This document shows positions 1 to 64,000 of a DNA stretch of 64,000 nt, in pieces. The stretch comes from a bacterium (lineage in GTDB: Bacteria > UBA10199 > 2-02-FULL-50-16 > JAJFLM01), in assembly GCA_965216315.1 (NCBI GenBank), contig CBDCFN010000016.1, positions 224,001-288,000 of the forward strand, given 5' to 3'. The notes beneath the pieces are model-generated. The model was given only the letters and a program-made list of their open reading frames with translations. It was not told where the DNA came from and searched no databases. How positions within the stretch are numbered: position 1 is the stretch's first letter; each line of letters opens with the position of its first letter. The translations under genes were made by a program, and so were the position numbers.

Positions 1-443
1 AGCGCGGAGCGCACATAACGGGAAAGTTGCTGGGCATGATTAAAACCGCGCTTCATCAGCGAGCGACGGTGAACGGGGACGGGAATAACACAGTCATAAT
101 GGCGTTTTTTCAGCGTGCGTAGGGCGTGACCTGCTAAGAGGCTCCCCAGTACGGGGACAGTTTCCAGGTGCTTACCGAATTTGAGATCGTGGATGAGTTC
201 AACCAGCCCGTCTTCGTAGGCGCCAAAGGCATAAAGCGCGTCGAAATAACGGGAGTCCATGCAACGGCTGCAGAGATGAGGTTTTACTTGTTTGCTTTCG
301 AATGGCTTGAGGCAGCGACTGCAAGCCGGTTGAGGGATAGAATGCATGCGATGTCGGCAGCTGGTGCAGAGTAAGGGTTGTTTCACTGAATTTAAAGAGA
401 TGTTACAAAGTACGCAGCGGGGAGGGAGGATGATTTTAAGCAT
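1..443 (-). CDS. comF: ComF family protein (double zinc ribbon + phosphoribosyltransferase), 3' end runs off the window
   Basis: Not in the ORF track. Manual translation from ATG at 443: MLKIILPPRCVLC...CTSC...CSRC...CSRC...VIPVPVHRRSLMKRGFNHAQQL, which has four CxxC motifs and the ComF PVPxH...RGFNxA motif. Start overlaps the lolA stop. Confidence 0.85.
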   Translation of the reverse strand, partial: MLKIILPPRCVLCNISLNSVKQPLLCTSCRHRMHSIPQPACSRCLKPFESKQVKPHLCSRCMDSRYFDALYAFGAYEDGLVELIHDLKFGKHLETVPVLGSLLAGHALRTLKKRHYDCVIPVPVHRRSLMKRGFNHAQQLSRYVRSA

Positions 444-1071
444 CAGGCCTCACAATAGAAACGTTTTTAGGGATTTTAAAGTTAAACTTCTTATCCGATA
501 TTTTTTTATCCAATTTCAATTTTGAAAAGGTGTAGCGACTGCGGTTGCCGCGCTTGGGCCATAAGGTCGCCTCCTGAAGTGAGTAACTACTATTGTCCAC
601 GATGAGCTGAATTTTTTTGAGCCGCGATTTTTTATCACGTGGAATTAACGTGAGCGTCGTTATTCCGTTGAGTTTTTTTATTTCAGGAATGTGAAAAGTG
701 GCGCGTAGATCGCCGAGCCCACTGAGAAAACTTAAGGCTTCTTTGCTGATACGTAGTCCCGCATCTTCATAGACCTCGACTTCTTTGAATTTAGGCGAAT
801 AGATCCATAGCGTATTGCCGTTGAAAACGTAGAGTTGTTTGTCTGGTCTATCATATTCGATTCGGAATTGGTTCTGACCGAAATAAAGTTTGCCGCTGCG
901 GCTCTGTTCGCGTTCGAGTATTTCAACATAAGTATTTTGGGTGAATTCGGCGATTATGGTTTCGGTTTTTTTATAGGTTTCCTGAATCGCGTGGGTGATG
1001 TCGACTGCATGTGCCGGCGTCCATACGAGTAGAAAAAATGCGACTGAGATGGAGTAAACGATGCGCTTCAT
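436..1071 (-). CDS. lolA: Outer-membrane lipoprotein carrier protein LolA
   Basis: Signal peptide (AHA), AEFTQ...G.LYF...FRIEY..P..Q..VFNG.TLWIY pattern, C-terminal F.F.IP; directly downstream of ftsK, the conserved arrangement. Confidence 0.85.
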   Translation of the reverse strand: MKRIVYSISVAFFLLVWTPAHAVDITHAIQETYKKTETIIAEFTQNTYVEILEREQSRSGKLYFGQNQFRIEYDRPDKQLYVFNGNTLWIYSPKFKEVEVYEDAGLRISKEALSFLSGLGDLRATFHIPEIKKLNGITTLTLIPRDKKSRLKKIQLIVDNSSYSLQEATLWPKRGNRSRYTFSKLKLDKKISDKKFNFKIPKNVSIVRPDA

Positions 1072-3440
1072 TAACTCTCCGCTAGATTGCGAGCCAATAC
1101 TTGCCGGGGCTTACTGCCTACCGCCGGTCCGACGACACCCTCGCTCTCCATCTTTTCAATCAAGCGCGCTGCACGGTTGTAACCGATGCGAAGGTGGCGC
1201 TGGACCATGGAAATGGATGCCTGTCCCGATTGGCAGACCAGATTGACGGCACGGTCATAGAGTTCATCGTCTTCGGAGTCCTCTCCGAAGCTACCAGCCG
1301 CCTCTTCGGGCGGGGCTTGAAGGATTTCTTCGCGGTACACCGGCTTGCCCTGTTTCTTAAGATGGGCCGCAATACGGTGAATTTCCGTATCGGTTACAAA
1401 TGCACCGTGGACACGAGTCAATTCGGATGCCGTTGGCGGGGAGAAGAGCATGTCACCGGCGCCGAGCAAGCGTTCGGCCCCGATTTGATCGAGTATCGTG
1501 CGTGAATCATGCCGCGATGAGACCTTAAAAGAAATGCGCGTCGGAAAGTTGGCTTTGATGACCCCGGTGATGACGTCAACCGACGGGCGCTGCGTGGCAA
1601 GAATTAAATGGATGCCGGAGGCACGCGCCTTTTGGGCGAGCCGCATGATGCTATCTTCAAGATCCTTGGAGGCGACCATCATGAGGTCCGCGAGCTCATC
1701 GATGATAATGACGATGCTCGGTAGTTTGCCTTCATGCTTGAGTTCCTCACGCCCAATCTGGATGACGGCGTCTTTGTCGAGGGAATTGTCGTCAATCTTT
1801 TTGTTGTAGGCAGTAATGTCACGAATTCCGGCGTGGGCCATGAGGTGGTAGCGTCGATCCATTTCGCGAACCGCCCAACGCAAGGCCTGGTTGGCCTTTT
1901 TGGGGTCCGTAACGACGGGGACCAGAAGATGAGGAATGTCCGCATAGACCGAAAGTTCGAGCATTTTCGGATCGACCAGAATCATGCGGACTTCATCCGG
2001 CGTTGCTTTATAGAGAATCGAGCAGATCATCGTGTTGATCGACACTGACTTACCCGAACCGGTGGATCCCGCGACCAACAGGTGGGGCATTTTGGCCAGG
2101 TCCGCGACCATGGGCGTGCCTTGGCTGTCTTTGCCGAGGGCCATGGTGAGGCGCGAGTCAGAACGAAGAAACTTCGGATGCCCCATAATATCACGCATCC
2201 ACACGGTTTCGCGTTCACTGTTGGGAATCTCGATACCGATGGCGGCCTTGCCGGGAAGATGCGGGACAACGCGAACGCTCCGTCCGCCCATGCTGACGGA
2301 AAGATCGTCCGATAGATTGACGATCTTGTTGACCTTAACGCCTGGCGCCGGTTCAAATTCATACATCGTAATGACAGGTCCGGGATGGATGGCCATTACG
2401 CGACCTTCCACTCCAAAGTCTTTGAGCTTCTTTTCGAGCATGTTGGCGTTGGCCTTGAGAGCTTTTTCATCCACCTGCTTCGGTTGGTCTGATTCGCCGG
2501 AATCTAAATAAGATAATTGCGGCAATTCAAAAGAGCCTCCGACCGAAACCATCTTGAGTTGTCCCCCGGAACGCTTACCCATTTTCTTATCTTTGCGAGA
2601 GAAAACCGCAGGTCCGTTGGACTCTTGGGCGACGGCAGGCGCTTCCGACGATGCCGTGACAGCGGCCTCTCGCCTGGCCGGGGCTTTACGCCCAACCAGC
2701 TCTTTTAACTTCGCCATTTCAGGGTCGGCGGCGATGCGGGTGTCATTGATCTGGATTTGGCGCTTTTGCTGACGACCCTCGCGCCACGATTTGAATTGGC
2801 CGATGAGTCGTTCCTTTTGCCGGTGCACTCCCATGCCGATTCGTGCGATGACGAGTCGCGTCCAGGTCATCAATTTTTCGGAGCTGACGCGCAGGCACGT
2901 ACTGCCAAATTTGGCGATTTGCGCCAAAGAGACCTCAGTCAACCACACCGTTGTTAGCAGGAGGCCGACGAAGACGAACAGATAGGTGCCGACGAGGCCC
3001 AGATAGTGAGTTGAGAGTTTTGCCAGCGACCACCCGATAAGTCCTCCCGCATGGAGCGGTTGACCGAGTATGTCGATATCATTCCAGATCAGTTGGCATA
3101 GTACGGCTCCCAGGCTTGTAATGATGAGAAAAGCGATGGCCCGAAACCAGGCCGGCTTGATGGGCCGTAGCGCAAAGAACGAAAACGAGATAATGACGAG
3201 TAGGGCCGGCATGAAATAGGCGCCGATGCCAAGCAGCATATAGAGAAAATCAGCTAGGTAAGACCCAATGGCCCCACCTAAGTTTTGGATCGGCTGCGCT
3301 GAACCGACCGAACTCAAGGAAGGATCTAGCGGATGGTATGAATAGAGGCAAAGCCCGATAAAGGACCCAACCGCTAAAAAGAGGATTCCGTAAATTTCCT
3401 TGGTGTGGTCGGTGCGCCGCTGTGATGATTTGGCGGACAT
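1071..3440 (-). CDS. ftsK: DNA translocase FtsK
   Basis: N-terminal 4TM region, Walker A GSTGSGKS, IIDELADLMM, LATQRPSVDVITG, gamma domain LRIGYNRAARLIE. Confidence 0.97.
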   Translation of the reverse strand: MSAKSSQRRTDHTKEIYGILFLAVGSFIGLCLYSYHPLDPSLSSVGSAQPIQNLGGAIGSYLADFLYMLLGIGAYFMPALLVIISFSFFALRPIKPAWFRAIAFLIITSLGAVLCQLIWNDIDILGQPLHAGGLIGWSLAKLSTHYLGLVGTYLFVFVGLLLTTVWLTEVSLAQIAKFGSTCLRVSSEKLMTWTRLVIARIGMGVHRQKERLIGQFKSWREGRQQKRQIQINDTRIAADPEMAKLKELVGRKAPARREAAVTASSEAPAVAQESNGPAVFSRKDKKMGKRSGGQLKMVSVGGSFELPQLSYLDSGESDQPKQVDEKALKANANMLEKKLKDFGVEGRVMAIHPGPVITMYEFEPAPGVKVNKIVNLSDDLSVSMGGRSVRVVPHLPGKAAIGIEIPNSERETVWMRDIMGHPKFLRSDSRLTMALGKDSQGTPMVADLAKMPHLLVAGSTGSGKSVSINTMICSILYKATPDEVRMILVDPKMLELSVYADIPHLLVPVVTDPKKANQALRWAVREMDRRYHLMAHAGIRDITAYNKKIDDNSLDKDAVIQIGREELKHEGKLPSIVIIIDELADLMMVASKDLEDSIMRLAQKARASGIHLILATQRPSVDVITGVIKANFPTRISFKVSSRHDSRTILDQIGAERLLGAGDMLFSPPTASELTRVHGAFVTDTEIHRIAAHLKKQGKPVYREEILQAPPEEAAGSFGEDSEDDELYDRAVNLVCQSGQASISMVQRHLRIGYNRAARLIEKMESEGVVGPAVGSKPRQVLARNLAES

Positions 3441-3453
3441 GAATTACTTGAAA

Positions 3454-3481
3454 CTTATAAGGTAAATGGGTGCAAAGTCAA
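3454..3481 (-). promoter_or_regulatory. Putative sigma70 promoter of ftsK
   Basis: TTGACT-N16-TATAAG on the minus strand just upstream of the ATG. Confidence 0.45.
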
Positions 3482-3511
3482 GAAAAGTGAGGGTTCTTAA
3501 AAGCGTAGGAA

Positions 3512-3540
3512 TTGACACGGGTGAGTCCCTTTGCTAGAGG
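3512..3540 (+). promoter_or_regulatory. Putative sigma70 promoter
   Basis: TTGACA-N17-TAGAGG; perfect -35, weak -10. Confidence 0.35.
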
Positions 3541-3549
3541 GGGGCCATC

Positions 3550-4068
3550 GTGAAACGCCGTCTTCCCAAAATTTTAATTACAACTGCCTTAATTGTAGGC
3601 AGCGTGATTGGCTCCGCTCAACCGGCACAAGCTCAGTACGATCTCTATTCACGCCAAGGAAAGTTTGATATTGGGATCGGGGCCGGGATCAATGTACGCT
3701 CGCCGATACATTTCGATCTCCAAATTGCCGGCGAATATTTTTTCACGAACAATTTCGCTTTCGGTGCGGCTTTTGATGCGTTGATTCGCTCTCCGCATGC
3801 CTTTATCTTTACTCCGTTTGCCCGCTATCATTTTGATATCAGCCGTTTCCCTAAATTTGTTCCTTATGTCGGTGGAGGTATCGGCGGCGGGGCGGATTCC
3901 AACGGCAACGGCTTTATGGACATCATGTTGCCGAACTTGGGCTTTAAGTATGCGCTTACGAATCGGATCCGCTTGGGGAGCGATATGGGGCTTCATATCC
4001 TGACTGACTTTGATGATACCGAGGTCGATTTCCGGATTCTTTTTGTGACGCTTAACTTCCGTTTTTAG
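3550..4068 (+). CDS. Small outer-membrane beta-barrel protein
   Basis: Signal peptide (AQA), amphipathic beta strands, PYVGGGIG motif, terminal Phe (LNFRF). Confidence 0.7.
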   Translation: MKRRLPKILITTALIVGSVIGSAQPAQAQYDLYSRQGKFDIGIGAGINVRSPIHFDLQIAGEYFFTNNFAFGAAFDALIRSPHAFIFTPFARYHFDISRFPKFVPYVGGGIGGGADSNGNGFMDIMLPNLGFKYALTNRIRLGSDMGLHILTDFDDTEVDFRILFVTLNFRF

Positions 4069-4071
4069 TCC

Positions 4072-5037
4072 TCAGGATCTCGAGGACTGCGACAATTTCA
4101 CATTCATTTTGCTGACATCCACTTCGGAGCACACTTGGTTGCGTCCTGACTCTTTGGCTAAATAGAGCGCCTTGTCCGCCTTGGTGATTAGGTCTTCTTC
4201 GGTTTGTACCTGCGGACCCAATGACGCGACTCCTATACTGGCCGTAAGCGTTGTTTGATAGTCGTCAATTTCCAGGTGAATGCCGGCGATTTTTTTGCAC
4301 ATCCGTTGCGCCAGATTGACGGCGTCTTTGTGCGCTGTTTCGGGCAAGATTATGCCGAACTCATCGCCCCCATAGCGTGCCACGGTGTCGACGCGTCGTA
4401 ATCCATCATTAAGTGCCTTCGCAACATATTGAAGGGCACGGTCGCCCGCTAAATGTCCTCCCTCATCATTGATGTCTTTGAGAGAATCAACATCCAGCAA
4501 GACGATCGAAAGGGGACGGTGATAACGCTGTGAGCGGTGGAATTCATCTTCGAGGCGCTCTTGAAAGAGACGTCGGTTGTACACGCCCGTTAAGCTGTCC
4601 TGGATGGCCATTTGTTTAAGCTGTTCATGGGCTTGCTGGGCTTCTTCCTTGAGTTGGCGCCTCTCGAGGACGGTTTCAAGAATGTGGGCAATCGAGGCGC
4701 CTTCGAGTTCTTCTTTGGTGAGATAATCATAGGCTCCTTGCTTGATAGCTTCTGAAGCAAGTTTTTCACTGCCCTGTCCCGTCAATACGACGACGGGCGT
4801 GCCTTTGTGTTCGTTGGTAAGCCAGCGGAGCAGGTAAAACGCATCGATGTAGGGGGGGCGATGGTCCGTGAGGATGATATCGTACGGAGTTTTATGGAGG
4901 ATGCCGACGGCATCCGCAGTGGAACGACAAAAGTGAAGCCGTCTTGAGTGGCCCGTTTGGGCGAGATTTTCTTCGAGTAGGCGGCCATCTTCTGCACTGT
5001 CATCTACGACTAAGAGTGCGATTTCGGAACGAAGCAT
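4072..5037 (-). CDS. Response regulator diguanylate cyclase (REC-GGDEF)
   Basis: VVDD, conserved Asp (LTDH), GAYDYLTK; DSLTGVYNRR; RxxD I-site (RRVD) and intact RYGGDEF. Confidence 0.93.
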   Translation of the reverse strand: MLRSEIALLVVDDSAEDGRLLEENLAQTGHSRRLHFCRSTADAVGILHKTPYDIILTDHRPPYIDAFYLLRWLTNEHKGTPVVVLTGQGSEKLASEAIKQGAYDYLTKEELEGASIAHILETVLERRQLKEEAQQAHEQLKQMAIQDSLTGVYNRRLFQERLEDEFHRSQRYHRPLSIVLLDVDSLKDINDEGGHLAGDRALQYVAKALNDGLRRVDTVARYGGDEFGIILPETAHKDAVNLAQRMCKKIAGIHLEIDDYQTTLTASIGVASLGPQVQTEEDLITKADKALYLAKESGRNQVCSEVDVSKMNVKLSQSSRS

Positions 5038-5118
5038 ATTAACTCCGCAAATTCTCCGCCGAGCCTCCGAGTTTGCTTCGCGCCTAAAGCGCAGCTTCAG
5101 GCTTGACGGTTGTGGGGA

Positions 5119-5147
5119 ATCATAGCGTGTGCGGCCGGTACTGGCAA
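5119..5147 (-). promoter_or_regulatory. Putative sigma70 promoter of the REC-GGDEF gene
   Basis: TTGCCA-N17-TATGAT on the minus strand. Confidence 0.55.
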
Positions 5148-5190
5148 GGTGTTTGCGTGACTTGCCAATTCTGGAAACGCGTGGTTACCC

Positions 5191-5895
5191 ATGTATATGG
5201 TTCAAGAGCCTCCACATCCATGGGATGTCACGTTCAAAGAAGCTGTTCAGATTCAAAAGGAGCTCGCACATCGGGTCTCTTTGCGAACGCCTGTAAAAAT
5301 TCAACAGCGTTTGCAAGCTCCGGAGCTGTTAATTGCTGCAGCCGATATTTCTTACAACCGACGCTCGCCACTGCTTTTTGCCGTTGTTGTGGTCATGCGG
5401 CTGGGTGATTTTGAGGTGATTGAAAGGGTGTCACACTGCATGAAAGTGACTTTTCCCTACGTGTCTGGTTTTCTCTCTTTTCGGGAAGCACCGGTGGTGA
5501 TCGAGGCCTTTAAGCAGCTGGAATGCCGACCCGATGTCCTGCTTTGTGACGGCCAAGGTCGGGCGCATCCGCGTCGCTTGGGTTTGGCATCTCATCTCGG
5601 TGTGCTCCTCAATCTTCCGAGTATCGGCTGTGCCAAGACGCGTCTTACGGGAACCTATCGCGAGCCCGGGGCCAAAAAGGGGGCGACGACGCGTTTGACG
5701 GACCGGGAAGAGGTGATTGGGCGGGTGGTGCGGACGCGTAGCGGAGTCAAGCCCATCTATGTTTCCGTAGGCCACAAGATCGATCTGGACGATGCTGTCC
5801 GTCTCGTACTAAGATGCTGCCCGCGTTATCGAATCCCGGAGCCCATAAGGCAGGCCCATATGATTGTTAACCAAGTTCGCGAGGCGTCGAGTTGA
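5191..5895 (+). CDS. nfi: Endonuclease V
   Basis: AADISY, FPYVSGFLSFRE, CDGQGRAHPRRLGLASHLG, IGCAK, PIYVSVGH, RIPEPIRQAH. Confidence 0.95.
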   Translation: MYMVQEPPHPWDVTFKEAVQIQKELAHRVSLRTPVKIQQRLQAPELLIAAADISYNRRSPLLFAVVVVMRLGDFEVIERVSHCMKVTFPYVSGFLSFREAPVVIEAFKQLECRPDVLLCDGQGRAHPRRLGLASHLGVLLNLPSIGCAKTRLTGTYREPGAKKGATTRLTDREEVIGRVVRTRSGVKPIYVSVGHKIDLDDAVRLVLRCCPRYRIPEPIRQAHMIVNQVREASS

Positions 5896-5898
5896 TCT

Positions 5899-7056
5899 AT
5901 GAGGTATGTTGCTCGAGTCGTTATATGTTTGGTGTTGCTTGGAACGGTTCCGTCTTTTTCGCTCTACGCCTTCAATCGCTCTTCTGCACTAGAACAACAG
6001 CAAGACAAAGCCCGCCAGGTTAGGACCTATCTGTTTAAAAGACAGTACACCCAGGCTGCCACGGAGATCCAGTCCGTCATCGATAGGTGGCCTGACGAAG
6101 TGCTCGGTTATTTCGGGATGATGTTGTTGTATCAACTGAGAAACTTCGAAAACCTCGATCATCGCTTTGATCAACAATACCTTCAATGGCATGAGCAAGG
6201 CCGTAAAAGTGCACTGAAAATCATAAACGACGGCCGGTCTGATCCGTGGCATCTTTTTATTGCTGCTGGAACACTGGGTTTGTCCGGCATGTACAAATTG
6301 AATCAAGGGAAGACGGTACGTGCCTTACGTGACGGTTCGATGGCGCTTAATGCACTCAAAAAGGCGTTAAAGAAAGATCCTAATTGGGTGGAACCTTATT
6401 ATGGCCTGGGCCTTTATGATTATTGGCGCAGTGTTTTTACCAACCGCTGGACCTTTCTTCCGTTTTTCCCCGACAAGCGCGACGAGGGTAGACGGAACAT
6501 CCAAAAGGTAATTGAGCGGGGGACGTTTGCACAGGAATTGGCTCGAGGCTCACTGGCCTATATGTATTATAATGATAAAAAATATGCCGAAGCACTTAAG
6601 ATTACCGGCCCATTAGTCGCGAAATATTCTAACAATGTTATTTTGCAAATACTTCATGCGCATATTTTGACCAAGCTCAAGCGGTACGATCTCGCGAAAA
6701 AAAACTATGAACGCATTTTGAGGCAGGATCCGCGCCTCACTAAAGTTAATTTTTATTTAGCGCGACTCTATTTTGCCAGTGCCAAGGATGAACAAGAAAA
6801 GCGCAAAAAAAACGCGTCCGCCAGCGTCCCTGTAGAAGCCTATGAAAAAGTGTTGCCGTGGGTGCAACGTTACGTCGAGGCGGAGCCTCATGCCAAAAAA
6901 CGGTGGAAGGCAGAGGCCTACAGCCTCTGGGGGGAAACGCTCTATCGGCTCAAGCGCTGGAGTGAGGCGAAGGCTAAATTCCGTCTCGCTCTCAAGCAAG
7001 ATTATTCCCTCTACCATGCCAAAAAACGCCTCACCGAGCTGCAGAAGCGGCTCTAG
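5899..7056 (+). CDS. Exported tetratricopeptide-repeat protein
   Basis: Signal peptide and several TPR-like helical repeats (ALKKDPNWVEPYYGLG). Confidence 0.75.
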   Translation: MRYVARVVICLVLLGTVPSFSLYAFNRSSALEQQQDKARQVRTYLFKRQYTQAATEIQSVIDRWPDEVLGYFGMMLLYQLRNFENLDHRFDQQYLQWHEQGRKSALKIINDGRSDPWHLFIAAGTLGLSGMYKLNQGKTVRALRDGSMALNALKKALKKDPNWVEPYYGLGLYDYWRSVFTNRWTFLPFFPDKRDEGRRNIQKVIERGTFAQELARGSLAYMYYNDKKYAEALKITGPLVAKYSNNVILQILHAHILTKLKRYDLAKKNYERILRQDPRLTKVNFYLARLYFASAKDEQEKRKKNASASVPVEAYEKVLPWVQRYVEAEPHAKKRWKAEAYSLWGETLYRLKRWSEAKAKFRLALKQDYSLYHAKKRLTELQKRL

Positions 7057-7097
7057 CGCCCGTATTCGAAAATCATCTAAAAATCGCGAACTTATTT

Positions 7098-7128
7098 TGT
7101 CGATAAGCTGTGGATAGAGTTGGGATAA
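7098..7128. promoter_or_regulatory. Three DnaA-box-like 9-mers at 11-bp period
   Basis: TGTCGATAA (7098), TGTGGATAG (7109), TTGGGATAA (7120) versus consensus TGTGGATAA. Confidence 0.4.
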
Positions 7129-7182
7129 CTTTTAATCCAAAAGTACTTGCGCTGATGACACACCTTGTTATGTTGCCCTTCC

Positions 7183-8568
7183 ATGGGCCTATCCATCGTC
7201 CAAAAAAGTAACCTGAATCAACGCCGGCCCCATGCCAAGACGGCGCTTGTCTTGGCCGGCGGCGCCATTACCGGCGGGACGTTTAAGGTCGGGGGCCTCA
7301 AGGCACTCAACGATTTTCTCGTCAATCGCAAGATAACCGATTTTGATCTTTATATCGGCCTTTCAGCCGGCGCCTTATTGGCGGCACCGCTTGCCGGCGG
7401 CATTGGTCCGGAAGAAATTCTCAAAAGTCTCAGTGGCTCATCAAGACATTTTAGACAGTTGTCCCCCATGCACATGTATACTCCTAACTGGCGTGAATTT
7501 ATTGAGCGACCGGTGAGTTATTTGTATCGCCGGGCGACCTATCTGCCGGGGATTGTGTATGACGTGGCCCGTTCTTATCCGTTTATTAAAGATGAAATTA
7601 AGAAGAAATTTTTCAACCTTGTTTCGCAACCGACGTATTCGAATCTAGAAGACCTGTTAGAACCTTTAGCCAAGGTGATTTACTCGAGTCGCGTGATGCC
7701 GAGTTTGGCCGAAGCACTGCCGAGCGGTCTTTTTGATAATCGGCCGCTCGAAGAATATATTCGCGCCAACATGGAAAGAAATCACCTGTCGAACAATTTT
7801 AAAGTCCTCAAGCGTTTGCGTAAAAAAGGTCTTTATATCGTGGCGACCGTGCTTGATTCCGCTGAGCGCGAGGTCTTCGGTTATGACGAAAAGAATGATG
7901 TTACGATTAGTGAAGCGGTCTGGGCGTCAACGGCTTTGCCGGGCTTTTATAAGCCAGTTCGACTCAAAGGGATTGATTACGTCGATGGCGCTGTGCGCCG
8001 CACGGCTAATATTGATGTGGCCGTCGCTAAAGGCGCTGAACTGATTATTTGTTATAACCCTTTTAGGCCTTTTAATAATGATCTTGTCCTTGAATATCTT
8101 CGCGAAGAAAAACGCTACGTGACTAAAGGGAAGCGATTATCACAGTTCGGTGTTTTTATGATTTTGAATCAGGCCGTTCGTTCGCTTTTTCACACGCGAC
8201 TGAAATTCACGCTCGAACACTACTCAAAAAATCCGAACTTTCAGGGAGACATCATTTTAATAGAACCTAAAGCGGATGATTCGCTTTTCTTCGAAATCAA
8301 TCCATTAGCTTTCTGGCAACGCGCCAAAGCGGCGAAGTGTGGTTTTAATTCCGTGCGGGATTCCATTGAAAGGCACTATGAACCGGTTTCCAAGATTCTC
8401 AATGCCTATGGAATTGAAATGAGTCGCGAACAGGTTGATCTTGATTATAGTAAAATAAGTCAGGCCGAAGATGATTCGGTGACATTGAAGGTACTGGAAG
8501 AGGAACGGCCGAAACGACGTTTTCGTGTGGTTAAAAACGGTGTTTCGGCGTCCGGCGCATCTAAATGA
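7183..8568 (+). CDS. Patatin-like phospholipase
   Basis: LVLAGGAITG glycine-rich loop, GLSAG nucleophile elbow, YVDGA catalytic Asp motif. ATG 7183 preferred over TTG 7165. Confidence 0.88.
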   Translation: MGLSIVQKSNLNQRRPHAKTALVLAGGAITGGTFKVGGLKALNDFLVNRKITDFDLYIGLSAGALLAAPLAGGIGPEEILKSLSGSSRHFRQLSPMHMYTPNWREFIERPVSYLYRRATYLPGIVYDVARSYPFIKDEIKKKFFNLVSQPTYSNLEDLLEPLAKVIYSSRVMPSLAEALPSGLFDNRPLEEYIRANMERNHLSNNFKVLKRLRKKGLYIVATVLDSAEREVFGYDEKNDVTISEAVWASTALPGFYKPVRLKGIDYVDGAVRRTANIDVAVAKGAELIICYNPFRPFNNDLVLEYLREEKRYVTKGKRLSQFGVFMILNQAVRSLFHTRLKFTLEHYSKNPNFQGDIILIEPKADDSLFFEINPLAFWQRAKAAKCGFNSVRDSIERHYEPVSKILNAYGIEMSREQVDLDYSKISQAEDDSVTLKVLEEERPKRRFRVVKNGVSASGASK

Positions 8569-9755
8569 AGATCTACTCCGTTTCGGAGCTGACTCACTCG
8601 ATAAAAGATCTCCTCGAAGAGACCTATCCGGAAGTCTGGGTAAGCGGGGAAATTTCCAATTTTAAAGCCCATCACAACGGGCATTTTTATTTTAATTTAA
8701 AAGACCAAGACAGTCGGCTTTCCGCCGTGATGTTTCGCGGCAGCAATCAAAGTCTGCGTTTTTCTCCGGAAGAAGGCATGGAAGTTGTGTGCTTTGGCAG
8801 GCTGACGATTTATCCTCCCTATGGTCAATACCAGATTATCGTCAACGCGATGGAACCCCAAGGTTTGGGAGCCCTTCAACTTGCCTTCGAGCAGCTGAAG
8901 GAAAAGCTCGCCAAGGAGGGTCTGTTTGAGGAGGGGAAGAAAAAGGAGCTGCCTTCCTTACCCAGACGGATCGGGATCGTCACATCGCAGTCGGGGGCGG
9001 CATTACGCGATATGATAGACGTCGCGATGCGGCGCTATCCTAATGTCGAAATTCTCGTGGCCCCTGCAGCAGTTCAAGGGAAGGAGGCGGCGCCGCAAAT
9101 TGCCGATGCGATCGCTCGTTTGAATAAGCAGCCGAATATCGATGTTATTCTTGTCGGTCGAGGAGGCGGATCGATGGAAGACTTATGGGCCTTCAACGAA
9201 GAAGTCGTTGCGCGTGCGATCGCGGCGTCGGCGATACCCATAATTTCAGCGGTGGGGCATGAAACGGATTTTACGATCGCTGATTTTGTTGCTGATGTTC
9301 GCGCGCCGACGCCATCGGCAGCCGCTGAGTTGGCGGTGCCCAGCAAGGAAGAATTGGTCTATACACTGGCACAATGGCGCTATCGCTTGACGCGTGCGAT
9401 TAAACAAGGTCTCGATGAGCGGCATGAAGATGTCTTGGAGCTGCGAAGGCGTCTTAAAGACCCGCGTCGACGTCTTGAAGAAATGATGCAGCGCTTGGAT
9501 GACTTGACGATGCGCTCTCAGCGCGCCATCTTTCATCGCCTGCAATATGGTCGGATGGAATGGCGACGCCTTCAGCGTTCACTCAAAAACCTGAATCCCC
9601 TGGCGATCTTGGAGCGGGGTTATGCCGTCGTGAACCCCGTGGGCTCCGCGCAGGCCCTGACATCTCCCGAGCAGGTCAAAATCGGGGATAAGGTGCAAAT
9701 TCGCCTCGCTCAGGGGCGGATTTCCGCGGAAATACTTAAAAAATGGGGACTTTAA
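8565..9755 (+). CDS. xseA: Exodeoxyribonuclease VII large subunit
   Basis: WVSGEISNFK..GHFYFNLKD, GRGGGSMEDLWAFN, SAVGHETDFTIADFVADVRAPTPSAAAE. Confidence 0.97.
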   Translation: MKIYSVSELTHSIKDLLEETYPEVWVSGEISNFKAHHNGHFYFNLKDQDSRLSAVMFRGSNQSLRFSPEEGMEVVCFGRLTIYPPYGQYQIIVNAMEPQGLGALQLAFEQLKEKLAKEGLFEEGKKKELPSLPRRIGIVTSQSGAALRDMIDVAMRRYPNVEILVAPAAVQGKEAAPQIADAIARLNKQPNIDVILVGRGGGSMEDLWAFNEEVVARAIAASAIPIISAVGHETDFTIADFVADVRAPTPSAAAELAVPSKEELVYTLAQWRYRLTRAIKQGLDERHEDVLELRRRLKDPRRRLEEMMQRLDDLTMRSQRAIFHRLQYGRMEWRRLQRSLKNLNPLAILERGYAVVNPVGSAQALTSPEQVKIGDKVQIRLAQGRISAEILKKWGL

Positions 9756-9791
9756 AGCCCCTCATATTGACTCGGGCCCGGCAAGGGGCGT

Positions 9792-10052
9792 ATGGAGCAG
9801 GCAGTTGTTATGCCCCCTGCTAAGGCAAAAAAAGAGAATTTCGAGACGGCGCTCAAAAAGCTCGAAAAGATCGTGACGGATCTGGAAGAAGGCGATTTGA
9901 GCCTGGAGCGTTCCATCAAGGACTTTGAGCAGGGCAGCAAGCTTGCCCAGCTTTGTGAAGACCAGCTTAATGCCGCCCGTAAAAAGGTGGAAGTCTTGAT
10001 GGGGGATAAAGTGGAGAGCTTTCCATGGGATGAAGAGGACGATGAAGATTGA
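9792..10052 (+). CDS. xseB: Exodeoxyribonuclease VII small subunit
   Basis: FETALKKLEKIVTDLEEGDLSLE...FEQG..L...C...L..A. Confidence 0.95.
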   Translation: MEQAVVMPPAKAKKENFETALKKLEKIVTDLEEGDLSLERSIKDFEQGSKLAQLCEDQLNAARKKVEVLMGDKVESFPWDEEDDED

Positions 10053-10962
10053 ATTGAAAAAATATCTCAAGCCGCGTCAAGAGCTCGTCAATCGCTATTT
10101 GGAAGAGCAGGTCCCGAAGGCGTCGTCGCCCGCGCCTATCCTCTATGAGGCGATGAACTACAGCCTTAGCGCCGGGGGGAAACGATTGCGTCCGATCTTG
10201 GTGCTTGCGGCGTGGGAGGCTTGCAAAGGAGATAAGGTTGCCATCAATAATGGCCTCCCTAAATATCCTGAAGCGGTCGTGGCGGCGGCTTGTGCCTTGG
10301 AAATGATTCATACCTATTCGTTAATCCATGATGACCTTCCTGCGATGGACGATGATGATTTGCGTCGCGGCGTTCCGACCAATCACAAGAAATTCGGTGA
10401 AGCGACTGCAATACTCGCTGGAGATGCATTATTGACGGAAGCGTTTGCCGCGCTTGCCACGGTGCCGACGGATGACAGTGACGTGATGTTGCGCGTAATC
10501 GGACAAATTGCACGTGCCTCCGGCGCGCAGGGAATGGCCGGGGGGCAGGTGCTGGATCTGCAGGCTGAAGGCAAGACGATTGAGCCGGAAGCATTAGAGC
10601 ATCTTCATCGGCATAAAACCGGTTGTTTGCTCCACGTCTCGTGCATCGCTGGTGGTGAATTGGCCGGTGCCAATAAAGAGCAGCGGCAAGCCCTCGATAC
10701 TTACGGGAAGAACATTGGACTGGCATTTCAAATCGCCGACGACATCCTTGATGTCGAAGGCGGGACGGAAGAGTTGGGCAAAACGGCCGGCGCCGATGCT
10801 GTCCATAATAAGAATACCTATCCCTCTCTGCTGGGCCTGGATCAGTCTAAACATCTGGCAGAGGCCCTGATTGAAACTGCCGTGTCCAGCCTAGAACCAT
10901 TAGGTGGTTCCAGTGCCGCTCTTGCGGCTATTGCGACGTATATTATTGCAAGGAAATCGTAA
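10042..10962 (+). CDS. ispA: Farnesyl/geranylgeranyl diphosphate synthase
   Basis: GGKRLRP, HTYSLIHDDLPAMDDDDLRRG, FQIADDILD; RBS-like GAGG before ATG 10042. Confidence 0.95.
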   Translation: MKIELKKYLKPRQELVNRYLEEQVPKASSPAPILYEAMNYSLSAGGKRLRPILVLAAWEACKGDKVAINNGLPKYPEAVVAAACALEMIHTYSLIHDDLPAMDDDDLRRGVPTNHKKFGEATAILAGDALLTEAFAALATVPTDDSDVMLRVIGQIARASGAQGMAGGQVLDLQAEGKTIEPEALEHLHRHKTGCLLHVSCIAGGELAGANKEQRQALDTYGKNIGLAFQIADDILDVEGGTEELGKTAGADAVHNKNTYPSLLGLDQSKHLAEALIETAVSSLEPLGGSSAALAAIATYIIARKS

Positions 10963-10964
10963 CT

Positions 10965-11390
10965 GTGGAATTTAAGCAGCACACGATTCAACTGGCGACG
11001 ACCCAGCCGATTGAGATCATCAATATAACAGATTCAGTTCAGGCCTTTGTTAAGGAAGCGGGACTGACTCATGGCCTGCTTCATGTCGGTAGTGCCCATA
11101 CCACTGTTGGACTTGCCATCAATGAAGAATGTTCTGAGTTACGTAAAGACTGGCTAGCTTTTTTGCAGCGCCTGGCTCCCGCTGGCGCTGATTACTTTCA
11201 TGACCGTGTCGCCGTTGACGGGCGCCCGAATGCCCACAGCCACTTGTTATCCACCGTGTTGCCGAGCCAGCTGACGATAGTCCTGCAGGATGGGGTACTC
11301 GCTCTCGGGACCTGGCAGTCGGTGTTTGCGATAGATCTCGATGGGCCACGACCCAATAGGAAAATTCATTTAACTGTGATGGGTGCGTAG
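10965..11390 (+). CDS. yjbQ: YjbQ/UPF0047 family protein
   Basis: HTT.GL.INE, Y.HD...NAHSHL, LGTWQ..F..DLDGPR motifs. Confidence 0.9.
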   Translation: MEFKQHTIQLATTQPIEIINITDSVQAFVKEAGLTHGLLHVGSAHTTVGLAINEECSELRKDWLAFLQRLAPAGADYFHDRVAVDGRPNAHSHLLSTVLPSQLTIVLQDGVLALGTWQSVFAIDLDGPRPNRKIHLTVMGA

Positions 11391-12600
11391 GGGCGTGTTA
11401 TCTGAACAAGACATTCCGGCTTTTTTCGCCTCCCGCTCCGATCTCAAGCTCGAAGACTACGCCATCTTTGAATACCGGTTTGAAACGGATAAAGATCCCA
11501 AGCAGGCGGCGGCTTCTTTATGTTGTGAGCAAAGCACCGCCCAGTGGCAGCGTCCCGGGGTTGATGAAGATTTTCGGCCTTTGCATGGGGCGAAGGTGTT
11601 GGAACTGACCCCTCACCCCGACCCTCTCCCTCAAGGGGAGAGGGGGCTCAAAAAGTATAAGGTCGTTATAGCTCACCCGCACCGCAACTTTGGTCCTCGC
11701 ATTCCTAATCTGTTGTCCGCAGCAGCGGGAGAGGGACCGTTTTATTGCCCCGGGATTAGCCGTATTAAGTGGACGGACCTGGAATTGCCGCGGTCTTACC
11801 TGAATGAATTCGAGGGACCCCAATTTGGTCTCAAGGGGGTTCGCGAACGCTTGGGAGTCAGTGATCGGCCGATTTTTTTCGGGGTGGTTAAACCAAATAT
11901 CGGTCTCAAGCCGGAAGATTTTGCGACGATAGCTGATGAGAGTTGGTGTGGCGGCCTTGATATCGCCAAAGACGACGAGATGTTGGCGGATACGGACTGG
12001 TCGCCGTTAATAGCACGGACGCGTCTGGCTGTCACTGCCAGTCAGCGGGCCGCGCAGGAGACCGGTCAAAAAAAGTTTTTTCTTCCCAATATTACGGATG
12101 AAGTGGATCGGATCCAAGACCTGTATCATCAAGTGACTGCAGCCGGTGCGCCAATGGTGATGATCAATGCGATCATGACCGGTATCAGTGCGCTACGAGC
12201 GTTGCGCCGCTACGCACAGGTACCCATTGTCAGCCACTTCACGGGAACATCGGTGTTCTCGCGCTTACCTCATTACGGGATGAGTTCGCTGGTGGCGACT
12301 AAACTACAGCGTTTGGCCGGCGCCGATATCATTATACTCGCGGGCTTTGGAGAACGGATGGGGTGTTCGGATGAAGAAGTCCTCGCAAATGTCGGTGCGT
12401 GCCTCCAGGAATGGGGCCCGTTGCTGCCTGTATTGCCGGTTCCGGGAGGAAGCGACAGTGCGGAGACTCTTGCCGGTGTCTATCAAAAGATCGGTCATGA
12501 AAATTTTGGATTCATTTGTGGTCGCGGTGTCTTTGGCCATTCCGATGGTCCCAAAGCAGGAGCGCAGAGTCTTCATGATGCCTGGGAACAGATTCGGTGA
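11383..12600 (+). CDS. RuBisCO-like protein (form IV, resembling the IV-Photo clade)
   Basis: GVVKPNIGL, GGLDIAKDDEMLAD (carbamylation KDDE motif), CCEQSTAQW, PVPGGSDSA, GRGVFGH..GPKAGA. From memory these closely resemble the Chlorobium RLP. No small subunit nearby. Confidence 0.9.
   Translation: MRRGVLSEQDIPAFFASRSDLKLEDYAIFEYRFETDKDPKQAAASLCCEQSTAQWQRPGVDEDFRPLHGAKVLELTPHPDPLPQGERGLKKYKVVIAHPHRNFGPRIPNLLSAAAGEGPFYCPGISRIKWTDLELPRSYLNEFEGPQFGLKGVRERLGVSDRPIFFGVVKPNIGLKPEDFATIADESWCGGLDIAKDDEMLADTDWSPLIARTRLAVTASQRAAQETGQKKFFLPNITDEVDRIQDLYHQVTAAGAPMVMINAIMTGISALRALRRYAQVPIVSHFTGTSVFSRLPHYGMSSLVATKLQRLAGADIIILAGFGERMGCSDEEVLANVGACLQEWGPLLPVLPVPGGSDSAETLAGVYQKIGHENFGFICGRGVFGHSDGPKAGAQSLHDAWEQIR
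11609..11646 (+). repeat. REP-like palindromic element inside the RLP coding sequence
   Basis: CCCCTCACCCCGACCCTCTCCCTCAAGGGGAGAGGGGG; stem CCCTCTCCC/GGGAGAGGG; translated in frame as PHPDPLPQGERG. Confidence 0.75.
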
Positions 12601-13346
12601 AAACCCGTCTCGACGTTTGGTTAAGCGAACACGATTTGGCTCCTTCTCGACAGCGTGCGCAAGCTCTCATCATGGCCGGCGTCGTCTTTGTTAATGATGA
12701 GTTAGCCAAGAGTGCCGCCCAGCCGGTTAAAGAGGGTGATCGTGTGGTCGTCCGGCAAAAAGATCATCCGTATGTCAGTCGTGGCGGTTTGAAGTTGGCT
12801 CATGCGCTTGAGGTGTTCAACGTCCCCGTACAGAACAAGGTCGCTGTCGATGTTGGAGCGTCAACGGGTGGCTTTACGGACTGTCTGCTTCAAGCAGGGG
12901 CCCGCAAGATTTATGCTGTCGATGTCGGTTATGGTCAACTGGATTGGAAATTGCGGCAGGATCAGCGTGTCGTTAGCATTGAGCGGTGTAATGCGCGTTA
13001 TTGGGATGCCGCTGAAGTTGAAGAGACAGTAGCTATCCTGACGATGGATATATCCTTTATTTCAATCCAGAAAGTCCTGCCGTCCGTCTTGTCTGCGCTG
13101 GCTGGAAAAATGGAACAACCTTTTTTTCTTATTCTGTTGATTAAGCCTCAGTTTGAGGCGGGTCGGGAAGAAGTTGGTCCCGGCGGTGTTGTTCGAGATA
13201 ATGCAGTCCAACAGCAAGTCGTGACGAAGATACGCCGTTTCGTTGCTGAGTTGGGTTTTGAGTGTGTGGGTGTGGAAGCCGCTCCTATCAAGGGCCCGAA
13301 GGGTAATCAAGAGTATCTTTTGGTCGCTAAGTCGTTTGACGTTTGA
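12597..13346 (+). CDS. tlyA: TlyA family rRNA 2'-O-methyltransferase
   Basis: S4 domain RLDVWL, YVSRGGLKL, DVGASTGGFTD, LIKPQFE, GPKGNQEYL. Confidence 0.95.
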   Translation: MKTRLDVWLSEHDLAPSRQRAQALIMAGVVFVNDELAKSAAQPVKEGDRVVVRQKDHPYVSRGGLKLAHALEVFNVPVQNKVAVDVGASTGGFTDCLLQAGARKIYAVDVGYGQLDWKLRQDQRVVSIERCNARYWDAAEVEETVAILTMDISFISIQKVLPSVLSALAGKMEQPFFLILLIKPQFEAGREEVGPGGVVRDNAVQQQVVTKIRRFVAELGFECVGVEAAPIKGPKGNQEYLLVAKSFDV

Positions 13347-13376
13347 TGGAACTAAAGCTAAGTTGTTGATATAACT

Positions 13377-14990
13377 ATGAAGTTCTTACAAGTTTTCATT
13401 GTCGCGTTGGTTGTGGCCGGACTGTTCGGCTCCTGTGCGCCGCGTGCGAAGCGTGCTCCGCTTATTGATACCGATGAGCATAGAGGGCTACGTTCTTATT
13501 TACTCAGCAAAATCGAGGCTTATCATGGTGAGCCGGAAGAGGCGATGAAATCGCTTAAAGAAGCACTAAAAGACGATCCGGATAATCCGCATATCGAAAC
13601 GCAAATTGCTGCGCTTGAAGCGGATCAAGGGCGCATTGCGCAGGCGCTGAAACGCGTCGATGATATTCTAATGCGCTATCCAAAGCATATTCCCGCCCTA
13701 CAATTAGCTGGTAAGATCGCCGGGACTCAAGGCCGCTTGGATGATGCCATTGCCTATTTCCGTAGAATTTTGCTGATTAAGTCATCGCTTTCTAGAATCC
13801 GTTTAAGCATTGCGGAGATTTATATTGCGCGCAAACAGTACCCGCAAGCCATTGCAGAGTTGCGGACTATTCAGCGAATCGAACCGGATTTTTTAGGGGC
13901 CTATTTCTTGGAAGGACTCATTTATACGGTTCACCTCAAAGACTATCCAAGAGCAATTATCGCCTACCGAAAGCTTCTTGAATACGAGCCGGCGAATATC
14001 CAGGTGCTGACAACGTTGGCTGAATTATATTTAAAGCTTAAGCAAAACCGGAAGGCTATTGGCGCATTAAGGCGTATTCACAAAATTGCTCCCTCCAATA
14101 TAGCCATCCCACTTAAGATTGCGTTGATACACTATCAGGCCAAACGCTATCAGGAAGCCGCGGATGAGTTCGTTTCGATTCAAGCGGAACACCCCGAAAT
14201 GGATAAGATCACGTACTATCTGGGAGTCATTTACGAAAATATTAAGAAGTATGATCAAGCTATTCTTGAGTTTGCCAAGATAGAGGAAGAATCAAAATAT
14301 TTCCGGGACGCAAGACTTCATCAAGCATTGATTTATGAGAAGCAAGAACGCCGCGATGAAGCGATTCAACTTCTTTGGGACACTATCGATGAAATGCCGC
14401 GTGAATCGGCGCTCTACGAATATCTTGTTGAGCTTTACCGTCAAGATCAAAATTGGGAAGGCGCTGTGGAGGCGCTCAAGAAAGCCATAGCCAAGACGGA
14501 TAATAAGGAGAAGTTCTATTATTCATTAGGCATGCTGTATGACCAGATGGGTTCGTTTGAGGACTCAATAGATGCGATGGAGGAAGTTCTCAAAATAAAT
14601 CCGGACAATGCCAATGCCCTCAATTTTATAGGCTATTTGTTTGCCGAGCAGGGGATTAAATTAAAGGAGGCAGAAGAAAAAGTCAGTAGGGCGCTGCAGC
14701 TAAAGCCGGATGATGGTTACATCACTGATAGTTTGGGTTGGGTCTATTTCAAGCAAGGAGAATTGAAAAAAGCAGCTGAGTACGTGCAACGCGCCTTGAA
14801 ATTGACGAAGAGAAAAGAGCCGACGATTATCGAGCACCTTGGGGATATTTATAAAGCGCAAGGACGTATCAAGGCTGCGCGACGGATGTATCAGCAGGCC
14901 TTACAACGACGTCATGCATCTCCTGATTTACTAGACAATAAAGAAGTTATACCGAGGCTTCGTGATAAGGTTAAAGAGACACTTCATTAG
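13377..14990 (+). CDS. TPR-repeat lipoprotein
   Basis: Lipobox-like FGSC; many TPRs; ALNFIGYLFAEQG...DGYITDSLGWVYFKQG...EHLGD C-terminal signature. Confidence 0.85.
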   Translation: MKFLQVFIVALVVAGLFGSCAPRAKRAPLIDTDEHRGLRSYLLSKIEAYHGEPEEAMKSLKEALKDDPDNPHIETQIAALEADQGRIAQALKRVDDILMRYPKHIPALQLAGKIAGTQGRLDDAIAYFRRILLIKSSLSRIRLSIAEIYIARKQYPQAIAELRTIQRIEPDFLGAYFLEGLIYTVHLKDYPRAIIAYRKLLEYEPANIQVLTTLAELYLKLKQNRKAIGALRRIHKIAPSNIAIPLKIALIHYQAKRYQEAADEFVSIQAEHPEMDKITYYLGVIYENIKKYDQAILEFAKIEEESKYFRDARLHQALIYEKQERRDEAIQLLWDTIDEMPRESALYEYLVELYRQDQNWEGAVEALKKAIAKTDNKEKFYYSLGMLYDQMGSFEDSIDAMEEVLKINPDNANALNFIGYLFAEQGIKLKEAEEKVSRALQLKPDDGYITDSLGWVYFKQGELKKAAEYVQRALKLTKRKEPTIIEHLGDIYKAQGRIKAARRMYQQALQRRHASPDLLDNKEVIPRLRDKVKETLH

Positions 14991-15711
14991 CAGCCTAATT
15001 ATATTAGGGTTGTGTAGTTGTGCGGGTCTTCGCATGATCGAACGTCCCCAGGCGACTTCGTCTGCCGTGCGGCAAGGGGCGCAGTGGTATGAAGTGTTGT
15101 GGCAGCGTGATCAGGCCATTCAAACTCTTAGGGCGTCGGCACGAGTCCGTGTGAGTAGTGGGATTTTCTCCAGAGCGGTGGAGCAGGCGTTGATCGTTAA
15201 AAGGCCTAAGAATATGCGGCTTGATAGCTATACGGTCTTGGGGAATTTAATTCATCAATTAGTGCTTCGTAACGGTTCTTTATGGGTTTATGATGCAACG
15301 CGCGAACGCTTCGATAAAGATCGTGATGCGGAGCGACTACTGGAGGAAAACCTGGGTCTCGGCTTATCTATTGATGATATGGTCAGTATTTTAGTGGGGA
15401 GCGTTCCGTTGGAAGAGAGGACTGATTACCTCGCCGTTACAAAAAAACAGGGGGATGTGCTGCGAGGACTTAATTCGCAGGTTCTTATCGATCCTCAGAC
15501 GCAGCTGCCGCAGCGTTTTTCCGGCTATACGCGCCACAATGAGCTCTATGAGGTTCGCTATAGTCATTACCGGGAGGTGGCAGGGATCTCCTTCCCTCAT
15601 CGCATTGCGGTGGCGCTCCATGAGCCGCGAATTTCGCTTGAAATAAGCTTTAAAGATGTTGATATCAATATTCCTGTATCGGACGAAAAGTTTGCACATG
15701 AAGTTCATTAA
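14962..15711 (+). CDS. LolB-like/DUF4292-like lipoprotein
   Basis: Lipobox LCSC; RP..MRLD, LWVYD, Y..Y......FP..I pattern of LolA/LolB-fold proteins; follows the TPR gene. Confidence 0.55.
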   Translation: MIRLKRHFISSLIILGLCSCAGLRMIERPQATSSAVRQGAQWYEVLWQRDQAIQTLRASARVRVSSGIFSRAVEQALIVKRPKNMRLDSYTVLGNLIHQLVLRNGSLWVYDATRERFDKDRDAERLLEENLGLGLSIDDMVSILVGSVPLEERTDYLAVTKKQGDVLRGLNSQVLIDPQTQLPQRFSGYTRHNELYEVRYSHYREVAGISFPHRIAVALHEPRISLEISFKDVDINIPVSDEKFAHEVH

Positions 15712-17278
15712 ATTGATTGCCATCTTTTTTCTTACGAGCGGGATATTTTCGTCGGCCTGCAACTTTCAGGTTCCGACCGATCCAAAAGTGCTCGTATGGC
15801 ATTTGTCGGCCGAACCGGACACGCTTAATCCGATTACAGCAACCGACGTCTATGCCTCGCGCATTAATACTTTTCTATTTGATAGTCTTATCGAACGAAA
15901 CAATGAGACTTTAGCCTTTGAGCCGAAGCTTGCCGAGCGCTGGGAAATATCCGCCGACAAACTCGATTTTACTTTTTATCTGCGCAAGGGGATCAAATGG
16001 CACGATGGAACGCCGGTCACAGTTGAGGATATCAAGTATTCGTTCGACCGCATTATGGATCCTAAGGTCGATGCGCCTCATATGAGGGTTTATTATCAAG
16101 AGATCGAAAGTGTGACCAAAGTGGCTCCGGGTGTCGTGCGTTTCCGGTATAAGCGACCGTATTTTATGGCCCTTAACTTCTGTGGCGGCATCCCAATCTT
16201 GCCAAGCCATCTTTTTTCAAAAGATGAAAATTTCAACCAGAGTCCTCTAGGGCGCGACCCCGTTGGGAATGGGCCGTATCGCTTTGTGCACTGGAAGACA
16301 GGTCGTTCGATTCGCATTGAACGCAACCCTGATTATTGGGGGCCGAAGCCGGAGATAAGCAATATTGAATTTCGCATTGTCGGTGAAGATACCGTTTCTC
16401 TGCAGATGCTTAAGAAAGGACAGCTGGACCTTGCCGGAATGCGCCCTATCCAGTGGGTCATGCAAACCAATTCGAAGAAATTTGCGCGAAAGTTTGAGAA
16501 GTACAAATACTATACACCGGGGTATACGTTTATTGCGTGGAATATGCGGCGGCCTTATTTTAAGGATGCCCGGGTTCGCCGTGCTCTCACACAGCTGATT
16601 AACCGCAAAGCGATTTTGGAGAAGCTCAGTTTCGGTTTGGGCAAAGTTGTGACTGGTCCGTTTTATACGGAAGGCATTGATTACGACAAGACAGTCAAGC
16701 CTCTCGCCTATGAACCGGAACAATCTTATAAGTTGTTAAGTGAGGCCGGCTGGGAGGATAAGGATAATGATGGTGTGCGCGAAAAAGATGGCGTGCCTTT
16801 CGCATTTGAGTTTTTAATCCCTTCAGGTCGACGTTTTACGGAACAATTATCGACAATTGTTAAAGAGGACTTTAGGAAGGCCGGCATTGATGTCACGATT
16901 CATAAGTTGGAGTGGGCTTTGTTTACACAGAAATTAAATGATCGTAGCTTTGATGCCGTCACTCTAGGCTGGTCTTTTGGTTATGAGCAAGATCCCTATC
17001 AGGTCTGGCATAGCTCGCAGGCCGAACGCGGTTCTAATTTTGTAGGTTTCGAAGATAAAGAGGCTGATGAGTGGATTGAAAAAGGTCGAGTGACTTTTGA
17101 TCGGGAGGTACGGGCAGGGCTTTATCATAAATTGCATCGAAAGATTCACGAGTTGCAGCCTTATACTTTTCTTTTTGCGTCACCGTCGCTCGTGGCGCTT
17201 AATCGACGGTTTCAAAATGTAAAAGTCTATCCGATTGGCCTTGATCCGCTTGAGTGGACATTGAAGGAGGAAATGTGA
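15698..17278 (+). CDS. oppA: Oligopeptide ABC transporter substrate-binding lipoprotein (family 5)
   Basis: Lipobox SSAC; EPDTLNP, PKLAERWEIS.D...FTFYLRKGIKWHDGTP, PVGNGPY. Confidence 0.92.
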   Translation: MKFIKLIAIFFLTSGIFSSACNFQVPTDPKVLVWHLSAEPDTLNPITATDVYASRINTFLFDSLIERNNETLAFEPKLAERWEISADKLDFTFYLRKGIKWHDGTPVTVEDIKYSFDRIMDPKVDAPHMRVYYQEIESVTKVAPGVVRFRYKRPYFMALNFCGGIPILPSHLFSKDENFNQSPLGRDPVGNGPYRFVHWKTGRSIRIERNPDYWGPKPEISNIEFRIVGEDTVSLQMLKKGQLDLAGMRPIQWVMQTNSKKFARKFEKYKYYTPGYTFIAWNMRRPYFKDARVRRALTQLINRKAILEKLSFGLGKVVTGPFYTEGIDYDKTVKPLAYEPEQSYKLLSEAGWEDKDNDGVREKDGVPFAFEFLIPSGRRFTEQLSTIVKEDFRKAGIDVTIHKLEWALFTQKLNDRSFDAVTLGWSFGYEQDPYQVWHSSQAERGSNFVGFEDKEADEWIEKGRVTFDREVRAGLYHKLHRKIHELQPYTFLFASPSLVALNRRFQNVKVYPIGLDPLEWTLKEEM

Positions 17279-18285
17279 CCGCCTATATCTTTCGGCGCAT
17301 TGCCTTGCTGGTGCCTACATTCATTGGGATTACGCTGATCACTTTCATGATTATTCAATTGGCTCCGGGTTCGCCCGTTTCGCTTAAGCTAATGGGCCCC
17401 GGTGGAGCGGGTCTTAAGGCGGAAAATGTTTCTAAAGAGGTTATTGAGCAAACCAAAAAACTCTATGGGCTCGATAAACCGATGCACGTACAGTATCTTC
17501 AGTGGGTTGGGCGCCTGGTGAAGCTGGATTTTGGAACGTCGTTTAAAGACCACCGCCCGGTGCTCGAAAAGCTGAAAGAGGCGGTACCGATTACCTTATT
17601 GCTCAACGTACTGTCTATCCTGCTGATCTATCTGATCGCGTTTCCACTTGGCATTTATTCGGCGATACGGCCGCGGAGCTGGTTTGATAAGGCGATGACC
17701 TTGGGATTGTTTGTTCTTTATTCCTTGCCGAATTTTTGGGTGGCCATGATTCTGATCCGCTATTTATCTGGGGGAGAATTTTTAGATATTTTTCCGATCA
17801 GTGGAATTATTTCCGATGGAGCTGAAACATTATCCTGGTGGGGTTATTTAGGGAATTTTGCCTGGCATTTATTTTTGCCTGTGACGGTTCTCACCTACGG
17901 TGGACTTGCTTTTTTGTCGCGCTTTTCGCGCGCTCAAATGTTGGAGGTGATTCGTCAGGATTATATCAGGACGGCGCGGGCCAAGGGGCTTTCTGAACGG
18001 GTTGTTATCCTGAAGCACGCGCTCCGCAATGCCCTGATCCCTTTGTTAACGCTGATGAGTACGCTATTGCCGGCCTTGATTGGCGGGAGTGTTATTGTTG
18101 AGCAAATTTTTGGAATCCCCGGGATGGGAAAGCTTGGCTTTGAAGCGGTTCTTTCGCGCGACTATCCGACTGTCATGGCAATCGCGAGTATCAGCGCGTT
18201 CTTGACCCTTATCAGTATCCTCATTACCGATCTCTTATATGTTGTCGTCGACCCTCGAATAAGTTTTGGAAAAGGAACGCAGTAA
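17275..18285 (+). CDS. oppB: Oligopeptide ABC transporter permease
   Basis: YIFRR, LDFGTSF, EAA-loop DYIRTARAKGL, DPRI; GTG start behind AAGGAGG. Confidence 0.93.
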   Translation: MTAYIFRRIALLVPTFIGITLITFMIIQLAPGSPVSLKLMGPGGAGLKAENVSKEVIEQTKKLYGLDKPMHVQYLQWVGRLVKLDFGTSFKDHRPVLEKLKEAVPITLLLNVLSILLIYLIAFPLGIYSAIRPRSWFDKAMTLGLFVLYSLPNFWVAMILIRYLSGGEFLDIFPISGIISDGAETLSWWGYLGNFAWHLFLPVTVLTYGGLAFLSRFSRAQMLEVIRQDYIRTARAKGLSERVVILKHALRNALIPLLTLMSTLLPALIGGSVIVEQIFGIPGMGKLGFEAVLSRDYPTVMAIASISAFLTLISILITDLLYVVVDPRISFGKGTQ

Positions 18286-18429
18286 ATGTGGAATCAAGTG
18301 ACATACTCGAGGGCGAGACGAGACGAATTTACTTCGTTGAGTCGAGTACGGGGGGTCGGGGGTGTTGGGCGTAGCACACACCCCCGTTATGATGCCCCTC
18401 GAATTAGCTTTGGAAAGGGGACGCAATAA
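18286..18429 (+). other. 47-aa mini-ORF built from a palindromic insert plus a duplicate of the oppB 3' end
   Basis: ATG directly after the oppB TAA, same frame: MWNQVTYSRARRDEFTSLSRVRGVGGVGRSTHPRYDAPRISFGKGTQ*. Its stop overlaps the oppC ATG (TAATG). Translation is not demonstrated. Confidence 0.55.
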
Positions 18430-19295
18430 TGCGTGCGCGGTCGTATTGGTCCATCGTCTGGCGTCGTTACAAGAAAGATCGCATGGCTGTCTTGGGTCTC
18501 GTCTTTGTTGGTTTGATTTTCGCGGTGGCTCTCACGGCCCCCTGGATTTCGCCGCAGGATCCCAGTGCGTATGATTTGTCGGCTGTCTTGCAGGCACCAA
18601 GCTGGGACCATTGGTTGGGAACGGATGATCAAGGCCGTGATGTGGCAAGCCGGTTGATTCATGGGTGCCGCATTTCCATTTCCGTTGGATTTGTTGCGGT
18701 CAGTATTTATGTGTTGATGGGGATCATTATTGGCGGCATTGCCGGTTTTTTTGGCGGAAAAATGGATATGGTCATCAGCCGTTTTATCGAGGTGATCATC
18801 TGTTTTCCGGTCTTTTTTCTAATTCTCACGGTACTCGCATTTATCGGCCCATCAATATATAACATCATGATCGTCATCGGCCTGACCAGTTGGACCGGGA
18901 TTGCCCGGCTCGTGAGAGGAGAATTTTTAAAAAACCGTTCGCAAGATTATGTTCAAGCCGCGCGTGTGATGGGCGGTGGGTCTTCTCGTATTATGTTTCG
19001 ACATATTCTGCCGAATAGTCTCGCCCCCGTCCTCGTGAGTGCCACCTTTGGAGTGGCCGGTGCTATTCTACTTGAATCCGGGCTTTCATTTCTGGGTTTC
19101 GGTGTTCAGCCACCCACGCCAAGTTGGGGGGACTTACTCTCTCAGTCACGGAGTTATATCGATATCGCTTGGTGGTTGACCTTTTTCCCGGGAATGGCGA
19201 TCTTCATGACTATTACCGCATTTAACCTGGTTGGTGAAGGTTTGCGTGATGCGATTGATCCGCGTGCGCACAATGAAAGGATGGCTGAGTTTTAA
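18429..19295 (+). CDS. oppC: Oligopeptide ABC transporter permease
   Basis: HWLGTDDQGRDV, DYVQAARVMG, RHILPN, GEGLRDAIDPR. Confidence 0.93.
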   Translation: MRARSYWSIVWRRYKKDRMAVLGLVFVGLIFAVALTAPWISPQDPSAYDLSAVLQAPSWDHWLGTDDQGRDVASRLIHGCRISISVGFVAVSIYVLMGIIIGGIAGFFGGKMDMVISRFIEVIICFPVFFLILTVLAFIGPSIYNIMIVIGLTSWTGIARLVRGEFLKNRSQDYVQAARVMGGGSSRIMFRHILPNSLAPVLVSATFGVAGAILLESGLSFLGFGVQPPTPSWGDLLSQSRSYIDIAWWLTFFPGMAIFMTITAFNLVGEGLRDAIDPRAHNERMAEF

Positions 19296-20116
19296 TGAAT
19301 TCGCCGTTACTTGAAATTAAAGAGTTAGAAACGCAATTTCCATCTGATGGGGGCATCGTTCAGGCTGTCGACAAGGTTTCCATTACAGTAGAAGAAGGTG
19401 AAGTTGTCGGCTTGGTGGGGGAGTCGGGTTCGGGGAAATCCGTAACGGCTCTATCAATTTTGCGTCTCGTCGATGCCCCCGGCCGTATTGTAGGGGGAGA
19501 GATTTTATTTAAGCGTCGGAATGGGGCGCGCATTAATTGCGTAAAGGCTCCAGAGGCGACCATGCGCGAGTTGCGTGGCAGCGAGATTTCCATGATTTTT
19601 CAGGAGCCGATGACGAGTCTGAATCCAGTCTATACCATCGGCAATCAAATCGAAGAGGCGATACTTGTTCATGGAAAGTTGCCGCGTGCCGAGTTGAATA
19701 AACGTGTTTTGGAGTCTTTAGAGCGGGTTCGAATTCCTGATGCGAAACGTATAGCCAAAAATTACCCCCATGAGTTGTCTGGTGGAATGCGGCAGCGGGC
19801 GATGATTGCGATGGCGATTTCCTGTCAACCGCGCCTGCTTCTGGTTGATGAACCCACGACTGCCCTGGATGTCACGATACAGGCGCAAATATTGGAGCTC
19901 TTACGTTCCTTGCAATCAGATCTCGGGATGGCCATGCTTTTTATCACGCATGATCTCGGCGTGATTGCGCAGATAGCAGATAGGGTCGTTGTTATGAATG
20001 ATGGTCGTGTTGTGGAAGAGGCGCCCGTAAAAGAGTTATTTAAAAACCCGAAAGATGATTATACGAAGATGTTGTTGCGGGCGGCACCGCGATTTGAAGA
20101 AGCGAGCGCTAGTTAA
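19295..20116 (+). CDS. oppD: Oligopeptide ABC transporter ATP-binding protein
   Basis: GESGSGKS, FQEPMTSLNP, YPHELSGGMRQR, DEPTTALDVTIQAQ. Confidence 0.93.
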   Translation: MNSPLLEIKELETQFPSDGGIVQAVDKVSITVEEGEVVGLVGESGSGKSVTALSILRLVDAPGRIVGGEILFKRRNGARINCVKAPEATMRELRGSEISMIFQEPMTSLNPVYTIGNQIEEAILVHGKLPRAELNKRVLESLERVRIPDAKRIAKNYPHELSGGMRQRAMIAMAISCQPRLLLVDEPTTALDVTIQAQILELLRSLQSDLGMAMLFITHDLGVIAQIADRVVVMNDGRVVEEAPVKELFKNPKDDYTKMLLRAAPRFEEASAS

Positions 20117-21106
20117 ATGGGCGAAAACCAACTGCTGAAAATCGAAGAATTAAAAAAATATTTTCCCGTTCGTGGCGGCTTTTTTTCACGCGTGCAGGGA
20201 CAAGTTCGGGCGGTCGATTCCGTTAACCTGGCTCTCAATGGCGGCCAGACCTTGGGCCTTGTAGGGGAGTCCGGTTGTGGCAAGACCACCGTGGGCCGAC
20301 TGATCGTCAGGTTGCTTAAAGAGGATGCAGGGCGCATCCTGTTTGAAGGGGAAGATCTTGCCCATGTATCGGGAACGAAGCTGCGTGATCTCAGGGCTGA
20401 TCTTCAGATGATCTTTCAAGATCCTTACTCTTCATTGAACCCACGGATGTCGGTAGGAGACACAATTGCGGAGCCAATGCTCATCCATAGACGGATTTCA
20501 CGTTCCCAGCGGCGTGTTAAGGTAGGGGAGTTATTGGAGCGAGTCGGGCTTGAACCGGAATTTTACGATCGCTTTCCTCATGAGTTCTCAGGGGGACAGC
20601 GGCAACGCATCGGGATTGCGCGGGCCATCGCCTTGTCTCCTAAGTTGATCGTTGCGGATGAGGCGGTCAGTGCTCTCGATGTTTCCATTGCGGCGCAGAT
20701 CGTTGAGTTGCTCAAGAAGCTCCAGGAGGAGCTGGGAATTGCTTTTTTGTTCATTGCGCATGATCTCCCCTTGGTTCAGAACATGAGTCATGAAGTGGCG
20801 GTGATGTACCTGGGGAAAATTGTTGAGCAGGGCCCGAGCACGGCCTTAACGCGTCCGCTCCATCCGTATACGCATGCCCTCATCGAGGCGGTGCCAGTAC
20901 CGGACCCGGAGAGCAAGCGCGAACGTATTATCCTGAAGGGAGAGGTTCCGTCGCCCCTCAACCCACCGCCGGCCTGTCGTTTTCATCCCCGTTGTCCCTT
21001 GGCTGATACTATTTGCAAAACAGACGAGCCCGAACTAAAAGAATGGCAACCCGGCAGGTGGGCTGCTTGTCACTTTGCAGACAAAGTTTATGAAAATAAT
21101 CCTTAA
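20117..21106 (+). CDS. oppF: Oligopeptide ABC transporter ATP-binding protein
   Basis: GESGCGKT, FPHEFSGGQRQR, C-terminal CRFHPRC...C...AACH. Confidence 0.93.
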   Translation: MGENQLLKIEELKKYFPVRGGFFSRVQGQVRAVDSVNLALNGGQTLGLVGESGCGKTTVGRLIVRLLKEDAGRILFEGEDLAHVSGTKLRDLRADLQMIFQDPYSSLNPRMSVGDTIAEPMLIHRRISRSQRRVKVGELLERVGLEPEFYDRFPHEFSGGQRQRIGIARAIALSPKLIVADEAVSALDVSIAAQIVELLKKLQEELGIAFLFIAHDLPLVQNMSHEVAVMYLGKIVEQGPSTALTRPLHPYTHALIEAVPVPDPESKRERIILKGEVPSPLNPPPACRFHPRCPLADTICKTDEPELKEWQPGRWAACHFADKVYENNP

Positions 21107-21116
21107 TGAGGTATTT

Positions 21117-21623
21117 ATGAAATCATTAGTCGTCACGCTTTTGGGGTTTACGTTGTTATTTTCCGCATGTGCCGGTTCGGTGCCCGCGGATAGGAAGCGG
21201 ACGAAGCGTTCAACAACCAACCAGCTCGGCTATGTGCTACCTGGATATAATTTTTCTATTGATGCCGATTACAACCCGAGAACGGCGGGGTTTTTTTCCG
21301 GCTATACCAGTCTGACGGTGGCGATCGTCAATAAAGGCTTTCATGCAATCCGGATGCGTCCCGACAAGGATCGGTGGAAGGTCAAAGACCGTCAGGGCCG
21401 CTGGCATCGCGGTATCTTGGAGATTCAGTATGAAGAACCACTGATCTGGAGTCGCCTCGATCCCCGGGCGCAGAAAATCATGCTCTATCCGGAAATGGTG
21501 CCGCCCGGGTATACGCAGACCTTCCAAATATTTATTCCGGGAACGGTCAATCTAGCCGGGTTTGATCGCATTAAGTATTACAATGCGACGGCCAAAAAGA
21601 CCTTTACGTTTACTCGATATTAA
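21117..21623 (+). CDS. Hypothetical lipoprotein
   Basis: GAGG RBS, MKSLVVTLLGFTLLFSAC lipobox. Confidence 0.65.
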   Translation: MKSLVVTLLGFTLLFSACAGSVPADRKRTKRSTTNQLGYVLPGYNFSIDADYNPRTAGFFSGYTSLTVAIVNKGFHAIRMRPDKDRWKVKDRQGRWHRGILEIQYEEPLIWSRLDPRAQKIMLYPEMVPPGYTQTFQIFIPGTVNLAGFDRIKYYNATAKKTFTFTRY

Positions 21624-21660
21624 AAAAAAAGGCGACCCGATTACCGGGTCGCCTTTTTTA
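21622..21660. terminator. Bidirectional intrinsic terminator
   Basis: A-run, GGCGACCCG/CGGGTCGCC stem, T-run, between convergent genes. Confidence 0.9.
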
Positions 21661-21681
21661 TTTATCTAAGCGAATGGGAAA

Positions 21682-23058
21682 CTATTCAGCTGTACTGCCA
21701 TGCGAACGGGCGAAGTCCGGATAGGCCGCGGCGCCATGTTCGCCGAGATCCAATCCACCGACCTCTTCCTCTTCACTGACGCGGACGCCCATGATCAGCT
21801 TGATGATGAAGAAGGAGACGGCTGCAAACACGAGCGTGAAGGCGCCGATCGAGAGTATGCCGACGGTTTGATGCCAGAGTTGGGTCCCACCGGCCTTGTC
21901 GCCAAAGATGCCGACAGCGAGTGTGCCCCAGATGCCGCATACTAAGTGGACGGAGATCGCACCGACGGGATCATCGACTTTGATCTTGTCAAAGAAGAGG
22001 ACCGAGAACACGACAATGGTTCCCGCGATCAAGCCGATGATGACAGAGTCCTGAACGCTCATCAGATCCGCACCTGCGGTAATGCCGACAAGGCCAGCCA
22101 AGATGCCGTTGAGGACCATTGAGAGATCCGGTTTTTTGAGGACACCCCAGCAGACTAAGGCGGCACCGACACCACCTGCTGCTGCGGCCATTGATGTGGT
22201 AACGAGGACAAGCGAAACCAGGGCCGGGTCCGCACTTAAGACGGAGCCGCCATTAAATCCAAACCAGCCAAACCACAACAGCAGGGCCCCGACAGTCGCC
22301 AAGGGGAGACTATGGCCGAGGATGGGGTGAACACCGCTTTTAGTGTACTTGCCCAGGCGGGGTCCCAGGATAATGGCACACACGAGCGCGGCCCAACCAC
22401 CGACGGAGTGGACCAAAGTCGATCCGGCAAAATCATAGAAGCCTAACTGATCTAACCATCCCCCGCCCCATTTCCATGAACCCGTGATGGGGTAACTAAT
22501 GGCGACAAAGATTGTACTCCATACCATGAAGGAGCTGAGTTTGATCCGTTCAGCGACCGCTCCCGACACGATTGTTGCCGCGGTAGCCGCGAAGACCGCC
22601 TGGAAAAAGAAGTCCGTATACCAGGTATACCCTTCATTGTAGGCCGACGTCATGAAGTCAGCTCCTGATTTGGTGATGCCAAAACCACCCCAGCCCAAAA
22701 AGCCGGCCGCGCCTTCAGCAAACCCAGGATACATGAGATTAAATCCGCAGAGGGCGTAAGTTAAGAAGCCAATGCAGATAATCCAGCTGTTTTTGAACAG
22801 GACGTTGACCGTATTTTTAGAGCGCGTCAGTCCACTCTCTAGGGTGGCAAAGCCGAGATGCATGATAAAGACCAGACATCCCGCCAGCATAATCCAGAGA
22901 TTGTTGACAGTGAAAATACTAACACTGACTCCTTCTTTTGCAGGGGCGGCCGCTTCAGCAGCCGCTGTGACGGCCTCTTGCGCCCATCCCTCACTGATGA
23001 CCCCCATCATCAGGAGTACAAGCGGTAATGCGCTCCCCCATAGTTTCATTCGCTTCAT
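21682..23058 (-). CDS. amtB: Ammonium transporter
   Basis: FFFQAVFAATAATIVSGAVAER, DFAGSTLVH, WFGWFGFNGGS, DDPVGAISVHLVCG (twin His). Confidence 0.97.
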   Translation of the reverse strand: MKRMKLWGSALPLVLLMMGVISEGWAQEAVTAAAEAAAPAKEGVSVSIFTVNNLWIMLAGCLVFIMHLGFATLESGLTRSKNTVNVLFKNSWIICIGFLTYALCGFNLMYPGFAEGAAGFLGWGGFGITKSGADFMTSAYNEGYTWYTDFFFQAVFAATAATIVSGAVAERIKLSSFMVWSTIFVAISYPITGSWKWGGGWLDQLGFYDFAGSTLVHSVGGWAALVCAIILGPRLGKYTKSGVHPILGHSLPLATVGALLLWFGWFGFNGGSVLSADPALVSLVLVTTSMAAAAGGVGAALVCWGVLKKPDLSMVLNGILAGLVGITAGADLMSVQDSVIIGLIAGTIVVFSVLFFDKIKVDDPVGAISVHLVCGIWGTLAVGIFGDKAGGTQLWHQTVGILSIGAFTLVFAAVSFFIIKLIMGVRVSEEEEVGGLDLGEHGAAAYPDFARSHGSTAE

Positions 23059-23110
23059 TCTAAATTCCTCCTTAAATATTTAATCTGTTTCCTTTGCCCT
23101 GTTCCCAAGT

Positions 23111-23146
23111 GCCCCGTTAGACAAGCAATCTGTTATCTAACGGGGC
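23111..23146. repeat. Intercistronic hairpin between glnK and amtB
   Basis: Perfect 11-bp inverted repeat GCCCCGTTAGA/TCTAACGGGGC. Confidence 0.65.
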
Positions 23147-23209
23147 TAAGGAGAGTACTCATAACGAGTACAACCCTATTGGGTTGTTTTAGGCGTGAGT
23201 TAAGAATCT

Positions 23210-23560
<351 letters not shown>

Positions 23561-23607
23561 TTAAAAAAGTACAAAAAACAGTTTCATTCTGATGCAGTAT
23601 GTCATTA

Positions 23608-23624
23608 AGCAAATGTCGTACCAA
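23608..23624 (-). promoter_or_regulatory. Sigma54 -24/-12 promoter of glnK-amtB
   Basis: TTGGTACGACATTTGCT (GG-N10-GC). Confidence 0.8.
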
Positions 23625-23798
23625 ACTAGCTTTTTATCGGAAAATAATAAATTGCCTTGTAAAATCATGAGGTTATATCCTCAATTGATGGAGAAATAGG
23701 CATTCGCGACAGGCATGTTTCATGACAATAGTGTCGATCAACGACAAAATTGAAGAACAGCCTTGACGCATTGTGCTATGGTTCGCTACGACGGGGTC

Positions 23799-25334
23799 AT
23801 GGATCAGAACTTGACCCGACGCCAGGGCGAGCGGCTGGCCGCTCTCTCCGAGATCAGTAAGTTGGTCGTGGGGACGACGGATGCGGATCGCGCCACGTTG
23901 GAAGTCTTTAACGCGCTTCGGGATCGTTTTAAGATCCTCGGAGGTCTGCTGGGGCTCCGGAATCAGGAGAGCGGCAAGGTCGAAGTCGTCGCCGCATCGG
24001 GATTTCCCAGCAAGCTGCGTCGTGATGCTCACTTTCGCTGGGCCAGTACGTTGCTGGAAGATGTCGTGCGAACCGGTTATGCCCAGGTCATTGCCAATGT
24101 ACGCGAGGAGTCGACTGAAAAAACGGCCTTGTCCAATGAGGACCAGACTTGGGCCGTGTGTGTGCCGATTCGCGTGCGGGGTCGCACGTCCGGAGCCTTG
24201 TGGATCGAGCAAGGCTACACTGACAAAGCAGGGCCCTTTGAAGAGGCGGTTAATTTTCTCCGGATCGTTGCGGCCATTGTCGGTCAGGCTTATGAATTAC
24301 AACTTCGTTTTGGGCGAACCCAACAAAGTAGTCGGAGTGGGGATGCCGAAGAATTTAGTGGTTCCCGCTTAATCATTGGCACCAGTCCCGTGATCCGGGA
24401 GGTCTTGCAGGCTATCGATCAGGTCGGCCCGGGTGGAGCGACTGTCTTGATTCGAGGTGAGAGCGGGACCGGTAAAGAGCTGGTGGCGAAGGCCTTGCAT
24501 CAGGTGAGCCCGCGTAAGGGAGGTCCTTTCGTCAAGGTCGTGTGCGCGGCCCTCCCGGAGACTTTGTTGGAAACTGCCCTTTTTGGGCATGAGCGGGGAG
24601 CGTTTACCGGAGCGACGGAGCGTAAACACGGTTTTTTGGAAGAGGCCTCGGGGGGGACGCTTTTTTTAGATGAGATTGGGGAGATTTCTCCGTCGACTCA
24701 AATTAAGTTGTTACGGTTTTTGCAGGAGCGGACCTTTGAACGGGTAGGCGGCACCAAGCCCATCTCTGTCGATGTGAGAATTATTACGGCGACCAATCGC
24801 GATCTTGAGTTGGAGGTGAGCCGGGGGCAATTCCGCGAAGACCTTTATTATCGTCTTAATGTCGTGCCGATTACCTTGCCACCGTTGCGCGAGCGCGCCG
24901 AAGATATTCCCCTCTTGATTGAGCACTTTGTGAATGAGCTGAGTCAGCATTATAAAAAGGAAATCGTATTTGCCGGGGATGCCGTACGCAAGATGCAAGA
25001 GTATGACTGGCCGGGCAATGTACGCGAGCTAGAGAACTTTATCGAAAGGCTGATGGTCTTAGCGCCGGACCGATTAATTACCGCCAAAGATATTGTGTTG
25101 CCGCGGACGCAAACCCGACTCCAGCCGACTTCAATCCAGAAACCGGTTTCCACTGAATTGCCGTCGACACGTCCCACCTTACATGAGATCGAGCGCGAGC
25201 AGGTCGTGAAGGCCTTGGAGCTGGCCGGTGGGGTGCAGACGGTTGCCGCCCGCCAACTCGGCATTAGTCCACGCCAGCTGGCCTATCGCGTCAAAAAATA
25301 CCAAATCGCGCGCAAGACCGTAAAATATTCCTAA
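23799..25334 (+). CDS. Sigma54-dependent activator, GAF-AAA+-HTH (NifA-like architecture)
   Basis: GAF domain, GESGTGKE, GAFTGA, LFLDEIGE, FREDLYYRLNV, WPGNVRELEN, Fis-type HTH. Start could be 23763, 23778 or 23799. Confidence 0.93.
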   Translation: MDQNLTRRQGERLAALSEISKLVVGTTDADRATLEVFNALRDRFKILGGLLGLRNQESGKVEVVAASGFPSKLRRDAHFRWASTLLEDVVRTGYAQVIANVREESTEKTALSNEDQTWAVCVPIRVRGRTSGALWIEQGYTDKAGPFEEAVNFLRIVAAIVGQAYELQLRFGRTQQSSRSGDAEEFSGSRLIIGTSPVIREVLQAIDQVGPGGATVLIRGESGTGKELVAKALHQVSPRKGGPFVKVVCAALPETLLETALFGHERGAFTGATERKHGFLEEASGGTLFLDEIGEISPSTQIKLLRFLQERTFERVGGTKPISVDVRIITATNRDLELEVSRGQFREDLYYRLNVVPITLPPLRERAEDIPLLIEHFVNELSQHYKKEIVFAGDAVRKMQEYDWPGNVRELENFIERLMVLAPDRLITAKDIVLPRTQTRLQPTSIQKPVSTELPSTRPTLHEIEREQVVKALELAGGVQTVAARQLGISPRQLAYRVKKYQIARKTVKYS

Positions 25335-25447
25335 ATCGTCAAAATAACTGACTTTTTGTGTCTGTCTTTTTGACGACTGGGGTCAAAATTTACCCGCGGA
25401 GTGGGGAGCCCCTTATCTCGCCGTAACTCCCCTTGTTTTCGATATTT

Positions 25448-25613
25448 TTATCAAAATGATAGTTAAAAATGACGCTAAATTTCATCGTCATTGAGTCATG
25501 CCCACGCCTTAGCCATAAATAGATTATCATTTTGATAACTATTTAACTGCCTAAAATATAAAGCAATTTAATAATTATAAGAATTTGAAATGACAATTGG
25601 CACTGTCTTTGCA
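25448..25613 (+). promoter_or_regulatory. Sigma54 promoter with upstream palindromic enhancer sites
   Basis: TTATCAAAATGATAG (25448), TTATCATTTTGATAA (25524), TGGCACTGTCTTTGCA (25598-25613). Confidence 0.8.
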
Positions 25614-25756
25614 GCATTCAGGGCAGTGTGAGTGTTCACGTTTTCGTCGTTCGGGGAAGCAAATGGGCAGCAAAAGGACGACGGAAGCAGCCGCTCTTGG
25701 GTTTGGGGGAGAGGAAGAGGGCAGACAAAGGAGCTTACTAGCTGAAGGGGGCGATA

Positions 25757-27418
25757 ATGAATCGGGCAAAACGTGGGCATGAGTGGGGAGGGCTCACGGT
25801 TGGAATCATAGCTTTCATGATGATGACGGTCGTTGGTTGTATGGGAGGGTCAGACACGACCCAACCGGCAGTGCAATCAGCGCCACTCAACCAACCAGGC
25901 GAAAACGCGATTAATGGAATGAATTTGGGGGAGGTGCAGTTCTTGGATTTTGGTAGTGGGCAGGGAGTTGATCTGAATTTCGATTCGAATTCGGCAGAAG
26001 ATACCTATCTTGCCGTGTTGCACTCGAATAATGTTCGTGAAGGGGCCTTCAATGTGGTCATTCAAGGCTCTTCTTCGGCAACCGTACCGACGCAATCGTA
26101 TCAAACTCTCGAATTAGGCGATTCTCCTCTAGATGATGAAGTGGATGACAACCCCATGCATGAACTTTCACGTGCCTGGTCGGCTGTTTATGCCAGCAGT
26201 CCCGATGTCGTTCCGGTTGAACCGCGTCACTCGGCTATGGCGGCGATGACGGTCGGAGATCAAGTGGGTCAAACCGAGACTTTCCGTGTTCTCAATTCAC
26301 TGAGTTCAGTGACAAACTATACAACGGTCACGGGTCGTTTGCGTTATATCGGTGATGATATCCTTGTCTATGTTGATACGGCGATGGATGACGATGAATA
26401 TCTTACGGATGCTGAGATTGATGAGATGGCCAGTAATTTTGAAACGCATTCAATGGCCATTGAAAGAAATCTTTTTGGACGCGAATCGGATGTCAATGCG
26501 GATGGCAAAGTCACTATTTTGATGACGCCGGTTCTGAATGAGATGTGCCTACCTACCGGCATCGTAACGGGGTTTTTCTTTCCTGGAGACCTTTACGAAC
26601 AAGATAGCAGCAATCCGGCTTCCAATGCACAGGAGATATTCTATACGCTCGTACCGGATCCGGAGGGACGGTTCTGTCGCGCCTTAGGTCTCGAGTTTAC
26701 GATGGATAATATCCTGCCAGGCGTATTGGCCCATGAATATCAACACATGATCAGCTTTAATCAGCATGTCTTTCTTAAGGGTGGATCGACTGAAGAGCCA
26801 TGGCTCAATGAATCCCTCTCGCATCTGGCCGAAGATATTACCGGACACGGGCTTGAGAACTATTCGCGCGTCAAACTTTTCTTGGATCGCGCGAATACGA
26901 CGACTCTTATTCCTAACGGCCTGCCCTCATTGGCCGAACGAGGAATGGGTTATCTCTTCCTTCGTTACCTTTATGAGCAAGTCGCGGACAATGAAGCTTT
27001 CATGAATTCCATGCTCATGACGGATAAGACGGGTGTCGGAAACATCGAAGCCGCCTTGGCGAAGGCCGGTGCAAGTTTTTCAGAATTCAGTCAGGGCTTT
27101 GCTCATTGGCAGGTGGCACTGGTTTTAAGTGGAACCGGACTGACCAATGATAATCGATATAATTATCAAGCGCGCCGTATCGACGAAGTGACCGGCAATT
27201 ATAAAGGTATTTGTATCAAATGTGACTCTAATGACGGTCGTGGGACCATTCTCGATGGGCCTGTCATGGCGGAGATCAATAGTTTACCGCTCACTGTCGA
27301 TTTGGAGTCGGCCGGAACGAGATTTTTAAAGATTAAGGCGCCTGGGACCTTGTTGTCGATTAACGGTTCCAGCGGAATTAATTTGGGAGGTGCACTTATT
27401 CGACTGGAGGCAAACTGA
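25757..27418 (+). CDS. Zinc metallopeptidase lipoprotein (gluzincin, M30-like)
   Basis: Lipobox VVGC; LAHEYQHMISFNQH (HExxH) with downstream WLNESLSHLAE third ligand; DVNADGK Ca-binding-like loop. Confidence 0.8.
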   Translation: MNRAKRGHEWGGLTVGIIAFMMMTVVGCMGGSDTTQPAVQSAPLNQPGENAINGMNLGEVQFLDFGSGQGVDLNFDSNSAEDTYLAVLHSNNVREGAFNVVIQGSSSATVPTQSYQTLELGDSPLDDEVDDNPMHELSRAWSAVYASSPDVVPVEPRHSAMAAMTVGDQVGQTETFRVLNSLSSVTNYTTVTGRLRYIGDDILVYVDTAMDDDEYLTDAEIDEMASNFETHSMAIERNLFGRESDVNADGKVTILMTPVLNEMCLPTGIVTGFFFPGDLYEQDSSNPASNAQEIFYTLVPDPEGRFCRALGLEFTMDNILPGVLAHEYQHMISFNQHVFLKGGSTEEPWLNESLSHLAEDITGHGLENYSRVKLFLDRANTTTLIPNGLPSLAERGMGYLFLRYLYEQVADNEAFMNSMLMTDKTGVGNIEAALAKAGASFSEFSQGFAHWQVALVLSGTGLTNDNRYNYQARRIDEVTGNYKGICIKCDSNDGRGTILDGPVMAEINSLPLTVDLESAGTRFLKIKAPGTLLSINGSSGINLGGALIRLEAN

Positions 27419-27432
27419 TTACAATATTTGAA

Positions 27433-27551
27433 GTCGTTCGAAAAGTTCCCAGCTGTGAGGCAGGGCGACGAAGTGTGACACAGGCGTACTGATACGTACG
27501 CCGAGGAGCCACTAAGGAGCCCAACGATGCAGATGGTGGTTTTCGAACGAC
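27433..27551. mobile_element. 119-bp MITE / palindromic element
   Basis: Perfect 12-bp terminal inverted repeats GTCGTTCGAAAA/TTTTCGAACGAC; central hairpin GGCGTAC-TGATAC-GTACGCC; no transposase. Confidence 0.75.
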
Positions 27552-27559
27552 GGAGTTTG

Positions 27560-27745
27560 CCCGACACTGGCCTAACCCTCCCTAAGTGGGCCAGTAACCC
27601 CAAGCCAGGTTCCCCCCCGATTCCCCGTTGGGGGGGAACCGTTTGGCGGAACGAAAGCACAGCTTCCGTTCCACCATAGTCAGGGGGAAGAAAAACTCTC
27701 TCCCCCCTAACGACCCCCCATCGTGGGTTAAATTGGGGTAAAGTT
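27560..27745 (+). ncRNA. Candidate structured RNA with five consecutive hairpins
   Basis: Stems at 27566-27595, 27608-27640, 27644-27676, 27682-27708 and 27713-27739, followed by a terminator; no credible ORF. Strand inferred from the terminator. Confidence 0.4.
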
Positions 27746-27758
27746 CTTTAACACGCCG

Positions 27759-27793
27759 AAGAGGGGCGGACCCGAGGAAGGCCGCCCCTTTTT
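27759..27793 (+). terminator. Intrinsic terminator
   Basis: AGGGGCGG/CCGCCCCT stem followed by a T run. Confidence 0.75.
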
Positions 27794-27823
27794 ACTATCA
27801 CAAATAATTTTCAGGATTGTTGA

Positions 27824-30800
27824 CTACGCTTTTTCGCGTTTGCGTTGCTCGCGCCAGTTGCGGAAGCGCCGGAAGATGTTGAGGAATCTTCCCAGGCGGG
27901 TGTACCAAGGAAGTGCCATCGGTGCTTGTGAGTCGGATAGAGCTAGGGCATCGACGAAGTATTCGACGCGGTTGCGGCCGTTACGCTTGGCGCGATACAG
28001 GACCGTATCGGCGTTGCTGATGGCAACGCTAAGCGATGTTTTCTTTTCCTTTACTTCGGAGAGCTCGTCGCCGCTACCATTGCCGCCGTTTTCGATGATG
28101 CGGAAGGGAGCGACGCCAAGGCTGACCGTGATATCTAGGGAGACAGGTTTTCCGCCGGCATTCGAAGTGATCGTATTCTGCATGATACGCTCGCGGATGC
28201 GCTCGGCCATTTTCTTGGCCCCTTCTGCGCCACAGTGGCGAGCGACGAGACAAAACTCTTCACCGCCGTAGCGGGACACGATATCGGTCGGGCGCGCTTC
28301 ATCACGGATCATGTCGGTGACCTGGCGGAGGACGTCGTCGCCGACGGGATGGCCGTGGTTGTTGTTGACACGGCTGAAGTGATCAATGTCGATCATGATA
28401 ACATAGTGTTCTTTAACTCTCCCATCCGGATAACGATCTTCGCCACGGGGGTTCAACATGCTCCGTTCCAGGACACCATTTTGACTCATCAGCTTACCAT
28501 AGGTTTCGAGCCCGGTTTTATCGTCGTGCTCGGAGTCATGGAGGTGGATCGAGGCAGCCGTTGCATGGATGTCGGCTAGATCCAGGGCTTCCGCCAATAA
28601 AGCACGGACGTGGGTCGGAACAGTGGGATCAAAGAGTATCGGTGACTGGCGCAGTTCTTTTAGCCGCCTGTGTTGGGCCTTTTTATGCTCGTCGGCTCTA
28701 ATTCGCTCTTCTTCGCTTTGCTCCGGCTCATTGCTAATCTTTTCAAGCTCCCCACTGCGCGCCAATTGATTGCTGAAGAGACGGGTAAAGCCTTCATAGT
28801 CAGGACGCAACGAGAAACGTAAGGGAAGCGATTCATGTGTTCGGCTATAACTATCGAAAAACTCGCGCCCAATGCGCGTGCGATCTTCTAAGAGAAATTC
28901 CAGCAGTTCCCAGGCGTGTTTGACTTCATTCAGTTCAGCCTGTTTGTCGGGAGAGAGGCTGATATTTCGTTCTTGGAGAAAGGCATCAAAATCTTCGAAG
29001 ACGCGACGCCGTACTTCGGGGGATTCAAAATCAAATCCAATGTAAGGCATGAATGTCATTCCCTGGTCGCGGGCTTTCATGTCGAGAGCGTTGACGCCGA
29101 GTTGATATAGGAAGGCAATGATGCGTTGCATGGCGCGCCGGCTCAGCCCCGCATCCGTGCTTTGTTTTTTACGCGCGGGGTCCATCTCAGTTCGGATGCT
29201 TTCCCCCCAGGCGACCCAGTGTTCGCCGGGTTGAGGTAATTTGGGGATCCAACCTTCGAGGCTGGTTGCCAACGTGCCGTCTTCGGCTGAAATTTCAGCA
29301 CTGATATGGACACCGTTGGTATTGAAGCGTTTGAGTTTTACGCGGCTGGTGACATGGCCGCGAATATCCGTTCCGAATGCGTCACGGATGTCGCGAACCG
29401 AGACACGGCGGTGAAACAATTCTTCGAGGAGTTGCTGGGTTTCGTCTGAGTCGAACGGAAGATCGAGTTCATCCCCGATATCGATATGTTCAATCCGAGG
29501 CGGTTCCGCTGTCTTGACAACGCGCCTTGTTGCTTCATCCCAGTTTTCTTTGTAGACAAACTGCCGAATCCACCGGGCAACTTGAGTCGAGCTGGACCGG
29601 CCGATTACAAAATACATCGCCTGTTTTATGTCAATTTTAGTCGGATCAGCCGTGGGTGTGCCGTTGAGATAAGCCGGGAACGAAGCGAGGCGCACATCAA
29701 ATCCCTTGTTGGCGAGTTGCCAGGCTCTTCGCTCGGCTTCTTCAAGCGTGTCGGTAAAGACATGGACTTCGCGGGCATGAGCTGGACGATCCGTCGGGCG
29801 AAACCAATGATTGAATATGGCTTGTGCTTCCTCAGGGTCATTTTCCCAGAGTTGCGGTATGACCTTGCCAATTTCGTGCAATAAACTCTCGACGTTACGA
29901 CCGCGACCGACCATTCGTGTAGGGGCACGCAATACAATGGGCGAATTACCGTTTTCAGTTGTGATCGGTCTGGTAATAAGGCGCAAACGATCCGTTGCGG
30001 TTTGCATCTGAGTGTTATCAAGTTGGGCACCCCGCGTTTTGTCAATATCCTTGAGGGCGCTGAGTATACGCACCAGGAGGTCCGGTGGAACGACGATGGG
30101 ACTAATCTGATTCGTCCTCCGTTGCTGACGTATATGGGCGTACTCTAGATTTTGAATTTCTTCGCTGAGATCCGCGTAAGGATAATAGCTATTAAAGGCC
30201 TGTTTGGTTTGTTCAAGTAAACGTCTTCGCGGTGCGTCGCCCAGATTGGTCCAATCACTGAAGCTTAATGCGAGTTGCCGGACCCACGGATATTTGGAGG
30301 CATCAATCGCGGGCAAGGCTATTTGGATATCGCGAATCAGTGTCGCGTTTTCGGCTAGAGTTGGCGTCATGGCAAGGGCGCGCCGGTATTGGTCAATTTC
30401 CGGTTGAAATTCTTCAAAGCCTTCGATCGGTCTGAGGAGCTGTTCGGCCATATCGAGGGTTAGGCGGCGGACGGCGACGGTCGTATGCGCCCAATTGCCT
30501 AGAAAACGAATGATTTCGATGGAATGAAATGCCCGGTCGAATTCTTTTGCAGTTGCATTTGGTCCCAGTTGCGCGCGCGTTCGAGCCTTCATCAATGTTT
30601 GGACGGCCGTATTGACTAGCGGCGGTACTTGGCGCGGACCTGAATAATCAGCCGCGGCGATATGCCGATCAATACGTTGTGCCAGCGGACTCAAGGGTTG
30701 GTGTCCGCGCAAAGTCGCATTGGTATCATCGAGCATCTGCGTGCGCGTCGACTGCGGCAATTGATTGATGGTGCCCAGCGCCGTGCTGAATGTCGCGAGA

Positions 30801-30868
30801 TTATTAATCAGTCCGACATTGGGTACACTGGTCGCAATCGAATAGGGTAGGGGCATGAGTTGTACCAT
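27824..30868 (-). CDS. Large multidomain protein: unknown N-terminus, GNAT-like middle, C-terminal diguanylate cyclase
   Basis: IDIDHFSRVNNNHGHPVGDDVL, RPTD I-site, RYGGEEF, ADTVLYRAKRNGRN. The middle motif GLSRRAMQRII...GV..LDMKA...G..F...GFDF resembles GNAT motifs A/B (weaker call). Confidence 0.8.
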   Translation of the reverse strand: MVQLMPLPYSIATSVPNVGLINNLATFSTALGTINQLPQSTRTQMLDDTNATLRGHQPLSPLAQRIDRHIAAADYSGPRQVPPLVNTAVQTLMKARTRAQLGPNATAKEFDRAFHSIEIIRFLGNWAHTTVAVRRLTLDMAEQLLRPIEGFEEFQPEIDQYRRALAMTPTLAENATLIRDIQIALPAIDASKYPWVRQLALSFSDWTNLGDAPRRRLLEQTKQAFNSYYPYADLSEEIQNLEYAHIRQQRRTNQISPIVVPPDLLVRILSALKDIDKTRGAQLDNTQMQTATDRLRLITRPITTENGNSPIVLRAPTRMVGRGRNVESLLHEIGKVIPQLWENDPEEAQAIFNHWFRPTDRPAHAREVHVFTDTLEEAERRAWQLANKGFDVRLASFPAYLNGTPTADPTKIDIKQAMYFVIGRSSSTQVARWIRQFVYKENWDEATRRVVKTAEPPRIEHIDIGDELDLPFDSDETQQLLEELFHRRVSVRDIRDAFGTDIRGHVTSRVKLKRFNTNGVHISAEISAEDGTLATSLEGWIPKLPQPGEHWVAWGESIRTEMDPARKKQSTDAGLSRRAMQRIIAFLYQLGVNALDMKARDQGMTFMPYIGFDFESPEVRRRVFEDFDAFLQERNISLSPDKQAELNEVKHAWELLEFLLEDRTRIGREFFDSYSRTHESLPLRFSLRPDYEGFTRLFSNQLARSGELEKISNEPEQSEEERIRADEHKKAQHRRLKELRQSPILFDPTVPTHVRALLAEALDLADIHATAASIHLHDSEHDDKTGLETYGKLMSQNGVLERSMLNPRGEDRYPDGRVKEHYVIMIDIDHFSRVNNNHGHPVGDDVLRQVTDMIRDEARPTDIVSRYGGEEFCLVARHCGAEGAKKMAERIRERIMQNTITSNAGGKPVSLDITVSLGVAPFRIIENGGNGSGDELSEVKEKKTSLSVAISNADTVLYRAKRNGRNRVEYFVDALALSDSQAPMALPWYTRLGRFLNIFRRFRNWREQRKREKA

Positions 30869-30874
30869 GGCCGC

Positions 30875-30900
30875 TTTTCGGCGTAAATTTGCGAAAGTTG
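30875..30900 (-). promoter_or_regulatory. Sigma28-like promoter motif
   Basis: CAAC-TTTCGCAAATTTAC-GCCGAAAA, 6 nt before the ATG. Confidence 0.65.
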
Positions 30901-31028
30901 TGCGAATAGGGAGCTATATTTATCCAGATTCGCAGGGATTCGAAAAAAATGGCTCATTCAGCCTAAAAAAAGGGCAAATGTTCGAAAGTTTTTGAAAAAT
31001 AAGGTCTTTTTAGGGACTTTTCATGAGA

Positions 31029-31054
31029 CAACTTTTCTCGCCGGCGTCCGAAAC
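31029..31054 (+). promoter_or_regulatory. Sigma28-like promoter motif
   Basis: CAAC-TTTTCTCGCCGGCG-TCCGAAAC, 6 nt before ATG 31061. Confidence 0.55.
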
Positions 31055-31060
31055 GGACCT

Positions 31061-31834
31061 ATGAGCGTCTCTCTCCACGGCGTTTTCGTTGCCAATGCCC
31101 TGGTTCAGACCGGGGCCTATACGATGGCGCAGCAGGTGCAAAGCGCGGAGCCCAGCCTCGTGTCCCTCCTCCTGGGGAGAGACTTGCCGTCTCCTCATCA
31201 GACAATTTTTTTCACTTCCAATGCAGGCAATGGTTCCAGTGTACGCCAAAGCCATCACCCCTATCGTTCGCGTATTACGTCGGAATTTTATAGACTTGGG
31301 ATCGCCCGTGATGTGCTTGAATATGTTTTAGCGGGTGTTCAACAAACGGATAAAGACCACTTTATTTTAAGACATCGATTTGCTGATCGGCCAATGGTCT
31401 ATGAGGTGCGTGTTGGTGATGGCGACACGATGCCGTCGACAGCATTGGAAGGGGGGATCTATAATCCTGAAGAGGAACGCTTTTTTGGCGTTAAATTTCT
31501 GGCCCATGTTCATTCCCTGCGTCAGGGCATCATTCCATCGGGAAGAGACCTTCACTTGGCATCGATGTGGGCCTACTTTCATCCCGATGAGTGGATCAGT
31601 CACCTCGTGCTGGGAATCACTGCGGGGGAGCCGACCTTTGTCAAATTGCTCAGTCGCTATGACAGTGAAACAGATCGGACAGCGATGTCATTTGAGTTTG
31701 CGGTGAATTACCCAATGCAGGAGCGCCAGTCACTGCACTTACAGGTTGCACGTCGGTTGAACACGTTTATTGAAGAAAGGGATTCAACTGGCGCTCGCGA
31801 CCAATACTCGTCTCCGGCCCATGTCCGGGGATGA
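31061..31834 (+). CDS. Hypothetical protein with JAMM/MPN-like metal motif
   Basis: LAHVHSLRQGIIPSGRDL (HxH-x8-S-x2-D). ATG 31061 preferred because the promoter motif lies just upstream. 3' end overlaps the convergent gene. Confidence 0.55.
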   Translation: MSVSLHGVFVANALVQTGAYTMAQQVQSAEPSLVSLLLGRDLPSPHQTIFFTSNAGNGSSVRQSHHPYRSRITSEFYRLGIARDVLEYVLAGVQQTDKDHFILRHRFADRPMVYEVRVGDGDTMPSTALEGGIYNPEEERFFGVKFLAHVHSLRQGIIPSGRDLHLASMWAYFHPDEWISHLVLGITAGEPTFVKLLSRYDSETDRTAMSFEFAVNYPMQERQSLHLQVARRLNTFIEERDSTGARDQYSSPAHVRG

Positions 31835-32417
31835 CAATAACTTCATCCGGTAAAGTGAGGAATTTCTTTTTGATTGAGGCAATTTCTTGGTTGTAGTCGC
31901 CTTTCCATAGATCGGTCCGGCCGATGCTGCCTGCAAAGAGCGTATCGCCCGGCATGAGGAGGCCGGCCTCGCGAAGGGCCGGAAAGAAAAAGGCGCAGGA
32001 ACCGGGTGTGTGTCCCGGCGAGTGCAGGACCTCCCCCTTGAGAGCTCCCGCGGTAATTTCTTGGGCGTCGACCAAAAATTCATCCGGCGGAACCGGCGTC
32101 ATGGTTTTTTCGGGCGGGACTCCTAAGAAGGCGCCTTGTTCGGCCATCTTTTCATAGAGAAAGAGATCCTCTTTGTGGAGCAGGACGCGGGCATTGGTTT
32201 CTTTTTGCAGGGCCGTTGTTCCGCCGATGTGATCGATGTGGGTATGCGTGTGCACGATGCTTTTGACCTTCAGACCGTGTTGGCGCACCCGGTCCATAAT
32301 GGCTTGGACCTCATCTCCCGGGTCGATGACGATGGCCTCCTTGGTCTCGGGATCTCCCAAGATGATGCAGTTGCATTGAAAGGGTCCGACCGGAACGACT
32401 TCTAATATTTCATTCAT
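31767..32417 (-). CDS. MBL-fold metallo-hydrolase (glyoxalase II-like)
   Basis: THTHIDHIG (HxHxDH), SPGHTPGS, GDTLFAGSIGRTDL, PGHGPETSIGRE. Confidence 0.93.
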   Translation of the reverse strand: MNEILEVVPVGPFQCNCIILGDPETKEAIVIDPGDEVQAIMDRVRQHGLKVKSIVHTHTHIDHIGGTTALQKETNARVLLHKEDLFLYEKMAEQGAFLGVPPEKTMTPVPPDEFLVDAQEITAGALKGEVLHSPGHTPGSCAFFFPALREAGLLMPGDTLFAGSIGRTDLWKGDYNQEIASIKKKFLTLPDEVIVIPGHGPETSIGRERQLNPFLQ

Positions 32418-32469
32418 AACGGGGTCTTAGAGGGTTTTGTGACAAGTAGCAAGCCGGGTGTTTTCCAAG

Positions 32470-32495
32470 CAACTTCTTGGCCTCCATGACGATCA
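32470..32495 (+). promoter_or_regulatory. Sigma28-like promoter motif (weaker match)
   Basis: CAAC-TTCTTGGCCTCCAT-GACGATCA. Confidence 0.4.
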
Positions 32496-32540
32496 ACCCG
32501 CGACGTTTAATATGGTCTCAGGGGGTTATTGGGGTTAGGT

Positions 32541-33926
32541 ATGATTCTAGCGAGTACGACGGGCTGGCTGGCACCGGGTTTGCTGCTGGCCGGCGCGTCC
32601 CATAACAATTTTTCAGGAGGAGCGGTCGGCATGCAGGCCTCTCCCGTTTCCGGTGCGTCCGCCGTCAGCGAGCCGGCTGTAGCGCCGTCATCTTCAGGCA
32701 GCTATGTCCCGCCGGCCGAGCCCAGCCACGTGACACTGCGCGGGAGCGCGAGCCGTGGCGATAGCCGCGTCTTGATCTTTGTCGAATCGTTTTTTGGATT
32801 CGGTCATTTTAATATCATCGATCTGTTAGCGAAGGAACTGATTCGACAAGGCCTCGCTGTTGGTGTCGCTTCGAGTACCTTCAATCTGTGCGGTCATTCG
32901 TTTGACTTCGGTGGTGCCGAGCAATTCTATCTGCCTCCCCTAGGAGTCAATGCCAAAGGCGAAAGATGTAAACCGAATCAAGAGCGGTTCCGTGATACTG
33001 AAGATGATTATGTAGATACCATCTATGCAGGAACACGACAGGTTCTGGACTCTTTCGAACCGGAACTTGTCGTCTATGAATTGTATCCTTTTATGATGCC
33101 CTGGCGCGATGGCTCTGCGAGGGCCGTCAATGACCACTTTCAGGCCAAGGGTCGGCCTTTGCCCGAGCGGATCTCGCTGTGCCGTGACATTATTCATGCA
33201 AGCAAGCCGTGGAGGGTATTAAAACGGCTCGATACCTATTGCAGTCGGCTCATGATCCGGGGGGATAGCCGTTTTGCGCGCTTGGAAGAAAGTCAAGAAC
33301 ACTGGGCGAAAATAACCCAACCCATCGACTATGTTGGTAACTTTGCGGCGCAAGAGCCCCAACTGACATCGACCGCATTTCAAGATGACATCGTTATCTT
33401 CGGTGGTGGAGGCTATCGCGCGGAAAAAGACACCCGTTTTCTTGAGGCCGTCGCCGGCATTGCGGAATTTACCGAGGCGTACCGGGATAGGTCCTTCAAG
33501 GTAGTACTGGGCGAAGGGACCCCGGATCACGTCGTGGATCAGATGCTCGCAGCGGGCAAGGGAAACACCGAGTTAATGAAGCCCGTGAGTTCCGGTGTCT
33601 TCAAGCAGATGTTGGCGGGAGCTGCCGCTGTCGTGACACGGGCCGGGTATAATACAACTTTTGAATTGGTTCGGATGAAGAAACCCTTTGTCGTCGTGCC
33701 GCGAGAACTTAAAGAACAGCGCTTGCGTGCGACGATGTTAGAACGTAGCGGTTATGGCCGGGTCGTTCGAGAAAGAGATCTCTCCGCTGAGGCGTTGGCC
33801 CGATCTTTAGATACGTGCATCACGCCTATCAATGGTTCCGCCATGCAATTTAAATTTGACGGAGCCGAACGAATGGCCCAATCGTTGGCGGCGTTGTTGG
33901 AGCGATACCGCGAGGCCCGCGTTTAG
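32541..33926 (+). CDS. GT-B fold glycosyltransferase with a low-complexity N-terminal extension
   Basis: GFGHF, ELYPF, GGGG loop, TRAGYNTTFE, VVVPR..KEQ..RA (GT28/GT1-like C-terminus); Ser/Ala/Pro-rich leader of about 70 aa. Confidence 0.8.
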   Translation: MILASTTGWLAPGLLLAGASHNNFSGGAVGMQASPVSGASAVSEPAVAPSSSGSYVPPAEPSHVTLRGSASRGDSRVLIFVESFFGFGHFNIIDLLAKELIRQGLAVGVASSTFNLCGHSFDFGGAEQFYLPPLGVNAKGERCKPNQERFRDTEDDYVDTIYAGTRQVLDSFEPELVVYELYPFMMPWRDGSARAVNDHFQAKGRPLPERISLCRDIIHASKPWRVLKRLDTYCSRLMIRGDSRFARLEESQEHWAKITQPIDYVGNFAAQEPQLTSTAFQDDIVIFGGGGYRAEKDTRFLEAVAGIAEFTEAYRDRSFKVVLGEGTPDHVVDQMLAAGKGNTELMKPVSSGVFKQMLAGAAAVVTRAGYNTTFELVRMKKPFVVVPRELKEQRLRATMLERSGYGRVVRERDLSAEALARSLDTCITPINGSAMQFKFDGAERMAQSLAALLERYREARV

Positions 33927-33939
33927 TCTACTTAACTTT

Positions 33940-34170
33940 TTATGAATTCAGACAGATATGATGTTCAATTTTATCCATCCGTTCGCAGATGAGGCGGATT
34001 TCTGCCCGCAGGTCAGTACGGACGGCTTTAATTTCGAGTTTCAGTGAGCTTTCCACCGTATCGATCTTATGGTTGAGCTGGTCATAGCCTTCCGCTACGA
34101 CTTCGAGCTTGGTATTCATGTCCTCTAAGAGGATCAGATAACGGTCGGCATTCTTTGACTCGGACATCAT
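33940..34170 (-). CDS. Small coiled-coil hypothetical protein
   Basis: ILLEDMNTKLEVVAEG...heptad pattern; ATG at 34170 or 34167 downstream of a sigma54-like promoter. Confidence 0.6.
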   Translation of the reverse strand: MMSESKNADRYLILLEDMNTKLEVVAEGYDQLNHKIDTVESSLKLEIKAVRTDLRAEIRLICERMDKIEHHICLNS

Positions 34171-34203
34171 AGGCGTCCTACGTGAGTTGGAGTTTCCTGT
34201 AAA

Positions 34204-34297
34204 AGCAAAAAGAATGCCCAAAACGGATTTTGCTAAGTCCTTGAAATTAGGAGCGCTGTTCTTGTGGATAACAGAGGCGCCGTCCCAAAATAAGACG
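34204..34297 (-). promoter_or_regulatory. Putative sigma54 promoter and enhancer-like palindrome
   Basis: Minus-strand TGGGCATTCTTTTTGCT (GG-N10-GC, 34204-34220); imperfect palindrome CGTCCCAAAATAAGACG at 34281-34297. Confidence 0.55.
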
Positions 34298-34474
34298 CGG
34301 GTGCTTCATTTTAGGTCTTTATCCGTAAAGGAATTGTAAAAGTCACTCCCTGGTTTTTACCGACGGTGTCCTATTTTCTCCGCAACCGCGTGGGCAATCT
34401 GAAAGAATGCGTGCTGGATCACTTCCTTCTTTTTCCTATGGTTCCTCATTCCGATCGGTGCCACCGCCTACACG

Positions 34475-35080
34475 GTGCAAGACCGTGTCCGCCAATTTGA
34501 TGGGCCGGTGGCAAAACGCATGCGCCCTTATTTCGAAGCGGCCGGTGTCGCTTACCCGCCGCAACGGTTGACCCTCATCGGTTTAAAGGAGGAAAAAGTC
34601 CTCGAGCTCTACGCCGCCGCTGCCAAGGACAAGCCCGAGCGCCTGATTCGCGCTTATCCCATCCTGGCAGCGAGCGGCGGCCCGGGGCCCAAACTTCGTC
34701 AGGGCGATCTCCAGGTGCCGGAAGGTCTTTACCGAATTGAGCTCCTCAATCCGAATAGCCGCTTTCATCTTTCCTTGCGAGTGAATTACCCCAACGCCGA
34801 CGACAAGGCCCGCGCCCGCGAGGACGGGCGCAGCAACTTAGGGGGTGATATCATGATACACGGTAACGCGGTTTCCATTGGGTGCATTGCCGTTGGCGAT
34901 GAGGCGGCGGAAGATCTCTTTGTGTTGGCCGCTGCCGTGAAGGTCGGGAACATAAAAGTGATCTTGAGCCCGATGGATTTTAGAAATCGGAGGCTTCAAG
35001 AAAAGGTTGCGCCGGTTTGGACGAAGGAATTGTATTCCAGGATTCGGGCGGAGCTGGGGAAGTACGCGAAGCAGCTCTAG
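34475..35080 (+). CDS. L,D-transpeptidase family (YkuD domain, YafK/DpaA-like) protein
   Basis: GPKLRQGDLQVPEGLY, NPNSRFHLSLRVNYPN, IMIHG...SIGC catalytic His/Cys. 5' end is uncertain. Confidence 0.88.
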   Translation: MQDRVRQFDGPVAKRMRPYFEAAGVAYPPQRLTLIGLKEEKVLELYAAAAKDKPERLIRAYPILAASGGPGPKLRQGDLQVPEGLYRIELLNPNSRFHLSLRVNYPNADDKARAREDGRSNLGGDIMIHGNAVSIGCIAVGDEAAEDLFVLAAAVKVGNIKVILSPMDFRNRRLQEKVAPVWTKELYSRIRAELGKYAKQL

Positions 35081-35139
35081 GCGAGAGATCAGCTTGTCTT
35101 TCTTGAGGAATCCGCTTACCATTTCCCTCCTGTGTAGCG

Positions 35140-35355
35140 ATGCCTTACCGACACATCAGCGATCTCCCCGATCCGGTGCGAAAGAAACTGCCGCGTCATG
35201 CGGCGGAGATCTATCTCAGTGCCTTCAATAATGCCTGGCAGGAATATAAGTCGGATGCCCGGTGCGAGGAGATTGCGCACCGGGTGGCTTGGGCGGCGGT
35301 GAAGAAAAAGTATGAGAAGGATGATGCCGGAAAATGGGTGCGTATCGGCGAGTAA
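35140..35355 (+). CDS. chaB: ChaB family protein
   Basis: MPY...DLP..VR..LP.HA.EIY..AFN.AW..Y, AHRVAWAAVKKKYEK...GKW. Confidence 0.9.
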   Translation: MPYRHISDLPDPVRKKLPRHAAEIYLSAFNNAWQEYKSDARCEEIAHRVAWAAVKKKYEKDDAGKWVRIGE

Positions 35356-35469
35356 CTATTGGCTTTATAAGGGATTCTGCTCCTTCGTATTAATCGATTG
35401 TTCCGGCCTGTCATTAGCGATACCATCTCACAATTGGACGAACGAATCTGATGCGGAAGGGGGAACCAC

Positions 35470-36021
35470 ATGAAACGCGGAACGTCAGCGCTTTTGCTAG
35501 CAGCGGCTTTTTTATTGATCACGGGTATCGGGCCGGCCTCAGCCCAGCCGGCGGAAGGGGAGGCCGTGATTGAATTTGAGGCTTTTGCCGGCTATCAGGA
35601 ACGGATTGCGAATGAGGGTTTTCTTGCGCGCCTAACTATTGCCCAACCCGCACAGAGTGCGGATGAAGCCAAACATTTGGCGAATCAGTTTTGCAGTATT
35701 TCCAGCGAGACGCGCGCCGCGATCAAGAAAGCATCCGAAGCATTGATTGTTTCCGACATGCCGGATGCTACGGAAACCTCTCCCGATATTTTCCGGGAAC
35801 GCCTCCAACGCCGAATGATGCGCTTGGCACGGATTGGCCAACGATTGGGTTTTGAGGTGGACGTGTCGCTCGACGTTCCGACTGACACGGTTGCCCAGCC
35901 GACGTCGCTTCAGCTTGGCTTCCAGGCGGCGCGCGGCGGCACCAAGCCGCTCATTGCGCGGGCATGCATTAGCCCGGATGGTGAACATTTCTTTGGGTTC
36001 GGCTTCAAACGGGAAGAGTAA
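35470..36021 (+). CDS. Exported hypothetical protein
   Basis: G-rich RBS, signal peptide ending ASA. Confidence 0.65.
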   Translation: MKRGTSALLLAAAFLLITGIGPASAQPAEGEAVIEFEAFAGYQERIANEGFLARLTIAQPAQSADEAKHLANQFCSISSETRAAIKKASEALIVSDMPDATETSPDIFRERLQRRMMRLARIGQRLGFEVDVSLDVPTDTVAQPTSLQLGFQAARGGTKPLIARACISPDGEHFFGFGFKREE

Positions 36022-36033
36022 GCAATCTCTTAA

Positions 36034-36972
36034 TTACTCTTTGTCGACCAGGCTTCGCGCCAATGCCCAGTTGGGATCCGTGTCGCGATTGGCTGTACCG
36101 GCAAAAGTGTCGAAGTAGGTCGTGCGGAACGATTCACTCTCGCGGATAGCGAGGTTGACGGTATCGAGCGCGACGTGATGACCGCTGCGGGCGCGGCGGA
36201 CGAGAGCGGCGTCGTAGGCCCATTGACTTAAGTCCGTGTCAGTTTCTAACCCGTCGTTTTCGCTCTGTTCGTTGCGGGCCAGCCAGAGCCAATGTGCGGC
36301 GTGATGGGAGCCGCGGAGGCGCGCCATTTTGGCTAAACGCAAACGTTCCGTGAGGGCGTCGGCGTCGGCGCCGGCCGCGGTTGGATAGACATCCATGGCG
36401 GCTTGTGCAAGGAAATGTGTCTCACGAATGCGGTCGTTGCGACGCGCGCAGGAGGCGGCGCCGACGAGGTAGATGGCCATGTCCGGCCAATCGGAGTTCC
36501 ATTGGAGCAATTCGATGAGTTGGGTTCGATTGGTCTCCTGGCGTTGGCGGGCAGCGGCGTTCGCGACGCGTGTCGTAACAAAGAGCGCTCCGCCTAATAA
36601 AAGTATCACGCCGCTTGGACTCGTGACGATATCCCCCAGATAAGCCAAAGCAGTGCCGCCGACCGTGGCGGCGTAGGCAATGATGCGGTCCCGCAGGAAA
36701 AACCGACTGGCTTCCTGGCGATCGAACGGCAGGGGCGTAAACTCTTGATAGACCTGTACCTCAGGGAGGGAAGCGATTTGTGTCAAGGGGACCGGCGTGT
36801 CCTCAATCCGGCGGATAAATCCCAATGTCTGGGCCCGTCCGATGGGAAGGCGCTGATCAATCCCGGCCATCAGTTCGTCACGCAGGACCTGTGCGCCATC
36901 GATTCGGGCGTGCCAGAGGACGGCATGGGTGGCAAAGGCAGCGGGAAAAGATGAGGTCGAGGCGAGGATCAT
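36034..36972 (-). CDS. Hypothetical protein with two internal hydrophobic helices
   Basis: 312-aa ORF; N-terminus MILASTSS resembles MILASTTG of the 32541 gene. Confidence 0.6.
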   Translation of the reverse strand: MILASTSSFPAAFATHAVLWHARIDGAQVLRDELMAGIDQRLPIGRAQTLGFIRRIEDTPVPLTQIASLPEVQVYQEFTPLPFDRQEASRFFLRDRIIAYAATVGGTALAYLGDIVTSPSGVILLLGGALFVTTRVANAAARQRQETNRTQLIELLQWNSDWPDMAIYLVGAASCARRNDRIRETHFLAQAAMDVYPTAAGADADALTERLRLAKMARLRGSHHAAHWLWLARNEQSENDGLETDTDLSQWAYDAALVRRARSGHHVALDTVNLAIRESESFRTTYFDTFAGTANRDTDPNWALARSLVDKE

Positions 36973-36981
36973 GGCCCCCTA

Positions 36982-37006
36982 GTATCGGCGAATCGTGCGA
37001 AAGTTG
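36982..37006 (-). promoter_or_regulatory. Sigma28-like promoter motif
   Basis: CAAC-TTTCGCACGATTC-GCCGATAC, 9 nt before the ATG. Confidence 0.65.
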
Positions 37007-37115
37007 CGGAATTTCTTCCGGAAATCGTATGCGATTATTTGCGGCCCGTGTCGTGAGTCGGCGTTCTCAGGATCAGATAGAGCAGGTCCCCGATTGGAAG
37101 ATTTAATGTGGATTT

Positions 37116-37158
37116 TGGGACATAGCTCAGTTGGTAGAGCAGTACTGTTGAATGGTGC
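37116..37158 (+). pseudogene. 5' tRNA fragment (D-arm plus degenerate anticodon arm)
   Basis: GGGACATAGCTCAGTTGGTAGAGCA is a canonical acceptor-5'/D-arm; no GTTCGA T-loop or CCA follows at the expected distance. Confidence 0.65.
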
Positions 37159-37289
37159 GCCGGCATCCTAGGTGAAGTCCTCCCAGCGCTGGCCCTGCCT
37201 GTCGGTAGGCAGGCCGGCGGGCCCACCCAGAGGCCAAAGCTGAAGCCGCGAGCGCTCCAGTCTTGTTCGATTTCAGAGACATTTATCAT
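37150..37289 (-). pseudogene. Disrupted, truncated cupin-like gene
   Basis: MINVSEIEQDWSARGFSFGLWVGPP; removing a 20-bp insert restores PPGQRWEDFT, then a stop. Confidence 0.55.
37194..37213. repeat. 20-bp palindromic REP-like insertion
   Basis: CCTGCCTGTCGGTAGGCAGG (stem CCTGCCT/AGGCAGG). Confidence 0.75.
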
Positions 37290-37324
37290 AATAAGTGAAT
37301 AATATAAGATAGTTATAATTTAAA

Positions 37325-37367
37325 TATTCTAAATAGAATATTATTATAATAAATAGAATATTATTCT
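37325..37367. promoter_or_regulatory. AT-rich operator-like repeats upstream of the HTH gene
   Basis: TATTCTA-AA-TAGAATA inverted repeat; TAAATAGAATATTATT repeated at 37330 and 37350. Confidence 0.55.
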
Positions 37368-37400
37368 GTTATCTAGCTAATTTTATGGTATATTTTAGGA

Positions 37401-38180
37401 ATGGAAGCTCAAAATATTCAAGCAGCCATTGCCGCCGGCCTGAAGCGCCTGCGCAAGGAGCGTCGGCGCACCCAGGTCGAAGTGGCGGCCCTCTTGGGGC
37501 TGTCGCAGGCTCAGCTTTCCAAGGTTGAAAGCGGGCGCGCCTCGCTGAGTGCGGAGCAACTCGTGCAACTCTTGCGGCACTTCAGTTTGCCGCTCAACTA
37601 TTTTGTCGAGGCCGACAAAAGTATGAAGAGTGAAGATGATGCACAATTGCAGAATGCCCTCGTGCATCTGGGCGCGACACATTTGCGTACGGTGCCGAAT
37701 GTCGCCGTACCAGAAAGATTGGTTGCACCTGAAGCAGTCATCTTGGAGGTTTTGCTTGCGCCGTCGGCACGCTTTGTCACGGCCTTATCACCTGTGATAG
37801 TCCAGCAGTGTGAAAGTCTCAACTTTCATCGCATCGCTGCAAAATTGCAGACACATGGCATTGAATACCGGATATGGTGGGTTGTAGACGGTATTTATCA
37901 GGCTGTCCATGAACGTCTGAAAACACCTTATCTTTCCCGTCGTATTGACCGGCTCTACCAACGAGCTTATTTGCTACTGGGGCGTAAGAAATTGGATGTT
38001 GCAACTGTGCAAGAGCAGCTCGGCGATCGTGAAGACGAGCTGGATCGAGATTTGATCTCGAAAAAAACGATCAAATTGGTCAAGCAAAGCCGGGATAAGC
38101 TAGCAAAACATTGGCATATCGTGACACGAATCAAAAAGGCGGATTTTGAACAGGCCTTGAAGGATACGGAAGAAACATGA
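37401..38180 (+). CDS. XRE-family HTH protein with extended C-terminal domain (putative antitoxin)
   Basis: LKRLRKERRRTQVEVAALLGLSQAQLSKVESG; ATGA overlap with the next gene. Confidence 0.8.
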   Translation: MEAQNIQAAIAAGLKRLRKERRRTQVEVAALLGLSQAQLSKVESGRASLSAEQLVQLLRHFSLPLNYFVEADKSMKSEDDAQLQNALVHLGATHLRTVPNVAVPERLVAPEAVILEVLLAPSARFVTALSPVIVQQCESLNFHRIAAKLQTHGIEYRIWWVVDGIYQAVHERLKTPYLSRRIDRLYQRAYLLLGRKKLDVATVQEQLGDREDELDRDLISKKTIKLVKQSRDKLAKHWHIVTRIKKADFEQALKDTEET

Positions 38181-38773
38181 TTGAAAGATTCCTCACTGAC
38201 ATTGAAAAACAATGGAGGTCGATGGGTGACGAGCCAATTGTGCTCAAGATTATCGGGAGCACAGCGCTTTTTTTGCAGACGGATTATGTGCGCGGCACCA
38301 AAGATACGGATTTCCTGCAGATTCATGACGTCTCACCGGCTATTTGGGATCAATTGAAAAGTATTGCTGGCAAGGGCACGCCACTGGCGAACGCACATCG
38401 TCTTTATATCGATCTTGTCCCACCAGGATTGGCTTTTCTCCCGGGACAACCTGCCTTCCATTTACATCAGGAATTGAATGAGAAACTGAGCTACTTCCAA
38501 GTTCAGGTACTAGACATTCACGATGTTATAGTCAGTAAATTAAAGACATTCCGTTCAGTAGATCTCGAAGACCTCGGGGCTATGGTAGAGCGGGATCTGT
38601 TGGATCCTAAAAGAATTGTCGAGCGCTTTGAATTGGCGAAAGAGCAGTGGCTTATGGGGTCGCGTGCAGAGCATATTAGAAAATGTATCGCCAATCTCCA
38701 CACCGTGCAGCGCGATTACCTTTTCGTTCCGGAATCGGCAATAGACGTCCCCAATTGGGTTGATGCCTTGTGA
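38177..38773 (+). CDS. Nucleotidyltransferase, DUF6036/AbiEii-like (putative toxin)
   Basis: IIGSTAL...RGTKDTDF (Pol-beta GS + DxD), DVIVSKL..FRSVDLEDL. Confidence 0.75.
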   Translation: MIERFLTDIEKQWRSMGDEPIVLKIIGSTALFLQTDYVRGTKDTDFLQIHDVSPAIWDQLKSIAGKGTPLANAHRLYIDLVPPGLAFLPGQPAFHLHQELNEKLSYFQVQVLDIHDVIVSKLKTFRSVDLEDLGAMVERDLLDPKRIVERFELAKEQWLMGSRAEHIRKCIANLHTVQRDYLFVPESAIDVPNWVDAL

Positions 38774-40324
38774 TTATTTGCGACCCCACGCACCGCCGCC
38801 CGGGGTCTCGATGCGGATGCACTCGCCTTTTTTCACATCCAATTCCACCTTGGCCACCAGTTTTTTCCGGCTTGTCCTGGTGATCAACCAATTATTGCCG
38901 GGTTTGCCTGCCCCGCCTTTGTTAAGGCCGTAGGGGTGGAGCTGCCGTCGTTCCGTGAGCAACGAGACGTGGGCGGGTTCCAAGAATTCATATTCGCGAA
39001 TCAGTCCGTTGCCGCCCTTGAACTTTCCCGTGCCGCCGCTGTTGTTGTGGATACGATACTCCGTGATGCGAAAGGGGAGTGACTTTTCCAAGGCCTCAAT
39101 CGGCGTGTTCATCGTGTTCGTCATGTGCGTATGGATCGCGTCGATACCGGCCGCGCGCGGTCGCGCGCCCATGCCGCCGGCGAGGGTTTCATAATAGGAG
39201 AAACGCGCGTTGCCGCAGGCGAGGTTGTTCATTGTGCCCTGGCTGGCGGCCGGCACGAGATGTGGCAGGGCCTTTGCCATCGCCCCGAATAAAAGGTCGA
39301 CGATGCGCTGACTGGTTTCGACGTTGCCGCCGGCTACAGGGGAGGGGTGCAACGCATGCACAACAGTGCCCGGCCGCGTTTTGATGGTGATCGGTTTCAG
39401 AGAGAGACAATCTTCTCCGGTCAGTCCCAAGATGAGACAGCGCATCACATAGGCAATCGCAGAGAGGGTGACGGCATAGGGCGCATTGACGGGGCCTTTC
39501 ACTTGATCCGCGCACTGACGCAGATCAACAATGATCTTATCGCGCCGAACTTTGATTTGCGTGCTCAACAGAATGTTCCTCGTTCCTAGTCCGTCGTCTT
39601 CCAAGTAGTCCTTAAAGGAATAATCGCCGCTAGGGATTTTCTTGATCGCTTCCAGCGTGATCTTGGTTTCGTAGCGGCGGTAGGCGGCCATAATGCGGTG
39701 CAGTTCGCGGAGCCCATGTTGCCGGGCGAGTGCCTGCAAGCGTTGAGTTCCGATCGTAAGGGCGGCCTGCTGGGCCCGGAGATCGGCGAGGCGTTCCTCC
39801 GGATGCCGGACCTGCTTCAGGAGGTGTTTGAGAAAACGTCCTTGGAGGCGGCCTTGTTTATAGAGGTAGCTTGGAGGAATCACGACGCCTTCGTCTTCGA
39901 TGCGTGTCGCGAGCGGCATCGAACCGGGGGATTGGCCGCCGACATCGGCATGGTGGGCGCGGTTGGCGACGTAGAAGGACGGTTTTGTTGAAGCGCTGAC
40001 AAACACCGGCGCGACCATCGTGATGTCGGGGAGGTGTGTGCCACCCGCGTAGGGATCGTTAAGGATAATGATGTCACCTCGGCGGCAGGTCCCGGCACTA
40101 ATAGCGGCTTCTACACTCAGTGCCATTGAACCCAAGTGCACCGGAATATGCGCCGCCTGCGCGACCAAATTGCCGTCGGCATCAAATAGGGCGCAGGAAA
40201 AGTCCTCGCGTTCTTTGATATTCGGCGAGAACGCGCTGCGCGCGAGCACGACACCCATTTCTTCGCAGATGGCGGCGAAAAGATTTTTGAAGATTGAAAG
40301 CGTTATTGGCGATATTTTTTTCAT
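38774..40324 (-). CDS. Hydantoinase B / 5-oxoprolinase family subunit
   Basis: RSAFSPNIKEREDFSCA, HIPVHLGSM, LNDPYAGGTHLPD, HHADVGG, ETPGGGAWG. Confidence 0.93.
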   Translation of the reverse strand: MKKISPITLSIFKNLFAAICEEMGVVLARSAFSPNIKEREDFSCALFDADGNLVAQAAHIPVHLGSMALSVEAAISAGTCRRGDIIILNDPYAGGTHLPDITMVAPVFVSASTKPSFYVANRAHHADVGGQSPGSMPLATRIEDEGVVIPPSYLYKQGRLQGRFLKHLLKQVRHPEERLADLRAQQAALTIGTQRLQALARQHGLRELHRIMAAYRRYETKITLEAIKKIPSGDYSFKDYLEDDGLGTRNILLSTQIKVRRDKIIVDLRQCADQVKGPVNAPYAVTLSAIAYVMRCLILGLTGEDCLSLKPITIKTRPGTVVHALHPSPVAGGNVETSQRIVDLLFGAMAKALPHLVPAASQGTMNNLACGNARFSYYETLAGGMGARPRAAGIDAIHTHMTNTMNTPIEALEKSLPFRITEYRIHNNSGGTGKFKGGNGLIREYEFLEPAHVSLLTERRQLHPYGLNKGGAGKPGNNWLITRTSRKKLVAKVELDVKKGECIRIETPGGGAWGRK

Positions 40325-42315
40325 TTTTCTAAAATCAAATTCCCATTTTTATCGCATTCCAGTTTCCATTCCGGCGGTACGAAAGTTGTGGCGCTAAATT
40401 CCGTGATGACAGCGGCCCCTTTGATGCTGTCTCCCGGTGTCAACGTGGCGCGGTCATAATAGGCGATTGGCCAGCGCTTACCGCCCCAAAATAAATTAGC
40501 TTGCGCAAGTGGCATCAGTTTTTCACGACGCTTTGAATTGGTTTGCTGGGCCTTGTGCCGTCGTTTCGCATTAATTCGGGCCTGTAGGCGCACGTTCACG
40601 ACCTCGATCGGGCGCTTATGCGTAAAGCCAAATTGTTTTTTATGGTTGCGTGCGAAGGCCTGCTTAAAATTTTTGGAATCGGAGATACGCAGTTCGTAAG
40701 ATTGTCCGGCATAACGAATATCAAGTTCCGCATGAAAGCGCATTTGTTTGATGGGGTGTCCCGCCGCGCGCGCATCTTGGCGTGCCTTTTTCTTGAGAGT
40801 GACAATTGCACGATCAATGCGCGCGCGTGACGCGGCCTGTTCAGTTAAGAGGACGGTCTGGACATAGTCACGGACCCAATCGGCATGGGCCATTCCATAC
40901 GCGGACAGAATGCCGGGATTATTTGGAATCAGTACGCGCGGGATCTCAAGGGTATTGGCCAGTTCGCAGGCATGTAGCCCGCCGGCGCCGCCAAAGGCGA
41001 CTAGAGTGAATTCGCGGGGATCATATCCCCGCTCCAGCGAAATGACACGGAGGGCCCGCGCCATGTTGGCATTGGCGACTTGGAGGATGCCGTCGGCGGT
41101 CGCGTTGGTACTTAGCTTGAGTTGCTTGGCGAGACGTTGCAGCGGTGCCCGTACTTTTTTGTCATCGAGTTGCATCTTGCCGCCCAAAAAATAACTCTTG
41201 TGAATACGGCCGAGGGATAGATGGGCATCGGTGATGGAACACTCCCGGCCTCCTTGCCCATAACAGGCGGGCCCCGGCTCCGCGCCAGCACTTTCGGGTC
41301 CAACTTGGAGGGCCCCTCCCGCATCGACTCTTGCAATCGAACCGCCGCCGGCCCCGATGGTGTGAATCCGTATCATCGGTGTCTTGATCGGATAACCTCC
41401 GAGTATCGCTTCGCTGGTCAGCTCGATCTTGCGATCGATGAGTGTGATGTCGGTTGATGTGCCTCCCATGTCCAGGGCGATTAACTTGTCAAAGCCCGAC
41501 TGTTTTCCCGCCAACAAGGCGCCGAGTGCTCCTCCGGCGGGACCGGAAAGGAGGGTGCGCACCGATTCCTGTGCAGCTTCTTCAATCTCCAGGCTGCCTC
41601 CATTGGATTGCATGATGCGAATCGGGCCATGCAACGATTCGGAAAGCCGTGTCAGGTAGCGTGACATGATCGGCGCGACGTAGGCGTTAGCACAGGTTGT
41701 TGTCGTGCGCTCATATTCGCGGAATTCAGGGCAGATCTGGGACGAGATAGAAATATTTTTTTTGAGTGGCTTCAACACGGCGGCGATTTGCTGCTCATGC
41801 CTGTCATTGGCATAAGCGTTCAGCAAACAGACGGCGATCGATGACGCGCGCGTGTCTTTGATTCGTTTCTTGAGTCGATTGAGTTCCGCCTGCTTGAGTT
41901 TGATAAGGACTTTACCGTTCGCACTGATGCGTTCTTGGGCGCCAATCCGATCGCTCTTATTTACAAGCGCGTTCACGCGTTCGACGAAGATGTCATAAAG
42001 TTGATCACGTTTTTGTCGGCCGATTTCGATAACATCCTCAAATCCCTTGGTGGTAACCAGTAAGACGCGTGCTCCTTTGTGTTCCAGTAGGGCATTGGTC
42101 GCGACGGTCGAGCCATGGATGATCTCGCCATAATCAAGGTTCAGTTCATTTAAGCCTTGGAATATCGCGATGGATGGGTCCTCGGGTGTCGAAAGGACTT
42201 TATGGGTCAATATTGTCTGCGGTGTGACGCAGTAAAAATCCGTAAAGGTTCCGCCTGTATCGACGGCAATGAGGGTTTCGTTGGCGACCTTTTTATGCGT
42301 TGTCCGGGTCTTCAT
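40321..42315 (-). CDS. Hydantoinase A / 5-oxoprolinase family subunit
   Basis: VDTGGTFTD, HGSTVATNALLE, LLSGPAGG, DMGGTSTD, IGAGGGSIA, GPESAGAEPGPACY. Confidence 0.93.
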   Translation of the reverse strand: MKTRTTHKKVANETLIAVDTGGTFTDFYCVTPQTILTHKVLSTPEDPSIAIFQGLNELNLDYGEIIHGSTVATNALLEHKGARVLLVTTKGFEDVIEIGRQKRDQLYDIFVERVNALVNKSDRIGAQERISANGKVLIKLKQAELNRLKKRIKDTRASSIAVCLLNAYANDRHEQQIAAVLKPLKKNISISSQICPEFREYERTTTTCANAYVAPIMSRYLTRLSESLHGPIRIMQSNGGSLEIEEAAQESVRTLLSGPAGGALGALLAGKQSGFDKLIALDMGGTSTDITLIDRKIELTSEAILGGYPIKTPMIRIHTIGAGGGSIARVDAGGALQVGPESAGAEPGPACYGQGGRECSITDAHLSLGRIHKSYFLGGKMQLDDKKVRAPLQRLAKQLKLSTNATADGILQVANANMARALRVISLERGYDPREFTLVAFGGAGGLHACELANTLEIPRVLIPNNPGILSAYGMAHADWVRDYVQTVLLTEQAASRARIDRAIVTLKKKARQDARAAGHPIKQMRFHAELDIRYAGQSYELRISDSKNFKQAFARNHKKQFGFTHKRPIEVVNVRLQARINAKRRHKAQQTNSKRREKLMPLAQANLFWGGKRWPIAYYDRATLTPGDSIKGAAVITEFSATTFVPPEWKLECDKNGNLILEK

Positions 42316-42772
42316 GGAAGAGGAATTCCAAGCAGCTATAGGCCCGCTCGTAGACAGGGTTTTTGCTTTCCCGATTGCCGGCGATGTTTAAGGTGCGGAC
42401 CGCGTTTGTGTCGATCCACTGCCAAAACTCTTGACGGGTTTCGGCATCAATATCTTCTAAGTCGATAATATGCAAAGGCCGCAGATGGTTGAGGCATTGT
42501 TCGATGGTCAGTGCCGTGCCTCCACTTAAGGTGCCTTGTCCGATGACCAGGGTGCCGTCGGCTTCAAGGAGGTTTTTTTCCGTTCTCGCTTCGTATTGAG
42601 GGCTTTCCAGTTCGATCAATTGATAACGGTCATCGATGCGGCCATCTTCGGCCTTGCGTCCCTTGGGGCAGTAGCCGCCGTGGGGAATCTTGTGTTCGAT
42701 CGCGAAATCCAATGCGGCCCGGTCGACACCGGTCTGGCCGCCGGAGATGATTTTTTTGATCCAGTCGATCAT
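42293..42772 (-). CDS. Putative molybdenum cofactor carrier / circularly permuted YpsA-like SLOG protein
   Basis: KIISGGQTGVDRAALD, GGYCPKGR.AEDG, RTEKN...ADGTL, LNIAGNRES. Start at 42772; the longer start in the track runs through the enhancer. Confidence 0.85.
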   Translation of the reverse strand: MIDWIKKIISGGQTGVDRAALDFAIEHKIPHGGYCPKGRKAEDGRIDDRYQLIELESPQYEARTEKNLLEADGTLVIGQGTLSGGTALTIEQCLNHLRPLHIIDLEDIDAETRQEFWQWIDTNAVRTLNIAGNRESKNPVYERAYSCLEFLFHEDPDNA

Positions 42773-42813
42773 GGCCCTTTCCGTAGCAGCGGCATGCACA
42801 AGTCTTAGAAGTA

Positions 42814-42942
42814 TTATCAAAATGATAATATTATCAAAATGATAAGGCAATTATGTATACAAAAATGAATGCTATTGAAAGTCTATTTAAAATCACTTCG
42901 ATGCGGCTGTCTTTGTATTCATCTGTTGGCATAGCGTTTGCA
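42814..42942 (+). promoter_or_regulatory. Sigma54 promoter with tandem enhancer sites
   Basis: TTATCAAAATGATAA at 42814 and 42831; TGGCATAGCGTTTGCA at 42927-42942. Confidence 0.82.
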
Positions 42943-42987
42943 GTAACCCTTTGAGAATCGTTTGTTATCTTTTACGGAGGGTCATGG

Positions 42988-44676
42988 ATGTCACACTATC
43001 TCAAGCCAATTTTTAAGAGCGTTATTTTTTCTGTCGGCACGCTATTATTTTTAATCGCTGCTGTGCCGTTGTATGCAGCGAGCTATGTCGAGCAGTCGCA
43101 TCTCTCTGAGAATCTTGCCAACATCGGACATTCATTTGGACGGTCGGTAGCGCTGCATCAGGGAACACTGGCCATCGGTGTTGCTGGTTATCCGGCTGCG
43201 TGGCAAGAAGCTATACGTCGTGGCGCTGTTTATATTTATGAACTCGAAGGCGGCTACTCTTGGCAACTCAAACACGAATTGGGGGTCAAAGATGGAGAAG
43301 CGTATGATCACCTTGGTACGTCGGTAGCATTGGTTGGTAATACGTTGGTTGCCGGTGCCGCAGACGCCGATATTTCTGAGAAGGAAGATCAAGGTGCCGT
43401 TTATGTCTTTGAAAAAATAGGTGAACAATGGATTCAACAACAGAAACTGATAGCCCCTGATGGTGAGGCGGGCGACAAGTTTGGCAAGCACATTGCTTTT
43501 GATGGGAAGACAATCGTTGTAGCCGCAGCGACAAAGACTGTTGATGATGAGGAATATCAAGGGGTTGCCTATATATTCGAAAATGTTGATGGCAAATGGA
43601 AACAAGTTCAGCGGCTGAAGGGGTCGGATAGCGATAATTACGATTGGTTTGGCAGTTCAGTTGCCCTCCAAGATGATACGCTCGTAATAGGGGCCTATAG
43701 ACCTGCCAAAGCCTACGTATTTAATAGGGGACCTACAGAGTGGAAAGAAACGGATATCTTGACAGCAACGGATCTTAAAGTGGGTTTCGGTTGGTTTGGC
43801 TACGCTGTGAATATTAATGGTAATCGCATTGTCGTAGGAGCTCCCAAGGCAAGTAGTGAAGGAACGATGATTGAAAAAGGAGCCGCTTATGTTTTTATCA
43901 AAAAAAATGGTGAGTGGGCCGGAGAAAAATTGCTTGTCGATAAATTGCAAAAAGGCGACATGTTTGGTTCATCGGTTGCGATAAAAAACGATGTTATTGC
44001 TGTCGGGGCGGTACCAACAGACATATCCAGCGAAAGTCCTCCTGGGAAGGTCTACCTGTTTGAATTTGAAAATGGAGAATGGAATGATGGCAAGCGGGTC
44101 AAAGGGGTAGACAGTGATTATGATCATTTTGGGGCCTCGTTGGCTCTCGATGAAATGCACTTAGTTGCGGGGGCCCCTCATTTTGGCGAACATGTTAAAC
44201 AGATGGGACAGGTGAAGACTTTCGCTGTTCCCCGGTTGTTTGTGGAGACTGTGCGCGATTATATCTATGAAAATGGTACAGCTATGCCGTTGAATATGAG
44301 GCTCAATGTAATTCCATCGGCTAACATTATGATTGAAGCCAGCGGTGATTCACAGCTTTCGGTAGAACCATCCAATCAAATGATCGTTGCGGAAAAACCA
44401 CTCTACCAAGCTGGAGCCAAGGTGTCCTTTGAGATGAAGGGGATTGATGACGCTGACTATGAAGGGGAACATAGTGGGCGCATTTCTTTTGTTGTAACGA
44501 GCGATGATCCTCGTATTGATGGCATGGTGATGGATCCCTTTGAGCTAAATATTATAGATGATGAGGCCGACCCGAATGCCTCCGGCGAAACAGGAAGTTC
44601 AGGATCGGGAACGTACGGCGGGTGGGGAGGTGGGTCTTCTGCGAGCTCAAGCGGAAGCTGCAGCCTTAGACGTTAG
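42988..44676 (+). CDS. Exported FG-GAP repeat beta-propeller protein
   Basis: Signal peptide; about 7 FG.SVA...L.VGA...GAVYVF repeats; beta-sandwich-like domain; Gly/Ser tail ending SGSCSLRR. Confidence 0.88.
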   Translation: MSHYLKPIFKSVIFSVGTLLFLIAAVPLYAASYVEQSHLSENLANIGHSFGRSVALHQGTLAIGVAGYPAAWQEAIRRGAVYIYELEGGYSWQLKHELGVKDGEAYDHLGTSVALVGNTLVAGAADADISEKEDQGAVYVFEKIGEQWIQQQKLIAPDGEAGDKFGKHIAFDGKTIVVAAATKTVDDEEYQGVAYIFENVDGKWKQVQRLKGSDSDNYDWFGSSVALQDDTLVIGAYRPAKAYVFNRGPTEWKETDILTATDLKVGFGWFGYAVNINGNRIVVGAPKASSEGTMIEKGAAYVFIKKNGEWAGEKLLVDKLQKGDMFGSSVAIKNDVIAVGAVPTDISSESPPGKVYLFEFENGEWNDGKRVKGVDSDYDHFGASLALDEMHLVAGAPHFGEHVKQMGQVKTFAVPRLFVETVRDYIYENGTAMPLNMRLNVIPSANIMIEASGDSQLSVEPSNQMIVAEKPLYQAGAKVSFEMKGIDDADYEGEHSGRISFVVTSDDPRIDGMVMDPFELNIIDDEADPNASGETGSSGSGTYGGWGGGSSASSSGSCSLRR

Positions 44677-45193
44677 CAGTCATCTCGAGAAACTCGAAGA
44701 GGACACGTCCGGTCATTCCCCAGATAATGCGGTCGCCATAGGAGAAATGCGGATCCGGGTACTCGCGTCCCTGAAATTCAATGGTCCGTATCTCGAGATT
44801 TTTAGGGTCGAGGAGATGCGAGAGAGGGACCGTAAAGAGTTCAGCGATCTCAACCGGATTGAGTTGCCATTGCCTGGGGGCTTCGATCTTGCCGACGAAA
44901 GGGGTGACGTGGAAGCCGGTCGGTGTCACTTGGGGGCGTAGTTTTTTGATGAGTTGGACGCTACTGCGGGGGATGCCGATTTCTTCCTCGGTTTCACGAG
45001 TGGCCGTGTCCCATAAAGTCTCATCCTCGGGGTCTGCGGCCCCCCCTGGAAAGGCGATTTGTCCTTTGTGATGTCCTACTTTGTCAGTCCGGCGTGTCAG
45101 CACGATATGCTTATCACCTGTTTTCTCATAGTAGGGGATGAGGACGGCGGCATTGCGCCATTCATCGCTCTCAGGCGTCGGAAGGTGAATCAT
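44666..45193 (-). CDS. Nudix CoA pyrophosphatase (NudL-like)
   Basis: AAVLIP, LTRRT....HKGQIAFPGG, TATRETEEEIG, IWGMTG. Confidence 0.9.
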   Translation of the reverse strand: MIHLPTPESDEWRNAAVLIPYYEKTGDKHIVLTRRTDKVGHHKGQIAFPGGAADPEDETLWDTATRETEEEIGIPRSSVQLIKKLRPQVTPTGFHVTPFVGKIEAPRQWQLNPVEIAELFTVPLSHLLDPKNLEIRTIEFQGREYPDPHFSYGDRIIWGMTGRVLFEFLEMTANV

Positions 45194-45203
45194 GTTTCAA
45201 ACA

Positions 45204-45773
45204 CTAATCCTTTTTTTTATTGAGTGCAAATCGGATTCCGATCCGGATGGCTTTGGGATAGTAGGGAAAAGGAGCGGCTCGTCGAATCGTGGCGAGTGCG
45301 GCCTCGTCGAGGGGAGAACTACCGGATGAGCGTGCGAGTTTCAGTCCTGAGACCGTGCCATTTTCCAGGATGCGAAAGCTGACATCTGAGGTTCCTTCCA
45401 GTCCGCGGCGCCGTGCCATCAGCGGGTAACGTTTGGCGCGTTCGATGCGGCTGCGGATCTGGGCGAGGATATCATCGAGTCCCGCTGTGCTGCTTCCACT
45501 CCCCGTCCCGGGTCCCGCAGAGGGTCCCGTTCCTGCGCCGGCTTGGGTTGACTGTTTCGTATCAAAGCCGCGACTTTTTGTGCGCGCTTGTTGCGGCGTT
45601 GCTTTGTGCAGACCTTCGTCTTCAGCCGTGATGGGTTCCATCGAAATAGAGATTGTCGCGCCGGCGCCGCCACCGAGTGCCGGTTGATCACTGTCGGTGG
45701 CTATAAACAGCGGTATCAAGAATAGGCCGTGCAGCAACAAGGCCAGGCTTAGAAAAAAGAGATAACGTTTCAT
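45204..45773 (-). CDS. tonB: Energy transducer TonB
   Basis: N-terminal TM with SxxxH, C-terminal YP..ARRRGLEG...SSG...LDEAAL. Confidence 0.88.
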   Translation of the reverse strand: MKRYLFFLSLALLLHGLFLIPLFIATDSDQPALGGGAGATISISMEPITAEDEGLHKATPQQARTKSRGFDTKQSTQAGAGTGPSAGPGTGSGSSTAGLDDILAQIRSRIERAKRYPLMARRRGLEGTSDVSFRILENGTVSGLKLARSSGSSPLDEAALATIRRAAPFPYYPKAIRIGIRFALNKKKD

Positions 45774-46549
45774 GACTCTATACGCAACGGCCGGTAATAA
45801 GGCCGACCTTGGTCATCGTGTTCTACCGCGACGCGGGCACCGAAGACTTCTTGGATCATCTCAGGAGTGATGAGCTCCTGCGGGGTTCCGAGGGCATGCA
45901 CGCGCCCCTCTGAGAGTAAGAGTATCCGATCACAGTATAAGGAGGCCAGATTAATATCGTGGAGAGTCATAATAATAGAACGGTCACGCTGGTCGCGTAA
46001 CTTTGCCAGCAAGGCGGCGATTTCCAGCTGGTAATGGATATCCAGGTGGGCCGTTGGTTCATCCAATAACATCAACGGGGTATCTTGGGCCAAGGCACGG
46101 GCGATCATGACGCGCCGGCGCTCGCCACCGGAGAGGGTTTGAATAGGCCGATTTTGCAAGGCGCTGATTTGAGTGGCTGCGATGGCGGCTTGCGCTTGGC
46201 GGCAATCTTCGGTGGAATCAAAGCCGAATATTCTTTGATAGGGTTGGCGACCCATCATGACGATATCCCAAACGCGATAGTTGAGGGAGATGCCGTCGGT
46301 CTGGGGGACGTGCGCGACTTTTTGGGCCTTCTCTTGATACGACAATGAAGCCAGGGCGGAGTTGTCGAGCTGAATGTGACCGCTATTCGGAGTGAGTAAT
46401 CCCAACATGAGGTTAAGGAGCGTGGTTTTGCCGGAACCGTTAGGGCCTAAGATGCCGAGGATTTCGTGGGGCTGAACGTCAAAGCTCATGCCGCGAATGA
46501 CTTCGGGGCCTTTGAGATAACGGAAATGAATATCTTTAACGCGTAGCAT
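45770..46549 (-). CDS. btuD: Cobalamin/iron-chelate ABC transporter ATP-binding protein
   Basis: GPNGSGKTT, LSGGERRR, LDEPTAHLD, LHDINLA; in a B12-riboswitch operon. Confidence 0.85.
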   Translation of the reverse strand: MLRVKDIHFRYLKGPEVIRGMSFDVQPHEILGILGPNGSGKTTLLNLMLGLLTPNSGHIQLDNSALASLSYQEKAQKVAHVPQTDGISLNYRVWDIVMMGRQPYQRIFGFDSTEDCRQAQAAIAATQISALQNRPIQTLSGGERRRVMIARALAQDTPLMLLDEPTAHLDIHYQLEIAALLAKLRDQRDRSIIMTLHDINLASLYCDRILLLSEGRVHALGTPQELITPEMIQEVFGARVAVEHDDQGRPYYRPLRIES

Positions 46550-46564
46550 ATATTCTATCCATTG

Positions 46565-46642
46565 CACGGGTCCTGTCGCAGGAGGAATCATTTTTTTGTG
46601 CCGAGGGCGTCACAAATAAAACGATTCCTCGCGCCACCCGTG
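46565..46642. repeat. Long imperfect palindrome between permease and ATPase genes
   Basis: Nested arms CACGGGT/ACCCGTG, GAGGAATC/GATTCCTC, TTTGTG/CACAAA. Confidence 0.7.
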
Positions 46643-46657
46643 TCATTTTAATTCCCA

Positions 46658-47638
46658 CTATGCAATCCTCCTTAGCAGTACCAAGAAAAACGGGGCCCCC
46701 AATAAGGCGGTAATCGCACCGACCGGCAATTGGGTGCCAAAACCCGTTTGAAAGCCGATTGTTCGTGAGAGCAAGTCGCAGGCGATGAGTAGAATGGCTC
46801 CGAGCAAGGCCGAGGTGGGAATCAGGATTCTATGATCCGGCCCCCACAGTTTGCGGGCGATATGCGGGACGAAAAGTCCGACGAATCCAATCAGCCCCGA
46901 TAACGAGACGACAGCTCCGACCATTAAGGAGGCCCCGAAAAAAATGCGGCGTGTGTGCCGTTCCGGATGGAGACCGAGCGTGGCGGCAGTGTGAACCCCT
47001 TCGGAGAGGAGATTCAGCGGGCGTGCCTCGATGACCAATATAATGAGTCCGCTCAAAACGAGTAAGGCCACGATGAGCAAGTCGACATAGCGGACGGCAT
47101 CAAGTGAGCCGATCAGTAAGGTCACAATGCGGTGTGACTGGTCGATGGGGGCGAGGGCATTGAAGAACAGAATAAAGGCATAGGCAAAGGCGTTAAAGAC
47201 GACCCCGGTGAGCAAGAGAGTCTGGGGGTTGGGTCGCTTGCGAAAGGAGGCCAAGCCGTACACCAAGAACATGGAACCCAGCGATCCCAAAAAACCGACG
47301 AAGCTGATCCAAGGAAAGGTCAGGCCTAATGAGAGTGCGATCACTCCACATAAAGCGGCGCCGGAAGAAACGCCCAGGATAAAAGGGTCCGCCAGCGGGT
47401 TGCGCAAGAGTCCCTGAAAAGCGGCCCCGGCGCCACTAAGCCCGAAGCCGACGAGCACGGCCAAGAGGACCCGCGGCACGCGGCTTAATAAGAAGATGTC
47501 GCGATGGACATGAGGTTGGCCGTCGAACAGATGGCTCCATGTCAGTGATTCGGAGCCGAACAGGGCCCCGAACAGAATCGCAATGCTGAGCAAGACCGAT
47601 AAAATGATAATTGTCGAGAGCCAGCGGCGGAAGGTCAT
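46658..47638 (-). CDS. btuC: Cobalamin ABC transporter permease (FecCD/BtuC family)
   Basis: RVPRVL, QGLLRNPLADPFILGVSSGA, GLIGFVGLFVPH, LPVGAITALLGAPFF. Confidence 0.88.
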   Translation of the reverse strand: MTFRRWLSTIIILSVLLSIAILFGALFGSESLTWSHLFDGQPHVHRDIFLLSRVPRVLLAVLVGFGLSGAGAAFQGLLRNPLADPFILGVSSGAALCGVIALSLGLTFPWISFVGFLGSLGSMFLVYGLASFRKRPNPQTLLLTGVVFNAFAYAFILFFNALAPIDQSHRIVTLLIGSLDAVRYVDLLIVALLVLSGLIILVIEARPLNLLSEGVHTAATLGLHPERHTRRIFFGASLMVGAVVSLSGLIGFVGLFVPHIARKLWGPDHRILIPTSALLGAILLIACDLLSRTIGFQTGFGTQLPVGAITALLGAPFFLVLLRRIA

Positions 47639-48477
47639 GGCTTAGGCGTCCGCAGGGCATTGGCAATCATCTCCGCCGCCAGCGCGATGCGTGGTCCGGG
47701 TCGGAAGATATTAGGTGACAGTGAAAAGACCTGTTTGTTGCGCACGGCGGGGACCGATTGATAGTCCTGCCATGTCTCCGGAGTTGAACTGGGATCAATG
47801 TCGATTATGACCTCCGGTTGCCAGGCAATGACTTCTTCAATGGAAATCGTCGGATAGGCGCTGTGTCCCTTCGGAACAACGTTGTGAATGCCCGTTTGGG
47901 TAAGGATTTCGCTGATGAAACTATGTGCGCCGACGACCATGAGTGGGTGACGTTGAATAACCACGAGTGTGCGGGGCGCGGGTTTGTGTTGCTGTGAGTG
48001 GATGACGGCAAAACGCTTCTTAATGTCACTGACCAGTGTATGGGCCTGACTACTTTTCTTGAGCAGTGTGCCGAGAGTTTCGATCGTGGTATAGATGTCG
48101 CCTATCGTGCGCGTCTCGAGGACGAGTACGGGAATGCGGGCTTCTTGCAGCAGGGCGATGAAACGCGGATTGCCACTTTCTTTGTTGGTAACGATGAGGT
48201 CGGGCTTGAGTGCCAAAATGCGTTCCAGGTCGGGAAAGGCATAGCCACCGACTTTGGGCAGCTGGGTTGCTGCCGCCGGCCACAGGCAATGAGTCGTGAC
48301 GCCGACGACACGCGGCCCGGCATCAAGGGCAAACAAGATTTCGGTAAGATTCGGCTTGAGGCTGATGATGCGCTGCGGATCTGTCGGCGGATTAAGTCGA
48401 GCTTGTTCACAGCCGCCGAGCACCACGCAGACTATTGCGAGCAAAAGAAAAGAAGATTTTTTAAGGACTCGTCCCAT
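47635..48477 (-). CDS. btuF: Cobalamin-binding lipoprotein
   Basis: Lipobox LGGC; RIISLKPNLTEILFAL, VVGVT..C.WP, PDLERILALKPDL, RPGPR. Confidence 0.88.
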   Translation of the reverse strand: MGRVLKKSSFLLLAIVCVVLGGCEQARLNPPTDPQRIISLKPNLTEILFALDAGPRVVGVTTHCLWPAAATQLPKVGGYAFPDLERILALKPDLIVTNKESGNPRFIALLQEARIPVLVLETRTIGDIYTTIETLGTLLKKSSQAHTLVSDIKKRFAVIHSQQHKPAPRTLVVIQRHPLMVVGAHSFISEILTQTGIHNVVPKGHSAYPTISIEEVIAWQPEVIIDIDPSSTPETWQDYQSVPAVRNKQVFSLSPNIFRPGPRIALAAEMIANALRTPKP

Positions 48478-49867
48478 GCACTATCGAAACTGCGTCTAAA
48501 TCAAACCCACCCGTTGAAGGGCCAATCGGCCCCAGCCCCAAACCACTATCGGTAATCTTAACGTAACGCGCCGTCAGTAAACCCGTATCGGCGAGGTCAT
48601 AGGCATTTCCACCTGCCACTGCGGGATCCGTGGGGTCAATCGTATTATCGTCCGGATTGGCCAAAGTCGCCTTGGTGCCCGCACATCCTGTGTAAGGTGC
48701 CCCGCTTGTATCGCACGGAAAGGCGTGCCACGTCACGCCATCGTCACTCACTGCAACGGTCGCGGGTTCGGCGAAGACATTGTCGGGATTCCCCCCCACT
48801 TCAAAGGCATTTTCAAAGACAATGAAATCGTCATCGGCGCCGTCAAAAATAATAAAGTCGGTAAACTCCAAGATGATTTCGCCGCCGACACCGAGTGAGA
48901 GCACATCGGTTGAACCCGTACAGCAGCCACCTCCCTTGGGAGCCCCTAACACGATGCCCGGCAGGAGGCCTTCGTTAAAACCTCCATTGCCGCCTTTCGT
49001 GAAGTTGCTGACACTGTCTGCGTAGGGATCGGCGCCCAGCGGCAGGTCTTCTTCGACGATTTCAGGGTCCGGATCGGGAATCGGGGTATCCCCACCTTCT
49101 TCGTCGGGTTCGACAGTCACGGTAATGTCATCTTGAGGGAAGCTTTCCTTCCAGGGATCATCGACGGAGATCGTTGCGGTGCCAGCCCCGACGGCACGAA
49201 TCACTCCCGAGCCGATGACCTCGACGACGCTCGGATCGGAAGATGTCCAGACCAGTTGTCCGGCGAATGTTCCATTGGGGTGATGATAAAATTTCTTAAT
49301 GCCCGTATCGAGGACGGTATCAGAGTAGAGTAGATCCGCTTGGAGTATCTGAGTATCGCCGATGGCGTCGAATAGAATATCACTCGGGTTGATCGTTGCA
49401 TTGGCCACATGGAGCGAAATAACGCTCTCGACATCCAAGGGGTTGAGACTGGTGACGGCCTCAACAATCACCTCCGCTTCGGAGACGACACCGTCGACCG
49501 TCGCGCGGACGGTTGTTTGCCCAGCTGAAACCGCGCGAAGCTGACCGGGCTCGTCAAAGATCGCGACAAATTCGTTATCACTGTTCCAATCGACCTGAAA
49601 TGATTCGAGACTGACCGGGTCAACCGCACTTGATTTAACCCCGAGCAAGACCTTGCCGTTGCGCAGGCTTACGATGAGGCTCATGTCGATGATGGTGCCG
49701 ATCCCTGTGATGCTTAAGGCAGCCGGAGAAAGTTGAACGGCAGAGATACCGGTCTCGCGCAGTGAACTGTTTGAATCATCGGGCGCACCACTATTATCGC
49801 AAGCGCTGGTTGCAACGCCGCTGCCCAGTAGCATTAATGCGAATGTCATGATGCGAAACCGTTTCAT
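48461..49867 (-). CDS. Lipoprotein with two Ig-like (Big_2-like) domains and an acidic C-terminal domain
   Basis: Lipobox TSAC; W.S.N..VA and WTSSDPSVV...G.IRAVGAGTATI repeats; C-terminal VLSLG.GGEI.LEF...DF.VFENAF...GFDLDAV. Confidence 0.7.
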   Translation of the reverse strand: MKRFRIMTFALMLLGSGVATSACDNSGAPDDSNSSLRETGISAVQLSPAALSITGIGTIIDMSLIVSLRNGKVLLGVKSSAVDPVSLESFQVDWNSDNEFVAIFDEPGQLRAVSAGQTTVRATVDGVVSEAEVIVEAVTSLNPLDVESVISLHVANATINPSDILFDAIGDTQILQADLLYSDTVLDTGIKKFYHHPNGTFAGQLVWTSSDPSVVEVIGSGVIRAVGAGTATISVDDPWKESFPQDDITVTVEPDEEGGDTPIPDPDPEIVEEDLPLGADPYADSVSNFTKGGNGGFNEGLLPGIVLGAPKGGGCCTGSTDVLSLGVGGEIILEFTDFIIFDGADDDFIVFENAFEVGGNPDNVFAEPATVAVSDDGVTWHAFPCDTSGAPYTGCAGTKATLANPDDNTIDPTDPAVAGGNAYDLADTGLLTARYVKITDSGLGLGPIGPSTGGFDLDAVSIVHGTSP

Positions 49868-51090
49868 TACAGGTCTATAATCGCCAAGGAAGTTGGCGGT
49901 CCTCCTACGTCTAAAGGCCCTTGTTTGGCATAATCATTGTCAGTGTCTAGAATAACGAGACCGGCGCCGAGTCCCTCCAGGTCACCTCGTTCGCTGACCA
50001 AGAGATGGCCGTCGCCGTCATAGTGGATTTCCGGTAAAAAAGTTCCAGGGCTTTCGTATATATTGTTGTCTACTACTGCGAAGGTCGCGGGGTCAAATGC
50101 GGCGATGCGCTGGCTGTCCGCGATAGTAAAGGCTTGGTTATTATTAGCGATTTGGATGCCCCACGGAAAGCCTCCAATGTCGGCATCATCAACGACGATG
50201 CCCTGCGTTTGATAAGTCAGCGTATTGACCACTTCGATGCCGCCAAAGGCATCGCTCGTATCCGTGGTGAAATCAGGTTGGAACACGCCGGCATTACTGA
50301 CAAAAACACGATCCGAGGTTTCATCATAGCGGATATCGGAAGGATTGCGGCCATCGAGCGTAATTCCTTGAACGCCGGGGGTCACCGGGTCGACGTCGAC
50401 CAAGCTATCGGTCTTTGTGTCGATTACGGCAATCTTTCCGGCTGTGTCCGCCGCAAAAAAAGAATTCAGATCCTGGAGTAAGACCCAGACTTCGTCACCG
50501 ACTTGAGCCATGCGTTCCGGGCGAACATTGACGTCACCGTCATCATCGGCCAGCGGGGTGAGATCCAGTTTGCCGAGGATGGAACCGCTTTGCGGATTGT
50601 AGATGTGAATCTCTTCGGCGCCCGCAACGGATTCCGGTTGATAGATCGTTACGTAAGCCTTGTTGGCATTGATGACCGAAATGTCGTGAGGATTCGAACC
50701 GGGGCCGGTTGAAAATTCAATGAGCGTCGCAAAGTCATCCGCGGGATCGATGACCTGAATGCTGTCACGGCCCAATCGATTGACAACATAGGAGATTCCA
50801 TCAAAGACGCGCACAATGGAATCCGTATGGGGAAGTGGTGCCAAGATATTGGTAACGATGTCCGCGGTAGCGACGTTCGTGAGGTTGCCGACGGCTGAGA
50901 GTATGCCGGTTGCAAAGAAATCCGAGACCAGCACCAGAGCAATGCGTCCCTGTAAGGTCGGCGTTTCTGCTGACGTCGAAGGCTGAGGATTCGGCTTGGT
51001 ATTTACGTCATTCGTCACAGTCTGGACCTCACCGCACCCGGTCGCCAGGGACAGGGTGGTTATCACTAAGATCAAGCGTATGGCTTTCAT
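49867..51090 (-). CDS. Beta-propeller lipoprotein (YncE/BtuG-like)
   Basis: Lipobox ATGC; YVVNR...IQVIDP, NPHDI.....KAYVT, P.RMA...VWV, NPSDI blade repeats; directly after the TonB-dependent receptor. Confidence 0.7.
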   Translation of the reverse strand: MKAIRLILVITTLSLATGCGEVQTVTNDVNTKPNPQPSTSAETPTLQGRIALVLVSDFFATGILSAVGNLTNVATADIVTNILAPLPHTDSIVRVFDGISYVVNRLGRDSIQVIDPADDFATLIEFSTGPGSNPHDISVINANKAYVTIYQPESVAGAEEIHIYNPQSGSILGKLDLTPLADDDGDVNVRPERMAQVGDEVWVLLQDLNSFFAADTAGKIAVIDTKTDSLVDVDPVTPGVQGITLDGRNPSDIRYDETSDRVFVSNAGVFQPDFTTDTSDAFGGIEVVNTLTYQTQGIVVDDADIGGFPWGIQIANNNQAFTIADSQRIAAFDPATFAVVDNNIYESPGTFLPEIHYDGDGHLLVSERGDLEGLGAGLVILDTDNDYAKQGPLDVGGPPTSLAIIDL

Positions 51091-51265
51091 GTTGGGCTCC
51101 TTATGGTATCGGTGAAATTTCTCTAATGTTTCCTTTTATATTGGGGGTCCGTTTCAGCTCGTTAATGATGCTACTCGCGCCAATTTTTTGACGTAATTGC
51201 TTCAACATGACCCCCAAACCCCCTCTCCTGAATCAGGCAGAGCCCACTTCAGGAGCAATATTTTC

Positions 51266-53263
51266 TCAAATCATGATTCCTACCTTTCCGAAGAAGAGCC
51301 TCCCGGGGACGGGGAAGCCGACGACGTCCTCAATTTGCTGATTGAGGAGGTTTTTGACCTCAAATCCGGCCTGGAGCCATTTCCAGGGTTGGAGGCTGAA
51401 CCCCAGGCCGAGCAGGGTTCGCTGGCTCACTTTGAGGGCGTTAAATGCATCCAAGAAATTTTCGTCGATAAAATCGATGTCGGCAAAGAAATGGGCCCAG
51501 CGATAGTGCGCCCTCAGCCCGGCATGGAGCTGGTGGCGAGGGCGGCCCGGTAAGAATTTTCCATCAAAACCGGCGCGCCCGCTGCGATCTTTGGCCCATT
51601 GAAAACTGTAATTAGCGGTGACCTCAAGCCAGGCCAGGGGCGCGGCGTGACCTTCCAACTCAATACCGCGAATCGTCGCCGCGGCGAGGTTGCGGGCTTG
51701 GGCGGTAAACTGCGACGTCTGCAAAAACTGAATCAGATCTTTGGTGCGATTTTCAAAGTAGGCCACGCGAAGTCGGTACTTGTCCGGATGCCACTCGAGA
51801 CCCACATCATAATTCCAGCTTGATTCGGGACGAAGATCGGGATTGCCGACCGTGGCGCCGCGATCTCCAAAGAGTTCGAGAAAACTGGGAACACGAAAAT
51901 TGCGTCCGAAGTTGGCAAAGGCGTTCAGATTATCGATGATCTGCACACGCGTGCCGATTTTGCCGCTGATGGCGACTTTGGTGGAATGATTGGCGCTAGC
52001 CGCCGAGGCGAGCGAAGGATCTTCGCCGGTCAGGTCATTCAAAATGAATTCCGTGCGCAGCATCGGATTGATAATGACGCGATCTTGCCACAGACTGATC
52101 TCATCTTCCGCGCTGAGGCTGATTCGGTTCCGCATCGATGCCTGTCCGGTGCGCTGAATGGCGAGGAAGTTTTCGGGATGAAACTGCTCTCCCGTATAGC
52201 TCAACGCCACGCTGATGTGTTGGTGAGCCCCCCAGTAGTATTCGCCTAATAAGCGCGTTCCATAGAGAAAAGTATTGTCGTCGTTGTCTTGACGCCCAAG
52301 CCCGATTTCGCCCTGGAGATCGGAGAATTGCGATTTATTAAAGCTGAAAAAGGGGTTCATGCTGAAAGTCAGACGGCTCGTGGGGCGCCAACCCAATTTA
52401 ACTTGGGAAATGTTCCGGGTCGTTGAGAGGTCGGCATTGTCAGACCGAAGCGTGCGAAGGCCCGGGACGCCACGATCTTCGCGAAAGAAGTTGTTGGAAA
52501 ATTCAAAGTCGAGGTCGGAGCGAATCGCCTGATGAAGACGGAATAGAAAGTTGTTCTTTGCAAACTCATTGTTAGCACGGGTGATCACTTGGTCGTCTGT
52601 AGAATTAGCAGGTGTCCCGTTGTCATCGAGATGAGAAAAGTCGCCGTTGCTGCGGGCATGCTGATAGCTCAGCAACAGGCCGGTTGATCCAAAAGTTTCA
52701 GCGTAAAGGACGCTGCCCTTGTACGTATTCAGGGAGCCGTAACTGTTATGGATTTCGATGCGGCGTTTCTTTTGTGCACGATGGGTTTTAATCGCGACCA
52801 CACCGCCGATGGCGCTGCTATCGAAGCGTGCCGGGGCTTGACCGCGATAGATGGTCATGGATTCAATGAGCTCGACCGGTAGGCTGGAAAGGTCGACGGC
52901 TCCACCGGCTGCCTGATTCAGTGGAATGCCGTCGAGATAAATCTGGACTTGTTCGCCGGTCGAACCGCGAATGGAAACGGTGGCATAATCGTCCAGTCCG
53001 CCGAATTGTTTGACGCGTACTCCGACGACTTCGTCGAGGACTTCCGCGACGGAAACGGAGCGATTTTGATAGGAGTCCATTTCAACCGTTGTGGCGGAAA
53101 CGGTGAAATCGGTGGGCGTTGTTTCCGTGCTGACGCCTTCGCCTTCAACGGTGACGTCTTCAAGCTCGGTCTCTTCCGCATGCACGTGTGTTGAAGTCGT
53201 GGAGACAATTAAGCACAACAAAATGTAGAGTGGGCGCGCGAGGCCCGGGCGGTGAAGCGCCAT
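51266..53263 (-). CDS. btuB: TonB-dependent cobalamin receptor
   Basis: Signal peptide, TonB box LEDVTVEG, plug SIRGS..EQV.IYLDGIPLN, GNPDLRPE, KNLLN...PGR; riboswitch upstream. Confidence 0.88.
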   Translation of the reverse strand: MALHRPGLARPLYILLCLIVSTTSTHVHAEETELEDVTVEGEGVSTETTPTDFTVSATTVEMDSYQNRSVSVAEVLDEVVGVRVKQFGGLDDYATVSIRGSTGEQVQIYLDGIPLNQAAGGAVDLSSLPVELIESMTIYRGQAPARFDSSAIGGVVAIKTHRAQKKRRIEIHNSYGSLNTYKGSVLYAETFGSTGLLLSYQHARSNGDFSHLDDNGTPANSTDDQVITRANNEFAKNNFLFRLHQAIRSDLDFEFSNNFFREDRGVPGLRTLRSDNADLSTTRNISQVKLGWRPTSRLTFSMNPFFSFNKSQFSDLQGEIGLGRQDNDDNTFLYGTRLLGEYYWGAHQHISVALSYTGEQFHPENFLAIQRTGQASMRNRISLSAEDEISLWQDRVIINPMLRTEFILNDLTGEDPSLASAASANHSTKVAISGKIGTRVQIIDNLNAFANFGRNFRVPSFLELFGDRGATVGNPDLRPESSWNYDVGLEWHPDKYRLRVAYFENRTKDLIQFLQTSQFTAQARNLAAATIRGIELEGHAAPLAWLEVTANYSFQWAKDRSGRAGFDGKFLPGRPRHQLHAGLRAHYRWAHFFADIDFIDENFLDAFNALKVSQRTLLGLGFSLQPWKWLQAGFEVKNLLNQQIEDVVGFPVPGRLFFGKVGIMI

Positions 53264-53299
53264 CTCCTATATCCTCGAAGAGAGACGTGAATATTTATT

Positions 53300-53463
53300 G
53301 AGTCGGTAGGTCTCCTGACTTGAGGCCAGTCTAAAACGACTTGTTAAGTCAACCTTGCCTTCCCATCCCGAGAACGGAACAGTGACTTGAAACGATTGAC
53401 TCACTTTTCCTCTTACAGTGGCGGGTCCGTAACGGATTTGCACCGTTTTCCCTGGACCGACTC
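53300..53463 (-). ncRNA. Cobalamin riboswitch
   Basis: Minus strand: AGGGAA-AACGGTGCAAATCCG, CCCGCCACTGTAA, CACTG...GGGAAGG, B12 box AAGTCAGGAGACCT; P1 GAGTCGGT/ACCGACTC. Confidence 0.93.
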
Positions 53464-53510
53464 CTTAAGGAAAATCCATCGTATAAATAGTAGGGTTAGT
53501 CAAGGGGCGC

Positions 53511-53861
53511 TTAAAAAGCCTCGTGAGCGCGTACTTTGGTGAGCTCAACGCCATCGACGACCATTTTCCAGCGGCCGTCCTGCTGATAGGGCTTCTTATT
53601 TACCTTGAAGGTGGTGGTGATGAACAGTACGCCGACAACGAAATCATCACCGATGAATTCCTTGATGGGACCATTGACGGATGTTGATGTACCGCCACTC
53701 ATTCGTTTGTAATCGACACGACCATCTTTTGTAATCGTGAGTTTCATTTCCGTGCTTTGCCAGCGCCCCTCATAATTGGCCCTGTCCGGTGGTAAGGGTG
53801 TACCGCTGCACTGAACGAAGGCGATCATGACAACGAGAGCAAAAAAACAATTTTTAAGCAT
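53511..53861 (-). CDS. Small hypothetical lipoprotein
   Basis: Hydrophobic N-terminus ending FVQC, YEGRWQS beta-barrel-like start; start overlaps the queC-like stop. Confidence 0.6.
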   Translation of the reverse strand: MLKNCFFALVVMIAFVQCSGTPLPPDRANYEGRWQSTEMKLTITKDGRVDYKRMSGGTSTSVNGPIKEFIGDDFVVGVLFITTTFKVNKKPYQQDGRWKMVVDGVELTKVRAHEAF

Positions 53862-54531
53862 TGGACGCATATTTAGTAGGATCTTTTTTGCCGGCCTCTT
53901 CAAAGACACGGCTCCGTTGTCCGCACTTGTAACAGTTGCCGCAATGGTCATGGCCGCGCGGATTGATGCAAGAAAAAGTCATCTCTAAGGGCAAGTCATC
54001 GGCCTTTTTGATGAGGTTGGGGCGTTTGCTTTGGCCAAGTGGGGTCAAAATCTTCACCTTTTTACGCATGCCCATCTTAGTGAGTTCTTCAAAATGTTTG
54101 TAAAAGGCGGGCGTGCTATCCGCAAAAGGAGTTGTCGCCACGGTTCCGATCGCCAGTTCCTTGATTCCGTTGATATGACAGAAGACCGAACCGACGGTCA
54201 GCAGAGTGAGATTGCGGCCGGGTAATTCCATCAATGAGTCGGCCGCATAGGGTCCGGGGACTTCACCGCCGTCCGTTGCCCAGTAGCCGCGTCGATAGAT
54301 CGTCTTGATCGGCAGGGAGATATCGATGAGCTCACCGATAGAGTTGTGGCGTCTTTTGAGCTGGCGATGAAAGCGTCGTAACCAGAAACGCTCGGCGGGC
54401 TCCCAGATGAAACCGCAGACCACGTAAAGCGGAACGACTGTCTTATATTTCTTGGCCAGGTCCTCTAAGAGGCTCAGGCTGGGGATTCCCCCACTGGTCA
54501 AGACGGCTACGGTATCAGGTGCAATGGCCAT
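53854..54531 (-). CDS. QueC-like PP-loop protein with a divergent P-loop
   Basis: VAVLTSGGIPS (canonical SGGxDS), LPGRN, FADSTP.F, TFSC...HCGNCYKC..R zinc motif. Confidence 0.8.
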   Translation of the reverse strand: MAIAPDTVAVLTSGGIPSLSLLEDLAKKYKTVVPLYVVCGFIWEPAERFWLRRFHRQLKRRHNSIGELIDISLPIKTIYRRGYWATDGGEVPGPYAADSLMELPGRNLTLLTVGSVFCHINGIKELAIGTVATTPFADSTPAFYKHFEELTKMGMRKKVKILTPLGQSKRPNLIKKADDLPLEMTFSCINPRGHDHCGNCYKCGQRSRVFEEAGKKDPTKYASNA

Positions 54532-54715
54532 GGCTCAAAACTCCATAAGTTAGCATAATTCAGGAAATAATCCGGCCTGGCCCCGCGTGGGCCCAAGACG
54601 AAAAGCGCTTTTAACCCGGAATCGATTGCCGCACAAGCCTTTTTGCTCAAATCATCAGCACATCGTGCCGATCTCGCTTGCCTAAACCTTTAATTTTCAC
54701 TAGCTTAGCGCGGTT

Positions 54716-55126
54716 TTGGTCTATCGCGTCACGAAGGAAATTCGCTTTTGCTATGCTCACCGCCTCTTGGATTACGAAGGGCCGTGCGCTCACCTGCATG
54801 GGCATAATGCGCGGGTTGAGATCGAACTATCAGCTCCCGAACTGGATGAGCGGGGCATGGTTTTCGAGTTTTCCGAGCTCAAAGAGGTCCTGCAGGGCTG
54901 GATGGATAACACGCTCGATCACCGAACCTTGTTGCGAGAGGATGACCCCCTAGCGAATTTGTTGCAGGAAATCGGGGAACCTGTCTATTTAATGAAGCGG
55001 AATCCGACAGCGGAGGCCATCGCCGAGGAAATATATCTTTACGCCCGGCAGCAGGACCTGCCGGTTTCGCAGGTGAAAGTATGGGAAACCTGCACCGCCT
55101 GCGCGGTTTATACGGAAAAGGAGTGA
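54716..55126 (+). CDS. queD: 6-carboxy-5,6,7,8-tetrahydropterin synthase
   Basis: F.YAHRL, CAHLHGHN, GMV.EF..LK, LDH, NPTAE, VWET. Confidence 0.9.
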   Translation: MVYRVTKEIRFCYAHRLLDYEGPCAHLHGHNARVEIELSAPELDERGMVFEFSELKEVLQGWMDNTLDHRTLLREDDPLANLLQEIGEPVYLMKRNPTAEAIAEEIYLYARQQDLPVSQVKVWETCTACAVYTEKE

Positions 55127-55130
55127 ATCG

Positions 55131-55976
55131 ATGCGCAAGATCTTAGTCGTTAAAAATGCTGCTGAAGAGGGTTTGGGCGTCATTGCCGACGAATTGAAAC
55201 TTGCGGAGATCGAATGGGATACCATCGAGCCTTATGCCCGCCAGACAATTCCAACGGGTGAAGCGATTGATGAGGCTGGTTACAAGGGCTTGATTGTTTT
55301 GGGCGGACCGATGAGCGCAAATCATGACATTGCCTTTCCTTTCTTGCTTGATGAGATTCAATTGATTCGCGACATGTTGGAACGCAAGTTGCCGATGCTG
55401 AATGTTTGTTTAGGAGCGCAGTTGTTGGCGCGGGCTTGCGGCGTGTCTCTTGCCTACGGTGGTGTCAAAGAAGTCGGTTGGCATTCCGTGCACCTTAATG
55501 AATGGTATACCAAACGGAACCCGCTGTTCTTTCAGTTGCCTCTGGAGTTTATGACTTTTCATTGGCACCAAGATACTTTTGATATCCCGACGGAAGGTTA
55601 CCGCCTTGCCGGTTCCGAACTCTATCCCAATCAGGCCTTCTGCGTGCAAGGCAACGCAGTCGGAATTCAGTTTCATCCTGAATTGACGAAAGACATGATT
55701 GAAGGGTGGATTGAAAAAGATAGGCAGCGCAGCCATCCTTTCTTGGATGCCGCCCAGGAAGACATGATCCTCAACCACATTGACGAATATCTGCCGGCGC
55801 AACGGGATATCGTACACAAACTTATTTATGGTTTTGCCACGCTGATGAGGCCGGATGATTACCGCCGTCCTGCCGTGGAAGAAAAACCCGAAGCGGAAGC
55901 CGCTTCCGAAGTGACAAGCGAGACGGAGCCGAGCGCGACAACGGGCGAAGATACGTCGACTGAAAAAATCGCCTAA
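55131..55976 (+). CDS. Class I glutamine amidotransferase
   Basis: LGGPMSA, VCLGAQ (Cys), WHQDTF, QFHPE (His/Glu); acidic tail. Confidence 0.9.
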   Translation: MRKILVVKNAAEEGLGVIADELKLAEIEWDTIEPYARQTIPTGEAIDEAGYKGLIVLGGPMSANHDIAFPFLLDEIQLIRDMLERKLPMLNVCLGAQLLARACGVSLAYGGVKEVGWHSVHLNEWYTKRNPLFFQLPLEFMTFHWHQDTFDIPTEGYRLAGSELYPNQAFCVQGNAVGIQFHPELTKDMIEGWIEKDRQRSHPFLDAAQEDMILNHIDEYLPAQRDIVHKLIYGFATLMRPDDYRRPAVEEKPEAEAASEVTSETEPSATTGEDTSTEKIA

Positions 55977-55994
55977 ATTAGAAAGTGCTTGCCG

Positions 55995-56585
55995 TTAAGC
56001 GTCGTGGGCCAGCCGCTTGCCGCTCCAATGGATCAACCAAAAACCGCCGACCAAGAGGACGACAAAGAGCAGCGATGCGATATTGAAGTAATTCGTGATC
56101 AGGTCCTGGATTTCTGCGCCCCAGACCTTGAGGGCCGCGCCAATGAGAAAAAAGCGAGCAGGGCGACTCAGGGCGGATGCCAGCAGGAAATTAATAAAGC
56201 GGATGCTGAAGGCCCCGGCGGTGATCGTGAAGACCTTATAAGGAATCGGCGTGAATCCCGCGATGCCGATCGCCCAGTAATCATACTTTTTATACAAGCG
56301 TTCGGCGGCATTCCGCTTGGATTCTGAGAGGAAACGCTTGATGATCGGGCGTCCGCCCCAGCGACCAATGGCAAAGCCAAACATCCCGCCACTTACCGAG
56401 GCCAAGCTGCAGATAAACGCGTACCACAAGGCATTAGCGGGATCGGCGACGCCCATTGCGATGAGGAGCACATCGGGCGGAATGGGAAAAAAACTCGATT
56501 CGGCGAAGGCGAGCAGAAAGAGGGCGCTCTGGGCGTTGGGATGGCTGGCCCAGGCGAGGGTCCAGTTGTAAAGATCGTGGAGCAT
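55995..56585 (-). CDS. YqaA/VTT (DedA superfamily) membrane protein
   Basis: AFAESSFFPIPPDVLL, AGFTPIPYKVFTITAG, SR.ARFF. Confidence 0.9.
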   Translation of the reverse strand: MLHDLYNWTLAWASHPNAQSALFLLAFAESSFFPIPPDVLLIAMGVADPANALWYAFICSLASVSGGMFGFAIGRWGGRPIIKRFLSESKRNAAERLYKKYDYWAIGIAGFTPIPYKVFTITAGAFSIRFINFLLASALSRPARFFLIGAALKVWGAEIQDLITNYFNIASLLFVVLLVGGFWLIHWSGKRLAHDA

Positions 56586-56630
56586 GGGGAAGTTTTGTCA
56601 TTATTAAATATTACAATGCAATTAGATCTT

Positions 56631-56646
56631 GTAGGGGCACCCCTAC
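56631..56646. repeat. Minimal GTAG-type REP palindrome
   Basis: GTAGGGG-CA-CCCCTAC in an otherwise AT-rich intergenic region. Confidence 0.5.
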
Positions 56647-56712
56647 GTCTTGCCATTGTGGTTAGATATCGCTATAAATGAATACCTATTCATTTTTTTA
56701 AAGGAGGCCGCC

Positions 56713-58647
56713 ATGGCTGCCAACGACCCGACGAGTAAAGTCACGGAACTCAAGCAGGAACACGATGAGGCGATGGAAGTCGCCGAGGAGGCGCGCGAGA
56801 CGGAGTGGACGCGACCGAGTTTTGCGGCGGGTCTCTTTATGGGCAAGGTCGACGGCAAGCTTGTTACTCCCTATCCGGAATCCACGCCGGAACAAATTGT
56901 CGAAGGGGAGGCGCTCTTGAAAAAGGTTGAGGCCTTTATGAAGGAAAATGTCGATCCCGTCGCGGTCGACCGTGATAAAAAAATCCCACCGCATGTCGTA
57001 CAGGGCCTCAAGGACATGGGGCTCTTTGGCCTCAAGTTGCCGAAGGAATATGGCGGGCTCGGCATGTCGCAAGTCTATTACAGTAAAATCGTGGCCCTGA
57101 TTGGAAGCCATTGTGCGTCGACAGCCGTGTTGATGTCGGCTCATCAATCAATTGGTGTGCCTCAGCCGCTCAAGATATTCGGCACGAAAGAGCAGAAGAA
57201 GAAGTACCTGCCGCAACTCGCGAAGGGCGCAATCTCGGCCTTTGCCTTGACGGAGCCGGGCGTCGGCTCCGACCCCGCTAAGATGACGACGATGGCGGAA
57301 CTGAGTCAGGATGGGAAACATTATATTCTCAACGGAGAAAAACTGTGGTGCACCAATGGAACGGTCGCGGACCTTTTTATTGTCATGTCCCGAACACCGG
57401 ACAAAGTCATCAAGGGCAAACCTCGCAAGCAAATTACCGCCTTTATTGTTGAAGCGGATACACCGGGCGTTGAAATCGTGCATCGCTGTGAATTTTTGGG
57501 GCTCAAAGGAATCGAGAACGGATTGATTCGTTTTAATAACGTTAAGGTTCCGGTTGAGAATATTATCTGGGAAGAGGGTAAGGGTCTCAAGATTGCGTTG
57601 ACGACCTTGAATAATGGACGACTCACCTTGCCGGCGGCCTGTACGGCAGGCATGAAGCAATGTTTGAATATCTCGCGCAAGTGGTCACAAGATCGCGTCC
57701 AATGGGGGGCGCCTATCGGTAAGCACGAAGCGATTGCGAATAAGCTCGGCTGGATGGCCGCGACGGCCTACGGCACGGAGGCGGCGACCTATTACGCGTG
57801 TGGCCTGGTGGATCGAGGCAATGCCGATATTCGGCTCGAAGCTGCGATGGCCAAGATGTTTGCGTCCGAGCAGGTCTGGAAGGCGATCGATGAGACGCTG
57901 CAGATTCGCGGGGGCCGTGGCTATGAAACAGAGTCCTCCCTGTTGGCGCGTGGTGAGAAGCCGCTTGGAATTGAACGGATGATGCGGGATGCGCGCATCA
58001 ATATGATCATCGAAGGGTCTTCAGAGATTATGCGCCTTTTTATCGCCCGCGAGGCCCTGGATCCGCACATGAAGATCGGTGCCGATTTGATTAATCCTCG
58101 TTCATCAATGGGCAAGAAGATCGTGTCCTTTGTGAAGGCGAGTTGCTTTTACGCTTGGTGGTATCCCAGCCGTTGGTTTCCAACTTGGCTCTTCAAACGG
58201 CATGGTCGCTTTGGTCCCTTTGCGAAACATATGCGCTTTGTCGAACGCGCCAGCAAACGGCTCGCGCGCAATATCTTCCACGGGATGATGCGTTATCAGG
58301 CGGGACTGGAACGTCGTCAGATGTTCTTGGGTCGCATTGTCGAGATTGGTGCCGAACTTTTCGTTATCAGTGCCGCTTGTTCGCGCGCCCTGCACGACAT
58401 TAATGTCGGTAAGCCGCGCCAATCCGTTCATGACATGGCGGATCTTTTCTGTCGCCAGTCACGGCACCGCATCAAGAAACTCTTCCGGGCCTTATGGCGC
58501 AACGAGGATGCCCGTACCTATCGCGTCGCGCAGGAGTTTTTGCGGGATGAGCATGCCTGGCTCGAAGACGGCATTATCAAACCGCATGAGACTGCCGTCG
58601 AACAGTTGGAAGCCTTTGTGCGGAACGCTGAAAAGGCTGCGAGTTAG
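56713..58647 (+). CDS. Acyl-CoA dehydrogenase (VLCAD-like length)
   Basis: AFALTEPGVGSD, LNGEKLWCTNG, RVQWGAPIG, QIRGGRGY, RDARINMIIEGSSEI; AAGGAGG RBS. Confidence 0.93.
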   Translation: MAANDPTSKVTELKQEHDEAMEVAEEARETEWTRPSFAAGLFMGKVDGKLVTPYPESTPEQIVEGEALLKKVEAFMKENVDPVAVDRDKKIPPHVVQGLKDMGLFGLKLPKEYGGLGMSQVYYSKIVALIGSHCASTAVLMSAHQSIGVPQPLKIFGTKEQKKKYLPQLAKGAISAFALTEPGVGSDPAKMTTMAELSQDGKHYILNGEKLWCTNGTVADLFIVMSRTPDKVIKGKPRKQITAFIVEADTPGVEIVHRCEFLGLKGIENGLIRFNNVKVPVENIIWEEGKGLKIALTTLNNGRLTLPAACTAGMKQCLNISRKWSQDRVQWGAPIGKHEAIANKLGWMAATAYGTEAATYYACGLVDRGNADIRLEAAMAKMFASEQVWKAIDETLQIRGGRGYETESSLLARGEKPLGIERMMRDARINMIIEGSSEIMRLFIAREALDPHMKIGADLINPRSSMGKKIVSFVKASCFYAWWYPSRWFPTWLFKRHGRFGPFAKHMRFVERASKRLARNIFHGMMRYQAGLERRQMFLGRIVEIGAELFVISAACSRALHDINVGKPRQSVHDMADLFCRQSRHRIKKLFRALWRNEDARTYRVAQEFLRDEHAWLEDGIIKPHETAVEQLEAFVRNAEKAAS

Positions 58648-58671
58648 CGGCACTTCGCAAGGATTCGCACA

Positions 58672-58697
58672 CAACCCAGTGCCTTTTGAGTCGAAAA
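58672..58697 (+). promoter_or_regulatory. Sigma28-like promoter motif
   Basis: CAAC-CCAGTGCCTTTTGA-GTCGAAAA, 7 nt before the ATG. Confidence 0.5.
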
Positions 58698-58704
58698 GGG
58701 GGGC

Positions 58705-59508
58705 ATGCAATTCCTTGCCTCCATGTCGCTCAGTGTCCCCTTGCTGGCGGCTTCGAGTTCCAATATCTCTACGCCGCCCGTTACGCCTGATGCGGTGAAT
58801 CGGCCGCGGTTGACACTCGTGCCGCCGATGGATACAGGGGCCGGTCCTTCGCTCACCGATGCGATGTACGAGCGCTCTGTTTTGGAAGATGCGATCGATA
58901 ACTTTTTGTCACAGGAATTGAGGCGCGAGTCCAGTGATGCCCAATCATTGGCGCGCATCGCGGATCAACTGACAGCGACCATTAGGCGCAATCTGCCGGT
59001 GCTCTCGGCGACCTTATCGACGGAGCAGCGCGATAGAGTCCGAGCCATTGCTGGGAAGGCCAGTGTCTCTGAACAAAGCGCCCTGATTGAATACTTAGCC
59101 AATGCAAGCCTGTTTAGTTCACTCCGTATCTATTATGATTTGCAGCCGCAGGAGCGCGTTTCGATGCATGATCTTGCAGGTGGTTTTATTGCCTTGTCGC
59201 AGAACGGTTCCATCATCAGTAGTTCGCCGCATGTGCGACCGACATCCAATCGTATGATTCATTATATGCGCATGCCCTCTCGCAACATTAACATGGACCC
59301 GGCGGTCAGTACTCGCGGACAACTCTTGGAAGATGTCCAGGTGGGGCATCGTTTTAAGAGCTCCGCTTTCCGTAGTTCTCAGGTGACGCTGCTTCTTTAT
59401 ATCGACCCTTCAAAGGCCCGCGAGTTCGAGCAGCTCCGCGAGTGGGTGGCGACGGCGACGAGTTCCATCCATCATAGCGTCATCGGCCGCCACGATTCCG
59501 ACTCTTAA
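58705..59508 (+). CDS. Hypothetical protein with Ser/Pro-rich N-terminus
   Basis: 267-aa ORF; MQFLASMSLSVPLLAASSSNISTPPVTP; no recognised family. Confidence 0.6.
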   Translation: MQFLASMSLSVPLLAASSSNISTPPVTPDAVNRPRLTLVPPMDTGAGPSLTDAMYERSVLEDAIDNFLSQELRRESSDAQSLARIADQLTATIRRNLPVLSATLSTEQRDRVRAIAGKASVSEQSALIEYLANASLFSSLRIYYDLQPQERVSMHDLAGGFIALSQNGSIISSSPHVRPTSNRMIHYMRMPSRNINMDPAVSTRGQLLEDVQVGHRFKSSAFRSSQVTLLLYIDPSKAREFEQLREWVATATSSIHHSVIGRHDSDS

Positions 59509-59660
59509 GTAAATCCGATCATCCCTTTGTTGTGGTGTCTAGACCGCGCACTGGTGTGCCCGAACCCCAAATTATGTATACAGTAAATTTCTATATATTC
59601 AGTAGTTATAAAATTGATTAATAATAACAATATGTTAAAAAAGTAAAAATTAACAATATT

Positions 59661-59676
59661 TGGCATATGTGTTGCA
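59661..59676 (+). promoter_or_regulatory. Sigma54 -24/-12 promoter
   Basis: TGGCATATGTGTTGCA; AT-rich upstream tract; AGGAGG RBS downstream. Confidence 0.75.
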
Positions 59677-59717
59677 TTTACCTCCAGCATCGGAATTAAC
59701 GAACCAGGAGGTCTCAC

Positions 59718-60221
59718 ATGCGTACTCACCTTATCGTAGGCTTTGTTTTGTCATTTTGTTTGGTAGGGATTCAATTGGCTCACGCCGCCGATTTAGAAAA
59801 GTTTGATGTTACCGAGCAGACGGCCAACGAACTCATCCACTTAGATGAAGACAATGAGTGTCGCGCGCGAGCCGAGTATAAATCACTCCAGTGTCATCAG
59901 CGTTATCTTGATTGTCAGGAAGAAGCGAAGAGCTTTTTGGGTCGCATTAATTGTACAAATCGAAAGACGTCTTGTCAGCTGGTAGCTAAGTTGGAAGCGT
60001 TAGAGTGTGAACATAGCAAGAATAATAATCAGCTTGAGAACCTAAAGGCTGAACAAGAAGAGGCGGCGCGTTTTGAACTTGATGACGATGCTGATGCCGT
60101 TCAACAGGAAGACCTGATGGATCTTGATTCACCGGAAGACCATCACTATGAATATGATCCGAATGCTTTGTATGACGAATATCGCAAGCAGCAGAGGCAG
60201 CAAGCCAGGTGGAGTGCCTAA
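59718..60221 (+). CDS. Exported cysteine-rich, acidic hypothetical protein
   Basis: Signal peptide (AHA); six mature Cys spaced C-x10-C-x6-C-x13-C-x6-C-x10-C. Confidence 0.7.
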   Translation: MRTHLIVGFVLSFCLVGIQLAHAADLEKFDVTEQTANELIHLDEDNECRARAEYKSLQCHQRYLDCQEEAKSFLGRINCTNRKTSCQLVAKLEALECEHSKNNNQLENLKAEQEEAARFELDDDADAVQQEDLMDLDSPEDHHYEYDPNALYDEYRKQQRQQARWSA

Positions 60222-60395
60222 GGCCCTAGCGGAGCTTCAGTAAAATTCAGAAAAAACAATTATTTTGACAACATCAGAGTGTATTCATCCGATAATAATT
60301 AAGTGATTATAAGGGGTTATGAGTAAATTCCTTATTGATTACAACAGCTTGTATATCGATTTGTATACAGGTACAATGAGACATAGAGATTAGAG

Positions 60396-61247
60396 ATGGC
60401 ACGTAAAGTCCCCAATGTCAGTGTTTTTGAGTACGTCGATTACCGTGAGTATCTGCGGGATTGGTATCAGGATGCCAAGGCGAACCGCCGGGGCTTCTCC
60501 TTTCGTGCCTTTTCGCAGGAGGCCGGCTTTAACTCGCCGAACTTCTACAAACTCGTCATGGACGGAGACCGCAACCTGACCGAAAAGAGCATCATTCCCT
60601 TTATGAAGGGACTGCGCCTCAATAAGCAAGAACAGGAATTTTTTAAGAATCTCGTCTTCTTTACGCAGTCGAAGTCGCACGAAAAGAAGAACCACTTTTA
60701 TCATCGGATGACACAGTCTCGAAAGTTTTCGAAACTGAAACCGCTGGAAAAAAGGCAGTATGACTTCTATGCTTCCTGGTACCACCCGATTGTTCGAGAG
60801 CTGGTGACCTCGAGCGATTTTGATGGGACAGCGGAGTGGTTGGTGAAGCGGATTCGTCCTGAAATTACCGTGTCGCAGGCGACAAAATCTCTGGAGCTGT
60901 TAGCGATGTTGGGATTGATACGACGTATTGATGATGGGACCTGGGAACAGATTGACAGTTTGATCACGACGGGTCCGGAGATCAAGTCCAGTGTCATCAT
61001 GCAGTATCACCAGAATCTACTCGAGTTGGCAGCGCGCCAACTGACGGTGATTCCCGCGCAACAACGCGATGTGAGTTCGATGACCTTGGGCATTACACCC
61101 GATCAAATTCCCGTCCTCAAAGAGAAGATTCAAGAGTTTCAGAAAGAGATTCTGAAGACCGTGTCGACAACGGTCAATTCCAGTCAGGTCGTTTTATTGA
61201 ATGTTCAGTTGTTGCCCGTGACAAAACTGGAGGGCGATGACTCATGA
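60396..61247 (+). CDS. TIGR02147 family protein (N-terminal HTH, DUF4423-like C-terminus)
   Basis: VFEY.DYREYL.D.Y...K.....FSFR.FS..AGF.SPNF.KLVM.G.RNL, WYHPIVREL, RDVSSMT, LNVQL.P. Confidence 0.85.
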   Translation: MARKVPNVSVFEYVDYREYLRDWYQDAKANRRGFSFRAFSQEAGFNSPNFYKLVMDGDRNLTEKSIIPFMKGLRLNKQEQEFFKNLVFFTQSKSHEKKNHFYHRMTQSRKFSKLKPLEKRQYDFYASWYHPIVRELVTSSDFDGTAEWLVKRIRPEITVSQATKSLELLAMLGLIRRIDDGTWEQIDSLITTGPEIKSSVIMQYHQNLLELAARQLTVIPAQQRDVSSMTLGITPDQIPVLKEKIQEFQKEILKTVSTTVNSSQVVLLNVQLLPVTKLEGDDS

Positions 61248-62485
61248 AGCGACTCGGTTTTCTCGCCCTGATGGCCTTTATCTGTATCGGAACGATGGGT
61301 CCCGGGACGTGCGCCAGCACAGGTGAGGAGAGCCCCAGTGCGGATCCGCAAGGAGGTTCGGTCGCGGGGAATGCCGATACGGATTGGGGTGGCTCCCAGG
61401 CCGGGAATCCGGAGGGGGGTTCCGTCGCCCAGAATCCGGTTGAGTACCGGGTTATTAAAGGTTTCTTTGCTACGATCAAGGTGGATGATGGACAAGAACA
61501 GTGCGAGTTTCAAAATGCCGTCCTGGTCAATGACGAGTTGGAACACACGGTCGCCGTGGTCGATCCCGTCGACTGCACTTTTGAGCAGCAATGGCCCGTC
61601 GGCGAACCGATGGCCTTGGTCGGCGTGAAAGGGAAGCAGCAAGAATTCTCCGTCGGTGATTTGGATGAAAGGATCTACCAGATCATCGGTCCGGGGCCGG
61701 CCCTGCAGGTCGGCGAAAGCGCGCAACCGATTGATCTAGGCTTGATTACGGAAAATGCCGAGACAGCAAGGTTGGAACCCCAATATCCGATTAAAGAAGA
61801 AGACCTTATTAGCGCGAGCGGAAGCGATAGCGATGGGGATGGTATCCCCGACGCTTATGATGATTTTAATAACGACTGGTATTACGGTTTCTATGAGCCG
61901 GGACAATTGATCAGCAATGTTGCGGTGGGGGCCGATCATGACGTCAATTTCTGTCCTCCGTCTCCGGAGACCGTGAAAGTGCAGGTCAAGAAATGGTTTC
62001 CTAAGGAAGGTTCGACACATCCGCATGCCACGGAAGTGGTGGGGTCGAATGGCGTTGAACTGGTGATTCACTATCAAGTTGATGGTAAGGATGCGCGGGA
62101 ACGGACCTTCGGGACGATCGGTACTGTCGAAGCGGGCTTTATTAAAACGGGCGGCAATAAATACGTTGGAGACACTATTTACTCCATCGAATGTCGAGGC
62201 TGGTTAACACACGAAGAACCTCATCCCGCGGATCAGCTCACTTTGAGGATAGGTTGTTATTATCGACTGCCGAATGCGTCGTCGGATGCGGCGGCCTGCG
62301 TCTACTGGGACTACGTGAAAATGCTGTTCGATCTGAAATCGATTACCAAGGATGATATCGATGTGACGCAGCCGATCAATCAGGCGCCGGTTCAGATTGA
62401 CGACTATCCGGAGCCCTTGATGCTTCCCCAGGGCCCCTCTTCCGGTGCCGGGCCGAGTTCGTTCGAGCCTTATGTGTTTCCCTAG
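61244..62485 (+). CDS. Exported hypothetical protein with GGSxAGNP repeats (paralog 1)
   Basis: Hydrophobic N-terminus then MGPGTC; three GGS.A.N repeats; DSDGDG; several Cys; ATGA-coupled to the TIGR02147 gene. Confidence 0.75.
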   Translation: MKRLGFLALMAFICIGTMGPGTCASTGEESPSADPQGGSVAGNADTDWGGSQAGNPEGGSVAQNPVEYRVIKGFFATIKVDDGQEQCEFQNAVLVNDELEHTVAVVDPVDCTFEQQWPVGEPMALVGVKGKQQEFSVGDLDERIYQIIGPGPALQVGESAQPIDLGLITENAETARLEPQYPIKEEDLISASGSDSDGDGIPDAYDDFNNDWYYGFYEPGQLISNVAVGADHDVNFCPPSPETVKVQVKKWFPKEGSTHPHATEVVGSNGVELVIHYQVDGKDARERTFGTIGTVEAGFIKTGGNKYVGDTIYSIECRGWLTHEEPHPADQLTLRIGCYYRLPNASSDAAACVYWDYVKMLFDLKSITKDDIDVTQPINQAPVQIDDYPEPLMLPQGPSSGAGPSSFEPYVFP

Positions 62486-62489
62486 TTAT

Positions 62490-62611
62490 TTATCATTTTG
62501 ATAAAAATTATCAAAGTGATAATCATGGCCCAGAGGTTGTGATTAAATTATCTAATAATTATAGATAGTTATAAATGTCGCCCTGCGTCAGTCTTTGGCA
62601 CTTTACTTGCA
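62490..62611 (+). promoter_or_regulatory. Sigma54 promoter with tandem enhancer sites
   Basis: TTATCATTTTGATAA (62490), TTATCAAAGTGATAA (62508), TGGCACTTTACTTGCA (62596-62611). Confidence 0.82.
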
Positions 62612-62628
62612 CAGCATAAGGAATAGAG

Positions 62629-63873
62629 ATGATGACGACACCACCTTTACGCGCCTATTCGTGCTTAATCCTACTCGCGGTAGCGACGCTCTTTTTGATG
62701 GGGCCGGGCAAGGCCGGTTGTATGGGCGGTTCTTCGGTAGAGAGCGGAGCGAACAGCGCCGCAACGAGTGACATCGACATTGAGGCCGGTGAAGCGGAAG
62801 GCGGTTCGGTGGCCGGCAATCCGGAAGGCGAGTGGGGTGGTTCTCAGGCTGGCAATCCGGAAGGCGGTTCGGTGGTCGGCAATCCAGTGCGTTTGATCGT
62901 TGGTTCGATTAACAAGGTGACCGACGACTTTGGGAATGAGAGCTGTGAATTTGACAAGGTTATTTTTGTTGATTCGGGACTCAAACACGAAACGGACGAA
63001 ATAACGGCGGTCGATGATTGTCGTTTTAGTCACGAGATAGTGGTCGCCAAAGAAGATGATCCGGAATCAGCTGTGGGTAAGGCCGTGGCTGTCGTGCCTT
63101 TGGCAGAGGGAGAAAACTTTGCGGTTTCCGATCTCGGCGGCGGCGATGCCTGGAAAATAATAGGTCCGGGAACGGCACCGGAAGGTGAGGCCAAGCCAAT
63201 CGATCTCGGGCTAGTGAAAAGAGATGCCGTCACACTACGAGCTATTCCGAGCCTGGAAATTGCTGCGGATGATCTTGTCATCCCACCCGAACTGGTCGAT
63301 ATGGATGGGGATGGCTTGCATGACGGCTATGACGATTTCATGACCGAGTGGATGTACGGATTTTATTTGCCGGCTTCGATTAAGTCGCGCAGCGGTCTTA
63401 AAGAGGTTCAAGATGTCAGTTACTGTCCTTATTACAAGCATACGGTCCAACTCGAACTAAAACCGTCCGTGCTTAAGGAAAACCCTTATCTGAAAGAAGC
63501 CATCCCGATCGGCGCGGCGCCGAGTCCCGACGATGAGGAAGCCAATGAGCAGGAGGCGGCCGGAAAGTTATTGGAGCTGCTGATCCATTATAAAGTCCTC
63601 GGCGAAATGACGGCCGGACCGACGGTGCCCAAAATGCAGAAGACCTTCGGGACCGTCGAGGCAGGTTTCCTGCGAACCTACGGTTCAGCGTATTTCAATT
63701 CGAAGCTTTATCATGTCGAATGTAAAGGCTGGTTGGAGCGTCAGGAAAGCTCGCCGGAACAAACAGCGGACTTGGATGTCTTGTGTCAGTACGTGGAAAA
63801 AGGTTATGGCAAGCCGGCAGACCCGCTGAGGGGAACCTGCTATTTCTGGGATGCAAAGAAGATAGTTCCTTAG
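62629..63873 (+). CDS. Exported hypothetical protein with GGSxAGNP repeats (paralog 2)
   Basis: MGPGKAGC; shares WGGSQAGNPEGGSV, IIGPG.A, PIDLGL, D.DGDG..D.YDDF..W.YGFY.P, GTVEAGF, EC.GWL and C..WD with paralog 1. Confidence 0.78.
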   Translation: MMTTPPLRAYSCLILLAVATLFLMGPGKAGCMGGSSVESGANSAATSDIDIEAGEAEGGSVAGNPEGEWGGSQAGNPEGGSVVGNPVRLIVGSINKVTDDFGNESCEFDKVIFVDSGLKHETDEITAVDDCRFSHEIVVAKEDDPESAVGKAVAVVPLAEGENFAVSDLGGGDAWKIIGPGTAPEGEAKPIDLGLVKRDAVTLRAIPSLEIAADDLVIPPELVDMDGDGLHDGYDDFMTEWMYGFYLPASIKSRSGLKEVQDVSYCPYYKHTVQLELKPSVLKENPYLKEAIPIGAAPSPDDEEANEQEAAGKLLELLIHYKVLGEMTAGPTVPKMQKTFGTVEAGFLRTYGSAYFNSKLYHVECKGWLERQESSPEQTADLDVLCQYVEKGYGKPADPLRGTCYFWDAKKIVP

Positions 63874-63994
63874 TAAGACCCCTTTCCGTCTGTATTCAAA
63901 CGTATACTAAAAATTCATCGTGCGAGCACTTTTAATTGTGTCGGCGTCGATACAATTCTAAGTGAGGCAGTACATTCAGCGGAGGAATGCTCTC

Positions 63995-64000
63995 ATGAAA
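63995..64000 (+). other. Probable start of the next gene
   Basis: GGAGG followed by ATGAAA at the window edge. Confidence 0.4.

Follow-up and report, generated by a model that had tools for sequence, protein, structure and literature searches.

In E. coli and Bacillus, dxs is part of the operons xseB-ispA-dxs(-yajO) and xseA-xseB-ispA-dxs-tlyA. Engineered nDXP routes to DXP (1-deoxy-D-xylulose-5-phosphate) use YajO or a mutant RibB. In the MTA-isoprenoid shunt of Rhodospirillum rubrum and Rhodopseudomonas palustris, DXP is formed through MtnP, MtnA, a RuBisCO-like protein (RLP) of the DeepYkr clade that acts as 5-methylthioribulose-1-phosphate (MTRu-1-P) 1,3-isomerase, and a cupin, the MTXu-5-P methylsulfurylase; both bacteria are described as using the shunt alongside other routes. 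Crystal structures of RLPs from another clade, IV-Photo, have been available for about two decades; 1YKW and 1TEL are the Chlorobaculum tepidum RLP, and 2QYG is R. palustris RLP2. To our knowledge, no function has been established for these IV-Photo proteins, and clade membership says nothing on activity; a role in sulfur oxidation or stress is reported for the C. tepidum RLP. YjbQ (UPF0047) is found in bacteria, archaea and eukaryotes and has many deposited structures. We know of no native function for this family; its thiamine-phosphate synthase side activity is weak and involves ionising a diphosphate ester. In the end steps of the Lsr pathway, LsrG isomerises P-DPD, and the thiolase LsrF converts P-HPD, the C4-oxidised form of DXP, to DHAP and acetyl-CoA. 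Among about 4,400 complete bacterial genomes, 181 lack Dxs alone, and 172 of these 181 are mechanistically unexplained (PMC10663253, where suppressor routes to DXP are also named).

Organization of the locus

The window, the whole 64,000-nt stretch of DNA that was analysed, contains the following genes:

7165-8568, + strand: patatin-like phospholipase gene (ORF; PF01734, 94.7 bits)
8565-9755, + strand: xseA, exodeoxyribonuclease VII large subunit (TIGR00237, 500.9 bits, cut-off 180)
9792-10052, + strand: xseB, exodeoxyribonuclease VII small subunit (TIGR01280, 77.1 bits, cut-off 35)
10030-10962, + strand: ispA, farnesyl diphosphate synthase (NF045485, 366.2 bits, cut-off 275; PF00348, 202.8 bits)
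10965-11390, + strand: yjbQ (UPF0047), RLP-linked subtype (TIGR00149, 108.3 bits, cut-off 67.75; PF01894, 114.2 bits)
11383-12600, + strand: form IV (IV-Photo) RuBisCO-like protein, RLP, 405 aa (PF00016, 145.9 bits, cut-off 30.1)
12597-13346, + strand: tlyA-family rRNA 2'-O-methyltransferase (TIGR00478, 238.8 bits, cut-off 185.8)

The tight xseA-xseB-ispA-yjbQ-RLP-tlyA cluster without dxs that the initial annotation had described is confirmed by the ORF coordinates and profile scores. Gaps of 36 nt and 2 nt separate xseA from xseB and ispA from yjbQ, and overlaps of 23, 8 and 4 nt join xseB to ispA, yjbQ to RLP and RLP to tlyA. Genes xseA to tlyA form one tight operon in which ispA-yjbQ-RLP-tlyA are translationally coupled. 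Since the end of the patatin-like gene and the beginning of xseA share 4 nt, transcription of the unit probably begins with the patatin-like gene; the patatin-xseA order was found again in relatives.

Isoprenoid genes in the host genome and its class

We searched the host genome (G000, 98.3% complete) in six frames over all 16 contigs and found no dxs. The highest-scoring ORF for TIGR00204 reached 142 bits, where the cut-off is 466, and turned out to be a transketolase (NF004559, 887 bits); a split ORF pair is transketolase as well. The initial annotation had suggested searching the genome for dxs and for genes of the remaining MEP and mevalonate pathways. Apart from the missing dxs, this search returned dxr (508 bits), ispG (290 bits) and ispH (218 bits), and HMG-CoA reductase was not found in the host genome. 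At the level of the class, 17 of 93 genomes yielded a dxs gene, and 40 of 41 sampled genomes a dxr gene. One class member, G023 (100% complete, 3 contigs), carries dxr and ispA-yjbQ-RLP but gave no hit at all with the dxs/transketolase model, which rules out a cryptic TPP-dependent DXS in G023.

We scored linkage as RLP located after ispA on the same strand within 1.5 kb. Conservation in relatives, on which the initial reading of the locus partly depended, was found: RLP follows ispA in 51 of the 57 RLP-bearing class genomes (45/47 without dxs, 6/10 with dxs), although related genomes are non-independent and class counts overstate statistical weight. The position is kept across about 20 class families. 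With linkage at 51/57, the arrangement is not one of chance. An aldo-keto reductase gene comes after RLP or ispA in some relatives (G011, G032 and G095); no close homologues of these reductases were found in the host genome.

Association with xse-ispA-dxs clusters recurs in three separate lineages. A Rhodomicrobium MAG has dxs-yjbQ-RLP, four Alphaproteobacteria MAGs have xseB-dxs-(SOUL)-yjbQ-RLP, and one 'Planctomycetota' MAG has xseA..yjbQ-RLP..ispA-dxs; RLP adjoins an intact dxs in six loci. However, the distribution does not support yjbQ-RLP as a general substitute for DXS. Within the class, RLP is about as frequent in dxs-less (47/76) as in dxs-bearing genomes (10/17), and outside it all five RLP genomes checked carry dxs. 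Moreover, 19 of the 76 dxs-less class genomes, including all 14 of family f4 and the single-contig G080, have neither RLP nor LsrF. Another DXP source must hence exist in the class, and it could serve the host genome too.

RuBisCO-like protein: sequence features

RLP is the sole RuBisCO-family gene of the host genome and is present in a single copy. In addition to PF00016, its product matches PF02788 (22.2 bits, cut-off 20.7), and it falls under every NCBIfam equivalog cut-off. It matches IV-Photo structures end to end (476 bits to 2QYG, 448 bits to 1TEL/1YKW), with all other RuBisCO and RLP structures at or below 165 bits. By sequence, we assign it to the IV-Photo clade of form IV within the RuBisCO superfamily; the initial annotation had cautioned that it resembled this clade and not the R. 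rubrum one, and the structure scores agree. A bona fide RuBisCO of forms I-III was rejected on scores (TIGR03326, 194 versus 497; NF003252, 190 versus 438) and active-site substitutions, as was MtnW, the YkrW-clade DK-MTP-1-P enolase (NF007095, 166 bits versus 409; TIGR03332, 131 versus 514). A DeepYkr RLP was rejected on structure matches, the best of which are all of the Photo clade.

Aligned to 2CWX, with numbering by the RuBisCO convention, RLP keeps K175, K201, D203, E204 and H294 and carries the replacements K177N, R295F, H327I, K334R, S379G, G404R, N123E and T65Q. Residues needed for carboxylation are lost, and the carbamate and metal motif is retained. R295F and H327I would take away one phosphate site, which fits a monophosphate substrate with an apolar end. 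R. palustris RLP2 is about 55% identical to the host protein. According to the passages of PMC5893883 that deal with it, RLP2 assayed without YjbQ converted mere traces of MTRu-1-P, with no meaningful isomerisation, deleting it produced neither an MTA nor a sulfur phenotype, and its function needs further experiments; 5-deoxyribulose-1-phosphate does not occur in the passages on RLP2 assays.

Partners of RLP: YjbQ and LsrF

The YjbQ of the host matches TIGR00149 over its full length (positions 2-131 of 132), and its invariant His/Asp/Glu/Arg positions are present. All nine PDB relatives are named hypothetical or uncharacterised. Among 77 informative loci from at least five phylum labels, 56 have a yjbQ gene directly upstream of an IV-Photo RLP. 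One group of the YjbQ tree takes up 64 of the 69 RLP-linked copies and is separate from three clades of unlinked paralogues; the host copy groups with other RLP-linked ones. We conclude that yjbQ and IV-Photo RLP are an old, co-inherited two-enzyme module. YjbQ is nevertheless dispensable in some genomes, since 8 of the 51 ispA-linked RLP loci of the class leave no space for yjbQ and, in six such genomes, the only YjbQ proteins are other paralogues. Five natural proteins fuse YjbQ to a polyprenyl synthase.

In Chlorobiaceae, all 15 informative loci encode a true orthologue of LsrF by the gene upstream of RLP (NF006081, 510 bits; E. coli LsrF structures, 385 bits). Within the class, LsrF together with an alcohol dehydrogenase (ADH) alternates with RLP: the two occur together in 1 of 93 genomes versus about 8 expected, and switches are seen inside families f3, f16 and f17. 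In G092 the pair occupies the ispA slot (xseA-xseB-ispA-lsrF-adh), and in G074 lsrF-adh abuts dxs. The host genome has no LsrF candidate (tblastn gave nothing at E <= 1e-10) and no ADH to complete the catabolic route.

Methionine salvage genes

The host genome encodes MtnP (MTAP; 336 bits, cut-off 275), MtnA (464 bits, cut-off 279), MtnB (195 bits, cut-off 137) and MtnD (129 bits); mtnC had no matches in it, and a branched-chain aminotransferase gene adjoins mtnA. Among 41 class genomes, mtnA is present in 40, mtnB exceeds its cut-off in only 3, and RLP is present in 27. In most of the class the MtnA product is therefore left without its canonical consumer. None of mtnA, mtnP, mtnB and mtnD was found within the fetched flanks of 119 RLP, ispA or LsrF loci.

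A proposed role for yjbQ-RLP

We tentatively propose that the yjbQ-RLP module acts on a deoxy-ketopentose phosphate that feeds DXP, and that it is the best candidate for the DXP-delivering step in the DXS-less host. Its substrate would be a five-carbon deoxy-ketopentose monophosphate, and its place the start of the MEP pathway. RLP, which appears to keep the enolisation and metal core of RuBisCO minus one phosphate site, might convert 5-deoxy-D-ribulose-1-phosphate, or a close congener, to DXP by 1,3-proton transfer, as the R. rubrum RLP does with the methylthio analogue. This substrate could come from 5'-deoxyadenosine or MTA via MtnP and MtnA, both encoded in the host genome, or from C-C bond formation on DHAP by YjbQ. 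DXP would then be taken on by DXR, IspG, IspH and IspA. The data show the gene order with its conservation, the absence of dxs and HMG-CoA reductase, the presence of dxr, ispG, ispH, mtnP and mtnA, the pairing of yjbQ with RLP across phyla and the exchange of the pair with lsrF-adh; the substrate of RLP, the direction of its reaction and the part played by YjbQ are what we infer. By a rough estimate, flux from SAM by-products might not suffice if all DXP had to come from them.

The initial annotation had proposed the pair as a DXS-independent route to DXP or a related sugar phosphate. A link to isoprenoid precursors gains support: two further lineages have yjbQ-RLP next to dxs or ispA, YjbQ is fused to polyprenyl synthases, and lsrF-adh can fill the same slot. 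The replacement of DXS, on the other hand, is not supported by the distribution of RLP inside and outside the class or by the poor isomerisation of MTRu-1-P by RLP2, as far as the RLP2 passages of PMC5893883 go. A broader, doubtful extension is that DXS-less MEP bacteria make DXP by TPP-independent two-step routes in which a C5 keto-phosphate is assembled or rearranged from DHAP-level metabolites or SAM by-products, with YjbQ plus IV-Photo RLP interchangeable with a condensing LsrF plus a Zn-dependent ketoreductase (DHAP + acetyl-CoA to P-HPD to DXP).

The comparative evidence connects two orphan families, IV-Photo RLP and YjbQ, with one another as well as with ispA and dxs, identifies LsrF+ADH as a module interchangeable with yjbQ-RLP and yields a short list of C5 substrates. 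If TPP-independent routes exist, this would be the first physiological function for IV-Photo RLPs and for UPF0047/YjbQ, would give LsrF a new role outside quorum sensing and would explain a part of the 'missing Dxs' problem. Such a route to DXP would also be of interest for the metabolic engineering of terpenoids, in which Dxs acts as a control point. In the literature searched, we found no paper linking RLP with YjbQ, none tying 5-deoxyribulose to an RLP-catalysed route to DXP, no relevant link between LsrF and deoxyxylulose and none between LsrF and 5-deoxyribose.

Alternative explanations

It is possible, if rather doubtful, that yjbQ-RLP acts on or renders harmless a reactive 1-deoxy-diketopentose phosphate (P-DPD or P-HPD) or damaged DXP, as a housekeeping repair or overflow branch of the DXP pool like LsrG/LsrF, with DXP supplied by another enzyme. 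The equal frequency of RLP with and without dxs and its adjacency to intact dxs are in line with this, as are the known cleavage direction of LsrF, which partners RLP in Chlorobiaceae and alternates with it in the class, and the 19 genomes with neither, which argue for one other, class-wide DXP source. However, these genomes show no apparent source of P-DPD in searches that did not extend to LuxS and LsrK, the ispA-linked position is tighter in dxs-less genomes, the host has neither the LsrF nor the ADH to finish a catabolic route, and G023 is devoid of any TPP-dependent candidate.

A function unrelated to isoprenoids, e.g. in sulfur oxidation or stress, with a chance landing in a housekeeping super-operon, is unlikely. 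In Rhodopseudomonas, Ectothiorhodospira and Gemmatimonas, the genes around yjbQ-RLP indeed have no relation to isoprenoids, and xseAB and tlyA in the host operon have no tie to them either. Such a function would nevertheless have to accommodate the xse-ispA-dxs association in separate lineages, the YjbQ fusions, lsrF-adh in the same slot and a position kept across so many class families. We consider it quite unlikely that YjbQ is a partner of IspA in reactions of allylic or prenyl diphosphates while RLP is a separate function travelling with it. The fusions, the yjbQ start 2 nt after ispA and the NCBIfam name of the family, 'secondary thiamine-phosphate synthase', would suit this; yet the synthase to which YjbQ is fused does not belong to the IspA type, most yjbQ-RLP loci have no ispA nearby (ispA is near RLP in 13 of 80 loci), and RLP can follow ispA without yjbQ. 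Finally, RLP and YjbQ filling the enolase and phosphatase hole of methionine salvage, as MtnW and MtnX do in Bacillus, would match the host gene set with its missing mtnC and the aminotransferase gene beside mtnA but is very unlikely given the scores far under both MtnW models, the IV-Photo instead of YkrW affiliation, the rarity of mtnB relative to RLP, the presence of mtnB without RLP in class member G020, and the ispA/dxs linkage and LsrF exchange that it leaves unexplained.

Comparison with known systems

The locus shares flanking genes and their order with the E. coli and Bacillus operons but has yjbQ-RLP in the place of dxs. It resembles the MTA-isoprenoid shunt in that an RLP is tied to DXP/isoprenoid genes, MtnP and MtnA are encoded in the host, and a small protein is encoded beside RLP. 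It differs in that the RLP is IV-Photo and not DeepYkr, the partner is YjbQ and not a cupin, and the host has no dxs; the IV-Photo RLP2 of R. palustris, in the parts of PMC5893883 concerned with it, does not carry out the shunt reaction. Bacillus MtnW/MtnX is likewise an RLP with a small partner protein, and the host has mtnB and mtnD with no mtnC, but the host RLP belongs to another clade, and most RLP-bearing genomes of the class lack mtnB.

The Lsr pathway is connected to the locus through the LsrF orthologues upstream of RLP in Chlorobiaceae and through LsrF+ADH replacing yjbQ-RLP in the class, the ispA slot included; its substrates are C5 1-deoxy keto-phosphates, one oxidation step from DXP. 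In contrast, LsrF is absent from the host, and nothing near the genes pointed to an AI-2 uptake or kinase context. The closest likeness in sequence is to the C. tepidum RLP and R. palustris RLP2, in which RuBisCO residues are kept and replaced in the same way, and R. palustris loci have yjbQ upstream of the IV-Photo RLP, as in the host. Unlike in these bacteria, RLP of the host, which appears to be non-phototrophic judging by the MAG labels of look-alike loci, is embedded in xseAB-ispA-tlyA in a genome without dxs.

Gene order in the window

The initial annotation placed yjbQ and the gene for a form IV RuBisCO-like protein (RLP), described as resembling the IV-Photo clade, in the position of dxs in the order xseA-xseB-ispA-dxs-tlyA, and suggested that the pair may provide a DXS-independent route to DXP or a related sugar phosphate. 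Gene calls and profile searches of the window confirmed this arrangement, with no dxs between xseA and tlyA:

7165-8568, + strand: patatin-like gene, overlapping xseA
8565-9755, + strand: xseA, passes the curated cut-off
9792-10052, + strand: xseB, passes the curated cut-off
10030-10962, + strand: ispA, passes the curated cut-off
10965-11390, + strand: yjbQ, passes the curated cut-off; begins 2 nt past the ispA stop
11383-12600, + strand: RLP gene (PF00016, 146 bits); start overlaps the yjbQ stop by 8 nt
12597-13346, + strand: tlyA, passes the curated cut-off

Junctions between adjacent genes are either overlaps of 4 to 23 nt or gaps of 2 to 36 nt. A scan of positions 4800-15200 returned 12 promoter-like and 13 terminator-like sites (shuffle means 9.2 and 13.0), counts no higher than in shuffled sequence and carrying no information on operon limits. 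A patatin-like phospholipase gene lies immediately 5' of xseA in many genomes of the class (loci L022, L023, L026, L036, L048, L073, L083, and L099), so the conserved unit is patatin-xseA-xseB-ispA-(yjbQ)-RLP-tlyA.

The RLP passes no NCBIfam equivalog model, scoring 194 for type III RuBisCO (cut-off 497), 166 for MtnW (cut-off 409), and 160 for OiaX (cut-off 700). Aligned to the P. horikoshii RuBisCO structure, with positions in spinach numbering, it retains K175, the carbamylated K201, the metal ligands D203 and E204, and H294. Substitutions are found at K177 (N), R295 (F), H298 (T), H327 (I), K334 (R), S379 (G), G404 (R), N123 (E), and T65 (Q). Enolization chemistry on a 2-keto-3-hydroxy phosphate is still plausible, and the absence of R295 and H327 points to a substrate that would carry one phosphate and an apolar end.

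DXS is missing from the genome

A search of the window's genome (G000; 16 contigs, 98.3% complete) for dxs and the mevalonate pathway bore out the premise of the proposal. The best six-frame match to dxs reached 142 bits (cut-off 466), and HMG-CoA reductase was looked for and not found. Scores for dxr (508 bits), ispG (290 bits), and ispH (218 bits) lie above their cut-offs. The RLP is the sole RuBisCO-family gene of this genome. Two candidates for a cryptic DXS were ruled out: the 612-aa ORF that gives the best dxs match is a transketolase (NF004559, 887 bits), and a split ORF pair has the same transketolase model as its best match. In a relative, G023 (100% complete, 3 contigs), a cryptic transketolase-like DXS is likewise ruled out, as zero matches to the dxs/transketolase model were obtained at E ≤ 0.001. 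G023 appears to have neither transketolase nor DXS nor any E1-beta-like enzyme; it retains dxr and ispA-yjbQ-RLP. Passages of a published study (PMC10663253) give 181 of ~4,400 complete genomes as missing only Dxs and leave 172 of them unexplained, which makes missing Dxs a recognized open problem.

The yjbQ-RLP module and its association with isoprenoid genes

In a survey across all genomes, 77 of the 80 best RLP loci had enough upstream sequence to be assessed. In 56 of these 77, yjbQ lies immediately 5' of the RLP gene on the same strand; LsrF takes this place in 15, all from Chlorobiaceae or Chlorobiota, and 6 loci have neither. The yjbQ-RLP loci are labelled Nitrobacteraceae, Rhodoblastaceae, Hyphomicrobiaceae, Chromatiaceae, Ectothiorhodospiraceae, Rhodocyclaceae, Gemmatimonadaceae, Chloroherpetonaceae, and 'Planctomycetota', in addition to the class's own MAGs. 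The pair is an old module with a range far beyond the class, and the gene arrangement in the window is far from chance. A YjbQ tree with 100 rows places 64 of the 69 RLP-linked copies in one group (SH-aLRT 89), apart from three well-supported clades that hold unlinked paralogues of the same class; the other five RLP-linked rows branch without resolution at the base.

RLP-linked YjbQ copies share invariant H45, E54, H79, D85, R87, H93, R129, and R132, a conservation pattern that fits a metal-dependent enzyme with an anionic substrate. All nine solved relatives of YjbQ are annotated as hypothetical or uncharacterized. Literature searches returned no paper linking a RuBisCO-like protein to YjbQ and, as judged by title and abstract, no functional paper on UPF0047. 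Two eukaryotic homologues (P0006 and P0007, one named as a Chlamydomonas protein) are 31-41% identical to the YjbQ of the window and bear long N-terminal extensions that could be organelle-targeting sequences.

RLP-ispA synteny is conserved in the class. Combining RLP and ispA coordinates and counting an RLP gene as linked when it lies on the same strand as ispA and no more than 1.5 kb downstream, we found the order kept in 51 of the 57 RLP-bearing class genomes. Linkage is tighter in genomes without dxs (45/47) than in those with dxs (6/10; Fisher test, uncorrected P-value 0.007, with related genomes not independent); in two of the four unlinked dxs-bearing genomes the RLP gene sits at a contig edge, where linkage cannot be assessed. 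In 43 linked genomes ispA and RLP stand 421-740 nt apart, a distance that matches the size of yjbQ; in the remaining 8 of the 51 they are ≤183 nt apart. yjbQ was directly confirmed inside the gap in 16 relatives. At one locus (L040, G030:C30, 1858-2557), ispA and RLP are split by an inserted gene pair, a nucleotidyltransferase with a substrate-binding (HEPN-like) partner, of the kind typical of toxin-antitoxin modules.

Outside the class, dxs stands beside yjbQ-RLP in six loci: as dxs-yjbQ-RLP in a Rhodomicrobium MAG, as xseB-dxs-(SOUL)-yjbQ-RLP in four Alphaproteobacteria MAGs, and as xseA..yjbQ-RLP..ispA-dxs in a 9-Mb 'Planctomycetota' MAG. dxs is present in each of the five RLP-bearing genomes examined from outside the class, hence the pair there accompanies DXS and does not replace it. 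A search for longer proteins yielded five natural fusions (P0001-P0005, 455-468 aa) of an N-terminal YjbQ to a C-terminal polyprenyl diphosphate synthase; the synthase half is of the medium- or long-chain type and falls under all equivalog cut-offs. Source names of two of the fusions are Dormibacteraeota and Limnocylindrales MAGs. No RLP fusion emerged at E ≤ 1e-30 from the corresponding search over proteins of 710-2025 aa, which is weak evidence.

Distribution of dxs, RLP, and LsrF across the class

Among the 93 class genomes, dxs exceeds its cut-off in 17, the IV-Photo RLP is present in 57, and LsrF in 13 (two of them fragments); one further, divergent RLP (38% identity) occurs in G024. In a 41-genome sample, dxr was found in 40.

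Class genomes by presence of dxs, RLP, and LsrF
dxs absent (76 genomes): RLP only, 46; LsrF only, 10; both, 1; neither, 19
dxs present (17 genomes): RLP only, 10; LsrF only, 2; both, 0; neither, 5

The RLP is thus equally common with dxs (10/17) and without it (47/76). The 19 genomes lacking dxs, RLP, and LsrF, two of which are under 90% complete, include the single-contig G080 and all 14 genomes of family f4, two of these being 100% complete; those belonging to the 41-genome sample have dxr. This independence of dxs, together with the 19 marker-less genomes, is the main evidence against the pair replacing DXS. Among the genomes lacking all three markers are G005, G020, G027, G034, and G063-G072 (family f4), as well as G031, G080, and G081. 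In G005 and G027, ispA is followed by genes for a Zn-dependent alcohol dehydrogenase (Zn-ADH) and UbiD. The idea that the Zn-ADH next to ispA is a single uniform partner was rejected: these ADHs are only 26-46% identical to each other and are followed by UbiD in f4, so their functions may differ.

Three otherwise full-length genes contain in-frame stops: the RLP genes of G090 (G090:C1:216181-217380; three TGA) and G040 (G040:C124:17258-18430; one TAA), and lsrF of G095 (G095:C72:75122-75928; one TGA, one TAG). Gene decay, assembly error, or, in G090, TGA recoding may account for these stops.

LsrF and RLP exchange

RLP and LsrF occur together in only one of the 93 class genomes, with ~8 expected (Fisher test, uncorrected P-value 3e-5), and the switch between them occurs inside families f3, f16, and f17. 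In G092 (L186, G092:C22, 4294-8811), xseA-xseB-ispA-lsrF-adh run on one strand, lsrF-adh occupying the slot that yjbQ-RLP has in the window, and in G074 (L187, G074:C19, 4846-8686) only 38 nt separate the end of lsrF-adh from a convergent dxs. The class LsrF scores 410-433 bits, and 334 bits to E. coli LsrF structures. Its gene is followed on the same strand by one for a Zn-dependent ADH, and in many cases another ADH gene adjoins, a module conserved in RLP-less class genomes (L186, L187, L179, L182, L183, L184, L188, and L191). The Chlorobiaceae LsrF-like protein, at 510 bits for NF006081 (cut-off 297) and 385 bits, end to end, to the E. coli structures, is by sequence a true LsrF orthologue. 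There the order class II aldolase-SDR fusion, LsrF, RLP, SDR is kept in 15/15 informative loci (L092-L131, e.g. L093:2681-8164); no paper discussing this cluster turned up in the library searched.

LsrF splits 3-hydroxy-5-phosphonooxypentane-2,4-dione (P-HPD) into DHAP and acetyl-CoA. The isomers P-HPD and P-DPD correspond to DXP oxidized at C4 or C3; P-DPD is also the beta-elimination by-product of the RuBisCO enediol, and oxidation of 5-deoxyribulose-1-phosphate at the C4 hydroxyl gives P-HPD. By these relations, a single small group of C5 compounds connects the RLP with LsrF, the ADHs, and DXP. The lsrF-adh module is a candidate for a route from DHAP and acetyl-CoA through P-HPD to DXP. Literature searches gave nothing relevant for LsrF with deoxyxylulose and no paper for LsrF with 5-deoxyribose.

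Methionine salvage and substrate supply

It is conceivable, in G000 only, that the RLP pair plays an MtnW/MtnX-like role in methionine salvage, since this genome encodes MTA phosphorylase (336 bits), MtnA (464 bits), MtnB (195 bits), and MtnD (129 bits) and no MtnC was found in it. However, the RLP scores far under the MtnW cut-offs and belongs to another clade, and MtnB is lacking in most RLP-bearing class genomes. Within the 41-genome sample mtnA is present in 40 and mtnB exceeds its cut-off in only 3; MtnA is near-universal in the class without a canonical consumer there, which fits the RLP acting on the MtnA product, although no mtn genes were found near RLP, ispA, or LsrF in 119 loci. In R. 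palustris, the RLP2 gene (RPA0262) has a yjbQ gene upstream. In passages of PMC5893883, R. palustris RLP2 turned over mere traces of MTRu-1-P and its deletion gave no MTA phenotype; those passages describe assays without YjbQ and do not mention the 5-deoxy analogue.

In G000, mtnB and mtnD adjoin outside the window (G000:C16:953809-954836). At G000:C16:786845-788279, the MTA phosphorylase gene is preceded by rlmN and followed by a PfkB-family sugar kinase gene whose product has weak similarity to ribose-1-phosphate kinases. Across the same 119 loci, none of mtnA, mtnP, a PfkB kinase gene, mtnB, mtnD, dxr, ispG, or ispH was found near RLP, ispA, or LsrF.

A possible role of the pair

Of the proposed link to DXP, the association with isoprenoid genes stands, through the class gene order, two other lineages, the fusions, and the exchange with LsrF and ADH; substitution for DXS is neither proven nor general. 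Overall, we suggest that the pair probably acts on a DXP-related C5 phosphate; that it delivers DXP in G000 is a tentative reading, which we hold to be somewhat less likely than not. No LsrF, Zn-ADH of the types adjoining ispA or lsrF, or close aldo-keto reductase was found in G000, so the pair, if it makes DXP, must work without a redox step; isomerization of a 5-deoxy-ketopentose-1-phosphate would meet this requirement.

Related aldo-keto reductase genes follow RLP in three genomes, among them G011 (L050:6717-7877) and G032 (L052:3822-4928), and follow ispA in the RLP-less G095 (L189:2531-3676); L077 also belongs to this set of loci. In E. coli, yajO lies downstream of dxs, and the placement of the reductase downstream of RLP or ispA in G011, G032, and G095 resembles that of yajO.

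Follow-up and report, generated by a model that had tools for sequence, protein, structure and literature searches.

Five scattered genes in a window of 64,000 nucleotides carry a similar upstream motif, which raises the questions of whether these sites are promoters of one regulon, which σ factor would read them, and whether the products are exported effectors, as an earlier sequence-only reading proposed. We found all five sites as that reading described them. The first (30876-30900, minus strand, CAACTTTCGCA...GCCGAAA, spacing 15, 23.6 bits) places its 8-nt −10 box 6 nt from the ATG of a near-leaderless gene (27824..30868, minus strand) for a 1014-amino-acid protein with its first charge at residue 42 and a GGDEF domain at the C terminus; the GNAT-like part of the proposed fusion gave no domain at an E value of ≤0.01. 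The second (31029-31053, plus strand, CAACTTTTCTC...TCCGAAA, spacing 15, 19.3 bits, −10 box 6 nt from the ATG) precedes a gene (31061..31834, plus strand) that is absent from the crude gene calls used in our analysis. Its 257-amino-acid product has no Pfam family, is charge-free before residue 30, and contains an HxH-x8-S-xx-D string, the sole basis of its earlier label “JAMM-like.” The third (32470-32494, plus strand, CAACTTCTTGG...GACGATC, spacing 15, 19.3 bits) stands ∼40 nt upstream of a glycosyltransferase gene (32541..33926, plus strand, tag MILASTTGWLAPGLLLAGAS) whose product indeed contains the expected domain (Glyco_tran_28_C); among 30 relatives a single ortholog was identified, and it keeps both promoter and tag and is leaderless. 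This leader is the exception to the distance of 6 to 9 nt between −10 box and ATG correctly reported for the other four genes. The fourth site (36983-37006, minus strand, CAACTTTCGCACGATTCGCCGATA, 25.5 bits, −10 box 9 nt from the ATG) shares the longer box CAACTTTCGCA with the first, as had been noted, and has an atypical spacing of 14, one shorter; its gene (36034..36972, minus strand, tag MILASTSSFPAAFATHAVL) encodes 312 amino acids without a Pfam family, labeled “2-TM” solely on account of two adjoining hydrophobic stretches, seen by eye, around residues 98 to 135. The fifth (58672-58696, plus strand, CAACCCAGTG...GTCGAAA, spacing 15, 16.4 bits, weak −35, −10 box 7 nt from the ATG) belongs to a gene (58705..59508, plus strand, tag MQFLASMSLSVPLLAASSS) for a 267-amino-acid protein, also without a Pfam family. 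The N termini MILASTTG, MILASTSS, and MQFLASMS were likewise described correctly. Two further sites had not been listed: one (60269..60295, plus strand, spacing 16, 18.4 bits) lies ∼100 nt 5′ of a gene (60396..61247, plus strand) for a DUF4423/TIGR02147-type regulator with a charged N terminus and no tag, and the other (34984..35009, minus strand, 17.4 bits, weak −10), which falls within a plus-strand YkuD open reading frame and has no gene, may be a false positive.

Background frequency does not account for the motif. In the window, a loose pattern matched 15 times, compared with 6.2 ± 2.5 matches in shuffled sequences, and none of 100 shuffles reached 15. Genome-wide, CAAC-N15-CCGAWA occurs 81 times, compared with 12 to 33 copies at each of 13 other spacings, and a PWM scan with a threshold of 16 bits retrieved 241 sites at spacing 15, 53 at spacing 16, and 41 at spacing 17, but only 10 to 30 at each of 19 other spacings (13 at spacing 14), so that the excess is specific to spacing. 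The consensus over the whole genome is (c/a)(g/a)CAACTTT-N11-GCCGATAA. With gene and start codon calls from our own crude caller, 159 of the 241 sites fall within −30 to +60 nt of a gene start, compared with 12 of 237 control-spacing sites, and ∼247 target genes were assigned, ∼10% of all gene calls rather than the five first proposed. Across the phylum, each of 81 genomes also contains the exact motif, 3 to 69 times (0 to 5 for the reversed control). The shared motif thus almost certainly defines a real promoter regulon. Moreover, an ATG that opens a reading frame of at least 60 amino acids follows CCGATAA by 6 to 11 nt at 76 of the 241 sites, compared with 6 of 237 controls, suggesting leaderless mRNAs. 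Judged by this distance, a leaderless class probably exists, in which about one-third of the promoters would start transcription at the ATG or a few bases off, giving leaderless or near-leaderless mRNAs.

The promoters had been ascribed to a divergent member of the σ28 family, with a −35 element (CAAC) contrasting with the TAAA of FliA. The family assignment holds well: the −10 box agrees with the σ28 box at each of its eight positions, the spacer is N11, and exactly one of the five σ70-family genes in the genome is FliA/WhiG-like. The −35 contrast, however, largely disappears when the elements are placed in register, as CAACTTT then aligns with AAAGTTT of Escherichia coli across the same N11 spacer. 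FliA/WhiG models of NCBIfam are the best family matches of this σ factor, yet its scores remain under their cutoffs (132.9 versus 189.6 bits). Its gene (G000:C16:350511-351410) lies between sctJ and sctL/sctN, inside the sole, nonflagellar type III secretion system (T3SS) cluster, so that a FliA-like σ factor and type III export genes, which the sequence-only reading had proposed looking for, are both present and even linked. We consider it very probable, from sequence, that this FliA paralog is the cognate σ factor, which would read (c/a)(g/a)CAACTTT-N11-GCCGATAA at ∼250 promoters. Its own operon is probably part of the regulon, given a motif site upstream of 347385, the first in the run of same-strand genes to which the σ factor gene belongs; further sites precede 360590, 362938, and 370814.

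The T3SS assignment follows from a single FHIPEP gene that scores above the cutoff of the SctV profile (806 bits) and below that of the FlhA profile. Neither flagellin nor rod/hook genes were found in this genome, which is 98.3% complete. The cluster also encodes FHA-domain proteins, four paralogs that are possible translocator or filament proteins, and a match to SycD/LcrH-like TPR chaperones (75.6 bits, below the cutoff). An ortholog of the σ factor (57 to 84% identity) and an SctV-type FHIPEP protein were found in 31 of 31 genomes tested, so that no genome searched could serve as a negative case for their co-occurrence. The two genes are located on one contig, 9 to 18 kb apart, in 13 or more relatives. 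Relatives with flagella have another, separate FliA-like gene adjoining flhA.

The regulon is a global program and not an effector set alone, since it also includes classical lipoproteins, Sec proteins, lytic enzymes, phospholipases, DUF4423-type regulators, T3SS cluster genes, and some housekeeping-type enzymes, a class before which the motif had not been noticed earlier. The proposed enrichment in orphans is nevertheless borne out: targets are rich in Pfam-less proteins with non-Sec, charge-free N termini. No charged residue occurs up to position 20 in 101 of the 247 targets, compared with 67 of 2169 other genes; under the most generous control, which allowed any start within 40 codons, 9.5% of the other genes qualified, or 3.6% without strongly hydrophobic N termini. 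Of the 67 charge-free “other” genes, 15 have a subthreshold promoter (at least 12 bits), compared with 2.9% of genes with charged starts. The tag is rich in Ala, Ser, Thr, and Leu; Asn and Gln are overrepresented and Asp, Glu, Lys, and Arg underrepresented, indicating a constraint on the protein and not on codons. Typically, aliphatic residues at positions 2 to 4 are followed by a Ser/Thr-rich stretch at 5 to 10 and a soft core, (S/P)-L-L-A-(A/S)-(S/T)-S, around residues 12 to 20, all within ∼30 charge-free residues. Of 101 held-out proteins, 35 have a core score of at least 9 bits, which ∼2% of the other proteins and 0% of the internal segments attain. The regulon would hold ∼100 to 120 mostly lineage-specific tagged proteins beside T3SS, lytic, lipoprotein, and regulator genes.

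Our preferred reading, which we hold to be rather probable, is that the FliA paralog of the T3SS cluster drives a global regulon whose tagged proteins would be exported by the T3SS. What we computed directly comprises the motif, with its spacing, location, and conservation across the phylum, the co-occurrence of σ factor and T3SS, and the association of the tag with the promoter. The identity of the binding σ factor and the start points of transcription we infer from sequence, as we do, most notably, secretion. We give roughly even weight to the idea that the tag is a T3SS export signal, by which the proteins would be passed to the T3SS, bound for the cell surface or for a host or prey cell. 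Domains on tagged proteins, among them protein kinases, nucleotide cyclases, DAG-kinase-like, GNAT, GGDEF, RelA/SpoT, and a glycosyltransferase, are effector-like. On the other side, we know of no T3SS signal with a conserved LLA(A/S)S-like core, and only 7 of 60 promoter loci that we sampled in 10 relatives have a charge-free N terminus, compared with 5 of 24 in the genome itself with the same exact pattern. Alternatively, promoter and σ factor are as proposed but the regulon is merely a global life stage program, and the tag is not a T3SS signal. Such a tag could, for example, serve pole, membrane, or vesicle targeting, protease recognition, or another export route. This alternative, which we consider unlikely but worth weighing, accommodates the breadth of a regulon with lipoproteins, lytic enzymes, regulators, and metabolic enzymes and the presence of the tag on unlikely passengers, such as a 3856-amino-acid FAS-like protein, a 2588-amino-acid eukaryote-type acetyl coenzyme A carboxylase, histidine kinases, response regulators, PFK, malic enzyme, RtcB, and a GatA-like amidase. 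Small acidic, chaperone-like neighbors are not in excess (13 of 101 tagged versus 258 of 2169 other genes), no SctC-type secretin was found in the genome, where the sole full secretin is a GspD equivalog (T2SS), and a FliK/SctP-like protein and a conserved protein encoded 3′ of the σ factor gene have charged N termini though expected to be early substrates. A life stage program also has a parallel in the attack phase of Bdellovibrio, with its FliA motifs and raised GC content as described in passages of PMC3627812; here, the GC content of regulon genes is 0.538 and 0.533, compared with 0.511. Against this alternative, all relatives examined have the σ factor gene inside the T3SS cluster, and the two genes directly 3′ of sctT (360590 and 362938) have motif promoters and charge-free N termini. 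Furthermore, tagged proteins are poor in Cys (0.3% versus 0.9%), biased toward Arg at the expense of Lys across their full length (Lys 2.9% versus 5.2%; K/[K+R] 0.27 versus 0.48), mostly orphans (69 of 101, or 68%, without Pfam domains, versus 38 of 120 random neighbors), and subject to fast turnover among relatives, traits more in keeping with export than with residence in the cell. We also know of no intracellular address that resembles the tag.

A second alternative, that the tag represents an unusual form of Sec signal peptide, one that has a signal peptidase site but lacks a basic n-region and is borne by ordinary periplasmic or secreted proteins, appears quite improbable. The tag does lie at the N terminus, with a length of ∼20 to 25 residues and small residues at the end of its core (L-A-A/S-S) that are compatible with signal peptidase I, and the genome encodes a T2SS secretin. 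However, tags are too weakly hydrophobic for Sec: the median peak hydropathy over 10 residues is 1.59, compared with 2.75 for lipobox signal peptides of the same genome, and a value of 2.0 is reached by 5% of the tags but 90% of these signals. Tags contain no Lys or Arg in the first 20 residues, while the regulon also holds normal signals with these residues, and tagged kinases, nucleotide cyclases, GGDEF, RelA/SpoT, PFK, and helicase proteins use cytoplasmic nucleotides. That one of the two ECF σ factors of the genome reads the motif, as its AAC-N16-CGA core (invariant CGA) with its likeness to the ECF pattern AAC-N16/17-CGT might suggest, is scarcely credible, given that 12 of 30 relatives (each at least 91% complete) carry 10 to 55 exact motif copies without a match to either ECF query and that the eight −10 positions and N11 spacer all suit σ28.

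Returning to the T3SS-linked FliA paralog, its predicted promoters are closest to the class 3 flagellar promoters of E. coli and Salmonella (consensus TAAAGTTT-N11-GCCGATAA), with an identical −10 box, the same 11-bp spacer, and a −35 element that keeps AA..TTT but has two positions changed (CAACTTT versus AAAGTTT). In contrast to FliA there, the σ factor here occurs without flagellar genes, in a nonflagellar T3SS cluster, and with ∼250 targets. In Pseudomonas syringae, HrpL, an ECF σ factor from the T3SS cluster, drives dispersed effector genes that are likewise recognized by promoter box (hrp-box) and N terminus; the HrpL box differs, and here the σ factor is FliA type and many mRNAs look leaderless. 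P. syringae effector N termini are Ser-rich, lack acidic residues, and are aliphatic at positions 3 to 4, whereas the tag here also excludes basic residues and has a soft sequence core, its secretion being predicted. The chlamydial σ28 regulon is small, and we know of no comparable N-terminal tag in Chlamydia. As in our proposal, alternative σ factors (σ28 and σ54, in late-gene control) time the expression of T3SS substrates in these nonflagellate bacteria, which keep a FliA-type σ factor (PMC7482065 and PMC3333780), but effector genes are tied there to σ54 (abstract of PMC7482065). The needle-less T3SS* of Myxococcus xanthus acts with a Kil/Tad pilus in prey lysis, with substrates not known according to passages of PMC12075869 and PMC12428579, and PMC12075869 nowhere uses the word “sigma.” It resembles our system in several features, being nonflagellar, found in a lineage once counted as “deltaproteobacterial,” lacking an SctC-type secretin, and accompanied by FHA-domain proteins in its cluster; the chaperone match and the four possible translocator or filament paralogs set the cluster here apart from what these passages describe. 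For Bdellovibrio bacteriovorus, passages of Karunker et al. 2013 (PMC3627812) place a FliA motif (TTAAG-N16-CCGATA) at 92 of 140 attack phase promoters; its factor is the flagellar FliA, still controlling flagella, its −35 is TTAAG, these passages mention neither an N-terminal tag nor a T3SS, and the term “leaderless” is absent from the paper. Common to both, as far as these passages go, are a σ28-type motif and a large, mostly nonflagellar program of uncharacterized, surface, and hydrolytic proteins encoded by GC-richer genes.

Five genes of the window share a two-block promoter motif, composed of a CAAC-type −35 and a CCGATAA-type −10 element, which the sequence-only reading had taken as the mark of a σ28-like regulon of candidate secreted effectors, and all five sites lie exactly where that reading had placed them. 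On the strand of each gene, the sites read CAACTTTCGCAAATTTACGCCGAAAAGCGGCC-ATG for the gene at 27824-30868 (minus strand), CAACTTTTCTCGCCGGCGTCCGAAACGGACCT-ATG for 31061-31834, CAACTTCTTGGCCTCCATGACGATCA followed after ~40 nt by the ATG for 32541-33926, CAACTTTCGCACGATTCGCCGATACTAGGGGGCC-ATG, with a spacing shorter by one, for 36034-36972 (minus strand), and CAACCCAGTGCCTTTTGAGTCGAAAAGGGGGGC-ATG for 58705-59508. A loose pattern of the motif has 15 matches in the window, compared with 6.2 ± 2.5 in shuffled sequences, and none of 100 shuffles reached 15. The genome that contains the window (2.96 Mb, 16 contigs) carries CAAC-N15-CCGAWA 81 times versus 12 to 33 times at the 13 other spacings tried, and the AACTT version of the motif 34 times versus 1 to 11 times at other spacings. 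An iterated two-block PWM converged on (c/a)(g/a)CAAC(t/a)TTT ... GCCGATAA, with −10 frequencies over 353 sites of G 51%, C 53%, C 97%, G 100%, A 100%, T 75%, A 68%, and A 69%, and it matches the −10 element GCCGATAA of σ28 promoters. The PWM scan of the genome that the earlier reading had called for yielded, at 16 bits, 241 sites at spacing 15, 53 and 41 sites at spacings 16 and 17, and 10 to 30 at each of 19 others; this comparison across spacings serves as a control independent of PWM training. The consensus of E. coli σ28 promoters is TAAAGTTT-N11-GCCGATAA, and the motif, set in register with it, reads xCAACTTT-N11-GCCGATAA. Given that the −10 box and the 11-bp spacer are the same, and that the −35 elements TAAAGTTT and CAACTTT share their AA and TTT and differ at two positions, the proposed σ28 likeness holds for the −10 element, while the contrast of "TAAA versus CAAC" drawn for the −35 element is mostly a matter of register.

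The PWM sites are strongly associated with gene starts: 159 of the 241 are found within −30 to +60 nt of one (12 of 237 control-spacing sites), and in 76 of the 241 (6 of the 237 controls) the ATG of an open reading frame of at least 60 amino acids follows 6 to 11 nt past CCGATAA, with peaks at 7 and 10 nt. In the usual promoter geometry, transcription starts ~7 nt past the −10 element. Since the distance of the ATG at these 76 sites fits this geometry, the start codon would coincide with the 5′ end of the mRNA or follow it by a few bases, and we infer a class of leaderless or near-leaderless mRNAs among the targets. Using thresholds of 16 to 20 bits and spacings of 14 to 17, we retrieved 297 sites, of which 250 were assigned to 247 genes (10.2% of 2,416 gene calls), 8 are intragenic, and 39 have no gene; this count of targets is approximate, because genes and their start codons were called with a simple in-house caller, which overlooked at least one genuine target, gene 31061. 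Targets are clustered, with 89 of the 247 adjoining another target versus 47 ± 7 expected. One array on contig C16 (2164750-2197048) has about 15 genes on one strand, most of them lacking a Pfam family, with near-identical promoters (CCGCAACTTTCGCAA...GCCGATAA) and the upstream sequence GAATTTTCCG in common.

The genome encodes five σ70-family factors, namely, RpoD, an RpoH-like protein, two ECF σ factors, and a single FliA/WhiG-like protein of the group 3 type; a σ54 gene is present in the random control gene set. The FliA/WhiG-like protein (~275 to 300 amino acids) best matches TIGR02479 FliA_WhiG (132.9 bits; E = 1e-38), below the curated cut-off, as are its matches to the WhiG and FliA equivalogs. 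Both the fliA-like σ factor and the type III export genes that the sequence-only reading had proposed to look for are at hand, the former as one gene that scores below curated cut-offs and lies inside the latter, a nonflagellar type III secretion (T3SS) cluster with sctV, sctJ, sctN, and sctR to sctT (C16:339083-372364). In gene order, this cluster comprises sctV, two FHA/YscD-like genes, sctJ (348456), two small open reading frames, the σ factor gene (350511-351410), a conserved gene of ~160 codons, a FliG_C-like gene, sctL/fliH (352867), sctN (353614), sctO, a FliK/SctP-like gene, fliM-like and fliN-like genes, fliO, sctR, sctS, sctT, orphan genes, and two genes for TPR proteins, one of them SycD/LcrH-like (75.6 bits, below the cut-off); sctU is sited elsewhere. 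Flagellar or chemotaxis control by this σ factor finds no counterpart in the genome (98.3% complete), in which Flagellin_N and Flg_bb_rod have no match and the sole FHIPEP protein is SctV (806 bits, over the cut-off), the FlhA model scoring below its cut-off. No SctC-type secretin was found in the genome either; its only full secretin is a GspD equivalog (521 bits, versus 132 bits for SctC, below the cut-off), and a second secretin-family match is a fragment-like protein of 252 amino acids among housekeeping genes.

Motif sites are also found in or beside the T3SS cluster, before 333925 (an M23 peptidase gene), before 360590 and 362938 directly after sctT, before 370814, and before 347385, the head of a same-strand gene run that includes the σ factor gene, which makes autoregulation plausible; the ~240 further target genes are dispersed. 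Four paralogous orphans follow sctT (362938, 364685, 366258, and 368233; span, C16:362938-370038), flanked by the TPR and SycD/LcrH-like genes. They share a conserved C-terminal region of ~130 amino acids ending in ...LMRF(A) and may be translocator or filament proteins; they have no Pfam or NCBIfam match, and a profile search of PDB sequences gave a best E value of 0.056. Directly after sctT, C16:360590-362743 encodes a 717-amino-acid protein with a charge-free N terminus and no family match, in which a HEAAH string could be a zinc-protease motif. The conserved protein of ~160 amino acids encoded downstream of the σ factor was considered as a FlgM-like anti-σ factor and dropped, as its alignment has a C-terminal ELLAIQA...E.EL motif that we take to be reminiscent of inner-rod SctI proteins; it has no Pfam or NCBIfam match, and the small open reading frames of the cluster have no family matches.

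To our knowledge, this lineage has no cultured member, and among the publications that name UBA10199, judged from titles and the openings of abstracts, the name is a taxon label and none studies its biology. The association of motif, σ factor, and secretion system extends across the phylum, although relatedness among its members means that counts of genomes are not independent observations. All of the 81 genomes sampled (23 families, 66 genera) contain exact copies of CAAC-N15-CCGATAA, 3 to 69 per genome versus 0 to 5 for a reversed control. A FliA-like gene (57 to 84% identity) and an SctV-type FHIPEP gene were found in 31 of 31 genomes tested; the σ factor gene and sctV lie on one contig, 9 to 18 kb apart, in at least 13 relatives, and in 12 of 12 loci examined the gene order around the σ factor gene, between sctJ and sctL/sctN, is kept. 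Only 3 of the 31 genomes encode flagellin (the relatives G022, G029, and G014). Each of the three carries an additional FHIPEP gene that scores higher against Pfam, next to which at least two of them (G022 and G029) encode another, distant FliA-like protein, indicating that the σ factor described here is a paralog dedicated to the nonflagellar system. Inspected by eye, the upstream regions of four of four flagellin genes (L222 to L225) contain (T)nAAGTT(T)-N11-12-TCCGT(T/C) and not the CAAC...CCGATAA box, an anecdotal observation that suggests two σ28 paralogs with separate promoter specificities. When this flagellin box was counted genome-wide with a loose pattern, none of five genomes exceeded the reversed control.

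The targets are further distinguished by their N termini. The first charged residue lies beyond position 20 in 101 of the 247 target products, referred to as tagged here, compared with 67 of 2,169 other genes. This holds for 51 of 85 near-leaderless targets, 17 of 47 with a leader of 13 to 30 nt, and 31 of 96 with a leader of 31 to 120 nt. Under the most generous control, where any start in the first 40 codons is allowed, 9.5% of other genes are charge free, and 3.6% remain when strongly hydrophobic N termini are taken out; moreover, 15 of the 67 charge-free "other" genes have subthreshold promoters, and some more lie just downstream of a target in the same orientation. Within the tag, A, S, T, and L are enriched, N and Q only slightly, while D, E, and K are down 3- to 5-fold and R ~2.5-fold, a composition that places the constraint on protein charge rather than on codon position. 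Positions 2 to 4 are ~40% aliphatic, positions 5 to 10 are 31 to 49% S/T/N/Q, and positions 12 to 19 are rich in L and A; the median position of the first charged residue is 30, and in only 6 of 101 proteins is that residue Lys. A Gibbs search found a core, (S/P)-(L/A/V)-L-A-(A/S)-(A/T/S)-S, mostly starting at residues 12 to 17. In 2-fold cross-validation, with the tag model, like the PWM, trained on this same genome, the core scored at least 9 bits in 35 of 101 held-out proteins versus ~2% of other N termini; internal segments of the same proteins gave 0%, and shuffled tags under an in-sample model gave 15%. This core is genuine but loosely defined. With neither a basic n-region nor a strongly hydrophobic h-region, the tag differs from Sec signals: K and R are absent from its first 20 residues by definition of the class, and over 10 residues its hydropathy peaks at a median of 1.59, with 5% reaching 2.0, compared with a median of 2.75 and 90% for 69 lipobox proteins. 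With the start codons called here, three of four LamG paralogs with motif promoters have a charge-free tag and no Cys in the first 45 residues. Known rules for T3SS signals are an uncleaved N terminus of ~20 to 25 amino acids, rich in Ser and Thr, without early acidic residues, and aliphatic at positions 3 to 4. The tag agrees with them in composition and also resembles the uncharged, S/T/A/L/N/Q-rich N termini of flagellar axial proteins, which makes it a candidate export signal.

Relatives share the charge-free N terminus, at a frequency that is poorly measured. We examined 60 promoter loci, in contig order, from 10 relatives: an ATG follows 5 to 12 nt past the box in 19, and the N terminus is charge free in 7; with the same exact pattern, our genome gives 7 and 5 of 24, respectively (P = 0.31 for the latter comparison). 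An ortholog of the window's glycosyltransferase was found in a single one of 30 relatives; at 57% identity, it retains the promoter (CGCAACTTTTT...GGCGATAG, the ATG following 9 nt later) as well as the tag (MLMVSSTALVGSGALLASSS). As to other products of the window, a single-sequence AlphaFold model of the 31061 product was unusable (mean pLDDT, 36.8), and the product of 36034-36972 has two adjacent hydrophobic stretches after its tag, at about residues 98 to 135; a two-lobed hydrophobic domain behind an N-terminal signal is a layout known from chlamydial inclusion-membrane proteins. Close to this gene, at 37117-37400, a tRNA-like 5′ half (GGGACATAGCTCAGTTGGTAGAGCAG...) precedes an AT-rich stretch with repeated AATAGAATATTATT units, followed directly downstream by an HTH_3 gene (37401-38180) and a DUF6036 nucleotidyltransferase gene (38177-38773). 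This stretch may be an integration-site remnant; ARAGORN predicted no tRNA in the window, the tRNA-like half at ~37117 included.

Tagged proteins are mostly orphans: 69 of 101 have no Pfam family at an E value of ≤1e-5, compared with 38 of 120 random nonregulon neighbors (Fisher P = 6e-8). The same is true for 21 of 25 untagged targets at this threshold and for 79 of a further 121 at the stricter E value of ≤1e-7. Among the tagged proteins with recognizable domains are two protein kinases, two nucleotide cyclase-AAA-TPR giants, proteins with DAG-kinase-like, GNAT, GGDEF, RelA/SpoT, and FHA domains, three histidine-kinase/receiver proteins, a helicase, a glycosyltransferase, three LamG proteins, FGE-sulfatase and pentapeptide repeats, PFK, malic enzyme, a class V aminotransferase, cysteine dioxygenase, RtcB, and a GatA-like amidase. 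Two giants combine the tag with a motif promoter, namely, a eukaryote-type acetyl-CoA carboxylase of 2,588 amino acids (ACC_central) with a fused biotin-protein-ligase domain (G000:C16:1632121-1639887, G000 being our genome) and an FAS-like protein of 3,856 amino acids with acyltransferase and MaoC dehydratase domains (G000:C15:370001-381571). Untagged targets include two patatin-like phospholipases, a phage-type lysozyme, two SLT transglycosylases, an M23 peptidase, a subtilase, an alpha-2-macroglobulin, an RTX protein, proteins with Macro, EEP, and PilZ domains, four DUF4423 regulators, and clear lipoproteins. Over their full length, the proteins of the regulon are depleted in Lys, with Arg instead, and in Cys, the tagged ones most strongly (Lys, 2.9% versus 5.2%, P = 2e-23; K/(K+R), 0.27 versus 0.48; Cys, 0.3% versus 0.9%, P = 5e-13), and their genes are richer in GC (0.53 to 0.54 versus 0.51). 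Small acidic chaperone-like neighbors showed no enrichment, being found beside 13 of 101 tagged genes and 258 of 2,169 others (P = 0.75).

These data best fit a model in which a FliA paralog, kept together with a flagellum-derived, secretin-less T3SS, drives a global program from leaderless or short-leader promoters, and in which the tagged subset of the regulon represents the passengers of that T3SS. We regard the last step, which is read from sequence, as evenly poised. In its favor, the tag resembles flagellar axial N termini and the rules for effectors in position and character, is tightly linked to a promoter whose presumed σ factor is encoded in the T3SS cluster, is found on two genes directly after sctT, and is carried by orphan, fast-turnover, Cys-poor, and Lys-poor proteins. 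The main rival is that the regulon is stage specific and the tag has another function, by analogy with Bdellovibrio, where FliA motifs are reported at 92 of 140 attack-phase promoters (PMC3627812). Several points speak against T3SS passengers: the tag occurs on giant metabolic enzymes and two-component proteins, it contains a core of defined sequence, the N termini of probable early substrates are charged, a chaperone signal is absent, no SctC-type secretin was found to provide a route across the outer membrane, and the phylum offers no T3SS-less genomes for comparison. That an ECF σ factor reads the motif, which as AAC-N16-CG can be compared with the ECF promoter consensus, fails the phyletic test, since 12 of 30 relatives (91 to 99% complete) have no match to either ECF query at an E value of ≤1e-5 and yet carry 10 to 55 exact motif copies. 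These 12 genomes (G003, G004, G006, G007, G009, G012, G016, G019, G021, G026, G028, and G030) suggest that some members of the phylum may have a very small set of σ factors.

If the tagged proteins are T3SS passengers, their target may be either bacterial prey or a eukaryotic host. The lysozyme, SLT, and M23 enzymes and the (p)ppGpp- and c-di-GMP-type enzymes point to prey, and the Myxococcus T3SS* is a reported precedent for prey lysis (PMC12428579, PMC12075869), so that prey is favored; the kinases, cyclases, lipid enzymes, and avoidance of lysine would also fit a eukaryotic host.

What the analysis provides is a promoter consensus, a likely σ factor for it, an inferred leaderless mode of expression, and a candidate export tag on ~5% of the proteome. 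The broadest claim, that a whole uncultured phylum runs a secretin-less, flagellum-derived T3SS under a dedicated FliA paralog with its full substrate set readable from sequence, is one we put forward tentatively, judging it a little less probable than its negation. Were it true, the coincidence of promoter, leaderless start, and charge-free tag would expose more than 100 substrates per genome, including kinases, nucleotide cyclases, (p)ppGpp- and c-di-GMP-type enzymes, and giant lipid-synthesis enzymes. For an early-branching kind of T3SS, it would provide a first catalogue of substrates and a first export tag defined by sequence, and flagellar-style σ28 control would have been retained as a flagellar export machine turned into a protein-delivery machine. 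A tag that is the T3SS signal would open a route to the substrates of secretin-less T3SSs and bear on the evolutionary descent of injectisome-like systems, and of their regulation, from the flagellum. A tag that is not would still be a coregulated N-terminal address on more than 100 Lys- and Cys-depleted proteins, unexplained and worth explaining.

Titles and abstracts of the papers retrieved by literature searches gave no account of a FliA paralog in a nonflagellar T3SS cluster or of this tag. Among known systems, the needle-less T3SS* of the Myxococcus type shares with the one described here the absence of an SctC secretin, and its substrates are described as still unknown (PMC12075869). In systems of the HrpL type, the σ factor gene lies inside the T3SS cluster, as it does here (C16:350511-351410), but that σ factor belongs to the ECF group, whereas the one described here is a FliA/WhiG-like σ factor of group 3.
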